Positions 1 through 64,000 of a DNA stretch of 64,000 nucleotides are shown piece after piece. The stretch covers positions 1-64,000 of IMG/VR virus record IMGVR_UViG_3300026101_000001, one strand, 5' to 3'. The notes beneath the pieces are model-generated. The model made no database searches. It was not told the DNA's origin and saw only the letters and a list, made by a program, of their open reading frames with translations. A program made the translations under genes and the position numbers. How positions within the stretch are numbered: position 1 is the first letter of the stretch; every line of letters begins with the position of its first letter. This DNA is from a virus (Duplodnaviria > Caudoviricetes).

Positions 1-127
1 ATTAGGCCAGCTGCAAGGAAATCCTGTTTGTCGGAGTTCCAAGCAGTTAAATAAATGACAAACTAAGCATGTAGTACCAAAGGTAGACATTTTCTGGACG
101 CGGGTTCAAATCCCGCCAGCTCCACCA
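1..127 (+). ncRNA. ssrA: tmRNA, 3' portion (5' end outside window)
   Basis: ACTAAGCATGTAGTACC...GGACGCGGGTTCAAATCCCGCCAGCTCCACCA is the conserved tmRNA 3' tRNA-like end with T-arm and CCA at 125-127. Confidence 0.92.
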
Positions 128-186
128 AACAAAAAAGTACAAAGAGGGTACAAATCAACAACTTACCTCTTTTACCAGTACCGAAA

Positions 187-247
187 GGTGACACAAAAGG
201 GACACGGAATGACACGAGTAGGACACGAGTTTAGTTTCGTGACACAA
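187..247 (+). repeat. Five GACAC-core direct repeats, likely integrase arm-type sites of the att junction
   Basis: GACAC at 190, 201, 211, 222, 241 (spacing 11, 10, 11, 19), 60-120 bp from the tmRNA end. Confidence 0.6.
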
Positions 248-263
248 ATTAAGTGAAACCTTC

Positions 264-290
264 AAAAAAGCCACTCTTAGAGTGGCTTTT
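264..290. terminator. Bidirectional intrinsic terminator between ssrA and the lysis cassette
   Basis: AAAAGCCACTCT-T-AGAGTGGCTTTT inverted repeat with A/T tracts at both ends. Confidence 0.8.
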
Positions 291-307
291 CTGTTTCTAG
301 GCTTTAG

Positions 308-628
308 TTACTTTTGTTTCGTTGGTTCCGGTGGTTCTGGGCTCGGGTCTGGTGTAGGGGTTGAGGGTTCACCAATCACCTCGCTTTCGGCAAGCTCCGC
401 CTCTCGCCTTTTCCTCAGTTCGATTTCAACCTCGTTTGATATCGCTTCGATATACCACTGCATAGACTCGATATCACTTTTGAACCCTGCGTTGATCAAA
501 CCAACAACATTGTCGTCGATTTTGTTTTCAGTAAATTTCGCCGCAAGCTTTAACAAGAACAAAACCATATGTCGTGTCAGCAATGCGGCACCAAAGTTTC
601 TAAAAAGAAGTATTAATGCGGCTTTCAT
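308..628 (-). CDS. Hypothetical lysis-cassette protein, hydrophobic N-terminus and Pro-rich C-terminus
   Basis: 106 aa ORF with GGAG RBS, directly downstream of the endolysin. Confidence 0.6.
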   Translation of the reverse strand: MKAALILLFRNFGAALLTRHMVLFLLKLAAKFTENKIDDNVVGLINAGFKSDIESMQWYIEAISNEVEIELRKRREAELAESEVIGEPSTPTPDPSPEPPEPTKQK

Positions 629-647
629 GTTGTAGCTCCAATTATCG

Positions 648-1217
648 TCAATCTCTTAGCGCTATGCGCTTATTTATCCAACCAAAGACAAATGTTTCGT
701 CTGTCTCTCGGGATTCGGCCAGTTCTAAATAATAAGCCCCTTGTAAACAATTGAGCGCTTTTAAAAGAACAGGTTCGGCCAAGGCTTTACGATGAGCAAA
801 GTAAAGCTGCAAGGCCTTAAGGGTTTTGCTACCAAATATTCCATCCACCTTTATATCGATGTAGATAGTTTGCATCTTATTAAAGGCATTCAACGCACGC
901 TGCAGGAACTTAATTCCTGTTCCGGTACCAAGATTCACCCCAGCTTCAAACACCTCCCACGCTACGTCAGGGCTTACCGAAGCCAGCTCCGAGATACGAG
1001 GGCCAAACCAATAGGTCTGTAAGTAGATTTCTCGGGCTTTGGATTGTGGCATATCTTTCATAGCGCCCATATAACCGTGAGCGCGTGCAACCTTTTCAGT
1101 AATTCCCCAGTTCGTAGGCCCACCCTTATCGTGTGGGTTATCTACGTACCCCGCTTCTAGTTTCACAATTTGAGCGACGTAAGCTTGGACTCTTGGGTCT
1201 GCGGAGTAGTTAGCCAT
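648..1217 (-). CDS. Endolysin, glycoside hydrolase family 108 with peptidoglycan-binding domain
   Basis: EAGYVDNPHDKGGPTNWGIT GH108 motif; LQRALN/VDGIFGSKT and FVFGWINKRI PG-binding-type C-terminus; start moved to ATG 1217 after GAGG. Confidence 0.88.
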   Translation of the reverse strand: MANYSADPRVQAYVAQIVKLEAGYVDNPHDKGGPTNWGITEKVARAHGYMGAMKDMPQSKAREIYLQTYWFGPRISELASVSPDVAWEVFEAGVNLGTGTGIKFLQRALNAFNKMQTIYIDIKVDGIFGSKTLKALQLYFAHRKALAEPVLLKALNCLQGAYYLELAESRETDETFVFGWINKRIALRD

Positions 1218-1668
1218 TTTTAGCCTCAAAATTTTTGTTTTTAACCAGTTCTTTTAAATAGGACATTGTTTGTGATTGCTGGTTACTGATCTGGGTCATA
1301 TGTTGAATGACGATACTTTGGTCAGATTCCAGTTTTGAAAGACGGTGATTTATACCTGACAGGGCTTGGTCAATATGTTGCTTGTTGAATTCAAGCTTTT
1401 CGTTAACGCGTTCTTCTCTAGGGTGAGCCAATGCTACGTGTTCTTTAAATGCTGCCAGCTCTCCCGAAATTTTTGTAACCGCAGCATTGGCGGAAGCGTG
1501 ATTTTTATTCACGGTCTCCCATAGGTTTTTATTACTCTGCGAAAAACTTTCCTGTGAGCTTTTCATATCGGACTTTATCCCCGATATGATAAATAGCGAT
1601 ACAGTTACCGCTACGCCACTAAGGGTGGCCATCACTCCCAAGAGTGCTAGCAAGGTTGTTGAGTCCAT
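1210..1668 (-). CDS. Membrane protein with N-terminal TM helix and coiled coil (possible holin/antiholin)
   Basis: TTLLALLGVMATLSGVAVTVSLFII hydrophobic segment; position upstream of endolysin. Confidence 0.5.
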   Translation of the reverse strand: MDSTTLLALLGVMATLSGVAVTVSLFIISGIKSDMKSSQESFSQSNKNLWETVNKNHASANAAVTKISGELAAFKEHVALAHPREERVNEKLEFNKQHIDQALSGINHRLSKLESDQSIVIQHMTQISNQQSQTMSYLKELVKNKNFEAKNG

Positions 1669-1669
1669 C

Positions 1670-2062
1670 TTAGTACCCCAAATACTTCATTAAACCGAGA
1701 TTAATACCTAGTGAACTCAAAATAATTAGCCCCCAAACACCAAAGTATGAGAGCTTTAAGCGAAGGGTATTTATAGAAAAATAAGATACATCCGAGGTCC
1801 GCGTTTTAAAGTTAAGAAACTTGCGGTAGTCCCCGCTCTTTTCTGCTGCTAGAAAAGATTCCAGTATCTGGGAGACACTATCTTCGTAACTAACGTCCAG
1901 AAGTAATGAAGTAAACGTGTAACGGCCTTTCTTAACGGCCAGAGGCGAACAGATAAATAGAGCGACAAGTTTTTGTCTTTCATTGAAGATTTTTATAACT
2001 TCACTTTCGGTAGGAATTTGCTCAACCTTTAAATTGAGCTTAGAGGGATCGAGTATGCCCAT
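1670..2062 (-). CDS. Hypothetical protein with C-terminal TM segment
   Basis: 130 aa ORF; YFGVWGLIILSSLGINLGLM; AGGCGG RBS. Confidence 0.55.
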   Translation of the reverse strand: MGILDPSKLNLKVEQIPTESEVIKIFNERQKLVALFICSPLAVKKGRYTFTSLLLDVSYEDSVSQILESFLAAEKSGDYRKFLNFKTRTSDVSYFSINTLRLKLSYFGVWGLIILSSLGINLGLMKYLGY

Positions 2063-2103
2063 CTTGCCGCCTAAGTATCGTCAATTAGCCTAATTTTCAA
2101 TCA

Positions 2104-2132
2104 AGGATACTACCCTTAAGCAGGGGTGTAAA
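2104..2132 (-). promoter_or_regulatory. Sigma70-like promoter for the lysis cassette
   Basis: TTTACA (2132-2127), 17 bp, TATCCT (2109-2104). Confidence 0.55.
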
Positions 2133-2162
2133 CGAGCAATGGCCATCCTTGGCCATTTAGGT

Positions 2163-5100
2163 TTAAACGCCTAAGCTAGATTGCACATAAGCGCTTATTG
2201 GGGAGGCCCCCTGCGTCGATAGCGCTTCACTGGTTGAGTAGACAACAACGCCTCTTCCATCCCCTTCAATATAAAGCACTACTGCAACGTCAAAAGGTTC
2301 TCTCGCGCTCTTAGGTTGGAAGTCCCCAAAACGGCAATGAGCTTCTGACCCTTCAAAAACAATAGCTAAGGATTCAGAGTCGATTCTCGCTTTTTCAGAG
2401 GTGTTATATATGATTACTTCTAGTTTGCTAATAGTGTTAGCTGCGGCTTCAAAATCGATACATCCCTCACCATCGACCACCAAACCTAACTCGCTACTCG
2501 GACGAAGTTTGATAATCTCACGGTTCGCTCTACCAGGGTAAATCATTAAGTTACCGTCTGTGATCAACTCAAAAGCTACCGAGTCGATTAACTCCAAGAT
2601 ACTACCGTCGAAGTTGAAAGCGGCCACGGCAATTGAAACCGTTTTAGCCGTGCTTCGGGTTCCCTCCGTGTCGATGGCCACAACACTAAAAGTTAACGTC
2701 TGGGCATCATTCTCACTTGGGGAGATAAAGCTTGGGCTGGCCGTAGTTGAATTAACCAACGTTACGGTGTCACCCGCGGTCTGAGTCCATTCATAGCTGG
2801 CAATCGGATGAGAACCAGCCGTACTTTGTGTGGCATCTAAATACACAGTTTGCCCAGACTCGACGGACTGGTTAGGGCCTAGGACCACGGTTGGGGGTGT
2901 TATTTCCAGAGGGAGAACAACAATATCTACCTCTCTACTTCCTACGGCACCATCATCATCTGTAACGGTAACTCTAAGTTTAACCGTTTGCTGGGTACTA
3001 CGGCTAAAGGCCGTAACGTTAGTTGATGCGGAGTTTGTGCTTGATATTGATACGCTGTCGGAACCGTTATCGACTTGCTCCCATAAGTAACTTGCAATTG
3101 TTCCGTCCGTATCTGACGCGCTGGCTGTAAGCGTGAATTGCTCTCCCGCATTCACAGTTGTTTTAGACGCGTTAATAGTTACCGTAGGCGCAGCATTACT
3201 GCCTTCGGTAATATAAAATGTCGCGCTTGCAATTACTGAATCTGTGCCATCGGACACGGTACAACGAACTGCAATATTTGCGTCTTCTGCTTCTGCTAAA
3301 AAGCTTGTACTTGCAGAAGTGGGGTCAGCTATCGTAATTGTAGGGGCACCGTTACTTAACTGCTCCCAAAAATAAGTAAGCGTGTCACCGTCTAAATCTT
3401 CTGCTTCACACACCAACGGAACTGTTGAATTAGGGGCGTAGTCAATGTCTGTGCCTGTGATAGTGGCCGTAGGTTTATTGTTAACAACACCAAAACCGTT
3501 GCTGTACGTTGTGACTGTCACGCTATCAAAAGACATTGAAGAGTCAGTATCCGTCGAAGCGTTCTCAAATTTTGAGCCTATCGTTAAGGGTTGACTCAAA
3601 TCTAAGTCTCGCAAAAGTATCTTAGTCGTCCTTGATACGCCATCCATCACATAAGCGATACCTTCGGCGGGTATAATTCTAAGCCCATAAGTATGAGCTG
3701 CTCGAGGGTCCTCGTATGAGTTGCTAAGTCCACCTTTACCCGTTAAACCTACAGTTTTTCGAGTAAAAAATTCATCGTTAACTTCATTGGCAGCATCTAT
3801 CACGTTGTAAGACATTCGTACAGATGGGGCAAACTTATCCGGCCATAGTAAGGATATCGCCCTAGTCGGTGAATCAATGTTGTCGAACAACCCGACTTTC
3901 CCGTAAATATCCTCGGTGCTAGAGTCTTTGCTATGCCTGTTAAAGATGATATCTACCATGTCGTAGTCGGACAAGATTAATGATGCGCCTTGCCAGCTAG
4001 CGGAGCCACCAAAAGGCAATGACTGAGTTATTCGACCATCGGTTTGGCTTACCGATGTGTCAAATGAAAAATCACCCATAGAACTTAGGTCATGGATTAC
4101 GGTTCTTTGTTGGTGAGTTCTTATAATAGTCCAATCATAATCAATCTCATCTAACCGGCAAAGCCCCCCCACAGTTGTGCCATCGGCCGATAGCCCTTTA
4201 TAAACCCCATATCTTTCGCCATTAGTATCGGTATACGGGATTTCTTTTAAGTGGTGAAGTTCTAGTTCATCATAATCACCAGCACCACCTATACTTATAA
4301 AAGGATTAGGTTCCGATACTACGTTAAAATTATCATCAACAAGGATTTCTAGTGGTCGGGTATAATCGTCTAAGCCTCCCCCTAAAACATCAGGGCGCAT
4401 GGCAACTATCATTCTCCAGTAATTCCCTTCTTGCTTTATAGAGCCAACATCCCATAGTACCCAAACCCACTCAATTTCTGGATGTGAAGTATCTACGTAA
4501 TCCTGTAAGTCTCCGGTGTATCTGCCCCACAAAGCAATCCGCTCAAAACTTTGAAAGTCGTTTGTTCCCCATATCGCTTGGGCAGGTGAGCGCTGTATCT
4601 CGCCGCCACCGTGCGTTGAGTTTGCTAAAAATTGGTAAGGCAAATGACCCATAGGGTTAGGAACTACATTTAAGTAGCCCGTATGACCATCACCCTGCTC
4701 AACACTAGCATCGTAAGAAAGAACAACATTGTAATCCCTAGTAAAATCTATACCGTTAGTTGAGGTTGCACCACGAGTGTTTTGGTCGTTACCTTGGGTA
4801 TGATAGAACATAAATATTGTTCCATCTTGAAGTACAGGTGTTGGCGTTTCGGTTTGTAGCCAATCGGGGTCTTGGTAAATTGGCTCACTTTTTGTCGATA
4901 TGTGATCAAACTCTGGTCTATTTGAAATGGTATTCCATTCAAGCCACGCATTGGGGTCTGTAATTGGGCCAACATCGCTATCCCAAACACGAACAAAAAT
5001 CCCCCCAACAAAAGTGTTGCCCTCAACATATTCTGCGTGGTCAGTAGAAGAATAGATAATCATCGGATAACGAGTGTGAGGCCAGTTCGGTATTCTGTCT

Positions 5101-5747
5101 GTAGCAAACGGGGAGGGCCAGAACTCCTCGGTTGCTCCAGCCGTACTTAAAAGACTATGGTTGTTATAAAGAATACCTAATTTTGTAGCCTGTAGTGCTT
5201 TGCCGGAAAAGGTGTATTCTTGGCGTGGTGCGACATCCGTCGATTGATAAGTTATTTTCTGAAGGCCGTGTTGGGCATTATCCATCCTAAAGCCAGCAAA
5301 ATTTCCTTCCCTATGTGTTGAGTCTTTAACCTCGACTTCCAACTCTAAATCACGATAAACCTTAATCGATTCTCCGTAAGCTTCAACCCTAAAATGAATA
5401 CTATTCTTTTTAGGGTCTGTCATGTTTTTTACTAGTATGCCAGAACCGTTTACGTATTTGTAAAGACCATGAACTCCTGAACTCGAAGTACCTCTGACAA
5501 TCCAATAGTTATCAGAATCTACGCCTCGAAATATAATCCCTAAGTTACCATTAGATTGTGAGTCAACTATGATGTCCGCCTCAAATACTCCGTCTTTCTT
5601 AGATGGCCAAACAGCCCTAGCATTGCTTGTATTGCCTAAGGGTTTCAGTACCCCTGACTGGGTTTCAAAATCCCCACCCCAAACCACCGCATTCGGAATA
5701 GCGGATATATTCGTACCATCAGGATAATTAAACGTTTCTAAAGCCAT
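2163..5747 (-). CDS. Large tail-associated carbohydrate-binding/adhesin protein (lectin-like N-terminus, beta-propeller-like middle, three PKD/Ig-like repeats)
   Basis: 1194 aa; repeats with PTATIT..TLTYFWEQL, PTVTIN..IASYLWEQV, PTVVLG..IASYEWTQT; no signal peptide; in tail operon. Confidence 0.6.
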   Translation of the reverse strand: MALETFNYPDGTNISAIPNAVVWGGDFETQSGVLKPLGNTSNARAVWPSKKDGVFEADIIVDSQSNGNLGIIFRGVDSDNYWIVRGTSSSGVHGLYKYVNGSGILVKNMTDPKKNSIHFRVEAYGESIKVYRDLELEVEVKDSTHREGNFAGFRMDNAQHGLQKITYQSTDVAPRQEYTFSGKALQATKLGILYNNHSLLSTAGATEEFWPSPFATDRIPNWPHTRYPMIIYSSTDHAEYVEGNTFVGGIFVRVWDSDVGPITDPNAWLEWNTISNRPEFDHISTKSEPIYQDPDWLQTETPTPVLQDGTIFMFYHTQGNDQNTRGATSTNGIDFTRDYNVVLSYDASVEQGDGHTGYLNVVPNPMGHLPYQFLANSTHGGGEIQRSPAQAIWGTNDFQSFERIALWGRYTGDLQDYVDTSHPEIEWVWVLWDVGSIKQEGNYWRMIVAMRPDVLGGGLDDYTRPLEILVDDNFNVVSEPNPFISIGGAGDYDELELHHLKEIPYTDTNGERYGVYKGLSADGTTVGGLCRLDEIDYDWTIIRTHQQRTVIHDLSSMGDFSFDTSVSQTDGRITQSLPFGGSASWQGASLILSDYDMVDIIFNRHSKDSSTEDIYGKVGLFDNIDSPTRAISLLWPDKFAPSVRMSYNVIDAANEVNDEFFTRKTVGLTGKGGLSNSYEDPRAAHTYGLRIIPAEGIAYVMDGVSRTTKILLRDLDLSQPLTIGSKFENASTDTDSSMSFDSVTVTTYSNGFGVVNNKPTATITGTDIDYAPNSTVPLVCEAEDLDGDTLTYFWEQLSNGAPTITIADPTSASTSFLAEAEDANIAVRCTVSDGTDSVIASATFYITEGSNAAPTVTINASKTTVNAGEQFTLTASASDTDGTIASYLWEQVDNGSDSVSISSTNSASTNVTAFSRSTQQTVKLRVTVTDDDGAVGSREVDIVVLPLEITPPTVVLGPNQSVESGQTVYLDATQSTAGSHPIASYEWTQTAGDTVTLVNSTTASPSFISPSENDAQTLTFSVVAIDTEGTRSTAKTVSIAVAAFNFDGSILELIDSVAFELITDGNLMIYPGRANREIIKLRPSSELGLVVDGEGCIDFEAAANTISKLEVIIYNTSEKARIDSESLAIVFEGSEAHCRFGDFQPKSAREPFDVAVVLYIEGDGRGVVVYSTSEALSTQGASPISAYVQSSLGV

Positions 5748-5758
5748 TCTCTATCTCT

Positions 5759-8656
5759 CTATACTGTAATTGAAATTGTGTTAGACCACGCGCCAACTAG
5801 CGCACCGTTAAGGCAACGGCATCTGATCTGATATGTGCCTGATGAAAAGTTAATTGAACGTTTGAAGCAACCTACAACCCCAGGCAATCCGGTGTTAGGA
5901 ACGTTTAAGGTTGACCAACTAGACCCGCCGTTACTCGAAACTTGAAATTCCATATCGGTCATAGCGGCACGGCAAAGATCTTTCATTGTTGGATAGGTTT
6001 TTAGAACGTGGACTAACTTAGGTCGAGTTCTTATAGGGCTATATGTGCTGTAAGTACCAAACCCTTTAGGCTGGTTTTGTAGTTGCTCGGTAGAAACACA
6101 GCGAACACCATCTACCGCGCAATTCCATATTTCTATGTATGGGCTAGAGTGACTCGGTGAAAATACTTCGCGCACACCAGAGGTTCTAACAAATTCGGTA
6201 TTAGCAACTGTAGCTGAACCTTTAGAGTGAGTACGAAGCATCTTACAAGCGCCTTCGTAACGTGAGTGGTTTATTTCAGAACGCTTTTTCAAGTCGGTCA
6301 CTGCGTCAGAGCTGTTTTTTAAATCACAACCATAAATATTTACGGAGTATTTAAAAGCTTCTTCACCGCTGTAAGCGCCATTGACCACGAAGCAATCAGA
6401 ATTGCCAAATCGACTGTCATAATTTCCAAAATTTGAATCGAGCAATAAATCAACATCGCAAAAATGCAGCTGTTGCTCTTTAACAAATGGCCCGTACAAG
6501 TCACCATGAACAGCAACTTGCCATGTTTCATTAGCGCCTTCATAACCACCAATAAAATCCATTTTATAAACTTCAAGAGATTCTGCACCACGAAGGTTAA
6601 TTCCATTCCTGCGGCTTCTAACTGTTACGTTCTCAGCAAGATAATGAGCTGTTGGGTTATTGCTTCTATGACCATCACGCTCGTTCTGTTCAAGGACACC
6701 CGACAAGTAAATATCTGCGGTATACAGGTCTTTAAGTCTTGTTACGGGTAGCACATCAAACATCAGATTAACTTCATTACCGTTAACCGTGGCACTTAGC
6801 TCTGGTACTGCAGGAGTTTCAGTTCTGAGTAGCTTGCGAACATAAATATTTAGCACATCACCGGAGTAACTTTGCCCTGCAACTGTAATAGTTGTTGCGT
6901 TAGCTGGTGCTCGAATAAGCCAAACTTCTGTACCGTCTATATAGTGGCTGTACTGCCCTTGGGCGCTCCCTATAGAAGGTACAACTCCACCTGAAGTTCG
7001 CCCCTCTAGTTTTACTGATATTTGGTAAACCTCTCGCTCTTCAAAAGCATAATTAGCAGTCAGTGAAGCACTAGAATTACTTGCTGTGTACCTATCTCCA
7101 TTTTTAGACCAGCCAGAACCGCTAAATGCATCTGGTTGAACTACTTTTGCGCTTACTTCAGGAGAAGGGAGTATTTTAAAGCGGTGCATGTAGATAAAGT
7201 TTTCAGTGCTGTACCTGAAATAATCGATTGCCTCTTCGCCCGGGTCTAAATGCAACCAAGTATCTAAAGGCATGTAGCGCAAAGAGCCATCCCCAGTGGG
7301 CACGATTCTCGCCCCACTAGGCAAATCAATCTGGCTAGAAAAAGCATTTTCAGCACCCTGCACTGACACCGCATTATCCATTTGAGGTATGTGCATGTAA
7401 GGCAGAGACAGTGTTTTATTTGCGTATACAGGTAATGCGTCATCGGTCACCGTAGCTTTTACACCGCGCCAGCTTTCGCCTTCGCTTAAAACTACAGTTT
7501 CATTATACAATTCCCCGTTCACCGTAACGTTGTTTAAAATAAACGTGCAAGCACCACGAGCGTACACAAAAGGTAAAGGTGCTAATGCTTTATAGTCTCC
7601 ACCGTTTATTGTGATAGTAGAGCCAGCATGACCTACGATTACACCAAGACCGCTTGTTTCATCCAAATTGCAACCGCAATTGTTTAACTCACCGTCTTTT
7701 TCAAACTCATAGGCAAAACCATCGCCTTGTATTCTTCGCGTCCATGACACCATACAATCACGAGCTGTAGAGGTTTCAGAAAAGTGAATACCTTTACAAT
7801 CGTAGCTTGACGTTAAACCTTTAACATCAACTGGGCACTCAAACCGAAAACCTTCATCACTGAAACCTTGCGTTTCTACGTAGCGAACAATAGCTTCTCC
7901 GCCTTGCTCTAAGTGAACTCCAATAAAAGGTGTAGGGTTTTCGGCAAACAGATTATTTTCATTAACTATTTTGCCGCCAACAATCTCTATTTCAGAGTGT
8001 CCAGCTCTTACTGCAATACCTATATCGCCAGAACCGGTAATATCAAAACCTTGCAATGAGATATTGCTAGAACCTAACGGGATAATGAGCGCTTTTAGTG
8101 TTGTTTTAATCCACGTTAAGCTTCGTAAAACCCAATCAAACATACGATACCCGCCTGTATTTATCAGTCCTGCGTTACTCATAATCGCACCATGTATTTC
8201 AGTGCCACGATTGTCTTTAGTTAGTGTTAAAAGGTTTTGCGAGTCTTTAAGCTTTACACTGTAGAAGCGGTGGTAATCTGCGCTTAATAAGATGAAATTT
8301 GCAGGTGCGTTGATAATCCAAGGTGAGTGATTATCCAAGCTTGTGTCTATTTCGCTTTCACCAACTTGCAAGCCAAAGTAAAAAGAGAACCATGCTCCTT
8401 CTCTTGCCTCGTCGATATCAAAGTTCCATGGTGCTTTTCTGGGAGTCCAATCACGTATTTCAGAAGGGTGAGAACCGATGTAAAAATTATCACCTCGTTC
8501 TATTCGGTAATTAGGGTTTTCTCCGTCGCTGTTATTGTATATGCGATGATATACGCGGTTTATGTCTTGCACTGGGTTGCACTCCACCCAATCCTCACCC
8601 TGCGTCCAACTTTCAGCGTTTTTTAGATTTACATCAAATAAGCGATTAATACTCAC
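5759..8656 (-). CDS. Tailspike/depolymerase-like protein with predicted beta-helix regions and C-terminal Fn3-like domain
   Basis: 965 aa; beta-helix-like repeats (VETQGFSDEGFRFE, DLKNSSDAVTDLK); YQIRCRCLNGALVGAWS Fn3-like end. Confidence 0.55.
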   Translation of the reverse strand: MSINRLFDVNLKNAESWTQGEDWVECNPVQDINRVYHRIYNNSDGENPNYRIERGDNFYIGSHPSEIRDWTPRKAPWNFDIDEAREGAWFSFYFGLQVGESEIDTSLDNHSPWIINAPANFILLSADYHRFYSVKLKDSQNLLTLTKDNRGTEIHGAIMSNAGLINTGGYRMFDWVLRSLTWIKTTLKALIIPLGSSNISLQGFDITGSGDIGIAVRAGHSEIEIVGGKIVNENNLFAENPTPFIGVHLEQGGEAIVRYVETQGFSDEGFRFECPVDVKGLTSSYDCKGIHFSETSTARDCMVSWTRRIQGDGFAYEFEKDGELNNCGCNLDETSGLGVIVGHAGSTITINGGDYKALAPLPFVYARGACTFILNNVTVNGELYNETVVLSEGESWRGVKATVTDDALPVYANKTLSLPYMHIPQMDNAVSVQGAENAFSSQIDLPSGARIVPTGDGSLRYMPLDTWLHLDPGEEAIDYFRYSTENFIYMHRFKILPSPEVSAKVVQPDAFSGSGWSKNGDRYTASNSSASLTANYAFEEREVYQISVKLEGRTSGGVVPSIGSAQGQYSHYIDGTEVWLIRAPANATTITVAGQSYSGDVLNIYVRKLLRTETPAVPELSATVNGNEVNLMFDVLPVTRLKDLYTADIYLSGVLEQNERDGHRSNNPTAHYLAENVTVRSRRNGINLRGAESLEVYKMDFIGGYEGANETWQVAVHGDLYGPFVKEQQLHFCDVDLLLDSNFGNYDSRFGNSDCFVVNGAYSGEEAFKYSVNIYGCDLKNSSDAVTDLKKRSEINHSRYEGACKMLRTHSKGSATVANTEFVRTSGVREVFSPSHSSPYIEIWNCAVDGVRCVSTEQLQNQPKGFGTYSTYSPIRTRPKLVHVLKTYPTMKDLCRAAMTDMEFQVSSNGGSSWSTLNVPNTGLPGVVGCFKRSINFSSGTYQIRCRCLNGALVGAWSNTISITV

Positions 8657-10079
8657 TGACAGGTATCCTTATTTTTATTGACTCAACAGTCATACTGCCT
8701 GTAATTGCGTTATTAAAGCGTTTAAAATAAATTCGTTCAGAGTTTGTAAGAAACCTATACGGTTCAGCTTCATAAACAATATTGGGAGCGCTATTGGAAA
8801 TGGTTACTGCCATGTGACGGTTCATAGCATGGACTACAAGAATTATTTCAAAGCTGTATTCGTCATAGTCGTCACCGAAGAACCTCAAAGCATCAGTCGC
8901 GCCGGACGCATCATCTACGGAGTAGCTACGGTAGTTATTAGGGTCTTGCGTCCAGCTTAGCCCCATGTAGTTAGGTGTTTGAGGTGTTATATCTTCGCTA
9001 TACCAGTATCCATCTGATTTTTGGTAGAAGGTTCTGAACGGGCTTTTTAACGTGCCAAAAGCAACATCAAAATAACCATTTAGCGAACGATAGTAAGAAC
9101 GGTCTGCATCCAACGTAGCCCACGAGTTATCGAGTTCTACATAGTCAATAATCCCTTCAAAGTATTCGCTACTGAACTCTCCTATTTTGTATAGGTCAGT
9201 AACCGCAGTCTCATACTCATGCCACTGGTGATTAGCTAAAGTAGGGTTGCCAGGCAAACCATTGCCGCCTGCACCCATCGGGTAAACTCTAAGCTTTATT
9301 CTGCCTGAGTAAGCAGAGTTAAGGCGTATGAATGTGCCTCGTGGGAAAATTGCGAATTTCCTTGAACCAACGACCGTAGGAATAGTTACCCACCTGTCTG
9401 TTAATGAGATATGCACTAACCCACGCACATCATCGTAACGAATTTGAGGTTCATTATTAGGTGAGTCTTCGGGTAAAACCTCTGTCTTCTTAAGCGTCGG
9501 ATAGTCACTTAGAAGATGAGTAAGGCTTTGGTTTTGACGAACCGGAGGGCTTAGGGCCTGAGTGCGCTTATTGTCCGTGTCGATATCATCGGGCAGCTGC
9601 TCGACAGACACCTTGCCGCCAATTTCAGGAAAATTAGGGAAACGCTTTGCTGTCTCGGGGAGCACTTCATTTATATCACCCTGTACTTGCACCCAAGTTG
9701 GCCATTGCGTAGCGGTCACAGGGGGGTCGATAATAATGCCCCAGCTAACTTCATCAACCGAACCTGAACCCGCCGCAGCCTCTACAAACGCCTCATAAGC
9801 CGCACGATTAGCCTCTACCGCTGTAAGATACGTGTCAGGGTCCCCCAGTGGAACGACTCGGGCTGAAACCCCGTCAACGTTCGCATGGGGCCACGGCTTA
9901 TCCAGTGTTAAGGTTCGAGCGTTAGAATCACTTTCAAGAATCGTTACTGGTACGGTGTAACCTTCAATAAAGAGCTGACTGTTTTCTTTTACGGAAAAGT
10001 TTGAATCCCCTGAGTTAATCTGAACTAAGGTTTGATTCTGATTTACGGTTACGGAAGTGAAGTCTCTAATATAACTCAT
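8646..10079 (-). CDS. Tail fibre protein
   Basis: 477 aa directly after J; VTVNQNQTLV N-terminus and SWGIIIDPP..QWPTWVQVQG tail-fibre-type repeat. Confidence 0.6.
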   Translation of the reverse strand: MSYIRDFTSVTVNQNQTLVQINSGDSNFSVKENSQLFIEGYTVPVTILESDSNARTLTLDKPWPHANVDGVSARVVPLGDPDTYLTAVEANRAAYEAFVEAAAGSGSVDEVSWGIIIDPPVTATQWPTWVQVQGDINEVLPETAKRFPNFPEIGGKVSVEQLPDDIDTDNKRTQALSPPVRQNQSLTHLLSDYPTLKKTEVLPEDSPNNEPQIRYDDVRGLVHISLTDRWVTIPTVVGSRKFAIFPRGTFIRLNSAYSGRIKLRVYPMGAGGNGLPGNPTLANHQWHEYETAVTDLYKIGEFSSEYFEGIIDYVELDNSWATLDADRSYYRSLNGYFDVAFGTLKSPFRTFYQKSDGYWYSEDITPQTPNYMGLSWTQDPNNYRSYSVDDASGATDALRFFGDDYDEYSFEIILVVHAMNRHMAVTISNSAPNIVYEAEPYRFLTNSERIYFKRFNNAITGSMTVESIKIRIPVSEY

Positions 10080-13000
10080 TAGGCGGGTCTCTCTTCTACA
10101 CTAACAAGGCTCAAACGCTGTGAGTCGATAAATTGTTGTAGTAAACCTCGTTGCTGGTTTGTTACTCGGAGTCTGTAGTAGAAGCTGTCTTGCGATGTGT
10201 TTGTATCGGTATAGGTGAATGCTCCACTGGTGATATCCCTTTGTATACAAGAGCTAGAGTCAGGGTCAGAATAATCATCCGCGTTAAAATCTATGTAAGT
10301 CATAGTCCCCGTGATATTCATTCTTTGAAGTTCAGACCAACCCGAACCGGTGAAGCTACGCTCAAGAATAAGGGTGGCGGAGGGAACGAAATCTTGATTA
10401 GTGGGACAGGCATCACCTGAGGTAAATGTGCCTCGCCAACTCAAACTACAGTTAACAGTCTTGGGGTTACCATTAGTAGTAAATGGCCCGACTTCAACTG
10501 AAGGGTTAAGCGACAATAAGGTACTATCTCCACCATTAATCAACTGGCCGGTAGTTACAGACCCACCGAAATATTCGTTACCGTTAAGGTCTCTCCAACC
10601 TAAAGATGCGTTCTGCTTGGTTAAAGCATCATAATCAGGTTCAGATCCATTGAGAATTGGTGTTCCTTTCCATATCCAAAGGTTGTCGGGACCAAATCCA
10701 TTAGGGTCCTCTATTTCCATTACGTTTGGTGTAACCGTAACTTTTCGAGTTGAAACTAACGTTCCTCTAACCTCAACATCCGCAGTCATTACCAGCTTTT
10801 CTGATGCTGAGTCGTAGGTGAAGAAATCTTTCCCCGCTTTATTGGAGAACGTTAGGTTATCCATATAAAGCTTAATAGCGCTAACATCGCTCCCGCCTCT
10901 AATTTCGAGGCCCGTGAAGCTTTGTGTTTCGTCAACAACACCCAGCGTAAAACTGGCTTCGAGACCCCCAATCGCATTTTCTAAAGCTTGCATATAGCTC
11001 ACAACCGAGACGGAATCCCCGCTAGTATTCACGATTTTAAGTTCCGTGAACGCACGGGCCAACGGTGCTCCCATAATCCAATTACCGTCGTCGTCTTCGT
11101 AACCGATTTGAACAATATTGTTTTCAACAATTTGGGTTTGAACCGTCTTGTCTCCAACCTTACCTCGTAAGGCAATAACGTCGAGTTGCGTTATCTTATT
11201 CGCATCATCAAGACTCGACTGGGTAAGAATAAGGTTTTCGTAAGTCTCACCAAGAGCCGTGGTCCGTTCATCCCAGACAGTCATATCAGCAAGCATCTGA
11301 GTAATACTGTCACTAAGAGATTTACCCCAGTCTGGGCCTTCGTGGTTGAGAACTTGATCAATAACCCCTTCAACATCAACTTGAAAGGCTTCTGTTGCGG
11401 TAATCTCTTTATGAACCCATAAACCAAACCCCTCTTTTGAGGCTAAGCGGTACCAGATATGAAAGACTTGTCCTTCTGCGGAGGAATACAATGTAATAGT
11501 GCTACCGTTCGAGTATTCTTTTGCCTCGGTGATTACATTCTCACCGTGATACTTAAACTCGTAGTAACTGGTGGTTTTATCTACCTTTGGAGGGGTGAGC
11601 GTAATAATCCCACCTTCATTGGTGATAGTCGGTTCTTCAGGAGGTGTTGGTGGTGCCGTAACCGTAAACGTCAGGCTCTTAGGCTTCCCATACTTCAATG
11701 TGTTTGTGAAGGGCTTCACTTTAACGAGATAGTTCTCTGCAGCTCTAAGAAAGCCGAAGACTTGGCTACTATCATAAATAGTGTAATGGGAGATAACACT
11801 CCGGCCATCTGGCTTATAAAGCGTTACTTCATAACCGTAGTTATTATCATCCCACGTTACCAAATGGGGGTCTTCGTCTGAGAAAACGTACTGGTAATTT
11901 AGGTTCGTAATATCCGTCGCAGGGTTACTTACTTGGTAGACTAAAGGACTTTGGAACAAGTCTGGGTAATGTTCTCCTACAAGGTCTATTACTCGGGCCG
12001 TAATATAAAGGTCTGAAGGTAACTCCACACCATTCTCTGAACAAGCAACTTCAAAGTCGCTTTTCGGCACAATCAATGACGCCCTTGCCAGCTTCGTTAA
12101 GAGGTGCACGCGGTTATCTGGGTCTACATCATCATAAATTTTAAACTCAATTCCTAAGACACCATTGGTTTCCAGCAAGTTAACCTTGTTTACTTCGGTA
12201 GAACCAAAGTTATACATGACCTTACTATCAATGGTGAGGGCATAGTTCTCATACTTAATAGCGATTTCAGGGACGATACCCGCATCACGTAAGTCATTGG
12301 CCGCGACCATGTTGGTAGACCATTGAAGTTCGGTCCACGGGCTGGCCGTATCCCCTTGAGCGCTTCTAACTTCAATCTTGATATCACCCAGCTTAACGTT
12401 CTGAATCTCGAAGTAGAGATTATTGGTCTTCGTGGTGTACTCTCGACCATTCACAGACTCTTCGGTAATACGAACCTCGAAATAACCCCCAGGTGGTAAC
12501 GGGGCCTCAAGCTCCCATGCTATCCAAAGGTTTATTTGTTCAATGCCGCGCACCTGAATATGCTCTTCGTCAACGACTCTTAGGTTTTTAACTTTCCTAA
12601 CTTGAGGTCGAAGCAAGAACGAGTATTTCGGTGCCTCAGATATAATAAGATTATCGGCGTCCCCATGTTTATTGAGGTTTACTTCTTGACAATAGAAGTC
12701 ATAGAGCTCAGGTTGGCTGTCATTTTCCTGAACCGTGATAATGCGCCAAGGTTTAGGCAACCCTATTAGTTGACCGTTTTGTGACGCGGATACGACAACC
12801 GGCGCATACTTATTGAAAAGGTTAAGGTCCGGCATAGGCTGTTTAAGTTTCAAGCGATAAATAGGCTTGGCCACATCCGAAGAGAGAACATCCATTGTAA
12901 AATCGAAGTTCTCATATTTACCCATCACTTTTACTTTGTAGGTCCCGCCCTCATCAAAGTAAACCGGATCACGTAGGGTTACAGCTTTAGTCTCTAACTT

Positions 13001-14656
13001 AACCGCACGCCCTGAATACGCATGACCCGTTTCAGGGTCAACAATATTAATGATATCCATAGGCTCGAATTCCATCCCGAGCTGCGGCGCAGTAAATGAT
13101 ACCGTGCGTACTTCTGTAGTAACTGAAGAAATATAAAACGTCATACGGCGCTTTACTTCCCATACATTTGTTGCGCCTTTGGCATCAAACTCGTAGGTGT
13201 TGAGACCGTATTTTAGAATAGACTCTTCATCGCGTATTTCAGCGACGTACTGTTCTTGATAATCTAAAGACGCATCGATGTAGCTCGATGTAACCGCATT
13301 ATGTCGTTCTGACAATGCAGAGAAGTTATACGAGAAAGGTGACCCGCCCGTTTCAGACACACACATTTCAGGCGTGACCCACGCCACCGGTAAATCAGGG
13401 AGGTCCGCAATAAATTTAATTTCACCGGTATCCTGCTCAATAGGCCTAGCAAACGCGCTACCCAAAACATAACGAAGAACGTCCCACCCATTTTGAGGGT
13501 CTGTTAATACCGCGTTGAAGGTATATCGTGGTGCGTTCTCTTCTCCGGTAATAGGGTTGGTTAGGTTCTTTTCATTTGTCTGAAGGTCATAACCGTCTGC
13601 ATACTTAGCCATACGGTAGACGTTGTAACGGTTTATACGTACACGAGGGTTTGCTTTTACGACACCCCAAACAGGATTAGTTACCAGTTCGTGAGCTATC
13701 CAAAAAGGATTATCTGTGGTTTCTTTTTCCGCTTTAAATTGCCCATCCCACGCGGAGCTTTCTTCGTAGGTTTTATTCTTAGCGTCATAATTAGATGGGA
13801 TGGCGCACTTAATACCATCATAATTCGCACTGACGGTAGGAATACGCGTCATTTGCTGACCCAGAACACCAACTACGTGCATCATCGCAAGCCCAGGATG
13901 GTATTCTAGGTCTGGGTCGTCATAGTCGGCCCCATTCTCTGTATAAGCATCCCCAGATTTAGTTAGTAACTCATAACTGGTCCAAGATACCTCAGCTACA
14001 TCTTCCTCATTCGAGTCTGTGGTTAGACGGGTTACCTTAATCTCAAATTGGTCCTCAGGGTTAGTTCTCGGTAACCGAATGTTATAAACTCTTACAAAGG
14101 GGCTGACTGTAGTTTTGCCTGAAATTGTTAAACTTCTAGAAATCCATTCCGAATCTAGTAAATTTTTATACTGAATTGTAAAGCTGACCCTATGAGTCTT
14201 CGAACCATCATCGGTATAACGAACCAGTTGAGAAACGGTGAAACGTAATTCAATTTCATCAAAACCTTTTACCGTTGGTACCGTAGTTCTTGTTACAGGG
14301 GCTTGATAAGTAAGTTGCGCACCTACTTGTTGAATAATATTTTGTCCACCCAAGCCAAACCATATAGGGGTTTGGCCTTCTTCAGGGTCGTCCTTAGCAG
14401 AAATAAGCGTACCTTGTTCGAAACGAAGCATTAAGCTAGCGTTATCGAAGTTGGTTTGATTTAAGCTGTTGAAGACTGGCGTATCATCAATGAAGATATT
14501 GCGGAGCTTTTCTTCTGGGGTATCTCCTACCACGCCACCAATAGGTCCTTCGGAAATCCCAAGAACAAATTCGAATGCATCAGTAGAAAATAAATTATCC
14601 GCGTCGTTAGAGGGACCCCCTCCACCACCACGGCCTTTGAAAGTGTTATTCGTCAC
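10079..14656 (-). CDS. Tail tip/host specificity protein (lambda J-like)
   Basis: 1525 aa; GISEGPIGG, NIFIDDTP, TDNPFWI, PRYTFN, Fn3-like region; position after I-like gene. Confidence 0.85.
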   Translation of the reverse strand: MTNNTFKGRGGGGGPSNDADNLFSTDAFEFVLGISEGPIGGVVGDTPEEKLRNIFIDDTPVFNSLNQTNFDNASLMLRFEQGTLISAKDDPEEGQTPIWFGLGGQNIIQQVGAQLTYQAPVTRTTVPTVKGFDEIELRFTVSQLVRYTDDGSKTHRVSFTIQYKNLLDSEWISRSLTISGKTTVSPFVRVYNIRLPRTNPEDQFEIKVTRLTTDSNEEDVAEVSWTSYELLTKSGDAYTENGADYDDPDLEYHPGLAMMHVVGVLGQQMTRIPTVSANYDGIKCAIPSNYDAKNKTYEESSAWDGQFKAEKETTDNPFWIAHELVTNPVWGVVKANPRVRINRYNVYRMAKYADGYDLQTNEKNLTNPITGEENAPRYTFNAVLTDPQNGWDVLRYVLGSAFARPIEQDTGEIKFIADLPDLPVAWVTPEMCVSETGGSPFSYNFSALSERHNAVTSSYIDASLDYQEQYVAEIRDEESILKYGLNTYEFDAKGATNVWEVKRRMTFYISSVTTEVRTVSFTAPQLGMEFEPMDIINIVDPETGHAYSGRAVKLETKAVTLRDPVYFDEGGTYKVKVMGKYENFDFTMDVLSSDVAKPIYRLKLKQPMPDLNLFNKYAPVVVSASQNGQLIGLPKPWRIITVQENDSQPELYDFYCQEVNLNKHGDADNLIISEAPKYSFLLRPQVRKVKNLRVVDEEHIQVRGIEQINLWIAWELEAPLPPGGYFEVRITEESVNGREYTTKTNNLYFEIQNVKLGDIKIEVRSAQGDTASPWTELQWSTNMVAANDLRDAGIVPEIAIKYENYALTIDSKVMYNFGSTEVNKVNLLETNGVLGIEFKIYDDVDPDNRVHLLTKLARASLIVPKSDFEVACSENGVELPSDLYITARVIDLVGEHYPDLFQSPLVYQVSNPATDITNLNYQYVFSDEDPHLVTWDDNNYGYEVTLYKPDGRSVISHYTIYDSSQVFGFLRAAENYLVKVKPFTNTLKYGKPKSLTFTVTAPPTPPEEPTITNEGGIITLTPPKVDKTTSYYEFKYHGENVITEAKEYSNGSTITLYSSAEGQVFHIWYRLASKEGFGLWVHKEITATEAFQVDVEGVIDQVLNHEGPDWGKSLSDSITQMLADMTVWDERTTALGETYENLILTQSSLDDANKITQLDVIALRGKVGDKTVQTQIVENNIVQIGYEDDDGNWIMGAPLARAFTELKIVNTSGDSVSVVSYMQALENAIGGLEASFTLGVVDETQSFTGLEIRGGSDVSAIKLYMDNLTFSNKAGKDFFTYDSASEKLVMTADVEVRGTLVSTRKVTVTPNVMEIEDPNGFGPDNLWIWKGTPILNGSEPDYDALTKQNASLGWRDLNGNEYFGGSVTTGQLINGGDSTLLSLNPSVEVGPFTTNGNPKTVNCSLSWRGTFTSGDACPTNQDFVPSATLILERSFTGSGWSELQRMNITGTMTYIDFNADDYSDPDSSSCIQRDITSGAFTYTDTNTSQDSFYYRLRVTNQQRGLLQQFIDSQRLSLVSVEERPA

Positions 14657-14687
14657 TTAAGCCCCAATATCGTCAATTAACCAAATT

Positions 14688-15452
14688 TTATCTAAGTTGT
14701 CTTTGTCTTATCCCGTCGGTTTCTCTACCGCTAGGACCCCAAGTGGTTTGTCCCACCTCTTGGGATTCACTGTTGAAGAATAGAGTAGACCAAGAATCTC
14801 GCTTGTTGTCACTAACTTCATCCCAAACAACATTGGTAAAGTTTCTAATATCCGCAGAGGAACGTCCAACACTTTCAATATTAAATTGAAATAAGTGGCC
14901 ACCAAAACGGTGTTGCCCAAATATCATAGCTACCGGTGTTCCGGAACGAATAGTATTGGGGTAAGACGTTGCGGTATTACTACTCTCCTCCGAGGTATTA
15001 TTCTCAGGCGTGGGCATTAACTCTTGCGCAAGCCCTCCTACAATAAGTGCTAGGCCTATTTGGGCTAGGACAAGATTTATACTTACCATCCCCGCTGAGC
15101 CTAATGCCATAAATCCCGCAGAAACCGGCGGCATCAGTATTGCCACGGTAATTAAGACGATACCGACAACGATTTTTACCCATCCATTAGAGCTACCGCT
15201 ACCTTGAAAACCTTTTAAGGTTCTTAAAGTCTGTTTCCTCCGCAAGACCATTTCACCATCCTTAACTGGCTCATCTAAGTCTAGAGTTGAGCTAATCCCA
15301 TCGATTTCACAGACATAACGCACCTTAGCCGTTAAGGGGTTGAACCCTTCCTGCAGCTTAAGTGCTTCAAGAGCCTCCCTGTAGTTTGTTGCCGCGGTTC
15401 TTATCGTCTTAGCTAGTTTGTTGCTAAACCCAACTAATTTAATCGTTACCAT
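14688..15452 (-). CDS. Tail assembly protein (lambda I-like)
   Basis: Ubiquitin-like N-terminus, hydrophobic IVVGIVLITVA, NTIRSGTPVAMIFG motif. Confidence 0.75.
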   Translation of the reverse strand: MVTIKLVGFSNKLAKTIRTAATNYREALEALKLQEGFNPLTAKVRYVCEIDGISSTLDLDEPVKDGEMVLRRKQTLRTLKGFQGSGSSNGWVKIVVGIVLITVAILMPPVSAGFMALGSAGMVSINLVLAQIGLALIVGGLAQELMPTPENNTSEESSNTATSYPNTIRSGTPVAMIFGQHRFGGHLFQFNIESVGRSSADIRNFTNVVWDEVSDNKRDSWSTLFFNSESQEVGQTTWGPSGRETDGIRQRQLR

Positions 15453-15774
15453 GCGTGGTCACCTCTTCTAAAATAACGCAATTGGATTTTACAGAGAACT
15501 TCACGCATTTGTTTTTTGAAATAACCCAATGATCCCATTCGGGTAGATTTAGAAACGTGTAGTAATCAGAAAGACTCAGGTTTGCAAAATCATCTGTGTG
15601 AGAATGCCAAGAGGCCGCGGTCTCCGAGTAATACTTTTCGAAGTCTTTTTCTGACACCTCAAACCCATTCTGGGGGTCCTCAGAAATATTATCGACTTCA
15701 ACAATTTCACCAGACTTTAAGATAAAGCCGCAGCGCTCAACCTCAGGGTTCCAAAAATCACTCAACTTTGTCAC
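15439..15774 (-). CDS. JAB/MPN-domain tail assembly protein (lambda K N-terminal-like)
   Basis: ERCGFIL...WHSHT...LSLSD JAB motif. Confidence 0.8.
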   Translation of the reverse strand: MTKLSDFWNPEVERCGFILKSGEIVEVDNISEDPQNGFEVSEKDFEKYYSETAASWHSHTDDFANLSLSDYYTFLNLPEWDHWVISKNKCVKFSVKSNCVILEEVTTHGND

Positions 15775-16255
15775 GATTCGCCCCCCTTAATTTGGCCCTT
15801 AAGTGAATAGGTAACCCTTTATGGAGATTTTGAAAAGTAACCGCATCCGTTGTTTTTTCAATCTCAGGGTGTCTAACCACTCTGGTAACTCGATATCGCC
15901 ACTTATCGTCATAATCAACAATCTCACTTAAGCGTCCTTGCAAATGGTGTAATATCTTCTGTCGGCCTACGTAGATAGCAACATGGTTGACTACCTTGCT
16001 ACCAACAATACGCATCATCAATACATCACCAAACCGGACTTTGTGAGGACAATTGTTAGTATCTTTGAAGCCTTCCATTTCAAACCGGTTTGTAAAGAAG
16101 TCTAAGTTCGGGTCTTGAGTCCAGTTATTTGGCCTTGCGTAATTCGTCAACTCCATTTGATACCGAGCTTTATAGAAATCTCTAACCAAGGTGTAACAGT
16201 CCTGTATCCCCTGCTCATAAACATGACCGCAAAATATCCCCAGTTCTTTATTCAT
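15758..16255 (-). CDS. NlpC/P60 family tail-associated peptidase
   Basis: QDCYTLVRDFY...NHVAIY...ILHH. Confidence 0.85.
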   Translation of the reverse strand: MNKELGIFCGHVYEQGIQDCYTLVRDFYKARYQMELTNYARPNNWTQDPNLDFFTNRFEMEGFKDTNNCPHKVRFGDVLMMRIVGSKVVNHVAIYVGRQKILHHLQGRLSEIVDYDDKWRYRVTRVVRHPEIEKTTDAVTFQNLHKGLPIHLRAKLRGANRDKVE

Positions 16256-16740
16256 ACCACCACCGTACTAAATTCAGGTTGAATATATCGGCGAGGTGGG
16301 AACTTGGTTTTATTCCCGTCCGAGAGCTTTCTTAGTTGTAGGGTTAGGATAGAAGCACTGATATTACTGGCATGGGAGACATAAAAAACGTGTTTAGCCG
16401 TTAAGGTTCCACCTTGCTCGTTTGGGAGAGCTTTATAACGAGTAACCACCGAGTCCTCTAAAAGTCCTTGGTTCAAGTAATAGCTATAAATCCCCCCTTC
16501 GTTAGGTAGAGATAGACTAGGACGGTTTTTCTCACCTGTGGATTGATTTGAAATACCCGAGATTTTAAAAGGGGAATGCACCCACGTAGAACCATTCCAA
16601 TCGCGAGTTTCTTTATCCGTTAGACGGATAATAACCGGCTGACCATCTGGGTCTTCAATGATTATTTCTAGGTAGGTTGTTAAGTCTTCGGGGGACAGCG
16701 AATGTCGTTGAGACTGCTGCTCTTGTGAAAGTTCTTTCAT
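16252..16740 (-). CDS. Minor tail protein (lambda L-like)
   Basis: WNGSTWVHSPFKISG, RPSLSL, KFPPRRY; synteny; start at ATG within GGAAATTGACGATG. Confidence 0.7.
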   Translation of the reverse strand: MKELSQEQQSQRHSLSPEDLTTYLEIIIEDPDGQPVIIRLTDKETRDWNGSTWVHSPFKISGISNQSTGEKNRPSLSLPNEGGIYSYYLNQGLLEDSVVTRYKALPNEQGGTLTAKHVFYVSHASNISASILTLQLRKLSDGNKTKFPPRRYIQPEFSTVVV

Positions 16741-16962
16741 CGTCAATTTCCCTCAATTTTCAGCTAGTATACCGAAAAGAAAAAGAGATTGAATATTTTT
16801 CAAGCGACCAAAAACAGAACACCCCAGCTAAAAGCTGAGGCGTTGATTTGGAAATTGACGATAATTAGGAGCCACATGGACTACTAACCAAGGCCAATAC
16901 TACGGACACACAATTTAGTTGTCAATAATAATCTTTAAATTAATTAATAATTATTCTATTAA

Positions 16963-17349
16963 TTAAAGTGGTACTTCACGCAACGTTACCGTAAAAGGTT
17001 GAATCGCGCCATCAGCCCCTGTTAAGCCTTCTGGTAGTTCTAGTGGTTGGTCAAAACGAACAACAACATTACCAAACTTGTGATGCTGGTAAATAAACTC
17101 TTTCCACGTTTCATGTCGTTGGTAAAACTCATCCAAATGATCTGCACTATAACGACGTTGTAGCGGGCTGAGTAGTTGAGGGTTTTCAAAAAACTTCATT
17201 ACTGAATATTTTAAAGTGAAAATCCGGCTTACGGGTGTGGTGGGTTTACTCGCATAATCCCACTGGTTACCTAACGACAATCTTGTTGAACGGTCTCTAT
17301 AACGGTGAGAGACCTTGTGATAAATAAAATCGTATTGTTCCAATGACAT
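16963..17349 (-). CDS. Distal/minor tail protein (lambda M-like)
   Basis: 128 aa directly after tape measure; DEFYQRHETWKEF. Confidence 0.6.
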   Translation of the reverse strand: MSLEQYDFIYHKVSHRYRDRSTRLSLGNQWDYASKPTTPVSRIFTLKYSVMKFFENPQLLSPLQRRYSADHLDEFYQRHETWKEFIYQHHKFGNVVVRFDQPLELPEGLTGADGAIQPFTVTLREVPL

Positions 17350-20300
17350 TATCTAGTCCTCATATTTACTTGTGCGATAAGTGACGCAAGCTCACCTTCC
17401 CTTGCGATATCATCACCGATAATCGCCTTAACATCATTAGGCCCCAAAGGTGGTAATTGCTTTTCACTAACCACATAGACATTTACGGTCCCAGAATCCT
17501 CGTTACTGGTAGTGCTTGTTGCCTTTGCCGCGTTACTGCTCATCATTTCTTTATCTGAAACACTACTAGGATCGGCAGAGTTCAACGCTTTAACCGTTTC
17601 TAACCCCAGGGCATCTACTGCAGCTTTACGTAATACGAATTCCCCTCGACTCACTTTGGCGTAAGTTGAGTCTCTAGTAGACATTCCACTGGTAATTAAT
17701 CCCCCAGTCTTATAGCTACCGGCTATTACTGGACCCCCAGTAAACATCCCACCACCAAACACCCCCCCCATGCCACCCATACCGCCAGTCATTAAACCTA
17801 AACCTGAGAATAGGGATGAGATCAACTGATTGGCTAAAGCGCGGGTCGCGATATTAGCCATTTCGGTAAGTACGCTGGCACCTAACGCTCTAAATGCACC
17901 CTCGGCGTCTTGTGCCCCTGTGAGGATATCCGCGAACGTTGCTCCGAAAGCATCACCTAATCCCTTGGCCGCTTCCGTTGCCTCAAGGGTCATTTGTGTC
18001 AGACCATCAAAGTTTTCGTAACTACTATTAACTTCATCAACAATATAGGAACCCGCGTTAGCGAACTGAGAAGCTACACCTTTGCCTCCTCGACCTCCGT
18101 AGGTTTCATCAACCCCTTGCTCCCCCAGAGGAGAATACTGAGTACCATAAATCGCGGCTTGAGTTTGGCGAAATTGATCACTCTCATAAATACTCTGATT
18201 TATCTTGCGAACCGTGTCCCCCATCTGGTCTCTAAATTCCCGTAGGCCACGATCCGCTTCTTTAGAAGCTTGTGAAAGGTCCTCAAGATTAGAGTCAAGA
18301 CTAATATTTTGCCCTTCAAGTCCTTCAATAGACTTTCTTGTTTTCGCTTTAGAGCGGCCATCCGTTAGCGCGGGGTTATCAACAATGGTTTCTTGAAGAT
18401 AATTCGCAAAATCCATTAAGGCTTCTTTCGCTTGTCGAACGGCTTGTTCTTCTAAAGCGATCGCCTCTTTTTCTAGTTGTACGGCTTGGCTCTCAATATC
18501 GTTAGCAATACCCGCGGCACGCTCTCGGGTCTCGTCGGTGTAGCCTTCATTGTTTGAGATATCAATATAGCGCTGGGCTTCATAGCGGGTGTCTTCCGCT
18601 TGGGTTCTTAGTTTTTCAGCTTCTTGCCGTGCTTTGGCCAAAGCATTGTTTATCTCACCTTGTTCCGTACCAATAACATCAGTTAAGAGACGCGATAACT
18701 CATCATCATCACCAAGCAATTTAAAATCACGAACGTCTAGGTCTTGTTGTTCACCAATAGAACGTTCGAGACGACTTCTTGCAAAGGTCTTTGCTTGTAT
18801 CGTATCGAATTCTTGGTTCCCTAAGGTAACCCGAGCATTTAGCTCTCTGTCTCGCTGAGCAACAGAGACAGGAGAGTTACCATCAATGGCCGCAAAGAGA
18901 GTGTCTTGCTCATTGGCCACACGCTCTCGCTCAAGGTTTAGTTCTTGGAGCTTAGTTTTTATTTCATCTGAAGTTTCTCGGTCCGTAACTTGGCGAAGTT
19001 GATCACGAAGTACATCCAGCTCTTTATCTAACTCCGCCAGTCGTGCTGGGTAATATAAATTAGCATCCGGCCTAGCATCCTTCGCAGCCGATTGTAGTGA
19101 GCGCTCAAGCTTACCTCTCGCTTCCCCTGCGGCTTGGTAATAGCCTTGTTCCTGAAGCACAAGTCTAGGGTTAGAAACCCCTTGCGCTTCTAATTCCGCA
19201 ATGGCCTCTTTCTCATCTTCTAGCAAGGCTTTTATCTGATCACGAACCAGTGTGTTTATGTCCTTGAATGTGCCTAAGTAGTCACTGGTCTCGTAGTCTT
19301 TGTTTTTCTCTGTTAACGCATTGATTTCCTCGCTGGTCTCAGCGATATCATTCAACAGTTCACGACGGTTCTTAATTACCACTTGGGCAATTTTTCGCTC
19401 TTCCTCTTTGATACTCGGGTCTAACGAATCGTATTGTTTCTGGTTGTTCTCTACTTCCAGTAACGTGTTCGCTCGGTTAAGCATTTCTTGAGCAAGGTTG
19501 TTTATATACTCTTCGGCTTTATCCCGTGCATCACCCGATAGGCCAAATTGCTTCATCAGAGAATCTAGTTCTTGCGGGGATTGGTTTAGGATATTGAATA
19601 ACTGGCTTTGCAATGCTTGTGTTTGCGTGCGTGCTTCTTGTGCACGGCCATAAGCACCGGCCTCTTGAGGGTTAATGTTGCGAATAAGCTCGTTGATACT
19701 CGCAAGATCATCCCCGAAATTCGGCAGCGCGGTATCTATCAGACTTCTATAAACATTTCCTCGACTGGCAAAGCGTCCTCGCTGGGTCGCGGTTTTACCG
19801 CTACCAACGCTAACATCCGTTCCCTTCTCTTGGGCTAATAGTCTGCGCTCAGATGAATCGAAAAAGCCGATTGAAAACAGCTCATTTAATTTAGCTTCCG
19901 AGTTATCAACAAAGTTATTCCGGTTTTGGTTCTGAAGGTACCCCACTCCATCCCGAGTAGTGTCTTCAAACTCCTTCATCTTGCTAATAAGCTTGTCGTA
20001 GCTGTCTATAGAATCATCGATGTACAACCCTTGCTGGCGAAACTCATCATTAAGACGACGTATCTCGCGCTGAAGAGACTCATTATTCGTAAGGTCATTT
20101 TGCTTTAAGATAAGCGTATCAATAGCGGACCCAACTTTTTTAAGCTGGTCTTCATAAACCTTAGTTTCAGAGGTACCACGGTTTAAGGCCGCTTGCGTGC
20201 TATCAACACGGTCATTAGCTCGGGCTCGGCCATCGAGGTACTGGTACCCATAAACCCCTGCGGTACCTACGGCAGTAGCAAGCCCAACCCCAGGTATTGC

Positions 20301-22667
20301 ACGAGCGGCGAATCCTGCCGCGGTACCTAATCCCCTACCCGTGGCAACCTTAGCAAGCCTAGAGATTGTGCTACCTTTACCTTTTCCTCCGGTTAGCATA
20401 TCCACGCCGCCAAGTAACCCCGCGCCCAGACGAAGAACGCTCCTTGTGGCCAGCACGCCACCTAGTATGGAGGCCGGTACTGCTAAAGCGCTTAGAATGG
20501 GGCCGAGGTCTCTTACCACTGAAAGAAAGTCAGCGGTCTTTTCAGTAAGCTTGGTAATGGTGTCTAGTAGTGGCTCCATTGACTCATAGACAATCGATTT
20601 ACTGATTGAGCCCAAACGGTCTAACTGGTTAGCTAAGGCTTCCATCTGCGTGTCGTTCGCACGGGCCGCAGAACCACCAATACGCATTTGTTCGCTTAGG
20701 TCTTCCGCTACGCTAATGTTATTTGCAAAAGCTCCGTATGCAGAGGCCGCACGCACTTCCATACTTTCCATAGCATCACGGACAGTAAAGCCACTCTCGG
20801 CCAGCGTTTTCATTACCGGTATCAAACCGTGAGTCGTAATATCTAGGTCAGACATTGAGAGCCCGAGGTTGTGTACAATCTCGGTAAAAGACTCTGACGG
20901 TTTCTGCAGGGATATAATAATTTGTCGAAGGCCAGTACCGAGTGTAGAACCCGCTCGGATACCAGAGTTAGCCATTGCGCCAAGTGCGGAGACCGTTTCT
21001 TCAAACGTCACATTAGACTGGGCCGCTAAGTTACCCGAGTACTGAAGACCTAAAGCGAGTTTATCGAGGTTCAATTTGGAGCTGTTCACAGCCGTAGTCA
21101 TTTTGTCTACGATGTTGATCATCTGCGAACTGTCTTTATTAAATACCCCTAATGTTGATGTGGCTAGGTCAACGGCACTTTTTAAGTCCGAACCTACCGC
21201 GGTAGCAAAGAGCGTAACGCCCTCTATCGCATTTTGGATATCATTTTGACCTAAGCCAGCCTGACCAAGAGTTATGGCCGCATCTGCGACGTCCGTGGCT
21301 GTAAACTTAGTTTTCTCCGAAACATCAATAAGGTTTTTAGACAGTTCTTCCATTTCCTCATTAGTGAGGTTCACAATGGATTGAAGTTGTTTAAACTGTC
21401 TATCTAACTCTGTTGAGAAAGTCGCGGACGTTGCAAGGCCACCAACACCTGCGCCCATCACCGCGTAGTTACGAAGCAACTGCCCTTGGTTTCTGAATAG
21501 CTGGGCTCCGCCATCTAAGCGCTGATTGGTTTGCGATTGTCTAATCTGTTCAATACGACGAGCTACACGTTGTTGTTCGGTTACTTGTGTCGAAGGTCGC
21601 TGGGCTTTTTGTGCTGCTTTTTCAGCACGCTTGGCCTCGGCCGCAGCATCAGCGAATTCTTTTAATCGTGCTTTGGCAAGCTTGGTTGATTCTTCAAGTT
21701 CTCTTAGCGCTTTACCCGCGTTATTCTCTAGCGTTTTATTTCTCGTCTCCGGCGCGAGACTGGACTTCAGCGCTTTACGGGCGGCATTCTCGTAAACCTT
21801 ATTCCGAGCAATAGCGTCCTCTAGTTGAGTTCTGTTCAACGTAGAGATTTGAGACGCTTTAACCTTCTGCCCTTTAGCTACGGTAGGGTTTAATCGAAAC
21901 TCATCATCATTGTAGGATTTAAGCGTTCGTCTTACAGTTCGAGCTTGTGTGTCTTGCGCTACTTCTGCTTTTTTAGAAGCCTCGGTAAATTTCTTTAGTC
22001 TTTCTTCCGCAGCGACTAAGCCGGACTCAAGCTTCTTAAGCGCATTTTGAGCTTTCTTCTCAAGGCTGGTATCACCTAACCGAATCGCATCGTTAAGCGC
22101 ACTTTGTGCTCCACTACGTAAAAGCTTTTGCCTTTGAATCCCTGTGCGCAATTCACTTTCATTTAACGTGTTTACTCGAGACTTATAGAGCTGGCTTCCT
22201 TTTGGAACAGTAGGGTTCTTACGAAATTGAAGGTCGTAATAGTCAGCAAGATCCTTTGCTTGTTTCTTGGCTTGCGCTTGGGCCTGTTTAGTGAATCGGC
22301 CTGTAATTTCCCCAAAGGCTTGATTAAGCCCTTTCACTAATTGCTGTTGCTGTTGAGGGTTGAGTCCCTTACCAAGGGTTAAGGCAATTTGATCTAGTAA
22401 CGCACGCGCATTCTTTTGGTTCTCACTTAAGATTTTGCGCTGGGTGTTAACTTCATTCTTAGCGTTCTGGGCGAGTTCAGAGCGCCCCTGTGGGGTGTCT
22501 TTAATAGCCTTAATGTTGGCTTGAAGCTGTTGACTCGCGGCTTGTGTGACCCGCTCTAGCTTTTCAAACTCGCGAGTTAGTTCCTCGATTACCTTTTTGG
22601 ATTTAGGATCGACGGTAAAATTAAGTAAGGTATTTCTAATTGTATTGGATGCAGTGCTGCCGGCCAT
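17349..22667 (-). CDS. Tape measure protein
   Basis: 1773 aa helical protein; TP901-type core (TKFTATDVADAAITLGQAG, GIRAGSTLGTGLR); C-terminal TGG/SRGEFVL. Confidence 0.92.
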   Translation of the reverse strand: MAGSTASNTIRNTLLNFTVDPKSKKVIEELTREFEKLERVTQAASQQLQANIKAIKDTPQGRSELAQNAKNEVNTQRKILSENQKNARALLDQIALTLGKGLNPQQQQQLVKGLNQAFGEITGRFTKQAQAQAKKQAKDLADYYDLQFRKNPTVPKGSQLYKSRVNTLNESELRTGIQRQKLLRSGAQSALNDAIRLGDTSLEKKAQNALKKLESGLVAAEERLKKFTEASKKAEVAQDTQARTVRRTLKSYNDDEFRLNPTVAKGQKVKASQISTLNRTQLEDAIARNKVYENAARKALKSSLAPETRNKTLENNAGKALRELEESTKLAKARLKEFADAAAEAKRAEKAAQKAQRPSTQVTEQQRVARRIEQIRQSQTNQRLDGGAQLFRNQGQLLRNYAVMGAGVGGLATSATFSTELDRQFKQLQSIVNLTNEEMEELSKNLIDVSEKTKFTATDVADAAITLGQAGLGQNDIQNAIEGVTLFATAVGSDLKSAVDLATSTLGVFNKDSSQMINIVDKMTTAVNSSKLNLDKLALGLQYSGNLAAQSNVTFEETVSALGAMANSGIRAGSTLGTGLRQIIISLQKPSESFTEIVHNLGLSMSDLDITTHGLIPVMKTLAESGFTVRDAMESMEVRAASAYGAFANNISVAEDLSEQMRIGGSAARANDTQMEALANQLDRLGSISKSIVYESMEPLLDTITKLTEKTADFLSVVRDLGPILSALAVPASILGGVLATRSVLRLGAGLLGGVDMLTGGKGKGSTISRLAKVATGRGLGTAAGFAARAIPGVGLATAVGTAGVYGYQYLDGRARANDRVDSTQAALNRGTSETKVYEDQLKKVGSAIDTLILKQNDLTNNESLQREIRRLNDEFRQQGLYIDDSIDSYDKLISKMKEFEDTTRDGVGYLQNQNRNNFVDNSEAKLNELFSIGFFDSSERRLLAQEKGTDVSVGSGKTATQRGRFASRGNVYRSLIDTALPNFGDDLASINELIRNINPQEAGAYGRAQEARTQTQALQSQLFNILNQSPQELDSLMKQFGLSGDARDKAEEYINNLAQEMLNRANTLLEVENNQKQYDSLDPSIKEEERKIAQVVIKNRRELLNDIAETSEEINALTEKNKDYETSDYLGTFKDINTLVRDQIKALLEDEKEAIAELEAQGVSNPRLVLQEQGYYQAAGEARGKLERSLQSAAKDARPDANLYYPARLAELDKELDVLRDQLRQVTDRETSDEIKTKLQELNLERERVANEQDTLFAAIDGNSPVSVAQRDRELNARVTLGNQEFDTIQAKTFARSRLERSIGEQQDLDVRDFKLLGDDDELSRLLTDVIGTEQGEINNALAKARQEAEKLRTQAEDTRYEAQRYIDISNNEGYTDETRERAAGIANDIESQAVQLEKEAIALEEQAVRQAKEALMDFANYLQETIVDNPALTDGRSKAKTRKSIEGLEGQNISLDSNLEDLSQASKEADRGLREFRDQMGDTVRKINQSIYESDQFRQTQAAIYGTQYSPLGEQGVDETYGGRGGKGVASQFANAGSYIVDEVNSSYENFDGLTQMTLEATEAAKGLGDAFGATFADILTGAQDAEGAFRALGASVLTEMANIATRALANQLISSLFSGLGLMTGGMGGMGGVFGGGMFTGGPVIAGSYKTGGLITSGMSTRDSTYAKVSRGEFVLRKAAVDALGLETVKALNSADPSSVSDKEMMSSNAAKATSTTSNEDSGTVNVYVVSEKQLPPLGPNDVKAIIGDDIAREGELASLIAQVNMRTR

Positions 22668-22686
22668 CGTCAATTTCCCCTAATTG

Positions 22687-23058
22687 TTACCCAAAAACGG
22701 CTCTTGCTCGGGCCTCAGCTTCTATTTCATCTTTTGGTACCGTGCTCGTAGTTTTACGTCTGGGCTTGCCTGAACCACTTTCTTTTTTACCGAAGATAGT
22801 CCCTGCGGCATTCAATAACGTCACATACTCTTGGGTCATTGTGACAGTCTTTAAGCCAAGTGTTAGCTTGGTTTTAACTTTGATATCTTGGTTACTATGC
22901 GACCAAAATATCTTCTGTAGCTGGCTGGGTACCGTTTCGAAAACAAAACACAACTGCTCTTCAAACGACAGTTTTAGGTACCAAGAATTGAAGACCTCTA
23001 AGTGGTCTGCTTCTTCTTCATTCGTTGCTTGGCTCTTTGTAGAGCCTTCATAAAAAAA
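22687..23058 (-). CDS. Tail assembly chaperone frameshift extension (GT-like), reached by -1 frameshift at T TTT TTT
   Basis: -1 frame from 23052-23058 (TAT GAA GGC...) is open into ORF 22687-22953. Confidence 0.75.
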   Translation of the reverse strand, partial: FFYEGSTKSQATNEEEADHLEVFNSWYLKLSFEEQLCFVFETVPSQLQKIFWSHSNQDIKVKTKLTLGLKTVTMTQEYVTLLNAAGTIFGKKESGSGKPRRKTTSTVPKDEIEAEARARAVFG

Positions 23059-23345
23059 GTCTCAACGTGCTCCGATACCCATTCAAGCAAGTCCAGTATT
23101 TGGTCTGGGTCTGCCTTCATTGTATTAATATCGAAATTCTTGGTTATTCGGCCCGTCTCATTTCTTTCAGATAGGAGTTCAGTAATTACACTCGCTCGAA
23201 CGTCGGAATTTAAGAGGATTTGTTCGAGTTCTTCCGCATTTCTAAAGTACCCTGTGATGGTATTGAGTAGCGCAAAACTCATGAAAACTTCTTTATCTTC
23301 GCCGTTAACGCTGATGTTAAAGGTTACAGAAGGGTTATCACTCAT
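22998..23345 (-). CDS. Tail assembly chaperone (G-like)
   Basis: Between major tail and tape measure genes; slippery heptamer near 3' end. Confidence 0.75.
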   Translation of the reverse strand: MSDNPSVTFNISVNGEDKEVFMSFALLNTITGYFRNAEELEQILLNSDVRASVITELLSERNETGRITKNFDINTMKADPDQILDLLEWVSEHVETFFMKALQRAKQRMKKKQTT

Positions 23346-23358
23346 CGTCAATTTCCTT

Positions 23359-23382
23359 AAAAAAGGCCTCCGAAGAGGCCTT
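23359..23382 (-). terminator. Intrinsic terminator after major tail gene
   Basis: AAGGCCTC-TTCG-GAGGCCTT followed by TTTT on minus strand. Confidence 0.75.
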
Positions 23383-23407
23383 CTAAACAGTTTTTAAACC
23401 CAGGGTT

Positions 23408-24238
23408 TTACGACAATACGCTTTCTACTGAGTCATGAAACAACTTACCAGAGGTACCTTTGAAAGGTGCATAGTAAGTATCGGAAGGTGTAACTTTAAG
23501 TGGCGTAAACTCAAATGGTGTATTACCGAAGTTGTCGGTACCAAATGCCATAGTAAGACCTGAAGAAACACGCATCTTAGGAATAAGAAGTGTGATCCAC
23601 TTACCGTTAGCTAGCTGGCCTTGAACCTTAGCGGCAAAGTCTCGGTCAACATCCGTTGAGCCCACATCAAGTACCGTTACTAGAGATACGTATGCGCCAG
23701 CCGGAACTTCCCAAGCCATAGTGCTGTCAGGTACTGACACTTCGATAGTAGCGGTTGCTGCTGTACCCTCTGTAAGCCCTGAAACATTTGTTACGGTACC
23801 TAAAACAATATTTTCTGAGATAGGGTCGCGAACACTAACCCAGCTACCTACCTCAATATCCTGTCCTGTACCATCATTGAGTTCTAGAGATACCGCACCT
23901 GATGAGAAAGAAGCTGCAGTCTTAACTACGTGAGCATCACCTTCAGGAGATACCAACTCCCCACCGTCTAGACCCAACGCGTAAGCGAGGTTCTTTTCGG
24001 TGTATTCGTACATTTCGAATGTGCCTCGAGTCGTGGCACCAGTTGTTAGTGTGAAAACAACATCGTTAGTTCGGCCTTGGGTAAGGTCAGAACGTTCCTT
24101 GGTTGCTTCTACTGTGAAATTCTTAACTAGGCCCACAGAGTGTTCTTCTGGGTTTAGTTTATAGAGGTCTTCTGGGTTACCAATCATTACAGTGGCAGTA
24201 CCCAACATAAAATCAGTTGTTTTAGCTTCACCAGCCAT
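23408..24238 (-). CDS. Major tail tube protein
   Basis: FMLGTATVMIG, GLVKNFTV, FGNTPFEFTP; upstream of chaperones. Confidence 0.75.
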   Translation of the reverse strand: MAGEAKTTDFMLGTATVMIGNPEDLYKLNPEEHSVGLVKNFTVEATKERSDLTQGRTNDVVFTLTTGATTRGTFEMYEYTEKNLAYALGLDGGELVSPEGDAHVVKTAASFSSGAVSLELNDGTGQDIEVGSWVSVRDPISENIVLGTVTNVSGLTEGTAATATIEVSVPDSTMAWEVPAGAYVSLVTVLDVGSTDVDRDFAAKVQGQLANGKWITLLIPKMRVSSGLTMAFGTDNFGNTPFEFTPLKVTPSDTYYAPFKGTSGKLFHDSVESVLS

Positions 24239-24293
24239 CGTCAATCTCCAAATTTTAGGTTATTATTGATACCTTGCTGAAGGAGGATGAAAC

Positions 24294-24635
24294 ATGGCAA
24301 AACTTACACCAATTTCAATCATCACACCCACGAACATTTTTGTGACCGCAGCCAGAGCACCTATTGAAGGTGAATCGGATGCGGACAAGTTGCGCGTCTT
24401 ATTAGACCACTTTTTACACAATAACTTAAGTCCAATCGATATGCGTGTTGTTCCTAAGTCGGCATCATCAAAAAGCTTTACCTTAAGACTACCCAAAAAA
24501 GTTTTGAATCGTCTTGATCAGTACTGCCAACGAACACTATACACCCGTCAACAAGCTTTTCAAATCGCTGTTTGCGCCAGCTTGAAGGACTTAGGACTTA
24601 CTCATTTTGTCGATTCATCTAAAGCTGAGGCCTGA
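24294..24635 (+). CDS. Ribbon-helix-helix-like DNA-binding protein, antisense within the late operon
   Basis: AGGAGG RBS at 24281; SFTLRLPKKVLNRLDQYCQRTLYTRQQAFQIAV RHH pattern. Confidence 0.6.
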   Translation: MAKLTPISIITPTNIFVTAARAPIEGESDADKLRVLLDHFLHNNLSPIDMRVVPKSASSKSFTLRLPKKVLNRLDQYCQRTLYTRQQAFQIAVCASLKDLGLTHFVDSSKAEA

Positions 24636-25060
24636 AAAATTATCGACTGAATAACCCGAGAGTTTTTTCCGTCCTGAACAGGAAGAATTTGGGTCATATT
24701 CATACACGTAATATTTCCCCTTCTAGCCCCTGTAGTTTCATCAAAAAGCGTAAAGGCTTTCGTTGGCCTTAAACACTCAAAAATATGATCTACGACTTTG
24801 GTTAGTCGCATATTGTTAGTGTCAGATACCGTGCTAATTGTTACTGCCGCAGAAAGCGTGTCTAGCGGAATATCGTCCGTGCCCGACTGTACTGCTAAAT
24901 CCTCAATACCAATAAAGTCCCCTTCCGGTAACTCATCTTCATTGGAAAAGGCATCGAGGTTGAGGCTCTTAAATTCAGTTCCGACAAGCGCACGCAATAG
25001 CTTTGCATTATCACTGCAGAAGCGAAGTAGAGAGGCTTGGATATTTATATACTGGGCCAT
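24602..25060 (-). CDS. Putative tail terminator/completion protein
   Basis: 152 aa; synteny upstream of major tail gene. Confidence 0.5.
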   Translation of the reverse strand: MAQYINIQASLLRFCSDNAKLLRALVGTEFKSLNLDAFSNEDELPEGDFIGIEDLAVQSGTDDIPLDTLSAAVTISTVSDTNNMRLTKVVDHIFECLRPTKAFTLFDETTGARRGNITCMNMTQILPVQDGKNSRVIQSIIFQASALDESTK

Positions 25061-25969
25061 CTAAAGGACACCTTCTCGTTGTAGGTAAGCGGTTAAAGAG
25101 TTTTTTCCTGTGCTAGAAAGTAAGGCGCCAAAGTAAGGTAACAAAATAGCGTGCTTGTACTTATGCAAATGACCTATCTTGTTTCGTTCCTTTTGGTCAA
25201 TTAAGCCTAACGTTTCAAGTATATCGGCCAGTTCATCAAAGTCCGATTTAGCACCTAAAAAGCTGTTGAGTTTAGCTAAGTAACTGATATTGATCCCTGC
25301 CGTGACCAGCCCTTGAGCCAGAGCCCTTTGAGTAGAAACATGACCCCTAACACCTTCAACCGTTACACGGCCATTACCAACTATTTTTACACCTTGAGTG
25401 GGTTGGATTGCCCCTTGTCTTAGGTAATGATTAACTGCGGGTATAACGGCATCTTTCCACGCTACATATTCTTTTGTCCTCGGGTTGTATGGTTTCCCGT
25501 TCCAACCAGAAACTCTAAGCCCAGGCCTTAAAGCACCCTTCCCTTTAATCACAGGAGACAACGAAAGCCCCCCAAGTCCCGTATAAAGCTTTGCACCAAC
25601 ATCATTATTGCTGCCTAATCGTCTTAGCAACTGAACTAGAGAAGTCTTACCTTTTTTCTCACTGAGCCCCCTGAACAACATCGGCTCTTGAGTTAAAGGC
25701 TTTTTACCTAAGCCTATATTTTTGCGAATTTGCCATCGTGAGGTTATTCGTTTACTCGTTCCTTCATAGCCAAAAGCATTCGGCGCGTAGCCAATTACCT
25801 CCGCCTCCTTCGACATAGCGCTTATCATTGCAGCTAGCGAAGTGAAAACATTATTCAGAAAAGCAACGGTGGCCGACTCTATTTCACTTCGAACAAAAGC
25901 GGTTTCCCCTTCTGTTAAACCTGTAACTAGAGCTTCGAACTGGGCTTGAAAATCAGCGGTAACCGACAC
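25061..25969 (-). CDS. Putative neck/tail completion protein
   Basis: 302 aa basic protein in head-tail joining block. Confidence 0.45.
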   Translation of the reverse strand: MSVTADFQAQFEALVTGLTEGETAFVRSEIESATVAFLNNVFTSLAAMISAMSKEAEVIGYAPNAFGYEGTSKRITSRWQIRKNIGLGKKPLTQEPMLFRGLSEKKGKTSLVQLLRRLGSNNDVGAKLYTGLGGLSLSPVIKGKGALRPGLRVSGWNGKPYNPRTKEYVAWKDAVIPAVNHYLRQGAIQPTQGVKIVGNGRVTVEGVRGHVSTQRALAQGLVTAGINISYLAKLNSFLGAKSDFDELADILETLGLIDQKERNKIGHLHKYKHAILLPYFGALLSSTGKNSLTAYLQREGVL

Positions 25970-25972
25970 GGC

Positions 25973-26455
25973 CTACACCTCTACGCGGTAAATTCCTGAA
26001 ACAGGTATAACCTTAGTTACGCTTCGGCCATTTATCTTGGCATCCTTGGGGATTTTAGAGCCAAAGTAAAAGACCTCCTGTGAGACCGTAAGACCTTTTA
26101 CCTCAGCGGGGGTTTCAATTTCCTGTACACAAGAAAGGGTTTCACTTTCAGTACTAAAGCCATTGGTCTCCAACCCCGTTACAGGATGGCGGACGCGAAT
26201 AGAATAGATAACATCAACCTCAGCGTTAATAGCCAACCCGAGGAAAACGTTATTTAGGCCGTAAGCATGGTGTTCGGCCAGTAGGAAGGCTGTGTGTTCA
26301 TTCTTGCGAATAATGTCCCCTGCTTTAACCCTGAAGCGCTTTGGTATATGCACCAAAGCCCTAACGGGTACCAGACTTCTAAAACTCTCATTCGGTTGCG
26401 TAGTACGTGCAACCAAATTAAGATTCCCCGAAGTATATCGGGTGAAGATATTCAT
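25973..26455 (-). CDS. Putative head closure protein
   Basis: 160 aa; synteny. Confidence 0.45.
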   Translation of the reverse strand: MNIFTRYTSGNLNLVARTTQPNESFRSLVPVRALVHIPKRFRVKAGDIIRKNEHTAFLLAEHHAYGLNNVFLGLAINAEVDVIYSIRVRHPVTGLETNGFSTESETLSCVQEIETPAEVKGLTVSQEVFYFGSKIPKDAKINGRSVTKVIPVSGIYRVEV

Positions 26456-27138
26456 GCGTCCTCACCCGTGAATGGGTCTGTTCGGCTCACAAACTCAAGT
26501 AGTGGAGATTGAGGGAATTCAGCTACGGACTCAAACGTTAATTTGTGAGCCCAGTACTGAGAGGTAATAGAGTCCTGCACGGATTTTATATCGATATTTG
26601 ATAGTCGAGACTTCTTAGTGTCGTCAATTTCATTAGACTTTAGAGTTTTCAGTCCTAACGCAGGGAGGTGGCGCACAGCTTCATGTAGCAAAATTAACTT
26701 GTTGATACGAGCGTTTGTATCCTCAAGTAGGCCTTGGCCAAGTTCATTTACTAGCTCATTGAACGAGTAAATAAAATCAATCTCACTATCAGGGAGTTCT
26801 TCTTCGTATAGCCCGATAAGGGTTCTTAGATTCGAAGGTGTGGATGTAAACATAAAATCCATATGAACCCGAACAATATCCGTATAGATACGTTGGCGAT
26901 TTTCGCTCGTGAACTTAACCGTCAACTTAAAAAAGCTCAAGATATCACTGCTGCTGACTTTCAGGATATCTTGAGGGATGCTGTAATCAGCATCAAAAGG
27001 TACATCCACCGAATGTACCTCAACGCCCTCTTGGTCCTTGAGGGAGACACTTACGGTCCCAAAGTCCGGCAAATAGGTGTAGTCACCTATTTGAAACTCG
27101 GTCAGCATTAACATTTCGTTATTTGGGACGCTTAACAT
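26452..27138 (-). CDS. Putative head-tail adaptor
   Basis: 228 aa; LRTLIGLYEEELPDSEI adaptor-like segment; synteny. Confidence 0.5.
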   Translation of the reverse strand: MLSVPNNEMLMLTEFQIGDYTYLPDFGTVSVSLKDQEGVEVHSVDVPFDADYSIPQDILKVSSSDILSFFKLTVKFTSENRQRIYTDIVRVHMDFMFTSTPSNLRTLIGLYEEELPDSEIDFIYSFNELVNELGQGLLEDTNARINKLILLHEAVRHLPALGLKTLKSNEIDDTKKSRLSNIDIKSVQDSITSQYWAHKLTFESVAEFPQSPLLEFVSRTDPFTGEDA

Positions 27139-27147
27139 GGTTGTTCC

Positions 27148-27531
27148 TTAAGACTTCGCTTTAGTCGTGCGAGTCGTGGTTTTCTTAGGGGTTGGTGCTG
27201 GTTCTGGTGAGTCGTCCTTATCACCTTCGCCAGAGTCTTCCTTATCACCTTCGCCAGAGTCGTCCTTGCTCTCTTCAACACCTTCAAGGCTCAGCTTGAA
27301 ATTTTCCAGTGCGGTTTCCCAGTCACCATCATGATCGTCAAAGAACTTTTTGAACTCTTCATCCGTGGCGTTATCTGGCAAGTCGTTATCCAGCACCTTT
27401 ACTTGCTGCTGGGAAACAAACTGGTCCACTTCCGTGCAATGGCCTATTACCGAAGGGCGGAACGCTTCAATAATTCCGAAACGGGTCATTAGCATAAAAT
27501 TTTTAGTGGTTTTAGCTAAGATCATTTTCAT
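27148..27531 (-). CDS. Hypothetical protein with acidic tandem repeat
   Basis: GGAG RBS before ATG 27531; DSGEGDK(E/D) twice. Confidence 0.65.
   Translation of the reverse strand: MKMILAKTTKNFMLMTRFGIIEAFRPSVIGHCTEVDQFVSQQQVKVLDNDLPDNATDEEFKKFFDDHDGDWETALENFKLSLEGVEESKDDSGEGDKEDSGEGDKDDSPEPAPTPKKTTTRTTKAKS
27216..27263. repeat. 24-bp in-frame tandem repeat, two copies
   Basis: CCTTATCACCTTCGCCAGAGTC(T/G)T at 27216 and 27240. Confidence 0.85.
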
Positions 27532-27545
27532 TATTTGATTCTCCA

Positions 27546-27573
27546 AATAGCCCCCTTAATTAAGGGGGCTATT
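27546..27573 (-). terminator. Terminator after major capsid gene
   Basis: Perfect 28-bp palindrome AATAGCCCCCTTAATTAAGGGGGCTATT. Confidence 0.7.
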
Positions 27574-27578
27574 GTTGG

Positions 27579-28784
27579 TTAGGCCGTGGTATCGAAGATT
27601 ACGCGAGTATCACCGTAAACTAGGCGATAACCTGAGTTCTCAGTCTTCACGTAAGTAATCGACTGGTTCTTGATTGCTGTCTCAGACTCAGACAGTACAG
27701 AACCAGCTTCGATAAGTTCTTCCAGCGTGTCGGCCTTTGAATAACAAATCAGCTTACCAGTTGGGGCTGAGCTTGAAATATGGAAGTTAACACCGCTTAA
27801 GAAGTCCATGGCCAGAGCCACGCGAGGACCACCGTTCTCCTGAAGAATTTCAGAAGTAGACTTACCGTTAGGTTGAGTTGGTAAGAACATTAGGAACAGT
27901 TCTAACCACATATCGTAGTTACCTACGATAGTATCAACCGGTACGCCTTTACGCGCACGTTGGGCCAAGAAGTCAGCTAATGCTACGTAGTTACCTTTAA
28001 GACCTTTAGCCGCATCCCAATCTTTATAATTAGAAGCGGGGACCACTTCTGCAGCTTCGTGAACACCATCACCGTTAATCAATAGCGTGGTTGCCATCTT
28101 CACTTTGCTGATTTCTTTGTTACGCGCAATACGGGCCGCGTATGGTGTAAGGATATCTAGGCTCACACGACGTTCGAATTCGTATGAGGTACGAATACCT
28201 GAACCATGCTTGAAGAACTTAACCGACTTATCAGAGCTTTTGATAGTCTGCATCGGAATGTTAGCAAGTTCCGCGATAGGCGAAGTATTTAACTGGCCTT
28301 GGTCGTCAAAAATTGCGGTGGTAATAAGCTCATTACCAGTGATAGTACGTGTCTGTGCCACCATAGGGGCCGTTGATTCGTACATATCTTGGCGCGTATT
28401 CCACTGAAGCATATCATCGATAACTTCTGGGAAAAGTGCGCGAGAGCCTGGGCGTGCACTGAAAGTGTCCGCTGCCGCTTGAAGGGTAATACCTTGCTCA
28501 AACGCGTTTTTGAACGGGAGGTTCAACTCTACGATAGCGGCTTGGTAGCCGGTCATAAAGTTACCGTTATCCAAACGGAAGTTTTTACCAGCCTTTTCAT
28601 CATTCGACGCACGAACGTCAACTGCTAGGTTTAGGTAATCACGAACGTTAATACCGTATTGTTTTGCTGCTTGTACCAGCTTTACACCAGCGCGAATTGA
28701 ATCGTCGCTGTGTTCGCTATCGATACCCGCAAGAACGTCTTTAAGCGGGGCGCGTTTAATCTGACTAAGATTTGCTGCTTGCAT
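27579..28784 (-). CDS. Major capsid protein
   Basis: ~400 aa after decoration and protease genes; KFFKHGSGIRTSYEF..RVSLD; followed by terminator. Confidence 0.8.
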   Translation of the reverse strand: MQAANLSQIKRAPLKDVLAGIDSEHSDDSIRAGVKLVQAAKQYGINVRDYLNLAVDVRASNDEKAGKNFRLDNGNFMTGYQAAIVELNLPFKNAFEQGITLQAAADTFSARPGSRALFPEVIDDMLQWNTRQDMYESTAPMVAQTRTITGNELITTAIFDDQGQLNTSPIAELANIPMQTIKSSDKSVKFFKHGSGIRTSYEFERRVSLDILTPYAARIARNKEISKVKMATTLLINGDGVHEAAEVVPASNYKDWDAAKGLKGNYVALADFLAQRARKGVPVDTIVGNYDMWLELFLMFLPTQPNGKSTSEILQENGGPRVALAMDFLSGVNFHISSSAPTGKLICYSKADTLEELIEAGSVLSESETAIKNQSITYVKTENSGYRLVYGDTRVIFDTTA

Positions 28785-28826
28785 CGTCAATCTCCAAATT
28801 TTTATTTGTGGTGCGAATCTTCCGAA

Positions 28827-29219
28827 TTAACGGAAGATTACAGATACCAAGTTGTTAGTGGTATCAACGGCGGTAACAACCACGTTGCGACCTAGACCAG
28901 CTCCGGCAGCTTTTACTTTACCGTCACCGTTTGATACTACGTGGCCACCCACTGTCGGAGCTGTACCCGCGTATTCAAACTCGGCACACATATGCCATGA
29001 CACAGCACCCATTTTTACGCCTTCAACTTCACGGTTTTCATAAGACTCTAGGTAACCTAGAATCTCATCATCTGCAGCACCAAAGCCCACCGTAAAATCT
29101 CCGGTTACCGAAACCGGTTTACCAACGTCCGCAAAACCCGTGATTGATGCATCTAGATAGAATGATGCTGCCGCGGATTCAGTGCGGATACCCTTATGTT
29201 GTAAATCGCCAATTTGCAT
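28827..29219 (-). CDS. Capsid decoration/cement protein
   Basis: 130 aa; GKPVSVTGDFTVGFGAADDEILG, VVSNGDGKVKA; between protease and capsid genes. Confidence 0.6.
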   Translation of the reverse strand: MQIGDLQHKGIRTESAAASFYLDASITGFADVGKPVSVTGDFTVGFGAADDEILGYLESYENREVEGVKMGAVSWHMCAEFEYAGTAPTVGGHVVSNGDGKVKAAGAGLGRNVVVTAVDTTNNLVSVIFR

Positions 29220-29230
29220 GACTCTTCCCC

Positions 29231-30397
29231 TTATCGATTAGAAACAAACGCACTGTTATGCGCGGCAGTAAGCACCAGAACGTCGTCAGCTCCCGGTGTA
29301 TCCGCACCTTTGCCAACACCACCCCTTGGGATTGCTGCCAGTTTAATTTGAGCTTGTTTTAACAGCTCAATTTTCTCGTCAGCGCTGGCGTCTTCAGCCA
29401 ACGTCAAACCCGCTGCAACCGCAGCCAGTTTTAGTTGTTCATCGAACACGCCGACAATTTTGTTCGCCGTTTCAAGTTGCGCTTGAGCGGCTGAAAGATC
29501 AGATTGAAGTTTGGTCTCAGAACCATTTTCAATCTTCGTATTTAGTTCTTCTACTTGTCCTTTCAGCGCGGCAACTTCCGACTGAGAAGCGGTAAGCGCT
29601 GCCTCTGCCGATTCGAGTTTAACTTCTAGCTTGCCGTTAGCTGCGGACAACGTAGAAACTTGGTTTGTTAATGCTGATAAATCCATAGTTTCACCTGTTG
29701 TTTCACTTTGAGTTGGGGAGCAAGTCATATAACTGTACTGTACGGCTTCAGGAGAACTTGAAGCGGCAAGCTGGTTATATGCGTCTTTGCCCAGACGTTG
29801 CTTGGCAGAGCCAAGTATCTTCGGTTTATTACTCGCGCCTTTGTTCACGAGTGATAATTCTTTCCAAGCACGGAGGTCGGTTAAGCGAAGGTGGGTTCCG
29901 TTCTCACCGATTCGATGACCGTTATCACATTCACGAAACCAGAAACTCATTTCGTTGCCTTCGGCCATGTAGTCGAAACCACATTCAGAACAGTACGCGT
30001 GATTGGGAGCTGCCCCGACAGAAACCTCATCTAGAATAGAAAGGTCAATATCTCTGGCGTAAGGGCCTTCAGCATCGACATAGAAAAGAACGTTTAAGTC
30101 CATGTGCCCTTCATCGGCGCTATAGGTATCTGCGGCAAACACCTTACCTACAGGGAGCATCTGGCCATTGTGCATGACCTGAATAGGGACACTTTCTTCT
30201 TTGTAATACGCCGCCATCTGTGACAGAAAGCCTTCTGTCATTTGTGCGCCATGATAGGCTGTGCTTGGTTGATTGATTGGACGAGTAGATGCCGCAACGC
30301 TCTCATACGCTGCAATCTGCGAAAAGTCTATTTCATCACCAGCGGCTGCGGTGATAAGCGATTTGATACGCTCAGTGAGGGTTAGCCGTTTAGCCAT
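29231..30397 (-). CDS. Prohead protease with C-terminal scaffold
   Basis: IQVMHN, EVSVGA, ELSLVNKGA; C-terminal coiled coil. Confidence 0.75.
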   Translation of the reverse strand: MAKRLTLTERIKSLITAAAGDEIDFSQIAAYESVAASTRPINQPSTAYHGAQMTEGFLSQMAAYYKEESVPIQVMHNGQMLPVGKVFAADTYSADEGHMDLNVLFYVDAEGPYARDIDLSILDEVSVGAAPNHAYCSECGFDYMAEGNEMSFWFRECDNGHRIGENGTHLRLTDLRAWKELSLVNKGASNKPKILGSAKQRLGKDAYNQLAASSSPEAVQYSYMTCSPTQSETTGETMDLSALTNQVSTLSAANGKLEVKLESAEAALTASQSEVAALKGQVEELNTKIENGSETKLQSDLSAAQAQLETANKIVGVFDEQLKLAAVAAGLTLAEDASADEKIELLKQAQIKLAAIPRGGVGKGADTPGADDVLVLTAAHNSAFVSNR

Positions 30398-30472
30398 CGT
30401 CAATTTCCATCCAAATTTTCGATTATCTTAGGGCTTTTCAATCGCGTTGCCAAGCCCGATTAAAAATTAACC

Positions 30473-31933
30473 TTAAGACTGGTTAGCGTTAGACTTCGCA
30501 CTTTTGTCTGAAGCGCGACTAACAGAACGTCCTTGCGGGTCAGAATTAGGGCTTACTTTTTCTGCTTCTACTTCCATAGCGCCGCCAATAAACCCCGTTC
30601 CACTTAGCTCAGCTACCGAGTCCGGTCTAATGCGACGGTACATGGCAATATGGTAATCATCGTCGGTTATCAACCCATCACTTAGGTCGGTTCGCAAGCG
30701 GTTTGACTTCAAGTTCAATTGGGCCTCTAGCTCAAGCTCCGAACGCAAATCAATATTAGGGAATCTGACAATAACTCGACTCTCGGAGCCTTGCATACGT
30801 AAAGCCATCGTAAGCATGCTGCCTAGGATTTCTCCGATAGGCTCATTCAAACTATCGGCAGCTTTGGCAAACAAGTTCGCTTCAACCGTCGCGGTATTTA
30901 CACCCGATTCACCCCGACCAAGTACCGTGGCCATCGTCTTTAACCCTGCTTGGTTTTGGGCGTTAAGCGTATCAATCACTTCCTGAATTTTAATACCTGT
31001 TGCGGGGTTCTTTTCATTAAGCATTGAAACTTCAGCACTGTCGGTGTGAACCATCGCTTGGTCTGGACGCAACGAAGCAAACGCGCTTCCAATATCTTGG
31101 CGGCGTTGAGAAATATAGGTTCTTAGTTTTTGCGGGTCTACTTTAACGTCAGCCGGAGCATTTTTCACCAAGACTTCTTCAAGTACCTTGATAGCGATTC
31201 GCGGGAACCCTGTAACTTGCATGATTCGATACAAGTCATTAATCACCTGTTGCCTTGCTGCCATGGTATTAATTGCACTAACGAAGGGGCTATGGCCGTA
31301 AGCTTCAATAGGTGATTTTCGGTACCAAGCTACGAAGAAAGAAGGGATATCCATTTTAATTGGGTCCCCGCCCCCTTGGTCTTGCCATGGCACCATTTTC
31401 CCAGGCTCTTTTTCTTGCCATCGAATACTGGCCATATCGATATTGCGAAGCTCAGTTAATTGAAGTTGATCCCCAAATACCGTTTCACAGCCTATACCAC
31501 CTCGGGCTAATAGCATGTAGCGGAATTCTTCTGATAGTTCTCGCAGAGTCTTAGGTCTTAAGTAACCTTTAGAGTAGTCGCGGCGGGTCTCTAAGGCTTC
31601 AATAAGTTCATTAACTATCTTGGCACCATCGCGGTCAATCGCCCCGTCGGGGTCTTTTACAACGATATAAGGGATAGAGCTCCCCGCCGTAGTTAGATAT
31701 GCGCCTAATGCCGCTGAGGCATCAGGGTCGGACTTAACAAGCTTCATAATGAGAGTTTGTGAGTTATCCGAAACTCGACTTGAATAGATATCTTCTAGGT
31801 GTTCCCGATAATCTGGGAGCGATAGGACTTCTGTGTTGTTCTCTGCGTTATAGGTCGCAGTTTGTGTACTCCCTTTCGGCTTAAACCGATTAGGCACAAT
31901 TACCTTGAGCTTGCTAAGTATTGTTCCGGCCAT
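30473..31933 (-). CDS. Portal protein
   Basis: ~486 aa between terminase and protease; YGHSPFVSA. Confidence 0.75.
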   Translation of the reverse strand: MAGTILSKLKVIVPNRFKPKGSTQTATYNAENNTEVLSLPDYREHLEDIYSSRVSDNSQTLIMKLVKSDPDASAALGAYLTTAGSSIPYIVVKDPDGAIDRDGAKIVNELIEALETRRDYSKGYLRPKTLRELSEEFRYMLLARGGIGCETVFGDQLQLTELRNIDMASIRWQEKEPGKMVPWQDQGGGDPIKMDIPSFFVAWYRKSPIEAYGHSPFVSAINTMAARQQVINDLYRIMQVTGFPRIAIKVLEEVLVKNAPADVKVDPQKLRTYISQRRQDIGSAFASLRPDQAMVHTDSAEVSMLNEKNPATGIKIQEVIDTLNAQNQAGLKTMATVLGRGESGVNTATVEANLFAKAADSLNEPIGEILGSMLTMALRMQGSESRVIVRFPNIDLRSELELEAQLNLKSNRLRTDLSDGLITDDDYHIAMYRRIRPDSVAELSGTGFIGGAMEVEAEKVSPNSDPQGRSVSRASDKSAKSNANQS

Positions 31934-31951
31934 CGTCAATTTCCCAAATTG

Positions 31952-33733
31952 TTAGTACCGACGAATTATTTTTGTCGGGTTATTGCTGGAAGAATAACCG
32001 ATTAAGTCGGTTGTGCCAAAGATATCATTATCTTGTTGGCCTAGAAGGATACCTCCACCGTGGCCAGCGTTAGAGAAATCGGTATTCACATTCACCCAGC
32101 CCTCAAGACCGTCTTTTACAATCTTATACGAGACCCCTGCGGCGAGATAGGCCATTGCGTGGAAGAAGTGGTCTTTACCGGAAAGCTTAACCCAAACGGC
32201 TTGTTCCTCTTCGACTTCCTCTCTGATCATATCCTGAAGATGAGACTCTATTTTGTCTTGGTTACTGGTGTAACCTTCAATCGACCACGTTAAGTTTCTT
32301 ACACCCGTGGCCACATGGTCTAGCATATCGGTACGGTTTACCTTGATATAGTCCACTTCCCCGAGTGCATTCTTCTCTTCAGCAACTTCCTTACTTTTCG
32401 TGTAGTGCACCGGCATAATTCGCCCGAGGCTACCGTTACGGATATCATTACTGGTAGGTGTATAAGGGTACCTATCCAAGCCTCCCCCAACAAAATGATA
32501 TTGCTCATCTAGCTTATTAACCAGCCCCCGTAATTGGTCTATATGGCAGTACGTGGCTAAAATAATCCGCATCTTTCTAGGGTCGGTACCACAACCTACA
32601 ACGATGTAGCACGTTACCCCCATATCGATACCAATGAAGTGTGGTTCACCTTGTCTTGGCTCTGGGATAGCTGGGCTTCCCATGGCTAGTTTTATCTGGC
32701 TTAACGAAAGCTTCTGGTCTTCGTTGTTGTAGGACTCACCCTTAACCGTGTTGTAAAAGCCCTTCAGGTTATCATTCGATTTGTAATCAAATAACTGAGC
32801 GAAACAATACTGAGGGTCTAGTCTGTGGGTAGAGAACGTGCGGATACGGTACCCGCGGTTGAGCACCCGACTCGGGTATTTAGCCACCCATTCACGGTTT
32901 TCGTAGTCAGCAAGGTTTAGGGGCTTCCGGCATTTTTCACAAACCACGCGTGCGGATTGAATATCGAGCTGGCCAGAGTCGATAAGGTTATCTGAGATAT
33001 CTTCAAATTTTTCCAAATCATCTGGTAGGCCATCGACTTCGACGAACGCTCGGCTAAATACGGGTATTTGGTAATGGTTGCAGCAACGGCACTTAATCAC
33101 GTACTCATGCTGGTCACTTCTTCGGTATCCTCTGTCTACACCTACCCCTTCATAAGTTGGGGTACTGAAACGCTGGTTAACACGGTGATCGGAACCTTGT
33201 AGACGAGAGTTAAAGAGTGACAACATTGACGGGTCTGTTAAGTCAATCTCATCGTTAAAAACAAAGTCCGCGTTGATACTCGTGGCGTCGGCCTCTGCAG
33301 AACCAGTGACGTAAAGGAAACTGGTACCAATCCGCATAAGGTCCATAGACTGTTTGGTCTTGTCCCCATTCTCTTGCCTGAAAGCTTTATCAAAATTAAT
33401 CAACGGCTGGATACGCGCTTTTGAAATACGCTTAAACATCCGCTCATTCGGCATGGTGTAAATCAAAGAGGTGTTGGGCGTCCGGCTTAATATCGCCAGC
33501 GCTTTACGAATCTGTATTTCGGTAAGACCAACCTGAGAGGGCTTTATACAATCGAGGCTGGGGTGCATATCATCGGCAATCTGTTTTTGGAAGGGATAGC
33601 GCTCGAAACTAAAAGGCCGCTTGTTGAGTGAAGTGTTGGCACACATCCAATCACCATGCGTCATATCTTTCGAATCTTTGTTGTACCGGCCTTCTGCAGT
33701 CGAGTACAAATCCATTAAAAACTGATTAGCCAC
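31952..33733 (-). CDS. Terminase large subunit, lambda gpA-like
   Basis: KPSQVGLTE Walker A variant, FNDEID Walker B, FSTPT, CxxC zinc motifs, IGIDMG nuclease, KDHFFHA; GTG start at 33733 after GAGGT. Confidence 0.88.
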   Translation of the reverse strand: MANQFLMDLYSTAEGRYNKDSKDMTHGDWMCANTSLNKRPFSFERYPFQKQIADDMHPSLDCIKPSQVGLTEIQIRKALAILSRTPNTSLIYTMPNERMFKRISKARIQPLINFDKAFRQENGDKTKQSMDLMRIGTSFLYVTGSAEADATSINADFVFNDEIDLTDPSMLSLFNSRLQGSDHRVNQRFSTPTYEGVGVDRGYRRSDQHEYVIKCRCCNHYQIPVFSRAFVEVDGLPDDLEKFEDISDNLIDSGQLDIQSARVVCEKCRKPLNLADYENREWVAKYPSRVLNRGYRIRTFSTHRLDPQYCFAQLFDYKSNDNLKGFYNTVKGESYNNEDQKLSLSQIKLAMGSPAIPEPRQGEPHFIGIDMGVTCYIVVGCGTDPRKMRIILATYCHIDQLRGLVNKLDEQYHFVGGGLDRYPYTPTSNDIRNGSLGRIMPVHYTKSKEVAEEKNALGEVDYIKVNRTDMLDHVATGVRNLTWSIEGYTSNQDKIESHLQDMIREEVEEEQAVWVKLSGKDHFFHAMAYLAAGVSYKIVKDGLEGWVNVNTDFSNAGHGGGILLGQQDNDIFGTTDLIGYSSSNNPTKIIRRY

Positions 33734-33772
33734 AGCTACCTCAATTATCGTCAATTAGTCTATTTTCCGAAT

Positions 33773-33815
33773 AGATTACGCTTTACTGACTATACAGGCA
33801 ATCTTGCGGTATGAT
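33773..33815. promoter_or_regulatory. Overlapping divergent sigma70-like promoters (late operon leftward; 33846 rightward)
   Basis: Minus: TTGCCT (33801-33796), 17 bp, TAATCT (33778-33773). Plus: CTGACT, 18 bp, TATGAT (33810-33815). Confidence 0.45.
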
Positions 33816-33845
33816 ATTTAACCTATAACAAAGCGGAGATTGACG

Positions 33846-34334
33846 ATGAAAACACCCAAGTTCTATCCTGAGTTCACCCCTAACCTTTTCACAACGCTGA
33901 ATACGTGGAAAAAACTAATTCAAGACGACCCAACCTACCTCGACGATGAAGACTGCCCTTACGAGCCCAACGAGATAGAATTCCTTACCGCGATTTTTAG
34001 CACCCAAACCGACGCTGGCATAACCGTTGCAGACTCAGAACTAGAGGATTCAGATGCGGTTCCTGATTTCGAGACGGAAGCACTTCAGCTTTACCGTGAT
34101 ATGAAAACATTTAAAACGGCACTGAACAAAAGTGACACAAGCGAAATGACCAGTACGTTTCGTACCATGGTGTCACTGATGGAAAAAATCCTCGATGTTC
34201 AAGAACGAGCCTCAGGTATAAAACAATTTGGTGTATTCAAAACGTTTATCCTCGATAGCATGGAGCGCTATCTAACACCGCAGCAAAAAACTGAGTTTAT
34301 CGACGAAATGAAACTCGTACTTAATCAGGAGTAA
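33846..34334 (+). CDS. Hypothetical protein divergent from terminase (possibly small terminase)
   Basis: GGAGATTGACGATG start; helical 162 aa; function inferred from position only. Confidence 0.55.
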   Translation: MKTPKFYPEFTPNLFTTLNTWKKLIQDDPTYLDDEDCPYEPNEIEFLTAIFSTQTDAGITVADSELEDSDAVPDFETEALQLYRDMKTFKTALNKSDTSEMTSTFRTMVSLMEKILDVQERASGIKQFGVFKTFILDSMERYLTPQQKTEFIDEMKLVLNQE

Positions 34335-34338
34335 CCGC

Positions 34339-36846
34339 ATGTATAGTTTATTATCGAAAGCCTTATTTGCTGTAGGTATCCCAACCATTCCGCTGTTTAA
34401 AACTTCAAAGCTCCCTGCTATCCCTAGTGATAAAATACTTCATGCGACCCAGGAGTTACACCAAAAGAATTGGCAAGCGACACATGCGGATAAGCTTTGC
34501 GGCGTGGCCTTGGGTCAGGCGCTCAAAGACGAGAGTGAATATTGTCTTGTCGCGTTAAGGCTCGATCATAAACAATCCGATTTAAAGCTTTCGCTCTCTC
34601 ATAAGCTTCCTTCAAGCTTTTGGCTGGTCTCTGAATCAAATAGCCATTACATGATTTTTAAAGCGCCGGCACCTTCGCCTTGTAGTGAGTCACTAAAATC
34701 GTTCACGGTTCTTGGCTCGGGCCTCGAGGGAAGTTTACTTTCGTTCTTAGCGGAAGATACGTTCGTAGTACTAAGTTCACCGACTCAGGTACCTACCAAA
34801 GACGTCGTAGATAACTTACCGGTATTTGAACCACACCATATCATGGATGTGTTGCAGGAGATTATGCCGGATGTGGAGTTTCAAAAAGAGCCATACCAGC
34901 ACGAAGCAAGGACAAAATTACACACTCTAGGCCAATTGGACGTAACTATGCGCTCTTACCTGACGCATTTTTGCTACGATTTTTTACTGAATTGCGACCA
35001 AAACACGTACCTTTTGCCCGTTTTGCAAGAAATTGACGCGCTTTATGATAGTTTTTCGCAAAATTTTGCCAAAATACCCCCAAATCATCAAAAAGACGCC
35101 TATTTCCAGACCTTCTACTCACTTATCCACCAAGTGCGTATGTACTACAACCTTCGCCTTCCGCCCCACTGGGACATCAATATTGGCTCTAATCTAAGGG
35201 ACAGATACGCGATTCCCTTCACTTCGAAGGACGCGCAATACACCTATCAAGGCCTTCAGAAGTACGTTTACGATAAAATGTCCGACGCCATAGGCAACGA
35301 AACCCAAATGTTGAGTGCATGCCAGTCGGCCATGGAAGAAATCGCACGCTCATTCACAGTAACCAAACTCGAAGTAGACCAGCTCAAGCGATATATCTCG
35401 CGTCAGTCTGGGATGAAGCTAAACATGACGAAGATGGATAGTCAGATAGCAAATCTTAGGAAGCAAGCGCGGGGCGTGATAGACCTTCCGGCCATCGTTA
35501 CTATTGTTACTCAATTTCTCTCAAGTCAAACCGAGCATCGCTATGATGCGGCCATCGATGCCCAGAGATTATGCCGTTGGCTAGGCACGCATTGGGAACC
35601 TGTAGAAGACCATGAGATAAGCCATATCATCAACACCTACTTTCCGTCGAACTTCACAGACAAGGGTACGCGTAACACCAATACGATTATTACGGCTATC
35701 AAAAACAAACTGGCCCTGCCCCTTCGACGCGTCAATTCTGTAGGGGTGAACTTCAACAACGGGTTCGTGAACTCCCAACTTCAGCTATTACCCCACGACC
35801 CAGATATGGGGTTAACCTATACGTTGCCATTTACCTTCAACCCAGACCAAGTTTACCCACCCGAAAAGCTATATAAATTTATCACGGAGATTTGGGAGAA
35901 CGACGACGAGAGCGATAACATAATGGCTTTGCAAGAAGCGATGGCCGCGACGTTCTTCAACACGGGGACACTTTTTCAAAGGGCCATCCTACTTCACGGC
36001 ACGCCAAAATCAGGAAAGAGTCAGATACTCAATATCATTCGCGGTCTGGTACCACCCCAAAAGCGCGTTTCACTCCCGCCCAACAAGTGGGGAGATAATG
36101 ACGCGCTGGCCGCGCTATCGAATAAACTACTAAACCTGTGTGGCGAACTCTCTGAAAACGAACCTATCAACAGCCAGCGCTTCAAAGATATTGTTGATGG
36201 CCAAGAAGTCACGCTTAAGCGAAACATCAACCAACATAACACCCTGCAACCGATGGCTACACATTGGTTCGCCTCAAACCATCTGCCAAAAACTAAAGAT
36301 TTCTCGGAAGGATTTACTCGACGCTGGTTGATACTCAATACGGAAAGACCTATTCCCCCTGAAAATCGAGAGCTGGATGTTGGTAACAAAATTGTTGCTG
36401 AAGAAAAGGACAAGATTATCTCGTGGGCCTTACGCGCTTATCCGAGACTGGTCAACAATCGCGACTACACCTTACCCGACTCACATCATGAGCTCGTGCG
36501 CCAGCTCGGGCAGATGAACAATAACGTTCGATACTTCTTCGAAGCCTCTGGGTATATTGAATTGTCTGATGATTCTATGATAGCGGTGCTTAAATCCCTA
36601 CCAAAAGACGAGTTGATTGATGAGCTTAAGTCACTACCTTCTATAGCCGGTAGGGATTTATATACCCTCTACGCCGCATCTGTTCGCGAATTTAAAAACG
36701 GGGCTGTCGTGGATGAAGGTGAATTCTATCGTCGAACCAAAGAGCTCAGTACGCTTTATCAGTTTCTCCAAGTCGTGGGACGCGATTCGAAAAACCGATT
36801 AGTTATTCAGTATTATGGACTGAACATTCAATTAAACGCTCATTAA
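34339..36846 (+). CDS. Primase-helicase, D5/P4-like SF3 helicase with degenerate prim-pol-like N-terminus
   Basis: HGTPKSGKSQI Walker A, LNLCGE, FASNHLP, GFTRRW; D5_N-like VNFNNG/LTYTLPF. Confidence 0.85.
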   Translation: MYSLLSKALFAVGIPTIPLFKTSKLPAIPSDKILHATQELHQKNWQATHADKLCGVALGQALKDESEYCLVALRLDHKQSDLKLSLSHKLPSSFWLVSESNSHYMIFKAPAPSPCSESLKSFTVLGSGLEGSLLSFLAEDTFVVLSSPTQVPTKDVVDNLPVFEPHHIMDVLQEIMPDVEFQKEPYQHEARTKLHTLGQLDVTMRSYLTHFCYDFLLNCDQNTYLLPVLQEIDALYDSFSQNFAKIPPNHQKDAYFQTFYSLIHQVRMYYNLRLPPHWDINIGSNLRDRYAIPFTSKDAQYTYQGLQKYVYDKMSDAIGNETQMLSACQSAMEEIARSFTVTKLEVDQLKRYISRQSGMKLNMTKMDSQIANLRKQARGVIDLPAIVTIVTQFLSSQTEHRYDAAIDAQRLCRWLGTHWEPVEDHEISHIINTYFPSNFTDKGTRNTNTIITAIKNKLALPLRRVNSVGVNFNNGFVNSQLQLLPHDPDMGLTYTLPFTFNPDQVYPPEKLYKFITEIWENDDESDNIMALQEAMAATFFNTGTLFQRAILLHGTPKSGKSQILNIIRGLVPPQKRVSLPPNKWGDNDALAALSNKLLNLCGELSENEPINSQRFKDIVDGQEVTLKRNINQHNTLQPMATHWFASNHLPKTKDFSEGFTRRWLILNTERPIPPENRELDVGNKIVAEEKDKIISWALRAYPRLVNNRDYTLPDSHHELVRQLGQMNNNVRYFFEASGYIELSDDSMIAVLKSLPKDELIDELKSLPSIAGRDLYTLYAASVREFKNGAVVDEGEFYRRTKELSTLYQFLQVVGRDSKNRLVIQYYGLNIQLNAH

Positions 36847-36961
36847 TCAATCAGGCATAACCTTAGGCGAAAAAATTTTTAAAAATTTTTTCGCCTTTTT
36901 TACGTTTCTTTGCACACATTGACAATGTGTGTAAGTGCTTTCAATTGATGAACTTTTCCAA

Positions 36962-36990
36962 CTACAAAAACACAATTTAATTGTGTCTTT
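36962..36990. promoter_or_regulatory. Palindromic operator-like site, copy 1
   Basis: CTACAAAAACACAATTTAATTGTGTCTTT; 27/29 identical to reverse complement of 56361-56389. Confidence 0.6.
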
Positions 36991-37267
36991 TATTTCAGAA
37001 ATACGACAACAAAAGCCCTCGTGATTTAACACTTATATAACAGAATATAAGGTTTGCCACCGGTTTACTTACTTGACCAATCGAGGAGATTTTTATACTT
37101 TAGTTGGCGTTGACAGCAAACAGCTTACATGCCTCAACCGCGGGAGCCCAGCGCTCCTTACAATTTGGAAATTGACGATAAAGCCTGTTCTAATCTTTGT
37201 GCCCGTCCGCATACCTAGTTTCAAGCTTATCCTACGAGCAACGACCTCTGATTACGTTGAACGTCTC

Positions 37268-37306
37268 AAACCCCGAGTGGCCATAATCCCTCGGGGTTTT
37301 CTTTTT
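37268..37306 (+). terminator. Intrinsic terminator
   Basis: AAACCCCGAG...CTCGGGGTTT then TCTTTTT. Confidence 0.75.
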
Positions 37307-37471
37307 GGCCTAGGTTCTCGGGTCGCAGTTCTCGGGTAAAGTTTCTAGTTTCTGGGGTGAAGGTTCTCGGGTCGCGGTTCTAGGTTTGAGGGTAGTATCT
37401 ATAACCTTCCAAAATTCCAAAAATTTTTCAGGTGGAGTGAGAGGGCCACCCCACTATATCACCCCATTTTC

Positions 37472-37501
37472 TTGCATAAAATCCACCCCCCCTTATATAG
37501 T
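37472..37501 (+). promoter_or_regulatory. Sigma70-like early promoter
   Basis: TTGCAT (37472) with TATATA/TATAGT 16-18 bp downstream, upstream of gene at 37592. Confidence 0.5.
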
Positions 37502-37591
37502 GAATGCAACTCGGGACACGTACCACTTAACACGGCTCGAGGGGGGGAACATTCCCCCACCAACAAATTAACTTTTAAGGAATTGACGATT

Positions 37592-38311
37592 ATGACTACT
37601 GCTACCACTTTCAATGCTTCTGTTTTTGCTTCTGCTCTTGTTACCGCTGATAAAAATGACCTACGCGTGCCAGCCGTGAAAATGGCTATTGCGTGCTATG
37701 CCGTAGCACACAACATGGAAAAAGGCGCTAACATCGCGCTTTGTTGTGACCTGTATGGCGTGCCAGCTAACCAACGCACAAAAGCCAACCGTGACAGCTC
37801 ACGCCTATACAACCAAGCAAAAGGTTACTGGAAAACTTACGTGAAATTCGTAAATGATAACCGTCAATATCTAACCAAGTTTTTTGATTCTATCAAAACC
37901 ATTGAGTTAAACGGCACATTCGCGCAAATTGGTGACAAGGTATTAAACGCGGATATTTACGGCGAAAACGGTGCACCGCAAGGTCGCGTAGAATGGCTTA
38001 ACTTTTTAGGTGAATACTTGCCTAAAGAAACGAAAGAAGAAAAGCCAAGCAAAGACGCAAAAAGCGCACCTGTAAAGGGCAAGGACAAAGAAGGGGGAGC
38101 GGCAAAGCGTGCTGCTGATGATAACGTCACAAGCGCTGTTCAGGCTCTTGTTTCTAAGCTTGAGGATCATACTCAAGCATTGATTAATCATCAGCTTGAA
38201 GCACTCGACGCGGCCGGTTTACCTAAAGCACATCGCGCCAAAGTTAGTAAGGCAATGCTTGCTTTATCGCTTGAGATTCAAAAGGATCTAGAAAAGCAAT
38301 TAAACAAGTAA
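37592..38311 (+). CDS. Hypothetical early protein
   Basis: Start after AAGGAATTGACGATT; 239 aa. Confidence 0.75.
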   Translation: MTTATTFNASVFASALVTADKNDLRVPAVKMAIACYAVAHNMEKGANIALCCDLYGVPANQRTKANRDSSRLYNQAKGYWKTYVKFVNDNRQYLTKFFDSIKTIELNGTFAQIGDKVLNADIYGENGAPQGRVEWLNFLGEYLPKETKEEKPSKDAKSAPVKGKDKEGGAAKRAADDNVTSAVQALVSKLEDHTQALINHQLEALDAAGLPKAHRAKVSKAMLALSLEIQKDLEKQLNK

Positions 38312-38351
38312 GCCCAGCGGGGGGAACATTCCCCCCTCAATTCGAGAAACG

Positions 38352-38388
38352 AAAAACCGATTAGAACTAGCCGTGCTAATCGGTTTTT
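38352..38388 (+). terminator. Intrinsic terminator
   Basis: AAAAACCGATTAG...CTAATCGGTTTTT then T-rich tail. Confidence 0.75.
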
Positions 38389-38586
38389 TATTTTTCGCGA
38401 GGCTATTAAGCGCGTGCCTACCTATGCTGGTGGTGTGTGCCAGTGCCTAGGCTCTCGTGTCTAGGATCTAGGCTGGTGGATTGTGATAGCAATTCGCGTG
38501 AAGGGAATTTGGGCAACTACAGGGCCGTGACTGTCGCGGCGATTTTAGGGGGGAACATTCTCCCCCAGATTTGAGGGAATAATATT

Positions 38587-38847
38587 ATGAAAATACCAAT
38601 GCGAATTTTGAGACAGAACAATGGTTTGAATCTGGGGACCACGGAATATATAAACGACAAGAAAGTTTGGTTTCATAAACTTGAGTTGGTAGGTACAACG
38701 GCTCAGCTTGAGCGCTGGTGGCGAATGCGCCAGCGTAGACCTAATCCACTTAAAGACTTGGATGAGGTTGTTATGTACAACGTTGAGCATGAGGGCGTGC
38801 TTGAGTGTGCAGAGGTTCAGGAAATAATTGCTCGATATGAGCGCTAA
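38587..38847 (+). CDS. Hypothetical protein
   Basis: GAGGGA RBS; flanked by hairpin repeats. Confidence 0.6.
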   Translation: MKIPMRILRQNNGLNLGTTEYINDKKVWFHKLELVGTTAQLERWWRMRQRRPNPLKDLDEVVMYNVEHEGVLECAEVQEIIARYER

Positions 38848-38889
38848 TTAAGGGGGGAACATTCTCCCCCAGAGACAAGGAAATTGATG

Positions 38890-39123
38890 ATGATTACACG
38901 TACAGATATCGCTTTATTTATCGCGTTTATGGTGCATTTCATGATGCTGGTGGCTGGGTTCACGGTACTCATTACGAGTGCCAATGGCCTGGGCTTAATT
39001 GAGGTATCGAGTTACGCCAGTGTGCCGTTGTTTTTGATCTCCGTAGCGACCCTCAAAGCAGAGACTCTAGACAGAAGAAGTAATTTTCGGCTGGTGGAAG
39101 TTCGCTTTCATTCTAAAAAATAG
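38890..39123 (+). CDS. Small two-TM membrane protein
   Basis: AGGAAATTGATGATG start variant; two hydrophobic segments. Confidence 0.55.
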   Translation: MITRTDIALFIAFMVHFMMLVAGFTVLITSANGLGLIEVSSYASVPLFLISVATLKAETLDRRSNFRLVEVRFHSKK

Positions 39124-39331
39124 AATCTAGAATCGAGGCTGGTGGTTTTTGGTTCGAGAAAAAAGGACAAAAAATTCGAATCGAGGGTTGACAGCGCGGA
39201 AATAGGAGCAGCGCCGATTCCAACCCTCAAGCCTCTATCCAAGCTTCTCGCATGAGAATATAGGACCTCTACAAGGGTCGTGTAAAGTATTTTAAGGCCA
39301 CAGGTATTCGCCTTAACCTCAAAACAGAGCC

Positions 39332-39410
39332 CAATTTAAGGGCTTCAGGGGGGAACATTCTCCCCCTATTTTAGGACAATTTAAGGGCTTCAGGGGGGAA
39401 CATTCCCCCC
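39332..39410 (+). repeat. 29-bp direct repeat, two copies, 45-bp period, each containing a hairpin
   Basis: CAATTTAAGGGCTTCAGGGGGGAACATTC at 39332 and 39377. Confidence 0.9.
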
Positions 39411-39442
39411 TCATTTGAGCACATTTTGACAGGAAATTGACG

Positions 39443-39751
39443 ATGAAATTTAAGAACGTTTCGGTACATTTTGGCTGGTATAAGCCAGTGGTTGTCCTCC
39501 AATATGGCACGCTACAATACGAGATTGGCACGCTAGAATTGAAAGGTGTGACCCTCATGGAGCTAGGCAATTTAGACCCAGAACACGTAGCGAAGCATCA
39601 CCAAATGTTGTTGATTTGCGAAATGAGCACGGCAATTAGACTCGCTCAAAGGGACATTCCAGAGCCAGTTAACACCTGTTCCCGTAAACTTTTTGGCGAA
39701 ACTGACACAGAACAACCAAAAGTAACACACAAGCCCAATTTAAGCGCCTAG
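39443..39751 (+). CDS. Hypothetical protein
   Basis: AGGAAATTGACGATG start. Confidence 0.65.
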   Translation: MKFKNVSVHFGWYKPVVVLQYGTLQYEIGTLELKGVTLMELGNLDPEHVAKHHQMLLICEMSTAIRLAQRDIPEPVNTCSRKLFGETDTEQPKVTHKPNLSA

Positions 39752-40248
39752 ATACAACAACTTAGGTTTTGTGTTCCTATAAACTTTCTCGGCCATTTTT
39801 GTGATTTCTCAAAACGGTAGAATGCGGTCTGTAGCTGTGCGAATTTTGACCAGTTACGCGTAACTTCGGTGAGGGTAATTATTACTCGCAATGCCGTGGG
39901 TAACAAGGGCTTCAGAGCCGGTGGCAAAAATGTTCCCACAAACTTTCGTTATTAAATGTACATTTATATATTTTACTGGGAACATTTTTTAAGAAGTATA
40001 CTTTTAAAAACTTCGCTTTCGTTTTAATTCGTACCCAAGGATTATTTACAAGCGTTGTACGTGTTCCTCCTTGTGACTTGCTGCAAGTCGCAGTGATCTA
40101 CCCAACGACCTTTGCGTGACGAGCTGTGAGCTCTGCGTGATAAGAATTTGAATTCGCTTGTGGTGCTCACTGTCGCAACGTGCAACAAACCACCGTGGGA
40201 GTGAATCACACCCAAATTGTGTTTTTGGTCGAAATAAGACCATTGCAA

Positions 40249-40277
40249 TTGACTCGGGCATTTTGCCCTTGTATAAC
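40249..40277 (+). promoter_or_regulatory. Strong sigma70-like promoter with palindromic spacer
   Basis: TTGACT, 17 bp, TATAAC; spacer contains GGGCA-TTT-TGCCC. Confidence 0.7.
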
Positions 40278-40339
40278 TGAAATCCGCCCTTCGGGGTGTT
40301 ACGGCGTGAGCCGATTAATTAACTTAGGAAATTGACGAT

Positions 40340-40726
40340 ATGACTACCACCATTCCCCAGCCTGTAAACCAGACTGCTCCCTCCCCTCACGAACTCATGC
40401 GCCAAACCCAGCGCGAGATTGCTGAAACTGTCATGCAGATGAAAGCCAAGCAAATCGAATGTCTCATTGGTCTCTACCGAAAATCTGATGCTCTGAAGGG
40501 CACGAATGACCTCGGCGAAATGCACCGTCGTACTGAAGCGCTGAGCCAAGAACTCGGCCTGGACTTTTCAGTGGTTGAAAAACTGGTCGATTTTGGCTTT
40601 AACTGCGGTGTTGAATGCGCGGCCTCTATCGCATCCTCAGCGGGTGCAATGGAAAAGGTGCTAGGTAAGGACGAATTCACCGAGAAGTCTTCGCGTGGTG
40701 ACGCTGCGGCGCGAGAATCGGCATAG
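40340..40726 (+). CDS. Hypothetical protein
   Basis: AGGAAATTGACGATATG start; 128 aa. Confidence 0.7.
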   Translation: MTTTIPQPVNQTAPSPHELMRQTQREIAETVMQMKAKQIECLIGLYRKSDALKGTNDLGEMHRRTEALSQELGLDFSVVEKLVDFGFNCGVECAASIASSAGAMEKVLGKDEFTEKSSRGDAAARESA

Positions 40727-40757
40727 TTTAACCCGACAATTAGTGAGATTGACGATT

Positions 40758-41063
40758 ATGAGTAAAAAAGTGACTAAAAGTTCGAATCTAAATTCGATGC
40801 TTATGAAACATTGTGTGCGTGTTATGTATCTTTTGGATGAATTGAAAAGGTTGTGTGATTTACAAGGCACGGTTCACCTTGACGGAGATTATCCGTTGGC
40901 TATTCACGGGACGGATAAATTTTGTGTTGGTCCTTTCAATGTGAGTGGGGGCTGGTTTCAGGAGATTATCGCCCGTCGTAAAGCCGAAATTATCGATGAG
41001 CTATTCGATATGGGGTACGACCTTACTTCCTTCGAGGAGCCTAAGGACGAGGACGATGAGTAA
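40758..41063 (+). CDS. Hypothetical protein
   Basis: GAGATTGACGATTATG start. Confidence 0.6.
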   Translation: MSKKVTKSSNLNSMLMKHCVRVMYLLDELKRLCDLQGTVHLDGDYPLAIHGTDKFCVGPFNVSGGWFQEIIARRKAEIIDELFDMGYDLTSFEEPKDEDDE

Positions 41064-41550
41064 AAATCTACCTATTTTCCGGAGTATGATTGCGGTTGCG
41101 CATACGGCGAGAAACTGTGGTCGTTTGGCTATGACCATCGAGGGTGAAGATGAAGGCTCTCGCACCTCGATTGATAACCTCATGCCGATAACCAAAGACA
41201 CGCCACACACCACAATCGAGGGTTACTGTGTCCGTGACGCGAAGATTCGAGCCCTGATGGGCTGGGAGTATTCGCACTGGATGTTGATTGAGTCCGCGTT
41301 TATCTGTGCCTTGGTGGAAGAAGTGAGCCTTGTGCTGGATGATTTTGAAATGGGCTCGTTGATGATTGATTCGCTGTTGGGTGTCAATATCCACATTCGC
41401 CGGTATTCGGCTGAAGGTATAGGACTTGACCGCGATAAAATCAAAAGCTTTGCGTGGTTGTATCTGGGTAGTGAGTACCTCGATGATTTTATCAGCTACG
41501 CGGATTATTTACTGGCCATGCTTGAAGTAAGAGCACAAGACGCCGCCTAA
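41056..41550 (+). CDS. Hypothetical protein
   Basis: GAGGACGATG start overlapping the previous stop. Confidence 0.6.
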   Translation: MSKNLPIFRSMIAVAHTARNCGRLAMTIEGEDEGSRTSIDNLMPITKDTPHTTIEGYCVRDAKIRALMGWEYSHWMLIESAFICALVEEVSLVLDDFEMGSLMIDSLLGVNIHIRRYSAEGIGLDRDKIKSFAWLYLGSEYLDDFISYADYLLAMLEVRAQDAA

Positions 41551-41622
41551 GGGGGGGGAAATGTTCTCCCCTGCGGTTCGAAAAATTTGGTAATTAACTT
41601 TTTAAATTGGAAATTGACGACT

Positions 41623-42111
41623 ATGACTAGACTAACTGAATGTGGTCCTTACACCCCTACCGAGAAACGCGCTATCACTCGAGCGCTAAACATCATTCGT
41701 GAGAAACAGCCTAATTTCTATGGCCGTTCTAAGATTACTAATCCTATCGCTTGTCAGCAATATTGTGCCTTGCAACTGGTCGATGGCTCTCGCGAACGAT
41801 TTCTTTGCCTATTTCTAGACTCTCAACATGGTTTGATTAGCGGTGAAATCATGTTTGAAGGAACGATAAACGCGGCCTCGGTTTACCCTCGTGAGATAAT
41901 TCGTCGTGCTTTAGACCTGAATGCTGCGGCGTTGATAATCGCGCATAACCATCCCTCGGGGCACCCTGACCCGAGCCAAGCGGATATTCGTTTAACGCAA
42001 GAAATTAAACAGGCGTTAGCGAGTATCGATGTGCCGTTACTCGATCACATCATCGTAGGCAACGGCCAAGGTTGCCCCACTATTTCTCTTTCTCAACGAG
42101 GTGACTTATGA
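41623..42111 (+). CDS. radC: RadC-like JAB-domain protein
   Basis: [38 protein letters not shown]. Confidence 0.9.
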
Positions 42112-42593
42112 GTGCTGGTAATTTTCCGCTGTTAGAACTGTTAATCGAGACCATGGAAAAAGTGGTTGCGTCTGAGCTGCCATTTGAAATGGCCGATTTC
42201 TATAAGAACTACGATCCTGCCGACCAAGCCACCGATATTCACACTTGTGGCACTCCGGCCTGTGTAACTGGGTATGGTGCGGTTAATCCTAAAATTCAGA
42301 AACACTTGAATGTGGATATGCCCTATTTCCGAGCGGCGGAAACGGCTAAGCATATCGCGGGTTATTTGATATCTGAAATCGGGTGGTTGGGCTATTCGAT
42401 TTTTGTCAGCAAAGCCGAGGAAAGATATGCACATGCCTCCGATTACCTACCAGAAACCGACCTTGAGTTTGAGCACCTACACAAAGATGAGCCCGAGGCT
42501 AAGGAAACCTTGAAGTACATGAAGTATGTGCTGGCCTTCAAAGAGCGTGAACTAAAACGCTGGGAGCGTGAGGAAGCGGAAGATGAAAAATAA
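42108..42593 (+). CDS. Hypothetical protein
   Basis: ATGA overlap; [11 protein letters not shown] motif. Confidence 0.65.
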
Positions 42594-42915
42594 GAATGGA
42601 ATTGAAATTGAACTAGGTACCGTGAGCCGTGCTACGCACCGGACTCAAGATTTAATCCCGACGTTTCTGGATGCTGTCCGTCAATATGCCGAGGCGGAGT
42701 ATACCCAGATAATGGCCGGACCTTACAGCTTTATCCCCGCATGGGTAACCGATGAAGGTGACGAATGCGAGTGGTGGTATTGCGAGGAGGCCTGTCACAA
42801 GCTTGAAGAATTGTTCGAGATTTTAGACGCTCAAGCCCCAGAGGGCTATTACTTTGGGGCTCACGAAGGGGATGGCTCAGACTTTGGCTATTGGCCTATT
42901 CCTGATGAGGACTAA
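42583..42915 (+). CDS. Hypothetical phage protein
   Basis: APEGYYFGAHEGDGSDFGYW C-terminus. Confidence 0.7.
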   Translation: MKNKNGIEIELGTVSRATHRTQDLIPTFLDAVRQYAEAEYTQIMAGPYSFIPAWVTDEGDECEWWYCEEACHKLEELFEILDAQAPEGYYFGAHEGDGSDFGYWPIPDED

Positions 42916-42962
42916 ACGATAACGAGGGTGGGAAAATTCCCCCCCTCTTTTGGAGATTGACG

Positions 42963-43118
42963 ATGCGCCAAGTGTGCAAAAAGTGTGGTGGCACCATGCT
43001 AGGTGACGGGTATAAATCGGTTGAGCACTGCGAGTTTGCTACCGACCCAGAAATTGACTTTATGGCCCCTGATGAAGGGCCAGTTTATTGTGACTTTAAG
43101 GAAATTGACGATGAGTGA
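42963..43118 (+). CDS. Small Cys-containing protein (51 aa), absent from the ORF track
   Basis: GGAGATTGACGATG start; MRQVCKKCGGTMLGDGYKSVEHCEFATDPEIDFMAPDEGPVYCDFKEIDDE. Confidence 0.65.
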   Translation: MRQVCKKCGGTMLGDGYKSVEHCEFATDPEIDFMAPDEGPVYCDFKEIDDE

Positions 43119-43599
43119 AATTAATAGAAAAAATTATTTAGAAAACTTCCGTAACGACGAACTAGTGGACGTTATAGAGTCGTTGCAAAAGAAACTAGAG
43201 GACTCTAAGCAATCGATAAATACCCTAAAGCAAGAGTGCCAGCGAATCTACGAAAGTGAACAGTTCTTCTCAGGTGTGGTGCATGGTGAAGTCAAAGATC
43301 ACCGAATTGACTGCACACAAGTAGGGCCGCACTTTATTCGCCCAAGAGTGGTGTTTGACGTATGCACCGATGATGAAACCCACGTTCCTGACTGCACCAC
43401 ACTCGAACAAGCACAACGCTATTGCAAACAGCTTAATATCGAGGACCGTATGGGCGATGGCCGCGTGGACTTTGGTGGCGAAACAGCTAACGACCTAACG
43501 GGATTTGTCGAAGCGAACGAGCAGATGATACGTAACATTCTTACGCTGTCAGATGATGTTCTAGCCTATCTTTCAACCCTACCGGTAGGGGACGAGTAA
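43111..43599 (+). CDS. Hypothetical protein
   Basis: AGGAAATTGACGATG start. Confidence 0.65.
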   Translation: MSEINRKNYLENFRNDELVDVIESLQKKLEDSKQSINTLKQECQRIYESEQFFSGVVHGEVKDHRIDCTQVGPHFIRPRVVFDVCTDDETHVPDCTTLEQAQRYCKQLNIEDRMGDGRVDFGGETANDLTGFVEANEQMIRNILTLSDDVLAYLSTLPVGDE

Positions 43600-44087
43600 T
43601 GAGCGACTTAAAAGAATTCAAAATAGTGCTCGAAGAGAGCGATACCGGCCGACAGATTGTTTTACCTAACGTCATGGCAAGCGATTATGACGTTGCTGAA
43701 GCGTATGGCAACCATGTTGCTGCGGACCTACCGGTTTCTGAAATTGACCGACAACAAGGCTTTGGCCTGAGTGAAACGTCGTGGTCTTGTTACCCTGAGG
43801 AAGTGAAGCCCGAACCTGAAAAAATGCGTCGAATGGAGTGGAACACTGGGCGTCATTATGGTCCAGAGGGCCAGATTATTCGTGTTGTTGAGTATGAGTA
43901 TATTGCTCTATCCGGGGGGGCGCGAAGAGGTGTGTTGATGTATGACGTTACTCGTCGGATTTGCTATCAAATCAACGATTGCGAGTTCACTCAAGCTGCG
44001 GTCTTACATCGTTACGAATTTGGTGGCCTTAGCCCCTATTCAAAAGCCGAATTCGAAAAAGCCTGGGCGGAGGCCGTAGACGTATGA
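43599..44087 (+). CDS. Hypothetical protein
   Basis: TAATG overlap, GGGGA RBS. Confidence 0.65.
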   Translation: MSDLKEFKIVLEESDTGRQIVLPNVMASDYDVAEAYGNHVAADLPVSEIDRQQGFGLSETSWSCYPEEVKPEPEKMRRMEWNTGRHYGPEGQIIRVVEYEYIALSGGARRGVLMYDVTRRICYQINDCEFTQAAVLHRYEFGGLSPYSKAEFEKAWAEAVDV

Positions 44088-44305
44088 GTGAAGACACGCC
44101 GAAGATAAAGCGTCCCAGAAACAAGACGCTTATTGAAGTTATCACTTACCTTGAGTCGATAAACCTAAATGTTTATGGCTCTGCCCTTTGTTTAGAAACG
44201 GGGGAGAAGTCCTTTGGTTTGATGGACTATAACCCTGAGAACGTAGTGCAATACCGCAAGTTACTGGAAGCGGGAAAAATTGGAGAGGAAATTGACGATG
44301 AGTAA
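44084..44305 (+). CDS. Hypothetical protein
   Basis: ATGA overlap, GGAGG RBS. Confidence 0.6.
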   Translation: MSEDTPKIKRPRNKTLIEVITYLESINLNVYGSALCLETGEKSFGLMDYNPENVVQYRKLLEAGKIGEEIDDE

Positions 44306-44717
44306 CCAACCACATCCACAGCGATACACCTCAGAAGAGATTTTGGCGGATAAAGATATAGCGTTCTACAACATACCCGAAAGAGTCAGTTCGGGTATGC
44401 CTATTCACTATATCCTAGCGGATGAAGAATGGGGCTGGATGGAATTCGTAAAAGGCAAATACGCCATTCAAGACTACATCATGAAAAACCTTGAGTGGGT
44501 TGACCCTGATGATCCCGAGGCCGAATTTCAAGTTGCGGTTCTCACTATCAATTGTGCCGATGAATTGAGTCGAGCGCTCGATGCCGATTGTGGGGGTGCG
44601 GGTAAAGCCGTTTGTTTGGCGGATGATACCGCACTACAAGCTATTTTCTTCTCGCTGTATCAAGAAGACTGGAACGAACGTTTGGAGGACTTTGAAGATG
44701 CCAAAGAAGAAGAATAA
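44298..44717 (+). CDS. Hypothetical acidic protein
   Basis: AGGAAATTGACGATG start. Confidence 0.65.
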   Translation: MSNQPHPQRYTSEEILADKDIAFYNIPERVSSGMPIHYILADEEWGWMEFVKGKYAIQDYIMKNLEWVDPDDPEAEFQVAVLTINCADELSRALDADCGGAGKAVCLADDTALQAIFFSLYQEDWNERLEDFEDAKEEE

Positions 44718-44958
44718 AAACGTCCACATGATTGTTTGTCGTAAGCCTAATTCGGAGGAATTTAGTTTCTGGCCCCCGAAGATATTCCGTGGCCGCGTTG
44801 AAGCTATTACTGAGTTCGACAAGACATTTATTAAGTGTGATTCCTTTGAGGAAACGCTTAGAAAAGAATACTGCGACCAAATGGGCCAGTTATTGTTTTT
44901 CGAAACCGCAGCCGGTTTTCGCTGGCAGTTGTATTTAGACCTAGAACCTAACGATTAA
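44698..44958 (+). CDS. Hypothetical protein
   Basis: GGAGG RBS upstream of ATG 44698. Confidence 0.5.
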   Translation: MPKKKNKNVHMIVCRKPNSEEFSFWPPKIFRGRVEAITEFDKTFIKCDSFEETLRKEYCDQMGQLLFFETAAGFRWQLYLDLEPND

Positions 44959-44981
44959 AATTGACGATAAGGAGAAAAGCC

Positions 44982-45209
44982 GTGAATAAGATTGGATTAA
45001 TAACCGCGATGGTTGCTGGTATGGGGGCCTCGGTCTCTGGGGCGTGGGGTGAGAAATTAGCGCCCACTATAAAGCAAGTAGAAAAAGACCGCTCCAACTA
45101 TGCGCAGAAGATAGACCACTTAGGCCGGAAGAAGCCTAAGGGCAGCGCTGCGGTTCAGCGTCGTGAAGCGAAAAAGCGTAAAGCGCTTCGAGCGCGTTCG
45201 AAGAAATAG
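44982..45209 (+). CDS. Small basic protein, hydrophobic N-terminus and Arg/Lys-rich C-terminus
   Basis: AAGGAG RBS, GTG start; RREAKKRKALRARSKK. Confidence 0.6.
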   Translation: MNKIGLITAMVAGMGASVSGAWGEKLAPTIKQVEKDRSNYAQKIDHLGRKKPKGSAAVQRREAKKRKALRARSKK

Positions 45210-45219
45210 GGGGTTGGAT

Positions 45220-45417
45220 ATGCAATATTTCACAGCAGTGTTATTTGACCACCGACGCGGCAAGCGAGTGAACCACTGTGCCGCGGAGTGCTTGGCCTCT
45301 AACTTTCACCAAGCAGAAAACTTTGGTACCTCTTTAGCCGAGAAGTTTTCGCTAAAAGTAGAAGTTGAAGTTCGCTTGGGGCGTTTAGACACGCATAGGG
45401 ATTTACACGGTGAGTAG
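45220..45417 (+). CDS. Hypothetical protein
   Basis: GGGGG/GGA RBS before ATG 45220. Confidence 0.5.
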   Translation: MQYFTAVLFDHRRGKRVNHCAAECLASNFHQAENFGTSLAEKFSLKVEVEVRLGRLDTHRDLHGE

Positions 45418-45601
45418 TATCCCCAACCTATTTAAGGGCCTTGTTCCGGCAAAGGCTGACGCGCACTGTTCAAAGTGCCAGTCAAAGATAAGTGACTCAA
45501 GACGCCGTGCGATAGAAATGGAACTTGAGTTAATGGGTTCGAGCAAGAATATCTGCTCGGAATGTTTTAACCGTGAAGCGGTAATAATTAGTGTGATTTA
45601 G
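45410..45601 (+). CDS. Small zinc-finger-like protein
   Basis: CSKC...CSEC. Confidence 0.5.
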   Translation: MSSIPNLFKGLVPAKADAHCSKCQSKISDSRRRAIEMELELMGSSKNICSECFNREAVIISVI

Positions 45602-45648
45602 GGGGGAATGTTCTCCCCCCTTTGAAATTAACTTTTTGGAGATTGACG

Positions 45649-46188
45649 ATGGACCACTTTGATGCTCCACCTTGGGACGTAACGAGCAGCGCACCGATTG
45701 TTTCGCACCCTAAGGCTGAGCCTGATAAACGAGACTTGTTCATCACATTGTTCTGTGATGCTAGTTTCTGCCCAAAAACAAAAGCGGGGGGTTTTGGTGG
45801 TTGGGTAAAAGCGGGATTCCCTCCAAGAACCTTTCGTGTTGGAGGCGTCCTTAACGAATGCAATAACGCCGAAGAAGCTGAGATTTGTGCCGTTATCCAC
45901 ACCTTAACTCACGCCCAGCACAATAAATCCTTTAACACAGATTTTAGCTGGGAGGGAAAAGTTTTAGTAATCCAGTCGGATTGCCAAGGTGCAATCAAAA
46001 AACTAAAGCCCGTTATGGCGGAGAACTTAAAACACTTGAAACTGAAGTACATAAAGTGGAAGTGGGTTAAAGGCCATAGCGGGTATGGCAATAAACGCTC
46101 AGCGGTAAATGAGTTCTGCGACACACAAGCCAAGAAGTATATGTACGAAGAGAGAAAGCGCCGTAGAAATCGCGGTTTAGAAAATTAA
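45649..46188 (+). CDS. Ribonuclease HI family protein
   Basis: FCDASF, NNAEEAEI, QSDCQ, WVKGHSG, NEFCDTQAK catalytic pattern. Confidence 0.85.
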   Translation: MDHFDAPPWDVTSSAPIVSHPKAEPDKRDLFITLFCDASFCPKTKAGGFGGWVKAGFPPRTFRVGGVLNECNNAEEAEICAVIHTLTHAQHNKSFNTDFSWEGKVLVIQSDCQGAIKKLKPVMAENLKHLKLKYIKWKWVKGHSGYGNKRSAVNEFCDTQAKKYMYEERKRRRNRGLEN

Positions 46189-46210
46189 CTCTTAAATTTG
46201 GAAATTGACG

Positions 46211-47110
46211 ATGCAAATAAACGTAAACAGTTATTTTTGTGGTGCTGGCCTGATGGATATTGGGCTGATAAATGCGGGATTAACCATTAACCAGTCTTTT
46301 GAAATTGATAAAGACGCGGTTAAGACGTATCGCGAGAATATTGGCCACCATGTTCAACAGTGCGATTTGACTGAAGAGCTCGTGTTAAACCAAGAGGAAT
46401 GTGATGCGATGGTCTTCACCTACCCTTGCACCAAGTATTCCACGATAGGCGATATTCACGGTGTAAGAACGGGTGACGATTTATTCCTTCATGCTTTGCG
46501 TCACTTGGCCATTCGCAAGCCCGATGCTTACGTGGTGGAAAATGTGCCAGGAATGAGAGCGTTTCCGCTGGTAATGGAAGCTATGACAAAGTTGCCGGAT
46601 TACTACGTTCACGTTTTTTGTCCGGTCCAATCTCAGCATTGGTTACCCCAGCGAAGAGATCGTCTGATTATTTTTGGTACCCGCCGACCTTTTGAAGTTC
46701 GCCCCCCGAAGAGTTGTCGTCCTGTGACGCTGGCTGAAATTGTCGAGCATGACCCAGAAGTAACCTTGCCCAGCGCTATTAAAGCGCGAATGTCGGGTAA
46801 GTACCGTGACCTCCCAATAATCAGCGACCCCAGCAAAGGAGATATAGCGCCGACTTGTGTTGCTCACTACGCCAAGGATAAATCGACGCGCTTGGTTGCT
46901 GACAAGCGATTCCCAATGGGTGTTCGTCCTTACTCAGTGCGTGAGTATGCGAGGCTGCAGGGTGTACCAGACTGGTTTACGTTCCCTGTCTCGGCTACGT
47001 CGGCATATCGCCAGATTGGTAATGGTGTGTCAGTGCCGAAAGGTGAATGGGCAGGCGGCGAGTTGTTCCGCTATTTTCAACAAAGTAAAAAATTAGACAA
47101 GGTGGCTTAA
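46211..47110 (+). CDS. DNA cytosine-5 methyltransferase
   Basis: FCGAG motif I, YPC motif IV, ENV motif VI, QRRDR motif VIII, RQIGNGV motif X. Confidence 0.92.
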   Translation: MQINVNSYFCGAGLMDIGLINAGLTINQSFEIDKDAVKTYRENIGHHVQQCDLTEELVLNQEECDAMVFTYPCTKYSTIGDIHGVRTGDDLFLHALRHLAIRKPDAYVVENVPGMRAFPLVMEAMTKLPDYYVHVFCPVQSQHWLPQRRDRLIIFGTRRPFEVRPPKSCRPVTLAEIVEHDPEVTLPSAIKARMSGKYRDLPIISDPSKGDIAPTCVAHYAKDKSTRLVADKRFPMGVRPYSVREYARLQGVPDWFTFPVSATSAYRQIGNGVSVPKGEWAGGELFRYFQQSKKLDKVA

Positions 47111-47353
47111 GTGAAGTACGAACTGGTGTATCACGACAGGTTTACGCATGAGCGCCGTATGCAAGAGTTCTTTGCTCCGAATCCTGAGAAAGCAAAAGAG
47201 CACGCAGACAGCATGTGTGAGCGACGTAAAGTGCCTTACTGTTTAGTAGATGCAAATGGCCGAACGTGGGAGCGAGATTATAGTCGAGAGACTATGAAGC
47301 TCTATGATTGGTATGAAGTAACAACCCATAGCCCGATACGGGCTGCAAGCTAA
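47111..47353 (+). CDS. Hypothetical protein
   Basis: GTG start abutting the previous stop. Confidence 0.5.
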   Translation: MKYELVYHDRFTHERRMQEFFAPNPEKAKEHADSMCERRKVPYCLVDANGRTWERDYSRETMKLYDWYEVTTHSPIRAAS

Positions 47354-47411
47354 AAACGGGGGAGAATATTCCCCCCTCTTAATTAACTTTTAAAATTGGA
47401 AATTGACGATC

Positions 47412-48215
47412 ATGACTGATGTTAAACGTATCAATAAACAGGCTACGGCCACGATGCTGTTTGTAATTGCTGACGCGATTACACAACCACGCTTCGTAAA
47501 GTTCTTAGAAGATAACACCTCTCGATTTGGCTCAGATGGTACCGGTACCGTTGAAGACCTTCACGACAAGTTACGCCAGTTATTTGATTTTCAGCTTAAG
47601 CAAGCGGTAAGTGTGTATTCCGAGCAGTATTCAGTTTTGAGCTGGGAAGAAAAGTTACAAATGATGAGTGAAAAACTTATCAACTTAGGCAACCGCACGG
47701 CTCACAAGTGGCGTGTAAAGCTACACCAAAGCAGTAAGAAATTTATTGTCCCTCGCGGTGTGAGTTTATCGAAAGCTTTAACTGACTTGATGTTAAGTGC
47801 CCAGCCTCACCGAATAATTCTAAGTCAGTCTCGAGCCCCTACTCATCCAGACCATGACTGGCGTTGGGGTGGCGATATTGCCAATGCCGATATCTTTCTG
47901 GCCGCGCTATATAGTTTCGTTATTGCCAAAGACACGCTGGCCTACGACACAGGCATGATGTTTTTTGAAGACGTATTAACCGAGTTCGGCAATAAAATCG
48001 AATGGTTCGTGAAGGGGTATCCACACGACTTATTGGTTGTTGACCGAATGATAAATACGGGTGATCAGCGCAAAGACTATCAAGGTATCGGGCTACGCAC
48101 TGAGTTCTGTTCTACGTGGTCTATCACTTCCGAGACTAGAAATATCTTGAGCAGTCACGGTTATCGAGAACTACGCCATAAAACGTATGGCCGAACTAAA
48201 CAGGTGGCCGCATGA
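47412..48215 (+). CDS. Hypothetical protein
   Basis: GGAAATTGACGATCATG start. Confidence 0.7.
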   Translation: MTDVKRINKQATATMLFVIADAITQPRFVKFLEDNTSRFGSDGTGTVEDLHDKLRQLFDFQLKQAVSVYSEQYSVLSWEEKLQMMSEKLINLGNRTAHKWRVKLHQSSKKFIVPRGVSLSKALTDLMLSAQPHRIILSQSRAPTHPDHDWRWGGDIANADIFLAALYSFVIAKDTLAYDTGMMFFEDVLTEFGNKIEWFVKGYPHDLLVVDRMINTGDQRKDYQGIGLRTEFCSTWSITSETRNILSSHGYRELRHKTYGRTKQVAA

Positions 48216-48439
48216 AGAACCATTGCGAAAACCCTGAGTATGATGTGACGCAAGGACAAGTAGTGTGTCATGACTCAGGTACATTTAACAAAATTGTTGG
48301 TGAGGCTCTTGAAAACATGACTGAAGACAACTGGTTTACACAAGAGCTTTGGCTTTCAACGGTTGAGCACAAAGGTAAGCGTGTTCAAGTTCAATTGAAA
48401 GTAATGGCAGACGATTTAAGCTTTATAGACGAGAACTAA
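48212..48439 (+). CDS. Hypothetical protein
   Basis: ATGA overlap. Confidence 0.55.
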   Translation: MKNHCENPEYDVTQGQVVCHDSGTFNKIVGEALENMTEDNWFTQELWLSTVEHKGKRVQVQLKVMADDLSFIDEN

Positions 48440-48442
48440 ATC

Positions 48443-49594
48443 ATGATGGATAAAATTGAATATAAACTCCTGGCCTCTCGAGGCGTGAAAGGTTCAAGAC
48501 CTTTTTACCAAGTACTTATCCCTTTGCGCCAGCTAAGTTCTCTTTTGAAACTAGACGATCACTGGGATATTACTAAGCGTAGTCAACGTTTAGTGAATGT
48601 CCCGCGTGCTAAGAAGTTCGCAAAGTATTTAATCGAGAACCACAAGAACGATACGATGTTTGTCGTTCCACCTTTAGTGGGCTCGTTGGAGGGGGACTTT
48701 GACTTCGTTGAAGTGCAAATGGACCAGTATCGAAATATCGGCCATTTGCGTGTGGACCTCGATGCTCAAATGCTTTTGTTTGATGGCCAGCACCGAGCAA
48801 AAGGGGTTCAGCTTGCTTTGCAAGAGTATCCGATGCTTCAAAACAGCCAAGTTTCGATTATGCTTTTTCCGATGCTGGATTTATCTGAAAGACAACAGGC
48901 ATTCCATGATATTAATTCGATGCAAAAGGTACCGGTTGATTCAATCCGCATTGCATACAACAACGCCGACCCGATAGCTTCGACATTGATGGATACTGTA
49001 CAAGCTTCGGATATTCGTGCGGTGGTTGAGTATGAGAAGAACAGTTGTACCGGTGACTCAGATAAATTCTGGGCACTAAAACAGCTCAATGAGTTTGCCA
49101 AGCTATTTTGTGGTAAAGACAACTCACCAGAGCGCATGGCGGAATATTTAAAAGTCTTCTTAGACAAGATGTTTATCACTCAAAAACTAAGGCAGTTGTA
49201 TACGTCTCACCCTCACGTTTGTAAGGAATATATACACCCGTCGGCGCAGTTCACGAGACAATTTTACATTCTTCCTTTCACAGTGACACTTAAGGCATTG
49301 GCCATGCTCTTTAGAAAAGCGGAAGAACTTGAAATTGGGCCTGAAGTGCTAAGTAACTTCTTAGAAGAAAGTAGCCCCAATAACGAGAAAAACTGGAACT
49401 ACTTCGATAAAGACAATGGGAAATGGGAACATCGTTGTGTATCCCATGACTACAAAATGAAAAGTAACGCCGTTGCGGTAAGAATGACCTACTATCAAAT
49501 GGCAAAAGACGCGGGTATTGAGTTGTCGGAAGAAGAAATCGCGGAAGAAGAAAAAGTCCTGGCTGAAGCAAAAGCGATTGCTGCAGCCGTTTAA
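48443..49594 (+). CDS. DGQHR-domain protein, DndB-like
   Basis: SQRLVNVPRAKKFAKYL, VVPPLVGS, LFDGQHRAKG, QQAFHDIN. Confidence 0.82.
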   Translation: MMDKIEYKLLASRGVKGSRPFYQVLIPLRQLSSLLKLDDHWDITKRSQRLVNVPRAKKFAKYLIENHKNDTMFVVPPLVGSLEGDFDFVEVQMDQYRNIGHLRVDLDAQMLLFDGQHRAKGVQLALQEYPMLQNSQVSIMLFPMLDLSERQQAFHDINSMQKVPVDSIRIAYNNADPIASTLMDTVQASDIRAVVEYEKNSCTGDSDKFWALKQLNEFAKLFCGKDNSPERMAEYLKVFLDKMFITQKLRQLYTSHPHVCKEYIHPSAQFTRQFYILPFTVTLKALAMLFRKAEELEIGPEVLSNFLEESSPNNEKNWNYFDKDNGKWEHRCVSHDYKMKSNAVAVRMTYYQMAKDAGIELSEEEIAEEEKVLAEAKAIAAAV

Positions 49595-49651
49595 CCTGGG
49601 GGGAATGTTCTCCCCCTTCAATTAACTTTTACAATTTGGAAATTGACGATT

Positions 49652-51037
49652 ATGACTAATCAAACTGTTGCTACAAAACACGAAGATATCGAACGCGCTA
49701 CTTACTCCCCTGAAGATAACAAGCTTCGTATTTATCCTATCAATCGCCTAGATACAGACCTTTACAACGAGCTTAAGGAACTGGGCTTTGGTTGGGCGCC
49801 AAAACAAGAACTCTTCGTAAAACCTTCATGGTCCCCTGAAGCGGAAGACTTATGTATTCGCTTGGCCGGCACGATTGAACCTGAAGACACGACGATGGCC
49901 GAGCGTGCCGAAGCGAAGGCTGAGCGGTTAAAAGCGCTTGCTGAAAAGCGTGCTGACCAAGCGCGAGGTTTTAGTGCTGCGGCGAACAATATGCAATTTG
50001 GTGATCAACCTATCCTTTTAGGCCACCACAGCCAGCGTAAAATGCAGAAAGCGCAAGAAGCTCAAGAGCGTAACGAAGAACGCGCCAAAGAAGCCAGCTC
50101 AGCGGTCCGCTATTGGAACTGGCGCATGATGGGTACTATTGCTCATGCCAACCACAAAAATCGCCCTGACGTTATTTATAGACGTATTAAAACGTTACTC
50201 ACGGACTTGCGAAAGCAACAACGCTATTTGCACGCTGCAGGGGATTGCTTATCTCTTTGGGAACGCTGCAAAGGTATGGAGGATGCCGAGAAGCAAAAAG
50301 AGTTTGCTTTGATGATTGCGAATTACCGTTGGGATATCTGCATTTCAGATAGTTACCGCGACATTAAGGAAGATAAGAAACCTTTATCGGAAATTATCGA
50401 CGCCAATATTGAGCTAGGTACCAAGCGTAAGAACGACCAGAACTTACACCGCAAGATAAACCATATCTTGAACCGTCTTACTTACGAACGGGCTCAGTTG
50501 GGGGAAGTTGAATATTTTACCGGTAAGCTTACCGCCCCTGTATTGCAAACGTTCCTTAGAACGCATGGCGCGGATAAACCTAAAGCGACCAAATCTGACG
50601 TTGGTTGGATTGCGGAGTGTGACAACGACTTACCTATCCACATTGGTACAGGTTCGACACTGGAACTGGAAGAATTGGAATGGCGCGACCTGATGTATGA
50701 GGTGGGCTATGAAGTGCCGGTTCCTAAGCCGAAGGCTCCCCCGATTGTTAACCTGTCACCGGAAGAAGTAAAAAGCGTAACGGTGAAAATGTGGAGCAGC
50801 GCGAACAAGTACCCTATCGTCTCAATGACGAAAGCGGAGTATTCAGCAACCCATAGTGAGCAGCGGGGCGTTAAGCCGAGTACCTGTGGTCAGTTCAGAG
50901 TAAAAGTTTGTCGAATTGTTCCTGAGGGCCAGGATTTTTGGAAAGGCGAATGGGCTGTGGTTTACCTAACGGACTCAAAGACGCACGCCGCTCCGAATTC
51001 AACGGCTCTTGAGTATGTGGAAGTGGAGACAGCCTAA
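49652..51037 (+). CDS. DUF3560-like protein
   Basis: TYSPEDNKLRIY, AERAEAKAER, GDQPILLGHHSQ, AVRYWNWR. Confidence 0.75.
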   Translation: MTNQTVATKHEDIERATYSPEDNKLRIYPINRLDTDLYNELKELGFGWAPKQELFVKPSWSPEAEDLCIRLAGTIEPEDTTMAERAEAKAERLKALAEKRADQARGFSAAANNMQFGDQPILLGHHSQRKMQKAQEAQERNEERAKEASSAVRYWNWRMMGTIAHANHKNRPDVIYRRIKTLLTDLRKQQRYLHAAGDCLSLWERCKGMEDAEKQKEFALMIANYRWDICISDSYRDIKEDKKPLSEIIDANIELGTKRKNDQNLHRKINHILNRLTYERAQLGEVEYFTGKLTAPVLQTFLRTHGADKPKATKSDVGWIAECDNDLPIHIGTGSTLELEELEWRDLMYEVGYEVPVPKPKAPPIVNLSPEEVKSVTVKMWSSANKYPIVSMTKAEYSATHSEQRGVKPSTCGQFRVKVCRIVPEGQDFWKGEWAVVYLTDSKTHAAPNSTALEYVEVETA

Positions 51038-51654
51038 TGGATTCATCAGTGTATGTAAGACCCAATAAACCCAAGCATGTTAAGGCACCGGAAAAAGTAG
51101 AACTCGAGCCTATCGAGTTCTCCGAGGCCCCAAAGCCTGTCGTTGTTCATGCCTCAACGGAATGCCACGTTACGCCCTATGATGTGGCGGAGCGTATGGT
51201 CGAGCTGTTGGAGTTGGAACCCGAAGATCACGTTCTAGAACCTTCGGGTGGTACCGGTAATTTGGTTAAGGCGGTACAAAACACCGGCCACTCAGCGGAT
51301 CTTATTACTATTGTCGAGCGTGAATACTCGTTGGTTGAAGCTTTGTTACAGCGTTTTTGTAGTGCCGATTGCGAGGGGGCTATCCCCTTGGTGCATCACG
51401 AAGACTTCCTTAGCTGGGCCGAGGCTCGTTACAACGCGGGGTATCGTTATGAAAAGATCATAATGAACCCCCCGTTCAAACAGGTAAAAAAGCATATGGA
51501 GGCCGCACGCAAGTTACTCCGCTTCACAGGGGTACTTGTTGCTGTGGTACCAACGTCGTTCGACCACCCCAGTTACGAGGAAGTCGAGACGTTACCCAGC
51601 GACACGTTTAGCACCTGTAAGGTGTTCACGAAAATCGTGCGGTATGAGGGTTAG
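51037..51654 (+). CDS. SAM-dependent amino (N6A/N4C-type) methyltransferase
   Basis: VLEPSGGTG motif I and IIMNPPF motif IV. Confidence 0.85.
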   Translation: MDSSVYVRPNKPKHVKAPEKVELEPIEFSEAPKPVVVHASTECHVTPYDVAERMVELLELEPEDHVLEPSGGTGNLVKAVQNTGHSADLITIVEREYSLVEALLQRFCSADCEGAIPLVHHEDFLSWAEARYNAGYRYEKIIMNPPFKQVKKHMEAARKLLRFTGVLVAVVPTSFDHPSYEEVETLPSDTFSTCKVFTKIVRYEG

Positions 51655-51656
51655 CC

Positions 51657-51848
51657 ATGGCTATTTTAAAAGTTGAGTGGCGGTATGTGTATAAGGCCAA
51701 AGGTAAAGTAGACCCCAACCTAGACCGGAAGCTAACAGCTCAAGTATTACCAATGATATCTAAGGCCCTAGAAGATAATCAAACCGAAGGGTTTCTGGAT
51801 GCGGTATCTGAAGGAGACAAACTGAAAGGCCATTGGATGTTGGTCTAA
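51657..51848 (+). CDS. Hypothetical protein
   Basis: GAGG RBS; 63 aa. Confidence 0.5.
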   Translation: MAILKVEWRYVYKAKGKVDPNLDRKLTAQVLPMISKALEDNQTEGFLDAVSEGDKLKGHWMLV

Positions 51849-51898
51849 CTACAGGGGGGAATGTTCCCCCCTTTTAATTAACTTGTTGGAAATTGACG

Positions 51899-52930
51899 AT
51901 GCAAACGAAACTAGTATTACAAGATGATACGTACTTCCATGCGCCAAGTGTGGACTTAGATAGCTACGATCACATTATCGTATGCCACTCTATGGGGAAA
52001 GATAGCTGGGCCGCATTACTTCATATCCTGGCGGAGGGTGCAGACCGAAAGAAAATAGAAATTTGGCACCATGAAGTAGATGGCCGTGAAGGTTCTAACC
52101 TAATGGATTGGGCGTTTATTTCAGACTATGCAAAGAAAGCCTGTACCTCGATGGGACTACCACTCTACTTTAGTTGGCTACAAGGGGGGTTTGAAGGTGA
52201 AATGCTTAAAGAGAACACTATCAGTCAACCGATACTTACTCAAACGCCGGATGGCCTGTTGCTACTAGAGAGGGATACTAACCGCTCTAAGCCCGCTACC
52301 CGTTTAAGGTTCCCCCAGCAGTCCGCGAGTCTCCAAACAAGATGGTGTAGCTCAGCACTGAAAATTGACGTAGCCCGACGCGCTTTAAATAACCAAGACA
52401 GGTTTAAGGGTAAACGCACGTTAATGATAACTGGGGAACGTCGTGAAGAGTCGAGTAACCGAGCTAAATACAATCAGCTAGAGCCCCATGCTTGTGATAC
52501 TCGTTATGGTCGAACAGCTCGGCACGTTGATGCTTGGCGTCCCGTTCTTGAGTGGTCAGAACAAAAAGTCTGGGACACATTAAAGCAAGCGGGTGTAGTT
52601 GCACCTGTCCCCTATCGCTTAGGCTGGAACCGTTCAAGCTGCCAAGCGTGTATTTATAATCACGGGAGTATATGGGCCACCATGAAGAAATACTTTCGTG
52701 AGCGTTTTGAAAAGGTGTTGAATTACGAAAAGCAATTCAACACAACCATTAGCCGTAGCAAGAAAAATATTGATGAGTTAGCGGCGCTCAACAAACCGTT
52801 AGAAATATCGGACTCGGCAGCGCTGGCCCAAGCCCAGCAATCCGAATATGTTTTACCTATATTCTGCCACCCTGACGACTGGGAAATGCCTGTAGGTGCA
52901 TTCCGCTCTGAAGGTTGCGGTAGTGTTTAA
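51899..52930 (+). CDS. PAPS reductase family (PP-loop) protein
   Basis: SMGKDS PP-loop, RWCSSALKI, TGERREES.NRA, WRPVLEWSE, SCQAC. Confidence 0.82.
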   Translation: MQTKLVLQDDTYFHAPSVDLDSYDHIIVCHSMGKDSWAALLHILAEGADRKKIEIWHHEVDGREGSNLMDWAFISDYAKKACTSMGLPLYFSWLQGGFEGEMLKENTISQPILTQTPDGLLLLERDTNRSKPATRLRFPQQSASLQTRWCSSALKIDVARRALNNQDRFKGKRTLMITGERREESSNRAKYNQLEPHACDTRYGRTARHVDAWRPVLEWSEQKVWDTLKQAGVVAPVPYRLGWNRSSCQACIYNHGSIWATMKKYFRERFEKVLNYEKQFNTTISRSKKNIDELAALNKPLEISDSAALAQAQQSEYVLPIFCHPDDWEMPVGAFRSEGCGSV

Positions 52931-52949
52931 TTAACTGAGGAAATTGACG

Positions 52950-53396
52950 ATGAACCGTATAAGTAATTTTGATTTTGAGTTATCCCTATCTCACGCAGGT
53001 GAGGCTACTGACGACACGACTAAGATGAAAGGCGAGATTATTCGTGTTCTAAAAGAGACGATTGCTGAACTCGAGGGTGGCGTCGGGGATAGCGAAGAAT
53101 TTTGGAAAAAGTCCTTAAATGATATTAACGGACGTCCTTTTGGTAATGCGTATCTTAATGTTGAAGAAATGGACTGGATTTCAGACTGGGACGAATGGAT
53201 TGAACACTGCAAAGAGTATATCCGTGAGAACGGTTTCTACCTCGAACAGGAAAGCACCACTGTCTATGAGTGGGACACGTTAGCCGAACTAGACGAAACG
53301 GCGTTAGCTGAGTGGTTCAGTAATTACACGGACAGTGCAGTAACCCGAGAAGAAGTCTGCCCTGAAGCGCGTAACTGGGGATGGGACAGCGAATGA
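52950..53396 (+). CDS. Hypothetical acidic protein
   Basis: GAGGAAATTGACGATG start. Confidence 0.65.
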   Translation: MNRISNFDFELSLSHAGEATDDTTKMKGEIIRVLKETIAELEGGVGDSEEFWKKSLNDINGRPFGNAYLNVEEMDWISDWDEWIEHCKEYIRENGFYLEQESTTVYEWDTLAELDETALAEWFSNYTDSAVTREEVCPEARNWGWDSE

Positions 53397-53605
53397 GTGG
53401 TAAAGACCTAGGCACCCTGCTTCGCACAAAAGAAATTCTCGCGGGTTACTTTATTCCTCGACCTTATGAGCCGGCGGATAAAACACTTAACCGTGCTAAG
53501 AACGAAGCAATACAGAGACTACAACAACAAATTGTAGATATCCGTAATTTAACGAGTGAAGAGTTCTTCACTCGATCACCGAAGGAAATTGACGATGCAA
53601 ATTAG
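53393..53605 (+). CDS. Hypothetical protein
   Basis: ATGA overlap. Confidence 0.55.
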   Translation: MSGKDLGTLLRTKEILAGYFIPRPYEPADKTLNRAKNEAIQRLQQQIVDIRNLTSEEFFTRSPKEIDDAN

Positions 53606-53945
53606 TAACGAAGACAAACAATCAATCCTTGAAGAAATTAACGCGGCCTTTATAGGCCATTGTGTTCGAGCCTACATGAGTTTGCTTAACCCAAGCCTTA
53701 AAGAGTTTATTGAAGCTCACCTAGAAGAGATAGATCCTCAAGTGGTGTTTATTGATAACGATATTGATATGGGGGCCGCGTCTCGAGCTCGAAACTCTTT
53801 GAAGCCTACCTTGTTCGTGTTCACTGAAAATATGAGAGCCGACTCGTATATAACGAGCTGTGCGGACAAGATAGAAATACCTGAAGAGATTCGTTTACGC
53901 GTTTTTGAAGCTTGGCATGACGCCCAGCCCAGTTGCGAAATTTAA
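53595..53945 (+). CDS. Hypothetical protein
   Basis: AGGAAATTGACGATG start. Confidence 0.65.
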   Translation: MQISNEDKQSILEEINAAFIGHCVRAYMSLLNPSLKEFIEAHLEEIDPQVVFIDNDIDMGAASRARNSLKPTLFVFTENMRADSYITSCADKIEIPEEIRLRVFEAWHDAQPSCEI

Positions 53946-54002
53946 AACCCTGAAAGGGGGAATGTTCTCCCCCTCTTGAAATTAACTTGTTGGAGATTGA
54001 CG

Positions 54003-54842
54003 ATGCACCCTGAACTATCAAAACAACTAAAGGCAAACTGCCAGAAGTTAAGCCTAGACTTTAACACCCTTGATCTAATTGGTGAGTCTGAGACTCAAAT
54101 AAAAGATATAACAATTAAAATCGAGCGTGATGGGGATGCTGAAAGCCCTCGTGAGTGGGATAACGTGGGCACAATGGTGTGCTGGCATAGTAGATACAAT
54201 TTAGGTGACGAACAACCTTCAGTAAGCTACCAAGACTATCGTATCAGTATGGTAGAAGAAGTTGAGCCAGGATTTGAGGCGATGTTGGAAAGATTAGAAC
54301 ATAACTGGCCTTCAACAAATTGGGATGCCCAAGGAACTAAAGATTACCAAGAACTGGTTGAGGCGAAGATTGAAGCGCGACTTGATAAATACTACTTCAT
54401 CCTCCCACTTTACCTTCACGACCATTCTGGAATTACTATGAATACAGGGGGGTTTTCGTGTTCTTGGGACTCTGGCCAAGTTGGTTTTATCTACGTCACA
54501 AAAGAGAAAGCCCGTGAAGAGTATGGTTTTAAGCGTTTAACAAAAGAACGTATTCAAAAGGTCTTTGAATTCTTAGATAGTGAAGTTAAAACCTATGCCG
54601 CGTATTTAGAGGGGGATGTGTATGGTTATGTTATCGAAGGCCAAGACATTGATGATTCTTGCTGGGGTTACGTTGGCCCTGACGGTGAGGGATGGGCGTT
54701 ATTAGAAGCTTTATCGATAGTAGCTAACCATAAAAAAGAGCGTGCTGGCAGTCGAATTCAAAAAATTAAGACTTGGATCAAAAACCAAGTCCCGTTACTA
54801 AAACGTCGTGAACTGGCAACAGAACTACCAATACTGTTATAG
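54003..54842 (+). CDS. Hypothetical phage/MGE protein
   Basis: SPREWDNVGTM, LPLYLHDHSGITM, WDSGQVGFIY. Confidence 0.7.
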   Translation: MHPELSKQLKANCQKLSLDFNTLDLIGESETQIKDITIKIERDGDAESPREWDNVGTMVCWHSRYNLGDEQPSVSYQDYRISMVEEVEPGFEAMLERLEHNWPSTNWDAQGTKDYQELVEAKIEARLDKYYFILPLYLHDHSGITMNTGGFSCSWDSGQVGFIYVTKEKAREEYGFKRLTKERIQKVFEFLDSEVKTYAAYLEGDVYGYVIEGQDIDDSCWGYVGPDGEGWALLEALSIVANHKKERAGSRIQKIKTWIKNQVPLLKRRELATELPILL

Positions 54843-54935
54843 TGATATCGAAATGTTGCCGCAGTTAGGCAACATTTCGCCTCTTATATCACTCCTTATG
54901 GCTTGAAACGGTCTAAAACTCTTAGACTTTCGTTT
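54841..54935 (+). other. Two bulged inverted repeats upstream of the peptide ORF
   Basis: AGTGATAT+CGAAATGTTGCC pairs with GGCAACATTTCG+ATATCACT; AAACG+GTCTAA pairs with TTAGAC+CGTTT. Confidence 0.7.
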
Positions 54936-54994
54936 AGGCACATGCTTTGCAATTAACTCCATAGAAACAACCAAACCTCTTATGGAGAAACACA

Positions 54995-55147
54995 ATGAAA
55001 AAATTAGGATTCGCAATCGCGCTAGTACTTGGTATGGGTTCAACAATGGCTATGGCTGATGTTGGTAGTAATGTTGTTGTCCCAAAACCAGCGGACAACC
55101 CTAAAACCGAATCACTCAAGCCTAAAAAGCCTACGGTTGGTTTTTAA
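54995..55147 (+). CDS. 50-aa secreted peptide precursor (signal peptide plus 29-aa mature peptide), absent from the ORF track
   Basis: GGAG RBS 7 nt upstream; MKKLGFAIALVLGMGSTMAMA|DVGSNVVVPKPADNPKTESLKPKKPTVGF; A-x-A cleavage site. Confidence 0.78.
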   Translation: MKKLGFAIALVLGMGSTMAMADVGSNVVVPKPADNPKTESLKPKKPTVGF

Positions 55148-55158
55148 GTCTAGAAATT

Positions 55159-55183
55159 AAAAGAGCGGCTAAGCCGCTCTTTT
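55159..55183. terminator. Bidirectional terminator between the peptide and membrane-protein genes
   Basis: AAAAGAGCGGC-TAA-GCCGCTCTTTT. Confidence 0.8.
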
Positions 55184-55927
55184 AAATAGTACTTCCAATT
55201 TTCTAGGTATGGACCCTGCGAGGTCCTTGACGTAGAACTCTTGAATACTCGCGTGGAACAACAACATAAGCAACATAATAGTCTGGGTAATAAAGACGAT
55301 ATTAAACAGGAAATAGAAGCTAGGTAAGTGTAGCGCGTACTCAATATCAACGAGACGATAACCATAAAGTAGTGGGCCTGTCTCATGAATACCAAAATGT
55401 ATCGTGAATATGTGGTAGTAAACCGCAATAGCAAAACAGATAAACCAGCACAACTTATACACCATACATAACCATGTACCTAGGTTTGTGTCTTCAGTTT
55501 TATCCAGCAATTTGAATCCAGCTTCTCTAAATCTTTCAGACCTAATAAGTTGGTTCGCTACCCAAAACTGGAACTTAACCCGATACTGGTACATCACCAT
55601 GGTTAGAATACCTGGCACATAAATCATGGCAATAGCGGTATGGAGTGTAGGACTTAGCGTAAACATTAGGCTGGCAATCGCCTGTTCAGAGATTGAAGCA
55701 ATTATGATCAAAGCCAAAACGATACGATTATTGAAACCCTTAACCATTACGCCAGCTAAGATAACGCATGAAAACATCACCGCGTAGTAGCTGAGCATAT
55801 CGGACAGTGAGTTTAGTTGCCATTTCCCTTCCACAAGGAAGTTGTTTAAAACAGCCGTAAAGATAAGTAGGGCCGTAACGAAAAGCGCGAACCGTAAGCC
55901 GTAGGTTTTAAAGAAGTGACGGTACAT
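55169..55927 (-). CDS. Polytopic inner-membrane protein (~6 TM), unknown function
   Basis: Six hydrophobic segments; starts 4 nt after the XRE stop. Confidence 0.75.
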   Translation of the reverse strand: MYRHFFKTYGLRFALFVTALLIFTAVLNNFLVEGKWQLNSLSDMLSYYAVMFSCVILAGVMVKGFNNRIVLALIIIASISEQAIASLMFTLSPTLHTAIAMIYVPGILTMVMYQYRVKFQFWVANQLIRSERFREAGFKLLDKTEDTNLGTWLCMVYKLCWFICFAIAVYYHIFTIHFGIHETGPLLYGYRLVDIEYALHLPSFYFLFNIVFITQTIMLLMLLFHASIQEFYVKDLAGSIPRKLEVLFKRAA

Positions 55928-55931
55928 AAAA

Positions 55932-56252
55932 TTACTCCCAAAACGTCGCTAAGAATCTTTTAAAATCCGAGAATGGGATATCCGATAAGGTAATTTTACT
56001 CACTACCGCACCGAGTCCCTTCTTCATGTGAGCGCGTTTTGCAATTTGTTGGTATTTGTAGAATTCTTCTGTGGAAATTTTGCCGTATCGCTCGGCATTT
56101 GAAATAGTATTCTTGTGAACGTCCGCAGCAATAGCGAGTTCTTCTTGCGTCAATCGATAATTCTGGCGCATGTTTTTAAACTTTCGAGCTATTCGCCTAC
56201 GACGCTCTAGCTCCCAGGGTGGTTCTATATTATCGTCAATTTTCTTAGACAC
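55932..56252 (-). CDS. XRE-family HTH regulator (repressor candidate, no peptidase domain)
   Basis: FKNMRQNYRLTQEELAIAADVHKNTISNAER; GGAG RBS, GTG start. Confidence 0.85.
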   Translation of the reverse strand: MSKKIDDNIEPPWELERRRRIARKFKNMRQNYRLTQEELAIAADVHKNTISNAERYGKISTEEFYKYQQIAKRAHMKKGLGAVVSKITLSDIPFSDFKRFLATFWE

Positions 56253-56360
56253 GGCTGTACTCCATCAAGGCCATACTGTAAATCTTTTACTACAAAACAA
56301 AACGAACAAATTCTAACCAATTAAATAAATTAAAGAAAGCAGAATTTTTTAATAAATATT

Positions 56361-56389
56361 AAAAACACAAATAAATTGTGTTTTTGTAG
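56361..56389. promoter_or_regulatory. Palindromic operator-like site, copy 2 (inverted relative to 36962)
   Basis: AAAAACACAAATAAATTGTGTTTTTGTAG in the divergent XRE/ligase intergenic region. Confidence 0.6.
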
Positions 56390-56407
56390 CCGGACTTCGT
56401 TTTTAAC

Positions 56408-56436
56408 TTGATATACAAAAGTTGAAAGCGTAGTTT
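56408..56436 (+). promoter_or_regulatory. Sigma70-like promoter for the ligase/replication operon
   Basis: TTGATA, 17 bp, TAGTTT. Confidence 0.55.
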
Positions 56437-56481
56437 TAACTTTGCCTACGGGCTTAACTTTAAAATTTGGAAATTGACGAT

Positions 56482-57657
56482 ATGAATATTCCTGCTAATA
56501 CCTCTAGCACCACTTCTCTAGATGCCGACGTTCGCTTTGAACAAACCCTTTATAAAGTCCATTCGGGCGGAAAAGTAGGTTCGTGGCATATCAAGGTTAC
56601 GCTTAACCCAGACGATACGGCCACCACACTTGTAACCTCTCGCAAGGTCTTAGGTGGCAAAGGTGTCGAAACGCCTACGGATTACACTGAAGGTAAGAAT
56701 ATTGGTCGCAGTAATGAAACTACGCCTATTATGCAAGCCGTGTTTGAAGCGCAAAGCAAAGTCAAAAAACAACTGGATAAAGGCTATGTTGAAGAGCAAC
56801 CTGAAGAAGGTGCCGCGGTCACCAATGCCTTAGGCTTGGTTAAACCGATGTTGGCCCAACCGATTGATAAAGTAAAAGACTGGGAATTCCCTGTATTTGT
56901 TCAGCCTAAAATGGATGGCCACCGTTGCTTAGCAACCATACAAGATGAAAAGGTGTTCCTTTACTCTCGTGGCGGAAAGCCAATCACGGTTGTTCACGTT
57001 ATGGAACGTTTACAGTTTCTTTATGATAGAGGCATTTGGGATGGTACAACGTTGGATGGTGAGCTCTATGCACACGGTAAAGCCTTTGAAAATATTTCTA
57101 GTCTCATCAAGAAGCCACAAGAAGACAGTAAATACCTGTCGTACAATATTTATGACGTTGTTCTTGATCTTCCTTACGCTGATAGATTTGATTACTTGGA
57201 CTCTCGTATAACCGAAAGCTCTTACCCTACCCTATGCTTAACGGCCTGTTACAAAGTTATGGACCAAGCGGGTATCGACAAGTACCACGCTTCGTGGACC
57301 TCTAACGGCTATGAAGGCACAATGGTTCGCCAAGGTGACGCATCCTACGAAACGGATAAACGCAGCGCATCTTTGATGAAGCGTAAGGACGAAGAAGACG
57401 CCGAGTTTGAAATTATTGGGATCCGCAAAGGTAAGCCTAATAAGCGACTGGGTACTGAGGTAGGTATTTATGTCTGTCAAACGGCAGATGGCAAAACCTT
57501 TGATGTTACGGCGCCTGGGGATGCTAAGGAGAAACACGATCATGCTATGAACGGGCATAAGAATATTGGCAAGAAACTCACCGTGTTCTCATATGGATAC
57601 ACTAAAGAAGGTAAGCCCTGCCATATCACTAATTCCCGTATTCGTGAGGACCTGTAA
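56482..57657 (+). CDS. ATP-dependent DNA ligase with N-terminal extension
   Basis: QPKMDGHRC (KxDG), LDGELY, YEGTMVR, LMKRK, OB-fold C-terminus. Confidence 0.9.
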   Translation: MNIPANTSSTTSLDADVRFEQTLYKVHSGGKVGSWHIKVTLNPDDTATTLVTSRKVLGGKGVETPTDYTEGKNIGRSNETTPIMQAVFEAQSKVKKQLDKGYVEEQPEEGAAVTNALGLVKPMLAQPIDKVKDWEFPVFVQPKMDGHRCLATIQDEKVFLYSRGGKPITVVHVMERLQFLYDRGIWDGTTLDGELYAHGKAFENISSLIKKPQEDSKYLSYNIYDVVLDLPYADRFDYLDSRITESSYPTLCLTACYKVMDQAGIDKYHASWTSNGYEGTMVRQGDASYETDKRSASLMKRKDEEDAEFEIIGIRKGKPNKRLGTEVGIYVCQTADGKTFDVTAPGDAKEKHDHAMNGHKNIGKKLTVFSYGYTKEGKPCHITNSRIREDL

Positions 57658-58292
57658 TGGCCCAGCTACGTCGTGATAATGTTTTTCGATTACAGCGTAG
57701 CTTGTTCTACTGGGATAAGTCTTTCGATGCGCCTTTCGTTCACCTTATTTACAAAAAGCTGAAAGCGTATGTTGAAAATAAGTTTCCAGATTTAGACTGG
57801 GATGAGGAACTGAAGTTAGCGCGAGAAGACTTCTGGCATGTGAAGACTTGGGGGAACCTAGAGACGGGACTTGAAAAGTCTCGTCTAATTATCGATGTAA
57901 AAGGACAAAAGATAAATATTCAGATCAGTAAAATGATGTGGTGTTTACTTTATCCTGATTACTTATTGATAACTTATCCGCTCTGGCCCCCGGGAAAACA
58001 AAAGACGATGGATAGTGAAACGCTGAATTGGGCGAACCCTATGTTTCACTACCCCTCACGATATTGGCATCTTCCGGCACACGTTTATAGTTACTTTGAA
58101 AGTGTCTATGGAGAGCGTAGGCCTGAAGAGATTAAAGGTGACCGTTACCAAAAGTATCTTGTTAAGCGTAGTGAATATTGCCAGTACTTTGCTAGGAAGT
58201 ACCGTTTACCCTTAAACCATTTTGAAGCGGTAACAGGAACGAGAGTTCAGGCAAGACACCACGATTTAAAAACTATCCTAGCGCTTTATTGA
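57657..58292 (+). CDS. Hypothetical protein
   Basis: TAATG overlap; 211 aa. Confidence 0.65.
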   Translation: MAQLRRDNVFRLQRSLFYWDKSFDAPFVHLIYKKLKAYVENKFPDLDWDEELKLAREDFWHVKTWGNLETGLEKSRLIIDVKGQKINIQISKMMWCLLYPDYLLITYPLWPPGKQKTMDSETLNWANPMFHYPSRYWHLPAHVYSYFESVYGERRPEEIKGDRYQKYLVKRSEYCQYFARKYRLPLNHFEAVTGTRVQARHHDLKTILALY

Positions 58293-58582
58293 CTTTGGAG
58301 GACCTAAACAATATGCCACAAAACTTACAAGCGGATTACTTTGTAAAGCTAAAGAAAGTGCAAGCTGAGTTGTCCCAGCTTCGTAACCTAGGTTCGAGTG
58401 CTAACTTTAAAGCTTTGTTGAAGGATATTGAGTCCGCTAACAAAATGGCCGATACGCTCGGGATTAAGCAACCTTATCCCGACTCCTTAGTGAGTGAAAT
58501 TGAGGCCATGCAAGACCGTTTAACGCGTTATCAGCAAACGGGATTAGACGTCCCGAATCTTTCTAATGTCGTTAAACACTAA
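58289..58582 (+). CDS. Hypothetical protein
   Basis: 97 aa; start codon uncertain. Confidence 0.55.
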   Translation: MTLEDLNNMPQNLQADYFVKLKKVQAELSQLRNLGSSANFKALLKDIESANKMADTLGIKQPYPDSLVSEIEAMQDRLTRYQQTGLDVPNLSNVVKH

Positions 58583-58844
58583 AACCCAACCCAAGTTGGA
58601 GCCGGTATCGCTCCAACTTGAGGTTGTATCCCCCCTGCACAAGGCTATTGGGATGCGAATAGACTTCCACACCACGTTTACGTTTGATGATGATGGTGAG
58701 GCGTTAAGGAAGAAACTCGGGATGGCTGGAAGTAGTTTCAGTCGATTAAGACGGGGTACCAAAGAAATAACTTTGACAGACTTACAAAATCTGGCAGAAT
58801 TCTTTAACACTGGGGTAATAAATATTATCAAATCTAATTTTTAA
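58566..58844 (+). CDS. HTH (XRE/Cro-like) protein
   Basis: LRKKLGMAGSSFSRLRRG..ITLTDLQNLAEFFN. Confidence 0.7.
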   Translation: MSLNTKTQPKLEPVSLQLEVVSPLHKAIGMRIDFHTTFTFDDDGEALRKKLGMAGSSFSRLRRGTKEITLTDLQNLAEFFNTGVINIIKSNF

Positions 58845-58870
58845 TTACTCAGACAATCAGGAAATTGACG

Positions 58871-59563
58871 ATGCAACTGCAAAAAGAACCCGCACCCCTC
58901 GGGCACTATGGTATTCACGAGGACGAAGGTGTTAACTATATCTACCAAGATACTTGTCCGCATGGCTGGAACTTTATCGGCCTAAGCACCAAATCAAATC
59001 TTACGGTTAAACAACTGAGAAACCAGTGCTCACATAATATCAATGTGAATTTAGCCACACGTAAGCTAAGCAAAATCCACTTAAGTAAGTTCAACAACAT
59101 TGTAGCCGACCCACTGGTTCAAGCTATGTTACCGGTACCGAATGGAAAAACTTACTTCCTAGACGAAGAACAACTACCGGATGCTGCGGTATGGCTTGCG
59201 TGCTTAGAACGGTTGAACTCTCCACTTCATACGTGGGTGAAGCCTTTGTTCGCTGTGAGCATGAACCACGCTATCAAACACATTGATAAAACCAATATTC
59301 ACCCAATGGTGTTTGTTGATTTGAAGAACACCGATAACGAATCTGTATTGAAGCTGGCCACGGCTGCAAAGACGTCTCCTAGAACGGTGATCTTCTGCGG
59401 TGACTCCTCAATGGTGCTCCCAAAACACGTTCATCGTTTAGAAACGAAACTTAGTGAACTTATGCCACTACAAGACTTAATCAGCTTGCCCCTAGAACAC
59501 TTGGGGAGTTACGTATTATCTGAGTACTGCAAAGGTATTCGTTCGTTTGACAAAGTAGCATAA
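58871..59563 (+). CDS. Hypothetical protein
   Basis: AGGAAATTGACGATG start. Confidence 0.7.
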   Translation: MQLQKEPAPLGHYGIHEDEGVNYIYQDTCPHGWNFIGLSTKSNLTVKQLRNQCSHNINVNLATRKLSKIHLSKFNNIVADPLVQAMLPVPNGKTYFLDEEQLPDAAVWLACLERLNSPLHTWVKPLFAVSMNHAIKHIDKTNIHPMVFVDLKNTDNESVLKLATAAKTSPRTVIFCGDSSMVLPKHVHRLETKLSELMPLQDLISLPLEHLGSYVLSEYCKGIRSFDKVA

Positions 59564-59593
59564 GAATAATTGACGATAAGAGACACGATAGCC

Positions 59594-59935
59594 ATGTTGA
59601 AATTTTCAGAAAGACTCGCGCTTTTGAAGAATGCGATACGAGAAAAAGACCTTAAGCAGAAAGACCTTGCAGACGCGCTAGGCTGCAATCAAGCCAAAGT
59701 TTCTTTGGCTCTTTCTGGGACTAAAGAGGTCCCCATGGAATTTTTACTCGAGATACTTCTTCAATCTGAGTTCCCAATCGAAAGAGTGTTCCCCGACTTG
59801 AAAAACGATTTACAAGCGATTGTGACGTTGCTTGAGAAAGGGGCCAGTCAACAGGCCACGACTAATTTACTTAATTTGATGAAATTAACTAACCATTATG
59901 ACCAGCATTCAAAAGATACCAAAGCAGCCAGCTAA
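59594..59935 (+). CDS. XRE-family HTH protein
   Basis: LKQKDLADALGCNQAKVSLALSG. Confidence 0.8.
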   Translation: MLKFSERLALLKNAIREKDLKQKDLADALGCNQAKVSLALSGTKEVPMEFLLEILLQSEFPIERVFPDLKNDLQAIVTLLEKGASQQATTNLLNLMKLTNHYDQHSKDTKAAS

Positions 59936-61376
59936 CGAAATCTGGTTCGATATGAATGATGTGTATGACAGAAGAGATTCACTGTCATTACGCCCCTATC
60001 AAATCGAGCACTTAGGTTTTTCACTGGCGAACTCTCGTTCAATGGATTTATCCGAGGCCGGTACCGGTAAAACTCCGGCAGGTTGCCTCTGGGTTTATCA
60101 TCACTCTAAAGAGGGCCGCGTTATTTGGACGATGCCTAAATCTCTGCTCGTAAAGAACTACCATGAATTATTGTTGTGGTCAGACTTAGAGCCTCACCAA
60201 ATTATGGTGATAGATGGTACGCCAGCTCAACGCGCTAAACAGTTTGCGAACAAAGAAACCAAAGTATTTATGATGGGGTTCGATGCCTTTGCCAACAATC
60301 ACAAAGAAATTGTTGAGCGATACCCTGACACCTATCACCTCTGTGGTGATGAGTGGCATTTGGGTTTCAGCACCCATGGCGAACCGCATTACAGAAAACC
60401 CAATACGTTCATTGGTCCCCAGCGCACCCACAAAATGTACCAGTACATGAAGCGCGGGGGTGACTTGTTGATCATGACGGGAACCTTTATCAATGGCCGG
60501 TTGTGTTCCGCGTATCCAGGCTTGAAGTTAATTAATCCCTTGTACTACCCAACGTACAACAACTTCATGATGTGGCACGCCATGTTAGATGAGTATGGGA
60601 AGCCCTTCATGTGGAAGAACCATGACCGACTTCAAGCTCTTATTGATAAGCACAGTCGTCGGGTTACATATGAACAAGCTTACGGCAAGGAAAAGAAAAT
60701 TATCGTTGCCGAAATGTGCACCATGTCAAAGTCCCAGGCCAAAGCGTTTAACGATATTAAGCAAAAAGGTATTACTGAACTAGAAGATGATTTCTTAGAA
60801 GCTGAGAACGAAGCGGTAACGCTACAGCGATGCTTTAAGATCATGCAATGCCCAGAGGAGTATGGTTTAAAGCATAACGACTCTGATGGTAAAGACGCAC
60901 ACCTTATGCAGCACCTTGAGACGCACAAGTTTAACGAAGAACCTTTGATTATCTTCGAAACGGTTGTTGCGGCCCATGCACGCTATAAGAAGATATGCGA
61001 AAAAATGGGGCTACGTGCTGAGTATATAAACGGCAGCATAACCAGCCGGCGCGGAGAAATAGACCACAAGTTTCGCCAAGGGGAAATTGATGTGTTGATT
61101 TGTAGCCCTGAAGTAGCTGGTGTGGGTTTTAACTGGGGTCATGTAGACCACATGATATTTACCTCTTTCGACTGGCAAGACACGACATTTATCCAGAACT
61201 ATCGAAGAGCGCTTCGGGGTGTTAGAGAGAAAGCCGTGCGAATTACCTTGCTTGTCTATCGTGGTGGCCTAGAGCTTCACGTAGCTAAGAAACTGCTGAA
61301 TAAATCGAATGACCGTACACAAGTTGAAGAAGGTGTAACGGTTGACCTTGTAACCCCAATAATGCAAGCCGCTTAA
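59898..61376 (+). CDS. SF2 (SNF2-like) helicase
   Basis: LRPYQ, EAGTGKT, DEWH, MTGT, GVGFNW, QNYRRALR. Confidence 0.88.
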   Translation: MTSIQKIPKQPANEIWFDMNDVYDRRDSLSLRPYQIEHLGFSLANSRSMDLSEAGTGKTPAGCLWVYHHSKEGRVIWTMPKSLLVKNYHELLLWSDLEPHQIMVIDGTPAQRAKQFANKETKVFMMGFDAFANNHKEIVERYPDTYHLCGDEWHLGFSTHGEPHYRKPNTFIGPQRTHKMYQYMKRGGDLLIMTGTFINGRLCSAYPGLKLINPLYYPTYNNFMMWHAMLDEYGKPFMWKNHDRLQALIDKHSRRVTYEQAYGKEKKIIVAEMCTMSKSQAKAFNDIKQKGITELEDDFLEAENEAVTLQRCFKIMQCPEEYGLKHNDSDGKDAHLMQHLETHKFNEEPLIIFETVVAAHARYKKICEKMGLRAEYINGSITSRRGEIDHKFRQGEIDVLICSPEVAGVGFNWGHVDHMIFTSFDWQDTTFIQNYRRALRGVREKAVRITLLVYRGGLELHVAKKLLNKSNDRTQVEEGVTVDLVTPIMQAA

Positions 61377-61466
61377 GGATCATTATGCAAATGACAAAAG
61401 TTGCACTAGCTGTAAAAATTGCGCTGTCTACAGACGCGTTTCATCAAACCGTTACGGAGAATAAAA

Positions 61467-61736
61467 ATGCTACAGTTTAAGCCAACTGAAATAAGAGTTA
61501 TTCCCGCTATGCTCAAAGCCAACTTAGATTTTTTTTCTAAGGCGTTGAATAATCCCTCGGACCAAGCAGAGCATCAGGCAGAGTACACTCTACTCAAGAT
61601 GCAGCAAGCACTTCAGAACCTTAAAGGTAAAGAATTAGAGACTTTCCTAGCGGAATCAAAGGAAAATATAGCGACACTAAGAACGTTCTTAGATGCCGCG
61701 GAAAAAGAAATTGCTACATTAGTTGACGAAGGTTAA
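61467..61736 (+). CDS. Hypothetical protein
   Basis: GGAG RBS before ATG 61467. Confidence 0.6.
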   Translation: MLQFKPTEIRVIPAMLKANLDFFSKALNNPSDQAEHQAEYTLLKMQQALQNLKGKELETFLAESKENIATLRTFLDAAEKEIATLVDEG

Positions 61737-61869
61737 TTAATAAGCTAAGGTTATCATCTATACCGCATTAAACTGCGATATAGCTGAACTTCGGAGAAAA
61801 GCGAAGGGCGAATGCCGCACAAACAGTAATTAATCAAAATGTAATTAATCTACAATCAGGAAATTGACG

Positions 61870-62931
61870 ATGAACAATATCGAACAAATGATCGCCGCTG
61901 CTCAAAATAACGCAGCTCAAGCCGCTACTACTCAGCAAGAAACTCAAGTTACCCAGCAAGCCGTAGGTCAAGACTACCAGCAAGCTAACACCGCTCAAGC
62001 CGAGACTACGCAGCAGCAAGCTACACAGGCTCAAGCTAACCCTCAGGTTGTTAACCAGACTGAGACTTACACGCAGCAAGCTAACCCTCAAGCGGTTAAT
62101 ACACAGCAAGCAAATGCTCAGCAAGCTACGCAGCAAGCTAATCCGCAAGTTAACGCTCAAGCGAGTGCTATCCCGGCTCATATTCAGCAACAAGCGCAGC
62201 AAGCTAATACTGCTCCACAGCAAGCACAACAACCACAGCAAACGCCTATGGCTGTGAACCCAGTTGGAAACACCGGCATGGACCTACCAGCGAACTTACC
62301 GCCAGAGTTGGCTAAGTTTATTGGTCAGCGCGAAATGTCGATGGATACCATGTCTAACTCTGACCTGTTGGTTCAAGATTGGCTGAAGCCAAGCTACCAC
62401 GGTATGGTTTTAGGTAGTGCTCCGTCAACACTTCTTAACCCCTTCCAGGTTGAGATTGATATGACTGAGAACGTGGGCTATATGTTGTGCCAAATGGTTC
62501 GCTGGACCGTAGCAGGGGCTACAGGTGATCAAACCAACTATGTCCACACATACGATGGTTTGATTGGTTCAGATGGTCAACCTTGGGCGAATGCGGTAAT
62601 GACAGCCTACCGCACCACCACAGACCCGAAAAAACCTAACGTACCGTTCCCAAGTGTTCAGTTACCAATGCGTTTAATCAACGACATTGCTGACCAACAA
62701 GGCACGGTAATTGCCCAAGCAGGTATTATGATTGGTCATACTACGGCTAAGACGGGATGGCAGAACTGGCAGAACTTCCACAATGCGTGTAAGCAAGCTG
62801 GTTTATTAGGTCAGAAAGTGATTGTTGAAGTGTCTAACCAACCGGTTGCTCCTAAAGGTATCACTTACAAGTGGGGTACCTTGGAATTCAAACTGATTGG
62901 TCCGGCACAAGGCCAAATCGCAGCACAATAA
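61870..62931 (+). CDS. Protein with Q/A/N-rich low-complexity N-terminus (possible ssDNA-binding protein)
   Basis: 41 Q in the first 125 aa; folded C-terminal domain; between helicase and exonuclease. Confidence 0.65.
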   Translation: MNNIEQMIAAAQNNAAQAATTQQETQVTQQAVGQDYQQANTAQAETTQQQATQAQANPQVVNQTETYTQQANPQAVNTQQANAQQATQQANPQVNAQASAIPAHIQQQAQQANTAPQQAQQPQQTPMAVNPVGNTGMDLPANLPPELAKFIGQREMSMDTMSNSDLLVQDWLKPSYHGMVLGSAPSTLLNPFQVEIDMTENVGYMLCQMVRWTVAGATGDQTNYVHTYDGLIGSDGQPWANAVMTAYRTTTDPKKPNVPFPSVQLPMRLINDIADQQGTVIAQAGIMIGHTTAKTGWQNWQNFHNACKQAGLLGQKVIVEVSNQPVAPKGITYKWGTLEFKLIGPAQGQIAAQ

Positions 62932-62947
62932 CCTTTTAATTAACTTA

Positions 62948-62974
62948 AAAAGGGTCGGCTAGTCCGGCCCTTTT
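62948..62974 (+). terminator. Intrinsic terminator
   Basis: AAAAGGGTCGG-CTAGT-CCGGCCCTTTT. Confidence 0.65.
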
Positions 62975-62993
62975 GCTCTCGGAAATTGACGAT

Positions 62994-63797
62994 ATGACAA
63001 AGCTAAAACTACACATTTGTGATGGTAATAACCTTCTTCGCCGCAAGTTTGAAAGCGACGGCCCTAACTGGGCTATTCATGCCTATGTTCAGGCCTGTGC
63101 AAATAACTCTCCTTATGGTTCGTTAATATGGGTTTGGGATGGTGCGAACGCTAAGAAGCCTCGCCAAGATATCCACCCAGCATACAAAGCCAGCTCAGAC
63201 TCTACAGACGAATTTTACCTCTTCATGGATAAGTTCCGTGAATTGCTTACACACTCAGGCTGCATCCAGATTAGATGCGAGGGCCGAGAAGCGGATGATG
63301 TTATTGCCGAGCTGGTAAATACTAAATCCCCTGAGACTGAAATCTTTATTGACAGTAACGACCAAGATTATCGCCAGCTACTCAGCGACACGGTAACCAT
63401 GGATTACGTTAGTGAGAAGCTTAAAGAATTCAAGCCCGATGATATGCGCCTTTACAAAACCCTGGTGGGTGATAAATCGGATGCAATTACCGGCCTCTCA
63501 CGTTTTGGTCATGGCACGTATCAAAAGCTAAGTGACTCTGCCAAGTGCTTCTTAGAAGATGCCCTGCAGAGTGACGACCCTATCACAGCGGATCAAGTTG
63601 AAGCTGAAGCGGGTTTCACTAAAGCGATGGCTACTCGATTTGTTGAGAGTCGTGATGAGCTGAAGAAGTTCTGGAAGATCATCGGTTTCTTCCACGTACC
63701 ACAAAGCGAAATTCACGCTGGTACGATTATCGGTAAGCAAGACACCGTAGCGGCCAAAGCTGTCTTCGACGCTTTAGCAATTCCTATCAACTTATAG
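62994..63797 (+). CDS. 5'-3' exonuclease/flap endonuclease family
   Basis: ICDGNN, VWDG, PAYKA, EADDVIA, SNDQDY, LVGDKSDAITGL. Confidence 0.9.
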   Translation: MTKLKLHICDGNNLLRRKFESDGPNWAIHAYVQACANNSPYGSLIWVWDGANAKKPRQDIHPAYKASSDSTDEFYLFMDKFRELLTHSGCIQIRCEGREADDVIAELVNTKSPETEIFIDSNDQDYRQLLSDTVTMDYVSEKLKEFKPDDMRLYKTLVGDKSDAITGLSRFGHGTYQKLSDSAKCFLEDALQSDDPITADQVEAEAGFTKAMATRFVESRDELKKFWKIIGFFHVPQSEIHAGTIIGKQDTVAAKAVFDALAIPINL

Positions 63798-63828
63798 TGG
63801 TTGGGGCTTCGGCCCCTCGAGAACGATT

Positions 63829-64000
63829 ATGAGTAGCACAAATAAAAAGGTCGCTGAGTTCGAAGACTACCCTACCCCGCGAGAACTTGTCGAAGCCTTA
63901 TTCAAGTATATTGACTGGGATGCACTTAGGCACTTTGCGTCCTACGACAACCGGCCAGCTAGGTTCCTAGAGCCGTGTCGAGGTCTGAAAAGAAATATAT
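63829..64000 (+). CDS. DNA methyltransferase-like protein, N-terminal part (truncated by window)
   Basis: DYPTPRELV...FLEPCRG. Confidence 0.6.
   Translation, partial: MSSTNKKVAEFEDYPTPRELVEALFKYIDWDALRHFASYDNRPARFLEPCRGLKRNI

Follow-up and report, generated by a model that had tools for sequence, protein, structure and literature searches.

To our knowledge, the phage antisense RNAs described so far control one or few genes. Host small RNA (sRNA) regulons are built on scattered, imperfect sites, and the stoperators of cluster A mycobacteriophages, which bring about genome-wide silencing, are DNA sites for the L5 gp71 repressor protein that are not tied to the spacer between Shine-Dalgarno sequence (SD) and ATG. 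The c4 antisense RNA of phages P1 and P7 is an immunity RNA acting on the ribosome-binding site of the ant mRNA (PMC12197685). It is processed from the operon of its own target and controls this one operon through two short sites. Cluster K mycobacteriophages carry start-associated sequences (SAS), which are 13-nt, asymmetric, phage-specific, SD-containing and absent from the host (Pope et al. 2011, PMC3203893); stoperators are contrasted with SAS in the same paper. The function of SAS is still described as unknown (PMC11373665, PMC12699233), and no proposal of an antisense RNA for them was found in the SAS literature searched.

The prophage analyzed here carries a repeated 9-mer, ATTGACGAT, that would form the core shared by ~42 sites targeted by a single antisense sRNA, encoded by the phage and acting in trans. 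As with cluster K SAS, the motif lies few nt before many start codons in one orientation, with one reverse copy away from gene starts. A sequence-only reading of this DNA had drawn the same analogy, which is apt and may go deeper than was supposed: in the cluster K phage Anaya the reverse SAS copy lies in a non-coding gap and, on the transcribed strand, makes up the loop of a strong hairpin. The likeness is functional or architectural only. The SAS consensus GGGATAGGAGCCC is a different sequence, the host phylum differs (here a gammaproteobacterium), and SAS occur in the non-structural arm only, many with upstream ESAS inverted repeats. The predicted sRNA resembles c4 as a phage small RNA pairing in trans at the ribosome-binding region, with seed/target differences setting specificity between related phages (PMC12197685). 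Unlike c4, it is a separately transcribed predicted RNA with ~42 near-identical sites at about half of the genes in both arms, and no sequence or Rfam relationship between the two was found. Hfq-type sRNAs of Gammaproteobacteria (GcvB, RyhB, OmrA/B) share its 5' structure, single-stranded seed, rho-independent terminator and U-tail, and likewise pair with numerous targets at the SD or close to it. They act, however, on dispersed host genes through short imperfect matches evolved per target, whereas the targets here are the phage's own genes, with a uniform 11-19 bp block within the translation initiation region (TIR). In the literature searched, no system was found in which one phage sRNA would be directed against a genome-wide start motif.

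A repeated motif at translation starts

The window, i.e. the whole stretch of DNA analyzed, comprises 64,000 nt (positions 1 to 64,000) of IMG/VR record IMGVR_UViG_3300026101_000001. The whole record (83,406 bp; G000) is a prophage that has integrated into the tmRNA gene of its host. An exact scan of both strands of the window found 36 copies of ATTGACGAT, precisely the number and positions that had been listed by eye against ~0.5 expected by chance. Shuffled windows contained 0.45 copies on average and 2 at most, and 36 was reached in 0 of 100 shuffles. The whole record harbours 43 copies, and no 9-mer is commoner. Counting co-oriented ORFs of at least 50 aa, from our own, crude gene calls and start choices, 40 of these 43 precede a start codon by 0-19 nt and run in the same sense as the gene. 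The motif exactly fills the SD-ATG spacer in 34 of the 43 copies: its own AT is the AT of the ATG in 26, and the ATG follows after 0-1 nt in 8 further copies. Eight copies lie 12-19 nt upstream of a separate SD. The real conserved block is 13-14 nt long, GGA(A/G)ATTGACGAT(G). A weak TAnAAT-like pattern occurs 5-12 nt upstream of the motif, and G/C hairpins are found upstream of many TIRs in these phages.

The target sites in the window are as follows, with the length of contiguous pairing to the predicted sRNA for some of them.

644-652, minus: own SD downstream; 106-aa gene 308-628; 18 bp
2077-2085, minus: own SD downstream; 130-aa gene 1670-2062; 11 bp
14669-14677, minus: own SD downstream; J-like central tail fibre gene 10079-14656; 11 bp
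16739-16747, minus: fused to SD and ATG; 162-aa tail gene 16252-16740; 15 bp
22666-22674, minus: tape-measure gene 17349-22667; 15 bp
23344-23352, minus: 115-aa gene 22998-23345; 15 bp
24237-24245, minus: 276-aa tail-region gene 23408-24238; 19 bp
28783-28791, minus: major head protein gene 27579-28784; 18 bp
30396-30404, minus: 388-aa head-region gene 29231-30397; 16 bp
31932-31940, minus: portal gene 30473-31933; 15 bp
33747-33755, minus: own SD downstream; large terminase gene 31952-33733; 15 bp
56232-56240, minus: sense copy in codons 5-7 of XRE-like gene (GTG at 56252); 14 bp
33839-33847, plus: first gene of plus-strand arm, 162 aa; 15 bp
37171-37179, plus: motif copy, downstream gene uncertain; 19 bp
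37582-37590, plus: 239-aa gene; 12 bp
39436-39444, plus: 102-aa gene
40331-40339, plus: 128-aa gene
40748-40756, plus: 101-aa gene
42956-42964, plus: 51-aa gene
43104-43112, plus: 162-aa gene
44291-44299, plus: 139-aa gene; site within 3' end of upstream gene
44960-44968, plus: 75-aa gene; own SD downstream
45642-45650, plus: 179-aa gene
46204-46212, plus: C5 cytosine methylase gene
47402-47410, plus: 267-aa gene
49642-49650, plus: 461-aa DUF3560 gene
51892-51900, plus: PAPS-reductase-like gene
52943-52951, plus: 148-aa gene
53588-53596, plus: 116-aa gene; site within 3' end of upstream gene
53996-54004, plus: 279-aa gene
56473-56481, plus: ATP-dependent DNA ligase gene
58864-58872, plus: 230-aa gene
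59569-59577, plus: 113-aa gene; own SD downstream
61863-61871, plus: 353-aa gene
62985-62993, plus: 5'-3' exonuclease gene

The sequence-only reading had described nearly all copies as lying in sense at gene starts. This held for the 40 copies mentioned above. The copy at 37171 (plus) precedes a doubtful ORF of 46 aa. The copy at 16854 (plus), followed by no more than a 3-codon ORF, marks no gene start; it belongs to the putative sRNA gene, in antisense. The placement of the copy at 56232 (minus) inside codons 5-7 of a weak-HTH (XRE-like) gene was confirmed. Of the two promoters proposed at 2077 and 33747, the scan returned a promoter-like site upstream of the former and none for the latter; a promoter-like site was also found upstream of 33839.

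Motif-bearing starts account for about half of the prophage genes, in the early as well as the late arm. Sites are present at 39 of 54 genes with an upstream gap of more than 10 nt versus 3 of 34 coupled genes, and the genes lacking a site are mostly translationally coupled to one that has it. The start motif is phage-specific. A comparison with host genomes, which had been proposed earlier, showed that GGARATTGACGAT is rare in 150 other Alteromonadaceae genomes, with at most 3 per genome and 56 in total (reversed control ~15). Alteromonadaceae is the likely host family, as judged solely from a binned 3-kb contig and the host of the related phage KB12-38. The relatives JWF and EAb13 are without any such start motif.

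A predicted small RNA gene and its homologues

The one copy on the wrong strand lies in a putative sRNA gene located on the minus strand between two tail genes. Its features, and the counterpart in KB12-38, are:

16810-16891, minus: predicted trans-acting small RNA, ~82 nt; hairpin, linker UUAUCGUCAAUUUCCAAAUCAACG, terminator
16897-16925, minus: predicted near-consensus sigma70-type promoter, TTGACA-17 nt-TAGTAT, preceded by an AT-rich stretch; 10/12 in an independent scan
16808-16844, minus: predicted intrinsic terminator of the sRNA, 12-bp stem followed by CUGUUUUU; same independent scan
16854-16862, plus: wrong-strand motif copy, the complement of the sRNA seed AUCGUCAAU; no target site
16766-16793, minus: conserved block TTCAAT-16 nt-TATACT, after the sRNA terminator and ahead of the next tail gene
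13887-13808 of MF098558, minus: counterpart in KB12-38, ~80 nt predicted; homologous unit

From 5' to 3' the predicted RNA consists of a hairpin, an unpaired linker of ~17 nt (UUAUCGUCAAUUUCCAAAUCAACG) containing the anti-motif, a terminator hairpin and a U-tail. It folds with a minimum free energy (MFE) of -25.3 kcal/mol (z -4.8), leaving the linker unpaired. A model of the sRNA gave a single match in the window (E 3e-20). The Rfam search revealed no family at gathering score; its sole match was a chance U4 of 14 bits. The region contains no ORF longer than 53 aa, and those present were judged spurious. With its predicted own promoter and intrinsic terminator and no real ORF, the locus has the make-up of an independent transcription unit; existence, ends and abundance of the sRNA are predictions. 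The TTCAAT-TATACT block is possibly the promoter of the next tail gene, tentatively so because its score is below the promoter-scan threshold.

The sRNA gene recurs at this tail-gene junction in G156, G152/G153, G154, G155, L093 and the cultured Pseudoalteromonas phage KB12-38. All homologous units have a promoter with 16-17-nt spacing, a 5' hairpin, an unpaired seed and a terminator, while the hairpin sequences differ. In G152, G154, G155, KB12-38 and L093 both promoter hexamers, -35 and -10, persist at this distance, with variable spacer sequence. In five lineages plus L093 the anti-motif is unpaired in both the MFE and the centroid structure. Covariation in the helix, seen among only about six available lineages, some closely related, left 92% of cells paired versus 29-52% in slid controls, with 5 pairs showing double changes. 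Compensatory changes across lineages also occur in the terminator stem, with 100% of cells paired. Several lineages have an interrupted U-tail, and that of L093 is weak.

Pairing and covariation of seed and targets

The linker UUAUCGUCAAUUUCCAAAUCAACG is complementary to GGA(A/G)AUUGACGAU, i.e. the SD, the 7-nt spacer and the AU of the AUG. All 42 other motif copies can form 11-19 contiguous bp with the sRNA (~-21 kcal/mol). Duplex energy averages -21.1 kcal/mol at genes with the motif and -8.6 at those without it, against a background of -6.6, in which 0.6% of windows reach -15 kcal/mol; complementarity at these 42 initiation regions is thus beyond chance. Target position -1, opposite a U of the sRNA, is occupied by A or G (35/8) and never by a pyrimidine; position +9, G or A in 39 of 43, is likewise opposite a U, and in G152 a T/C position of the targets faces a G. 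As the variable positions lie opposite U or G in the sRNA, wobble keeps them pairable.

Seed and targets change together between lineages. Phages with the A-containing seed AUCGUCAAU (G000, G154, G155) have 43, 29 and 27 copies of ATTGACGAT, respectively, and 0 of ATCGACGAT, so only T-type targets. G152, with a G in its seed (AUCGUCGAU), has 21 ATT and 19 ATC targets, and in the G152/G153 lineage the site of the orthologous portal gene is ATCGACGAT, a nearly palindromic variant. L093 also has a G-type seed, CAUCGUCGAU, and within the L093 stretch examined CGACGATG predominates at gene starts. In KB12-38 the seed UUGUCAAUCC (in full UUGUCAAUCCAAAU) is matched by targets GGATTGACA (in full TTTGGATTGACAA). 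Seed and target thus covary in compensatory fashion as A/T, G/(T,C), G/C and the KB12-38 version. The sRNA of each lineage is best or equal best on its own targets. That of G000 loses 6 kcal/mol on C-type targets, whereas that of G152 binds T- and C-type targets with equal energy. In G154 and G155 conservation of the targets extends through ATGA, as does that of the sRNA complements; target conservation ends where complementarity ends. Covariation alone is not decisive, because one shared protein or gene conversion would also change the antisense copy in step. The case rests on the added context of promoter, terminator and hairpin and on the wobble pattern.

Proposed regulon and competing readings

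The phage-wide RNA-level regulon proposed in the sequence-only reading is supported by a seed complementary to motif and SD and by covariation in six lineages. The trans factor called for in that reading now has a candidate, which is an antisense sRNA and not a protein. We consider it likely that the locus specifies a phage-wide antisense sRNA regulon, probably repressing translation. The linker would pair with the SD, the 7-nt spacer and the first two AUG bases of target mRNAs. Because this would hide the ribosome-binding site, translational repression is the most likely outcome. Since the repeated 9-mer is complementary to the exposed loop of the sRNA, a single RNA could govern how most phage genes are translated, and repression would reach almost every independently initiated cistron of both arms.

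The same pairing might have another outcome, in that the duplex activates or processes the mRNA, e.g. by RNase III or RNase E cuts per cistron, or stabilises it. Complementarity and covariation are compatible with either sign of the effect, and the G/C hairpins before many TIRs suggest that transcript architecture matters at cistron borders. There is an outside chance that this is correct. The predicted duplex, however, covers SD and AUG, and in characterised sRNA-mRNA pairs such a duplex blocks 30S binding. Activation would further call for an inhibitory structure for the sRNA to open, and none was seen, and for RNase III a duplex of 11-19 bp is a short one. The earlier suggestions of an antitermination or processing signal found no support.

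It is improbable, to a somewhat greater degree, that the motif is a protein-binding site, either for a RegA-like RNA-binding repressor or for a stoperator-like DNA-binding immunity repressor, with the antisense copy as one more site. T4 RegA also controls many phage mRNAs at the initiation region; it is a protein, with degenerate, AU-rich operators. Stoperators likewise comprise dozens of asymmetric 13-bp sites in both arms of a temperate phage, co-oriented with transcription, and the ~40 asymmetric, co-oriented copies here fit them in orientation and number. The near-palindromic ATCGACGAT is in line with a protein site as well, and concerted change of all copies is expected under any shared trans factor. 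A six-frame search of the whole 83.4-kb record with the RegA family (PF01818) nevertheless gave no match at E <= 10, which speaks against RegA-type control, named earlier as an analogy, and nothing points to the RHH or HTH proteins that had been named as candidates. A DNA site has no reason to fill the SD-ATG spacer exactly in 34 of 43 cases. This fixed placement, and variation restricted to changes that preserve pairing with the sRNA, argue against stoperators and point to RNA-RNA pairing and translational control. Nor would a protein site require a conserved promoter, hairpin, linker and terminator around the antisense copy in six lineages.

Very little speaks for an optimised cis-acting cassette without trans factor, serving translation initiation directly on the host ribosome or, as a linker, recombination in module exchange. 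The motif does form a canonical 7-nt spacer after a GGA(A/G) SD, and identical 13-mers at gene borders would favour cassette exchange. It is, however, hardly used in host-family genomes, JWF and EAb13 manage without it, a spacer role is impossible for the 8 copies lying 12-19 nt upstream of a separate SD, and the motif changes between lineages in step with the sRNA. A phage-specific promoter or other transcription signal before each gene, suggested by the resemblance of the contained TTGACG to a -35 hexamer and by the weak TAnAAT-like pattern upstream, is hardly credible, as upstream positions carry only 0.2-0.4 bits versus 1.7-2.0 in the motif, the hairpin of the G154 lineage ends 5 nt before the SD and leaves no room for a promoter, and GGA precedes the motif only where it abuts the ATG, so that GGA serves as the SD and the motif lies within the transcript. 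A scan of the 38 larger proteins turned up neither an RNA polymerase nor a sigma factor.

For the antisense repression favoured here, constitutive sRNA expression in the lysogen is the preferred timing. The sRNA would then silence leaky lytic transcripts and also genes of superinfecting relatives, as a layer of RNA immunity, which the surge of lytic transcription would lift by titrating the sRNA out. As a single sRNA may be titrated out by ~42 sites carried on abundant lytic mRNAs, its physiological effect could be slight or limited to lysogeny. The site on the XRE-like gene does not fit a simple picture in which only lytic genes are repressed. More tentatively, and with considerable doubt, the sRNA may be a translation-level RNA immunity repressor of all independent cistrons in the resident phage and in incoming relatives, with immunity groups evolving by seed-target covariation and the same logic explaining cluster K SAS. 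A G-seed phage would then still repress T-type relatives, while its own C-type genes would escape an A-seed resident.

With the cultured Pseudoalteromonas phage KB12-38 the system is experimentally accessible. One predicted RNA is matched here to a uniform site in the ribosome-binding region of about half of the genes of a temperate phage, co-evolved across lineages. If true, an entire viral genome would be governed by a compact master switch made of RNA only, and heteroimmunity evolving through base-pair covariation would have a natural example. It may bear on cluster K SAS, unexplained since 2011, although a shared way of working would be only a lead. It would also provide a concrete, testable hypothesis for start-associated sequences elsewhere, including those of the cluster K mycobacteriophages, which are used in therapy and diagnostics.

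The prophage and its start-associated motif

The 83,406-bp record (G000) describes a siphovirus according to PHROG and Pfam scans, with the following landmarks.

Window 1-127: 3' part of the tmRNA gene (RF00023, 87.5 bits)
Window 97-128 and genome 83097-83128: attL and attR, a 32-bp direct repeat
Genome 81849-83087: integrase gene, adjoining the repeat at 83097-83128
Minus strand: structural arm with large terminase, portal, major head protein, tape measure and J-like fibre (PHROG/Pfam)
Plus strand: replication arm with D5-type primase, C5 methylase, DndB, ligase, helicase, 5'-3' exonuclease, RdgC, PolA, SbcCD and tyrosine integrase (PHROG/Pfam)

The tmRNA 3' part and the att repeat identify the record as a prophage in a gammaproteobacterial ssrA gene with short host flanks. 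A terminase fragment with 99% identity is binned in an Alteromonadaceae MAG (G001), while the nearest cultured relative is Pseudoalteromonas phage KB12-38 (MF098558; terminase identity 51%). The flank of the provirus of a related lineage, G156, showed at most 68% identity to sampled Alteromonadaceae.

The window contains 36 copies of the 9-mer ATTGACGAT, compared to a mean of 0.45 and a maximum of 2 in shuffled sequences, and all coordinates listed in the sequence-only reading match exactly. The complete record holds 43 copies, making it the most frequent 9-mer there. An alignment anchored on these copies delimits the conserved block as GGA(A/G)ATTGACGAT, mostly with a G after it; positions within this block carry 1.1-2.0 bits of information each, those beyond it no more than 0.4. 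The claimed association with gene starts was confirmed for the whole record, as 40 of the 43 copies are located 0-19 nt before the start codon of a co-oriented ORF. Among the copies listed in the window it holds for most, but not for 16854(+), which precedes a 3-codon ORF only, nor clearly for 37171, where the 46-aa ORF is doubtful, nor for 56232(-), which lies within the coding part of a weak-HTH gene.

The AT of the ATG coincides with the last two motif bases in 26/43 copies, and in a further 8/43 the ATG follows after 0-1 nt. In six copies the upstream GGA is absent, and the 12-16 nt between motif and start contain a Shine-Dalgarno sequence (SD) of their own; the copy at 37171 is a seventh placed upstream, at 19 nt, and does have GGA. 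Absence of GGA from most copies upstream of a separate SD indicates that GGA acts as SD and that the motif is within the mRNA. Genes without motif have a GGAG or GAGG SD with a spacer of 7-8 nt. In motif genes, exactly ATTGACG separates GGA(A/G) from ATG, so that the motif itself makes up the SD-start spacer. By the author's crude gene calls, the motif is present at 39 of 54 genes with an upstream gap above 10 nt, compared to only 3 of 34 that overlap or abut their upstream neighbour. The integrase gene and a small secreted-peptide gene are without sites.

With the host family as proxy of the host, the motif is phage-specific, and not equally frequent at host gene starts: in 150 other Alteromonadaceae genomes its 13-mer form was found at most 3 times per genome, 56 times in total, against ~15 for the reversed control. 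G001 harbours nine 13-mer copies, all on contigs of 2-6.5 kb (C69, C155, C220, C264, C531; loci L031-L039). The contigs probably represent pieces of the phage that were either binned with the G001 genome or integrated in it. No repeated start motif was found in the related phages JWF (Achromobacter) and EAb13 (Acinetobacter), which rules out the motif as a family-wide trait.

A predicted antisense RNA gene in the tail operon

The orphan copy at 16854(+) sits in a 216-nt gap within the minus-strand tail operon, in which no noteworthy ORF was found. On its minus strand, 5' to 3', AT-rich sequence is followed by TTGACA-17 nt-TAGTAT, ~30 nt forming a hairpin, UUAUCGUCAAUUUCCAAAUCAACG, and a 12-bp hairpin with a U-run. 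An unprompted consensus scan returned both the promoter and the terminator of the predicted small RNA (sRNA) gene.

Window 16925-16897, minus strand: predicted sRNA promoter, TTGACA-17-TAGTAT
Window 16844-16818 plus tail, minus strand: predicted sRNA terminator
Window 16891-16810, minus strand: predicted sRNA of 82 nt (fold z = -4.8), with the anti-motif in a single-stranded linker
Window 16766-16803, minus strand: conserved block TTGAAAAATATTCAAT...TATACT between sRNA terminator and next tail gene, in four lineages

The TTCAAT-16-TATACT of the last block may be a promoter restarting the tail operon past the sRNA terminator. Searches of Rfam and BLAST against GenBank phages gave no match to the predicted sRNA. 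Its covariance model, R1, finds a single copy in the window (E 3e-20) and no sRNA-bearing prophage in 151 host-family genomes. A looser seed pattern, run over IMG/VR, yielded mostly noise, and after R1 only lineages already known remained. In KB12-38 the unit, whose predicted RNA of ~80 nt maps to MF098558 13887-13808 on the minus strand, scores just 19 bits with R1 and was located only via synteny.

The sRNA unit occupies one shared junction, upstream of an orthologous 162-aa tail gene, in the related lineages G156, G152/G153, G154, G155 and L093 and in KB12-38. Each has -35/-10 hexamers at 16-17-nt spacing with an unrelated spacer sequence, a 5' hairpin whose sequence varies between lineages, an unpaired seed (the anti-motif segment) and a terminator. 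In a seven-sequence alignment 92% of cells are paired, compared to 29-52% with the partners slid, and five base pairs show changes on both sides. An integrase is encoded in 5/5 sRNA-bearing lineages checked; none was found in the motif-less phages JWF and EAb13.

Covariation of seed and targets

The seed is AUCGUCAAU in G000, G154 and G155; in their genomes ATTGACGAT is present 43, 29 and 27 times, respectively, and ATCGACGAT not at all. G152 has the seed AUCGUCGAU and targets of both types, 21 ATTGACGAT and 19 ATCGACGAT, frequently at orthologous genes. Since G in the RNA accepts both U and C and A accepts U only, this covariation has the direction that base pairing predicts. In L093, with seed CAUCGUCGAU, CGACGATG predominates at gene starts within the stretch examined, and in KB12-38 GGATTGAC(A) precedes start codons while its RNA contains UUGUCAAUCCAAAU. 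Target position -1 is always a purine (A or G), and at position +9 39/43 copies have G or A; both positions face U in the sRNA and are wobble-compatible. The limit of target conservation tracks that of sRNA complementarity: in G154 and G155 conservation extends through ATGA in targets and in complements of their RNAs alike, and in G155 the SD position drifts where RNA pairing with GG is lost.

All 42 of 42 sites form 11-19 contiguous base pairs with the sRNA. Duplex energies average -21.1 kcal/mol at motif genes, compared to -8.6 at the remaining genes and -6.6 in background windows. For each lineage's RNA its own targets are the best or equal-best partners, and KB12-38 stands clearly apart in cross-pairing. 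On C-type targets the computed binding of the G000 RNA is ~6 kcal/mol weaker, whereas that of the G152 RNA is the same for both types. The additional downstream pairing expected at sites where the SD is unpaired is seen just weakly (2.2 vs 1.4 nt), and no claim is built on it. At genome 72657-72677, before a gene for a 1167-aa helicase-like protein, the KB12-38-type GGATTGA abuts the 5' side of the G000-type ATTGACGATG, which may be a trace of a relation between the two motif versions.

Judged from sequence, this is a conserved small transcription unit with a predicted exposed segment complementary to, and co-evolved with, the SD-to-AUG region of about half of the phage genes. The phage-wide RNA-level regulon proposed in the sequence-only reading is hereby supported and sharpened: the trans factor it lacked is, most probably, an antisense sRNA encoded by the phage, and we regard RNA-RNA targeting of the motif sites as very probable. 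We are less confident about the direction of the effect and the physiological role. By analogy with established sRNA biology, pairing at SD-AUG would block 30S binding and repress translation, and coupled downstream genes would follow the repressed upstream gene. It is unlikely that pairing activates translation or guides processing instead.

A shared protein factor binding the motif would also lead to concerted change of all copies. It would, however, leave unexplained why the antisense copy sits in a promoter-hairpin-linker-terminator unit, why variation is restricted to wobble-compatible changes and why the motif fits the SD-ATG spacer exactly, and we consider it very unlikely. A RegA-like repressor in particular was rejected, as no homologue is encoded by the phage. 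A purely cis-acting translation initiation region (TIR) is contradicted by copies upstream of a separate SD, by the change of the motif from lineage to lineage and by its rarity in the host family; the 13-mer's rarity in the 150 Alteromonadaceae genomes likewise led to rejection of a host-type TIR or ribosome enhancer. The motif as promoter is contradicted by the weak -10-like pattern upstream in the information profile and by the G154 lineage, where a G/C hairpin ending 5 nt 5' of the SD leaves no space for one. TTGACG is similar to part of 16S rRNA, as is the upstream AATTAACTT to the T7 epsilon enhancer. Mimicry of or complementarity to rRNA was dismissed, since seven identical positions within an RNA of 1.5 kb carry no significance and the motif differs from phage to phage.

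Early-gene junctions (window 37541-54004) show a further arrangement, in which a G/C palindromic hairpin is followed by an AATTAAC(T) box and the TIR.

Window 37566, 40317, 45626, 47381, 49620, 51876, 52929, 53980: examples of early-junction hairpin and box

The hairpin sequence differs by lineage (GGGGGGAATGTTCCCCCC in G000, GGGGCATGTGCCCCC in G154, GGGGTAACGTTACCCC in KB12-38) while the structure persists. The box lies at variable distance to the SD and has no complementarity to the sRNA.

Known systems and a possible role in lysogeny

The P1/P7 c4 immunity RNA (PMC12197685) and multi-target Hfq-type sRNAs are the nearest mechanistic relatives, but both lack a uniform site in dozens of own TIRs. 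Closest in layout are the start-associated sequences (SAS) of cluster K mycobacteriophages. Each K1 phage has one SAS reversed and away from gene starts, and an RNA or protein factor was left open (Pope et al., PMC3203893). Their role was still termed unknown in 2024 and 2025, with antisense RNA unmentioned (PMC11373665, PMC12699233). In Mycobacterium phage Anaya (L097) the anti-SAS CCUCCUAUCC, on the transcribed strand, occupies the loop, 10 nt long, of a strong hairpin (z = -4.6).

JF704106 59870-59882 (L097:31871-31883): single reverse SAS of Anaya, in the 385-nt non-coding gap between gp96 and gp97

As a lead only, this hairpin may be an antisense RNA against SAS, analogous to the prophage sRNA.

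One site of the prophage lies inside a putative regulatory gene.

Window 55932-56252, minus strand: XRE-like gene (HTH_3, 22.8 bits, slightly below cut-off)

The motif was indeed found in its codons 5-7, at 56232(-), as had been described; around this site (56232-56240) a 14-nt stretch in codons 4-8 is complementary to the sRNA. Neither the adjacent gene of 252 aa nor the one for a 50-aa peptide has a site. The XRE-like regulator may itself be under sRNA control. Its site does not fit neatly with a role in prophage silencing. The near-consensus promoter, with no operator conserved across lineages, suggests that the sRNA would be made constitutively, timing being the more speculative part of the mechanism. 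Taken together, the constitutive-type promoter, the integrase pattern in a small sample of lineages and the site-less integrase and peptide genes are hints that favour a role of the sRNA in prophage silence, perhaps in superinfection immunity.

Follow-up and report, generated by a model that had tools for sequence, protein, structure and literature searches.

Why should a temperate phage carry six copies of one octamer, all on the same strand, within 720 bp, and none in the remainder of its genome? The question is raised by a 64-kb stretch of viral DNA (64,000 nucleotides, hereafter the window), which is the first part of an 83,406-bp virus record. An original prediction, made from the letters alone, had proposed that these octamers are Chi sites shielding a free DNA end just to their right from the host nuclease RecBCD, by analogy with phage lambda, and had suggested counting the octamer in the full prophage and looking for its strand bias in the host chromosome. 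With respect to RecBCD, phages split into those that encode an inhibitor together with their own recombinase, and those whose Chi-loaded genomes use the host enzyme. The latter strategy is already known: oriented, end-biased Chi enrichment in phages was reported by Bobay et al. 2013 (PMC3784561), and more recently Zheng, Casjens, Davidson, Amundsen and Smith 2025 (PMC12315714) described Chi-rich lambdoid phages without a Rec module, comprising LLS and 60-70 others, and formulated the rule that phages lacking both an inhibitor and a recombinase use Chi.

The record carries a 32-bp direct repeat, which matches ssrA (the tmRNA gene) at its 3' end, at 97-128 and 83097-83128, and an integrase gene adjoins the latter copy; it is accordingly an 83-kb prophage integrated in ssrA. 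The primase region is 95-96% identical in an Alteromonadaceae MAG; on these sequence grounds, the host belongs to the Alteromonadaceae and the phage is a temperate phage of marine Alteromonas. The structural genes run leftward from the terminase large subunit (TerL) gene (31952..33754, minus strand; phrog_675, E 5e-105; PF05876), whose closest phage relatives are those of KB12-38, JWF, Seuss, Lumi and EAb13 (39-51% identity to the family by tblastn), with more distant matches in Staphylococcus, Bacillus, Enterococcus and Listeria phages; the JWF record annotates its TerL as similar to gp2.11 of Bacillus phage SPO1. Two rightward genes follow from 33840, i.e. one for a conserved protein of no assigned function (33840..34334, plus strand; phrog_30421), which is homologous to JWF_00006 and Lumi_006 (E 9e-10 and 4e-22, respectively) and serves as a synteny anchor, and one for a prim-pol/D5-like primase-helicase (34339..36846, plus strand), assigned by family and domain matches. 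A perfect 32-bp A/T-cored palindrome followed by a T run (36865..36896) forms the primase-operon terminator, and iteron-like GGTTCTCGGGT repeats together with A/T palindromes adjoin the primase gene at 36.9-37.4 kb.

The 3.5 kb after the primase gene hold small ORFs only, and the octamer array lies among them. ORF A (37592..38311, plus strand; 239 aa) matches viral hypothetical clusters only (Atlas) and no family in PHROGs or Pfam. An intrinsic-terminator hairpin with a T run (38343..38397, plus strand) stands directly before the first octamer, and is followed by ORF B (38587..38847, plus strand; 86 aa), the protein of which is conserved in a divergent clade of relatives (the 72% clade), and by ORF C (38887..39123, plus strand), encoding a small hydrophobic protein. 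For the ORFs of this region PHROGs, Pfam and Atlas yield no function. To the right of the array, a conserved non-coding block (39146..39300) begins directly after the last octamer and is 79% identical in the 72% clade, a further block at 39645-40118 is 74% identical in the same clade, and a conserved non-coding region (39752..40339) that contains an A/T-rich inverted repeat (39926-39989) precedes the first gene of a long rightward block. The orientation of the hairpin repeats flips across this conserved non-coding DNA. The long block, which starts at 40340, encodes RadC, RNase H, methyltransferases, ligase, helicase, FEN, RdgC, DNA polymerase, a second primase-helicase-like protein, SbcCD-like proteins and the integrase.

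When both strands of the window were searched, exact copies of GCTGGTGG were found on the plus strand at 38426, 38472, 38714, 38946, 39090 and 39138, so that the array spans 38426..39145. All six positions of the original prediction were thereby recovered, along with the absence of the octamer from the rest of the window on either strand. The count suggested for the full prophage gives the same picture, with six forward and no reverse copies in 83,406 bp; that is, the 720 bp of the array make up 0.9% of the genome, and the other 82.7 kb contain none. Dinucleotide shuffles (n=100) gave on average 1.27 copies and a maximum of four, none of the 100 reaching at least six. Furthermore, Markov models (orders 0 to 3) trained on the genome outside the array predict 0.8-1.6 copies per strand per genome, and put the probability of finding at least six copies in any 720-bp window at ~5e-14 to 4e-12. 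The division into three intergenic sites (38426, 38472 and 39138) and three coding ones, as originally reported, agrees with the ORF positions: the third site (38714) lies in ORF B (38587-38847), where it is read as R-W-W, and the fourth and fifth (38946 and 39090) lie in ORF C (38887-39123), where they are read as xxG-CTG-GTG-Gxx (Leu-Val). The two sites noticed for their common flanks are those at 38472 (ggatctagGCTGGTGG) and 39138 (gaatcgagGCTGGTGG), which have in common the longer context TCTAG(G/A)ATC(T/G)AGGCTGGTGG. Other repeat families are also dense in the region of the array.

Does GCTGGTGG act as Chi in the host genus, Alteromonas? In 26 genomes of this genus, the octamer is 2.5-3.5 times commoner than a control with its letters reversed, and in long host-genus contigs it is strongly one-stranded (e.g. 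38/46, 10/10 and 9/9). When octamers were ranked by strand skew in 400 kb of one host-genus contig, GCTGGTGG came first (32 vs 4, z 4.7), while the composition-matched control GGTGGTCG was evenly distributed (4 vs 4) in the same scan; the strand rich in GCTGGTGG there is the G-rich one, presumably the leading strand. Its density in the host is ~1 per 20 kb, which is lower than in E. coli, as against ~1 per 120 bp in the phage array. RecC (PF04257) was detected with an E value of 1e-88 in the MAG that harbours the 95-96% identical prophage, as well as in two further host-genus genomes, RecC being the subunit that was searched for. The phage thus carries the exact Chi octamer, this octamer is over-represented and strand-biased in the host genus, and the host RecBCD enzyme is represented by RecC, which together bear out the host side of the original prediction. 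These data, which are genome statistics, support the view that GCTGGTGG behaves statistically like Chi in Alteromonas, and they provide computational evidence for GCTGGTGG as the Chi of this genus.

The array is not a peculiarity of one genome. Fourteen other related contigs or loci hold co-oriented Chi octamers at the matching position, and their primases are 72-100% identical to that of the present phage where measured. The relatives include nine viral contigs, one MAG contig and three further metagenome contigs. Their Chi octamers sit 1.6-2.4 kb downstream of the primase gene; eleven relatives that span the place have 4-6 octamers each, and in two contigs whose ends fall at or within the array, five and two are seen, respectively. 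No further GCTGGTGG was found on either strand across up to 22 kb of the relatives' contigs. Moreover, in five whole related genomes (76-91 kb) all copies are clustered except for two in one provirus record, and these two strays probably lie in its host flank. A nucleotide search of a phage collection with the 36-42 kb segment gave no match; the relatives were reachable through proteins only.

Comparison among these relatives revealed a turnover of individual sites. In an alignment of the closer relatives, site 1 has been lost from two genomes by a T-to-A change, and both of these genomes have gained a new Chi octamer 300 bp away, made by two substitutions. Other close relatives have lost site 4 or 5 by single changes, or have extra sites in insertions, and each closely aligned genome keeps five or six octamers despite this turnover. 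In the 72% clade, the surroundings of the array are largely unalignable with the window, yet six (or four) octamers are present, two of them built into a hairpin repeat of the clade's own, and three or four located in the small membrane-protein ORF that is the counterpart of ORF C, where they serve as Leu-Val codons in the same frame. Among 31 distinct site contexts collected from the phage and its relatives, the octamer alone is conserved, the flanks carrying at most 0.75 bit per position. As the information is confined to eight bases and the number of copies is kept, selection would seem to act on Chi itself and on its copy number, and the pattern argues for such a target rather than for a longer protein-binding site.

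If the octamers are Chi sites, which DNA end do they face? The present phage belongs to the JWF/Seuss/Lumi/EAb13/KB12-38 group of ~80-kb siphoviruses and matches it in genome size; homologues of TerL (minus strand), the conserved gene of no assigned function (plus strand) and the primase (plus strand) occur in the same order in JWF, Seuss, Lumi and EAb13. All four of these characterised relatives have a direct terminal repeat (DTR), the primase gene standing upstream of it. By PhageTerm, the DTR is 2,177 bp long in EAb13 (PMC10508131) and 2,298 bp long in Lumi (PMC9959647), and on comparison the two repeat copies proved identical in each; that of Seuss is 1,748 bp according to its record features, and that of JWF is 1,466 bp, its copies likewise being identical. 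In all four, the DTR starts 0.36-1.63 kb after the primase gene, from which its outer (physical) end is 2.4-3.1 kb distant. Applied to the present phage, these distances put the outer end at about 39.2-39.9 kb, to the right of the last Chi octamer (which ends at 39145); the predicted end is placed at about 39.2-40.05 kb overall. By synteny, therefore, the array would be located in the outer part of a predicted DTR and face the predicted end, and the repeat, of which ORF A would be the first gene, may be ~1.8-2.6 kb long. Prophages and circular assemblies hold a single copy of a terminal repeat, so that the DTR of the present phage is a prediction. JWF has been described as temperate (PMC9959647) and has a DTR, which means that lysogeny and a DTR coexist in this family. 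The ORFs of the predicted repeat do not resemble their positional counterparts in Lumi, EAb13 and JWF, so the synteny of the repeat is positional only.

Several features may mark the boundaries of the predicted repeat. In EAb13, Lumi, Seuss and JWF, the motif AAAATTTTT followed by ~20 nt precedes the start of the DTR, and a similar motif occurs here at 37419-37428. The segment 37419..37455 (plus strand) consists of AAAAATTTTT, ~18 nt and then GCCACCCCAC, which resembles the first bases of the EAb13 repeat; it is a weak candidate for the inner repeat boundary, the motif being short. For the outer edge, or physical right end, the nearest candidate is the conserved non-coding block 39146..39300, inside which a related 25.9-kb viral contig ends, at the window equivalent of 39226; the region 39752..40339 is an alternative candidate for the outer boundary, or else for an origin. 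Among other contig ends, one falls inside the array of a 72%-clade member, and one MAG contig ends at 39645; a metagenome scan returned five contigs, none of which clearly ends near the predicted end. As markers of a physical end, contig ends are suggestive at best. Two IMG/VR contigs labelled 'DTR' were discarded as true termini, because their starts differ and lie far from the array, as is the case for circular-assembly overlaps. A lambda-type cos end, which the PF05876 match of TerL had brought into consideration, was dropped as well, since the closest characterised relatives all have DTRs. The end that matters here is thus most likely that of a DTR, of the kind found in T5 or SPO1. With regard to the original prediction, the free end just to the right of the array (about 39.2-40.3 kb) is where synteny with the four DTR phages would place it, and the polarity logic borrowed from lambda holds, but the lambda analogy most likely fails as to the type of end.

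We also looked for phage functions that would act upon RecBCD or replace host recombination. A six-frame search for lambda Gam and Mu Gam was empty, in line with the original remark that no Gam-like inhibitor was recognised; the many small ORFs of no assigned function may include RecBCD inhibitors of other classes, such as Abc2 or gp5.9. Similarly, searches for homologues of RecT, ERF and RecA found none in the phage. The recombination-related proteins that the phage does carry are the SbcCD-like proteins, RdgC, RadC and FEN. The failure to find Gam, Mu Gam, RecT, ERF or RecA fits the rule of Zheng et al. 2025. Taken together, the RecBCD premise of the original prediction is supported, and all its premises that could be checked held.

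In our reading, to which we attach a moderate degree of confidence, the six octamers are working Chi sites that form a RecBCD switch at one genome end, within the predicted DTR. According to the polarity rule quoted in PMC12315714, a Chi octamer on the plus strand is active for RecBCD that enters from the right and travels leftward; given the strand of the octamers, the array faces the predicted primase-side end. The enzyme would load on this end, either on injected virion DNA or on a concatemer that has been cut by terminase or broken, would travel leftward, and would meet the first Chi within ~0.1-0.9 kb, so that no more than a few hundred bases at the end would be degraded before one of the six is recognised. 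RecBCD responds to a lone Chi in only part of its passages, and a row of five or six would therefore make recognition nearly certain. After Chi, degradation of the 3'-ended strand would stop and RecA would be loaded on the repeat DNA left of the array; the RecA filament could then invade the other copy of the repeat, the outcome being a circle, which integration requires, or else a concatemer or a replication fork primed by recombination. The host nuclease entering at this end would thus probably repair or circularise the genome instead of destroying its DNA. The existence of a DTR here, the position of the end and the action of RecBCD at it are all inferred. Some observations go against such a switch. 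There is no reverse Chi in the genome, hence the array covers one end only, and RecBCD entering from the other end would meet none; small early genes adjoin that other end, which would be in keeping with its entering the cell first; and distant family members in other hosts do not have a consistent array of a known Chi.

Other explanations must be weighed against the switch at a packaged end. One of them accepts that Chi acts on RecBCD, but takes the guarded end to arise in replication, as the tail of a rolling circle moving leftward or as a fork that has collapsed, from an origin at 39.2-40.3 kb, in which case the array would preserve replication intermediates, as Chi does for red gam mutants of lambda. 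The conserved non-coding blocks at 39146-39300 and 39645-40118, the A/T-rich inverted repeat at 39926-39989 and the flip in hairpin-repeat polarity at that point would suit an origin, and both the failure to find Gam and a polarity that fits an end on the right are accounted for. However, the more conventional origin features, namely the A/T palindromes and the iteron-like GGTTCTCGGGT repeats at 36.9-37.4 kb, lie to the left of the array and would give a tail of the wrong polarity, and family synteny independently places the packaged end to the right; we consider a replicative end unlikely. The related idea of a rightward rolling circle from the iteron-like region at 37.3 kb was rejected, as it gives the wrong Chi polarity. 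It is also conceivable that the main benefit of the array is immune evasion, in that fewer fragments would become available for CRISPR adaptation or Argonaute-type systems and there would be no inhibitor for the host to sense. A Gam-type inhibitor was indeed not found and the array is kept across the clade, and some published accounts connect spacer acquisition with Chi and the products of RecBCD, and sensitivity to Gabija with antagonists of RecBCD. Sequence cannot separate this benefit from end protection or recombination, though, and it would be a further gain from the one mechanism, not a mechanism of its own; that it is the principal one seems to us quite unlikely.

The remaining explanations dispense with RecBCD. 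The octamer might be the site of another protein, such as the small terminase at a pac site or a regulator of early genes, its identity to Chi being a coincidence. It is common for packaging and regulatory sites to take the form of short repeats close to a genome end, two copies here have the longer context in common (TCTAG(G/A)ATC(T/G)AGGCTGGTGG), and other repeat families crowd the region. On the other hand, conservation ends exactly at the eight Chi bases; the sites occur in coding as well as non-coding DNA, in unrelated contexts, and even in the non-homologous DNA of the 72% clade; and the octamer, whose copies in the array all have one orientation, is independently the most strand-skewed one in the host genus. 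A non-RecBCD protein is for these reasons a very improbable explanation. Finally, that the array has no function at all, having arisen by chance, through CTG-GTG codon usage or by capture of host DNA, is of practically negligible probability: two of the coding sites do use Leu-Val codons, but half of the sites are non-coding, the chance probability is ~1e-12, host DNA has ~1 site per 20 kb whereas the array has 1 per 120 bp, and lost sites are replaced across the clade.

If the octamers are a RecBCD switch, as we favour, the phage resembles the LLS class in several respects. In both, the host Chi occurs in one orientation and is enriched toward one genome end, from which RecBCD would recognise it and which in the present phage is a predicted end. 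The turnover of sites expected for that class is observed here. The LLS class has no recognisable RecBCD inhibitor or strand-annealing protein, and in the present phage the searches for Gam, Mu Gam, RecT, ERF and RecA found no match. LLS has 23 Chi over 42.7 kb (~1 per 1.9 kb), of which half fall within the final 22% of its length (PMC12315714), whereas the six of the present phage all lie in 720 bp with none elsewhere, so that the density of the LLS class (at least 8 sites in active orientation in 29-58 kb) is not reached. The co-orientation typical of that class is complete (6 to 0), and the evidence for facing an end is the synteny with four DTR phages. Nor is the organisation lambdoid, gene content and order being those of the JWF/Seuss group; also unlike LLS, the phage is ~81-83 kb long, has its own polymerase, primase, ligase, SbcCD-like proteins and RdgC, and belongs to a marine Alteromonas host, in which Chi has not been defined experimentally.

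Phage P1, in the account given in PMC12315714, has terminal redundancy and ~50 Chi, and needs RecA and RecBCD for growth. Like P1, the present phage is temperate; the linear, terminally repeated DNA of P1 is circularised by host recombination, for which the same account proposes Chi as a driver. The ends of P1 are circularly permuted by headful packaging and its Chi are scattered, in contrast to the predicted fixed ends and single array here. The laboratory Chi mutations of 1982, as cited in PMC12315714, have the same polarity, Chi being active only when facing the free end, but each was a lone site, and terminase holds the other end of the cos phage that carried them, unlike the natural array studied here. 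In the JWF group, of which JWF itself is temperate like the present phage, the order of the homologous genes for TerL, the protein of no assigned function and the primase is the one seen here, but no array of GCTGGTGG was seen in the examined parts of the JWF-group genomes. Tandem Chi placed on linear DNA protect it against RecBCD, a laboratory practice used in linear-fragment recombination and cell-free expression. The present array is similar to these engineered constructs in having several Chi in a row near an end and facing outward, the difference being that it is natural and evolutionarily maintained. In the literature that we searched, neither a terminal repeat with a Chi array nor the Chi of Alteromonas was described. 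What sets the present case apart from the known ones is the layout, the type of phage and the host. Beside the two known strategies, the present case would be a third, minimal layout, with one compact array at one predicted end of a large, replication-autonomous and non-lambdoid temperate phage. The six sites, lying in 720 bp, can be scrambled at once and thus offer a clean experimental handle, by which protection, circularisation of terminally repeated DNA and immune evasion could be separated.

Could it be that phages with fixed DTRs generally track their hosts by means of outward-facing arrays of the host Chi in one of the repeats? We regard this as doubtful. Downstream of the primase gene in ~60 distant family members, arrays of GCTGGTGG, GNTGGTGG, GSTGGAGG and GCTGGCGC form no consistent pattern except in one viral contig (L081), and the top repeated octamers in distant family members are mostly hairpin or regulatory repeats. 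The exceptional contig, 82.8 kb in length, ends in nine tandem GCTGGAGG with the same polarity as the array here. Xylophilus phage Lumi, furthermore, has five co-oriented G(G)CGGTGG within the outer 1.1 kb of its mapped repeat, again with the same polarity, the last copy being 136 nt from the end. If the general idea is true, the octamer that recurs most often in a single orientation close to a mapped phage end would reveal the Chi of its host, which suggests that phage termini could be mined for the Chi of uncultured hosts. A Lumi-like TerL was present in none of 400 sampled genomes from the class of the Lumi host.

In the Xylophilus phage Lumi (OQ067477.1), five co-oriented copies of G(G)CGGTGG (L041:143-1104, in the Lumi sequence) occupy the outer 1.1 kb of the 2,298-bp terminal repeat, which was mapped by PhageTerm, and 136 nt separate the final copy from the genome end. 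This array has the same polarity toward the end as the Chi array described here, and G(G)CGGTGG, which over the whole Lumi genome occurs 4 times in the forward and, counting unique copies, 11 times in the reverse orientation, could be a Chi-like signal of the Lumi host. The related 82.8-kb viral contig IMGVR_UViG_3300046506_000220 carries at its end, 1.6 kb past the primase gene, an 11-bp tandem repeat (L081:11609-11715) with nine copies of GCTGGAGG, again in the polarity of the present array, and the counts of this octamer over the whole genome are 20 versus 3. The tandem repeat is either an array of Chi-like sites at a genome terminus or a repetitive stretch at which the assembly broke. In the Acinetobacter phage EAb13, five co-oriented copies of GGCCGTGGC lie around the inner portion of the terminal repeat of 2,177 bp (L043:7109-8572), and 9 nt separate the left end of the genome from CCACCAGC, i.e. 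Chi on the opposite strand (L044:9-16).

The inner boundaries of these terminal repeats also share a sequence feature. A AAAATTTT(T) tract precedes the boundary by about 7-23 nt in EAb13 (L043:7175-7250), Lumi (L041:2290-2360), Seuss (L125:1740-1810) and JWF (L040:1460-1530), and the window has this tract too (37419-37455), with a C-rich ACCCCA motif after it. The tract may be a conserved signal for processing by the terminase. Directly before the start of the terminal repeat predicted here by synteny, about five copies of an iteron-like repeat, GGTTCTCGGGT, were found (37310-37393), which may serve as origin or packaging sites, and a degenerate copy extends into the second Chi (38447-38481).

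The window also contains a family of 13 G6-N6-C6 hairpins (37542-53972). Six have the loop AACATT and all fall within the predicted repeat region (37542-39410), and the other seven, with a reversed or varied loop, are all intergenic (41554-53955). In the relatives whose primase is 72% identical, Chi is contained in the hairpin variant itself (GCTGGTGGGGAACTCCCCACCAAC). The initiation regions at gene starts are conserved as GGAAATTGACGAT(N)ATG (37581-37598, 38878-38893, 39431-39446, 40324-40341, 40747-40764 and 41606-41629); a further copy, at 37164-37187, is not followed by an ORF.

In addition to RadC (41587-42111), the phage has a gene for a full-length homologue of RdgC (PF04381, E 5e-83) at 66680-67573 of the whole record (L038:2880-3773). 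RdgC is a modulator of RecA function in E. coli, and the presence of its homologue is of note in view of the apparent recruitment of RecBCD and RecA by this phage. The prophage is bounded by a 32-bp direct repeat (window 97-128 and record 83097-83128, L038:19297-19328), whose sequence is that of the 3' end of ssrA, the tmRNA gene; the record begins in the interior of ssrA, and an integrase gene (record 81849-83087) adjoins the second copy of the repeat.

Follow-up and report, generated by a model that had tools for sequence, protein, structure and literature searches.

Does a short secreted peptide encoded beside the repressor of a marine temperate phage act as a signal for lysis or lysogeny, or does it belong to an accessory function that is carried along with the repressor? 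The locus that raises this question consists of a 50-codon peptide gene converging on an operon that encodes an XRE-family regulator and an orphan membrane protein (Table 1). The original prediction was of an arbitrium-like signalling module with a membrane receptor in a Gram-negative host, and it named a repressor-linked module resembling lambda rexAB as its alternative. The stretch of DNA analysed here (the window) covers the first 64 kb of an IMG/VR virus record of 83,406 bp, which CheckV rates as complete and which has 44.6% G+C.

Table 1 Features of the peptide, membrane-protein and XRE locus, in window coordinates
Feature	Position	Strand	Remarks
12-bp-stem hairpin	54849-54879	+	Directly follows the stop codon of upstream gene 53976-54842
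Sigma-54-type promoter (predicted)	54936-54951	+	GG (-24) at 54937-54938, GC (-12) at 54949-54950
Shine-Dalgarno GGAG of the peptide gene	54984-54987	+	7 nt before the ATG, read from sequence
Peptide gene	54995-55147	+	50 codons; strong purifying selection; conserved in four divergent lineages
Bidirectional GC-rich hairpin terminator	~55158-55185	.	Common to the converging peptide gene and XRE-membrane-protein operon
Orphan inner-membrane protein, 252 aa	55169-55927	-	Six hydrophobic spans by hydropathy
XRE-family helix-turn-helix regulator, 106 aa	55932-56252	-	GTG start, GGAG upstream; first gene of the two-gene operon
10-5-10 palindrome, candidate operator	56361-56385	.	XRE/ligase divergent region

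The phage and the three gene products

The host is Alteromonas macleodii. A tyrosine integrase is encoded at the end of the record (PF00589, 75.5 bits), and two relatives with the same locus are classed as proviruses by IMG/VR, with an integrase at one end, which bears out the temperate lifestyle that the original prediction presupposed. Public contigs that carry the peptide, the membrane protein or the XRE protein number in the hundreds for each, and they come from cultures of Alteromonas macleodii and from ocean metagenomes. In the peptide cluster the most frequent member sequence is on 453 public contigs and in the XRE cluster on 406; in the 90% cluster of the membrane protein, one member, on 352 contigs, has the RefSeq name 'hypothetical protein [Alteromonas macleodii]'. 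Taken together, the integrase, the provirus relatives and these contig counts and RefSeq name indicate a common temperate phage of a Gram-negative marine host. The ligase in the window shares ~70% DNA identity with that of the Alteromonas podophage AD45-P1, a distant relative from which the XRE, membrane-protein and peptide module is absent, and neither the membrane protein nor the XRE protein had a tblastn match among 50,697 phage records.

The peptide ORF was compared with that of L008, a relative whose membrane protein is 77% identical to that of the window, and differs from it by 24 synonymous and 6 non-synonymous changes (pS 0.68, pN 0.05). The corresponding pN values are 0.08 for the XRE protein and 0.16 for the membrane protein, and this pattern indicates that the short ORF is translated and is the most constrained of the three genes. 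It is called by public gene callers in several assemblies, and the distant relatives L012, L013 and L014 have a small ORF with a signal peptide in the same position, preceded at the same place by GGAG or GGAAG. The original claim of a real gene with a good ribosome-binding site thus stands on the upstream GGAG, the purifying selection and the distant counterparts, and one of its proposed grounds for refutation, an ORF that is not conserved or not translated, is not borne out by these comparisons. A small protein of this size can be hidden by annotation length cut-offs.

By inspection, the peptide has the features expected of a protein handled by Sec and signal peptidase I, namely a basic n-region, a hydrophobic h-region and small residues at positions -3 and -1. 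Codons 1-21 start with MKK as the n-region, continue with ~14 residues of hydrophobic core and end in AMA, after which cleavage is predicted, leaving a Pro/Lys-rich mature part of 29 aa (codons 22-50), in agreement with the original description. Every aligned lineage has a signal peptide of this form when inspected (KK, 12-17 hydrophobic residues, then AMA, ALA, SLA or AVA), and the mature length stays within 27-29 residues. In the alignment of four divergent lineages, only K42-P43-K44 is invariant in the mature peptide; in all aligned lineages, hydrophobic residues stand before this KPK core and a Pro stands two or three residues after it. The mature part is hydrophilic and Pro-rich, without an amphipathic or hydrophobic stretch, and its net charge ranges across lineages from +3 to -5, the latter in L012. 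It has no Pfam, PHROG or PADLOC match, and detectable homologues occur only within this phage clade. We consider the peptide a genuine and conserved product that is predicted to be secreted by the Sec route. An o-spanin of the Rz1 type was rejected, as Cys is absent from the window peptide and a lipobox from all lineages; so was a C-terminal Phe signal of the DegS or BAM type, as the C-terminus differs between lineages.

The membrane protein has six predicted helices and, by the positive-inside rule, an N-in/C-in topology, in which charge bias places the N-terminus, the turn at residues 63-67, the loop at 114-150 and the C-tail in the cytoplasm. The six spans agree with the original prediction, whereas the last loop, put there at ~30 aa, is ~25 aa long (residues 181-205) and predicted to be periplasmic. 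Residues invariant in the lineage alignment are GFNN (64-67), E81, E145/T147/N148, Q215/T216 and the C-tail motif E230-x-Y-x-KDL-x-G-x-x-P241; those within the membrane are E81, Y47/Y48 and Q215/T216. Across four lineages, invariant positions make up 80% of the GFNN turn, 36% of the N-terminus and 30% of the C-tail on the cytoplasmic side, and 0, 0 and 12% of the periplasmic loops. The conserved face of the protein appears to be the cytoplasmic and not the periplasmic one, a distribution that weakens the proposal that the protein senses a periplasmic peptide.

Searches for a family of the membrane protein were negative. Pfam, PHROGs and PADLOC have none for it, Pfam-A gave nothing at E values up to 10 for the window protein and three distant homologues, and a PDB sequence profile gave no match. 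Its AF2 model is of moderate quality (pLDDT 71.7). Foldseek against PDB and BFVD returned only rhodopsin/GPCR-like rows (TM 0.2-0.37), the best hits of the wide VIA-align search were designed helical bundles with a Z of 8.7 that is within the stated noise for helical models, and the best ESM Atlas scores (0.84 and 0.80) were under the lead threshold. In a full HMMER pass, 1.84 billion representatives yielded no more than five relatives, three of them full-length (39, 31 and 31% identity), and alignment scans of genome, viral and metagenome contigs added no new lineage. The membrane protein and the peptide thus appear to be orphans confined to this phage lineage and, to our knowledge, the combination of both with a sigma-54 promoter is undescribed. 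An intramembrane protease of the CPBP or AgrB type was rejected, as there is no conserved His/Cys/Glu motif set.

The XRE protein matches Pfam HTH_3 at the border of the threshold (E 9.2e-5; 22.8 bits against a cut-off of 23, with a whole-frame score of 23.9 bits), a PHROG annotated as 'transcriptional repressor' (2.7e-5) and PADLOC 'Control_protein' (3.4e-4). It has a five-helix lambda-repressor-like DNA-binding domain, and the nearest folds to its AF2 model (pLDDT 86.8) are restriction-modification (R-M) controller proteins, HipB and SinR. It contains neither a peptide-binding domain nor a self-cleavage domain. The model superimposes best on C.BclI, C.Esp1396I and HipB, and the gene has a palindrome upstream, as with R-M controller genes; unlike in those systems, the downstream gene encodes a membrane protein and not a nuclease or kinase, and the XRE protein has extra N- and C-terminal helices. 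It is likely to be the switch repressor of the phage.

Promoters, terminators and a candidate operator

The XRE stop codon lies 4 nt before the ATG of the membrane-protein gene, whose GGAG is inside the last XRE codons. The gap between the two genes is 2-6 nt in every lineage, and this spacing, together with the ribosome-binding site inside the 3' end of the XRE gene, argues for one operon. On its other side, the XRE gene is divergent from the ligase operon, with 214 bp between them. A second copy of the palindrome in this region, with 91% likeness over 32 nt, lies ahead of the left early block at 36966-36990 and is oriented alike with respect to the genes downstream of it. In L008, L012 and L013, too, the XRE gene has the palindrome upstream, and we regard it as a reasonable operator candidate. 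The 214-bp spacing and the conserved palindrome are in line with the originally proposed placement of the XRE gene at a divergent regulatory region opposite the ligase operon.

The peptide gene is flanked by a hairpin on either side. The upstream one folds at -19 kcal/mol (z -5.2), has an invariant stem and a variable loop in close relatives, and is matched in L012, L013 and L014 by long hairpins of partly different sequence in the same place. It is probably a terminator or 3' stabiliser of the upstream operon, and it insulates the peptide gene from that operon; the palindrome that forms this hairpin, lying 57-87 nt upstream of the promoter, could be an activator site or a terminator. The downstream hairpin takes in the 3' end of the membrane-protein gene, namely its final four codons and the stop. 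It folds at -20.6 and -21.2 kcal/mol on the two strands (z -5.5 and -6.0), no shuffle was as stable, and it is identical in close relatives, with equivalents in L012, L013 and L014. Its stability on both strands fits the shared bidirectional terminator that had been proposed between the converging units.

The promoter assigned to the peptide gene has one mismatch to TGGCAC-N5-TTGCA. The 83-kb genome contains two such sites against 0.74 expected, the other being intragenic. The upstream DNA of five lineages could not be aligned except for one block, GGCA-N-A-NN-CTTTGC, which ends 39-44 nt before the start codon and in which GGCA and CTTTGC are invariant. Experimentally bound sigma-54 promoters of Salmonella, such as that of glnK, are near-identical to the site in the window (PMC3844500). 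The transcript start is predicted near 54961, ~33 nt before the ATG. The phage encodes no Sigma54_activat domain; given the conserved block, the insulating hairpin and the lack of a phage activator, the peptide gene should depend on host sigma-54 and a host activator, which is a prediction from sequence. A sigma-70 promoter upstream of the peptide was rejected for want of a conserved -35/-10 pair, and a CRP site because the palindrome half-sites face the wrong way. The start-associated motif that the phage has at ~40 other genes is absent at both the peptide and the membrane-protein genes.

Joint presence and joint loss among relatives

The syntenic phage fragments L012, L013 and L014 each have the XRE gene directly followed by the membrane-protein gene and, beyond it and past a GC-rich hairpin, the convergent small ORF. 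The same arrangement recurs in L034, an intermediate relative with all three genes, and membrane-protein identity to the window is 29-39% in the first three and ~79% in the last. L033 was left out, as the N-terminus of its membrane protein is fused to smc/zipA sequence and it looks like a chimeric scaffold. None of the ~10 loci examined has only one of the membrane-protein and peptide genes, and nearby genes are gained and lost while the convergent pair and its hairpin persist. The check on co-occurrence suggested with the original prediction was thus positive down to the most divergent carriers, and the three genes appear to be genuine and to travel together.

The XRE gene is kept at this site in all relatives, and one of them, L027, has it without its neighbours. 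This 75-kb Tara scaffold has an XRE protein 68% identical to that of the window, closer than those of L012, L013 and L014. Its XRE gene is divergent from the ligase, and the XRE stop abuts the stop of a convergent homologue of gene 53976-54842; the membrane protein and the peptide are absent from the site and from 5 kb on either side. The retention of the XRE gene indicates that the repressor works without the membrane protein and the peptide, which speaks against the pair being a needed part of an immunity switch, and the joint absence indicates that the pair behaves as one dispensable accessory unit. As a single event affecting two neighbours, it is modest evidence that the two work together. 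Of the 31 XRE positions at which all carriers agree, L027 differs at 4, one of them the penultimate Trp, and these changes hint, in one lineage, at a coupling between the XRE protein and the membrane protein.

An accessory cassette and its rivals

We place most weight on the trio as a repressor-linked accessory cassette, tentatively and at somewhat less than an even chance. The cassette would lie on the lysogen side, beside the switch repressor and outside the core switch, with a sigma-54-gated peptide that partners the membrane protein and an output at the envelope. This weighting follows from the independence of the repressor, its lack of a peptide-binding domain, the weak conservation of the periplasmic loops, the host-type promoter and the outer membrane. 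The XRE protein would repress or control the divergent early region on its own, and translational coupling would tie production of the six-helix protein to that of the repressor and so to the lysogen. The peptide gene, which forms an insulated unit of its own from the hairpin through sigma-54 promoter, ribosome-binding site and ORF to the shared terminator, would be on only while a host enhancer-binding activator is active. Its product would be exported by Sec and cut after AXA, and the ~28-residue peptide would stay in the periplasm of the producer. There, the hydrophobic-K-P-K core may engage the outer-leaflet side of the membrane protein, with Y47, Y48, E81 and the acidic loops as candidate contacts, and change its activity. 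The output would act at the lysogen's envelope and would most likely be to exclude other phages, or defend against them, under certain conditions, much as rexAB is coupled to cI in lambda.

Several observations favour such a cassette: the purifying selection on the peptide, with its signal peptide, length and KPK core held in four lineages; the recurrence of the trio and of its tight XRE spacing; the loss of both genes in L027 while the XRE gene stays, and the absence of the module from AD45-P1; a sigma-54 promoter conserved in five lineages of a phage that lacks its own activator; and the integrase and provirus relatives, together with two genes that do not have the phage start-associated motif. 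However, all carriers are syntenic relatives from one phage lineage, so that co-occurrence could be plain synteny, and the joint loss in L027 could be one deletion of two neighbours. The strongest motifs of the membrane protein face the cytoplasm, where the model names no partner or substrate, and its periplasmic loops are the least conserved parts; PHROG and PADLOC searches gave no similarity to known exclusion or defence proteins.

Accessory genes attached to a prophage repressor are a known general kind. As in lambda cI-rexA-rexB, a polytopic inner-membrane protein is coupled directly downstream of the repressor of a temperate phage and, judging from L027, is dispensable for the switch. In contrast to lambda, no RexA or RexB similarity was found in PHROGs or PADLOC, there is no RexA-like cytoplasmic sensor, and a periplasmic peptide gene is attached. 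The rex-like alternative offered with the original prediction thus fits the layout at least as well as the arbitrium-like reading does. T4 Imm and Sp likewise combine a phage-encoded inner-membrane protein with a small product exported to the periplasm, but no sequence or family similarity to them was found in PHROGs, T4 is virulent with both genes early, and its pair has neither repressor linkage nor sigma-54 control. As a candidate for a new envelope-level protection module or for the first membrane-receptor input to a prophage switch, the trio is concrete and genetically tractable.

The membrane-protein and peptide genes could instead be unrelated neighbours, which we consider unlikely but with an appreciable chance: a repressor-linked membrane protein would lie next to an independent sigma-54-controlled peptide that acts on a conserved periplasmic target of the host. 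The evidence for linkage comes entirely from one syntenic phage lineage, one deletion explains the joint loss, and the two genes have separate promoters on opposite strands. An invariant KPK alongside poorly conserved periplasmic loops also suits a fast-evolving partner less well than a conserved target in the host. Weighing on the other side are the absence of any single-gene carrier among the ~10 loci and the persistence of a convergent pair with one shared hairpin at ~30% protein identity amid the turnover of neighbouring genes. Even on this ordinary reading, the locus adds a phage gene apparently driven by a host sigma-54 promoter, and an easily hidden small protein.

We find signalling of the Sdp or arbitrium kind distinctly improbable. 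In this reading, the peptide-bound membrane protein would capture or release the XRE repressor through its cytoplasmic motifs, so that a host sigma-54 signal, or peptide from lysed kin, would tune lysis versus lysogeny; if true, it would couple host physiology or the peptide of lysed kin to induction or lysogeny. The precedent is Sdp of B. subtilis, in which the autorepressor is sequestered by a six-helix protein in response to a secreted peptide (PMC2910880). The layout agrees, as sdpC, a peptide gene with a signal peptide, lies beside a convergent sdpRI operon for a small repressor and the six-helix protein (PMC2910880). Conservation in the membrane protein is highest on the cytoplasmic side (GFNN, E-x-TN and the C-tail), the XRE protein, having no self-cleavage domain, needs some other route of inactivation, and the L027 XRE protein, which has no membrane protein beside it, is altered at otherwise invariant positions. 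These alterations were seen in a single lineage, however, and L027 has a full XRE gene with a conserved C-terminus without membrane protein or peptide; the XRE tail and the membrane-protein N-terminus share no motif in the alignments when compared by eye. There is also no detectable homology to Sdp: the membrane protein falls outside the SdpI family and every other Pfam family by Pfam-A, with only generic helical bundles in fold searches, and the regulator is an XRE and not an ArsR protein. The element is a phage in a Gram-negative host, where the peptide would end in the periplasm, and the peptide promoter is of the sigma-54 type.

Arbitrium is the AimP/AimR/AimX system of Bacillus phages, and the peptide-based phage decision systems known to us are all from Gram-positive hosts and have cytoplasmic receptors. 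The likeness here is that a temperate phage has, adjacent to a regulator of its lysis-lysogeny region, a gene for a small pro-peptide bearing a Sec signal. By contrast, no AimR-type receptor (HTH plus TPR) was found, the 106-aa XRE protein being single-domain and without TPR, and no other family matched in the three proteins in Pfam and PHROGs. The peptide gene is convergent, whereas aimP is directly downstream of and co-oriented with its receptor gene; conservation is in the internal KPK core and not in a C-terminal hexapeptide, the C-termini differing between lineages; and a host sigma-54-type promoter and a Gram-negative envelope are involved. A ~3-kDa periplasmic peptide has no obvious exit from, or entry to, a Gram-negative cell. 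The outer membrane, the state of L027, the poorly conserved periplasmic loops, the host-type promoter and the lack of a peptide-binding domain in the XRE protein together weaken the originally proposed Gram-negative membrane-receptor analogue. A route of that kind with no parts homologous to Sdp or arbitrium, in which a sigma-54-driven peptide binds the six-helix protein and thereby holds or releases the XRE protein, seems to us a slim prospect.

A toxin-immunity pair is a similarly faint candidate. The peptide would be a membrane-acting toxin under host sigma-54 that hits the membrane of its producer, or of neighbours after lysis, and the six-helix protein, made with the repressor, would be its immunity protein. 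Two separate promoters fit constitutive immunity with a conditional toxin, neither gene is seen without the other and their loss is joint, a cationic peptide core is matched by an acidic outer face of its partner, and SdpC/SdpI provides a precedent with the same convergent layout (PMC2910880). However, the hydrophilic, Pro-rich mature peptide has no stretch suited to the membrane, its net charge in L012 is unlike that of pore-forming peptides, and there is no export route past the periplasm. Moreover, the slower evolution of the peptide (pN 0.05 versus 0.16 for the membrane protein) is unlike that of an arms-race pair.

Uneven synonymous change within the peptide gene

By comparing the peptide gene with its counterpart in a relative's locus, L007, we found that synonymous changes were distributed very unevenly along its length, with 1 in the signal-peptide half (54995-55057) versus 15.5 in the half encoding the mature peptide (55058-55144). 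This difference suggests either nucleotide-level constraint on the 5′ half of the gene or a recombination breakpoint within it.

Genomic surroundings and repeated motifs

Upstream of the three-gene locus lies a block of probable DNA-modification genes (Table). Named after PHROG 424 and the annotations that related loci carry, its members comprise a DNA methylase, DUF3560, and proteins resembling DndB, a methyltransferase and a PAPS reductase. Two more small HTH proteins are encoded beyond the ligase, in the rightward operon, and one of them matches PHROG "transcriptional repressor" families; these could be Cro-like or secondary switch regulators.

The motif ATTGACGA occurs in 46 copies across the 83-kb genome (whole record). 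The majority of copies take the form GGA(A/G)ATTGACGATG, the ATG of which is the start codon, and this form is found on early and late genes alike. The peptide and membrane-protein genes are without the ATTGACGA motif, and the XRE gene has a variant of it within codons 5-7, which encode the conserved I-D-D.

Table. Features of the window surrounding the three-gene locus
Feature	Position	Remark
Probable DNA-modification genes	46205-52930	Upstream of the locus
Small HTH protein	58566-58844	Rightward operon after ligase
Small HTH protein	59570-59935	Rightward operon after ligase
ATTGACGA copies, examples	33839, 46204, 51892, 53996, 56473, 58864	
10-5-10 palindrome, two copies	36966-36990; 56361-56385	19.4 kb between copies
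Second palindrome, 9-bp arm	36912-36930	Adjoins the 36966-36990 copy

Carrier assemblies and a probably chimeric membrane-protein fusion

Two of the related loci, L009 and L010, place the phage in assemblies of isolates that carry the names Tenacibaculum sp. KUL113 and KUL118. Tenacibaculum is a Bacteroidota genus, whereas phage G+C content, Shine-Dalgarno use and one RefSeq entry all indicate Alteromonas. The phage also assembles as a stand-alone 81.8-kb contig in one read set. These observations suggest that the culture was mislabelled or mixed, or that the phage was present in excised form.

In a further related locus on a 2.5-kb Tara scaffold (L033:635-1429), SMC/AAA_21-like sequence continues in frame from the N-terminal 59% of the membrane protein, and a ZipA_C gene comes next. 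The fusion is probably a chimeric assembly, with a real recombinant being possible.
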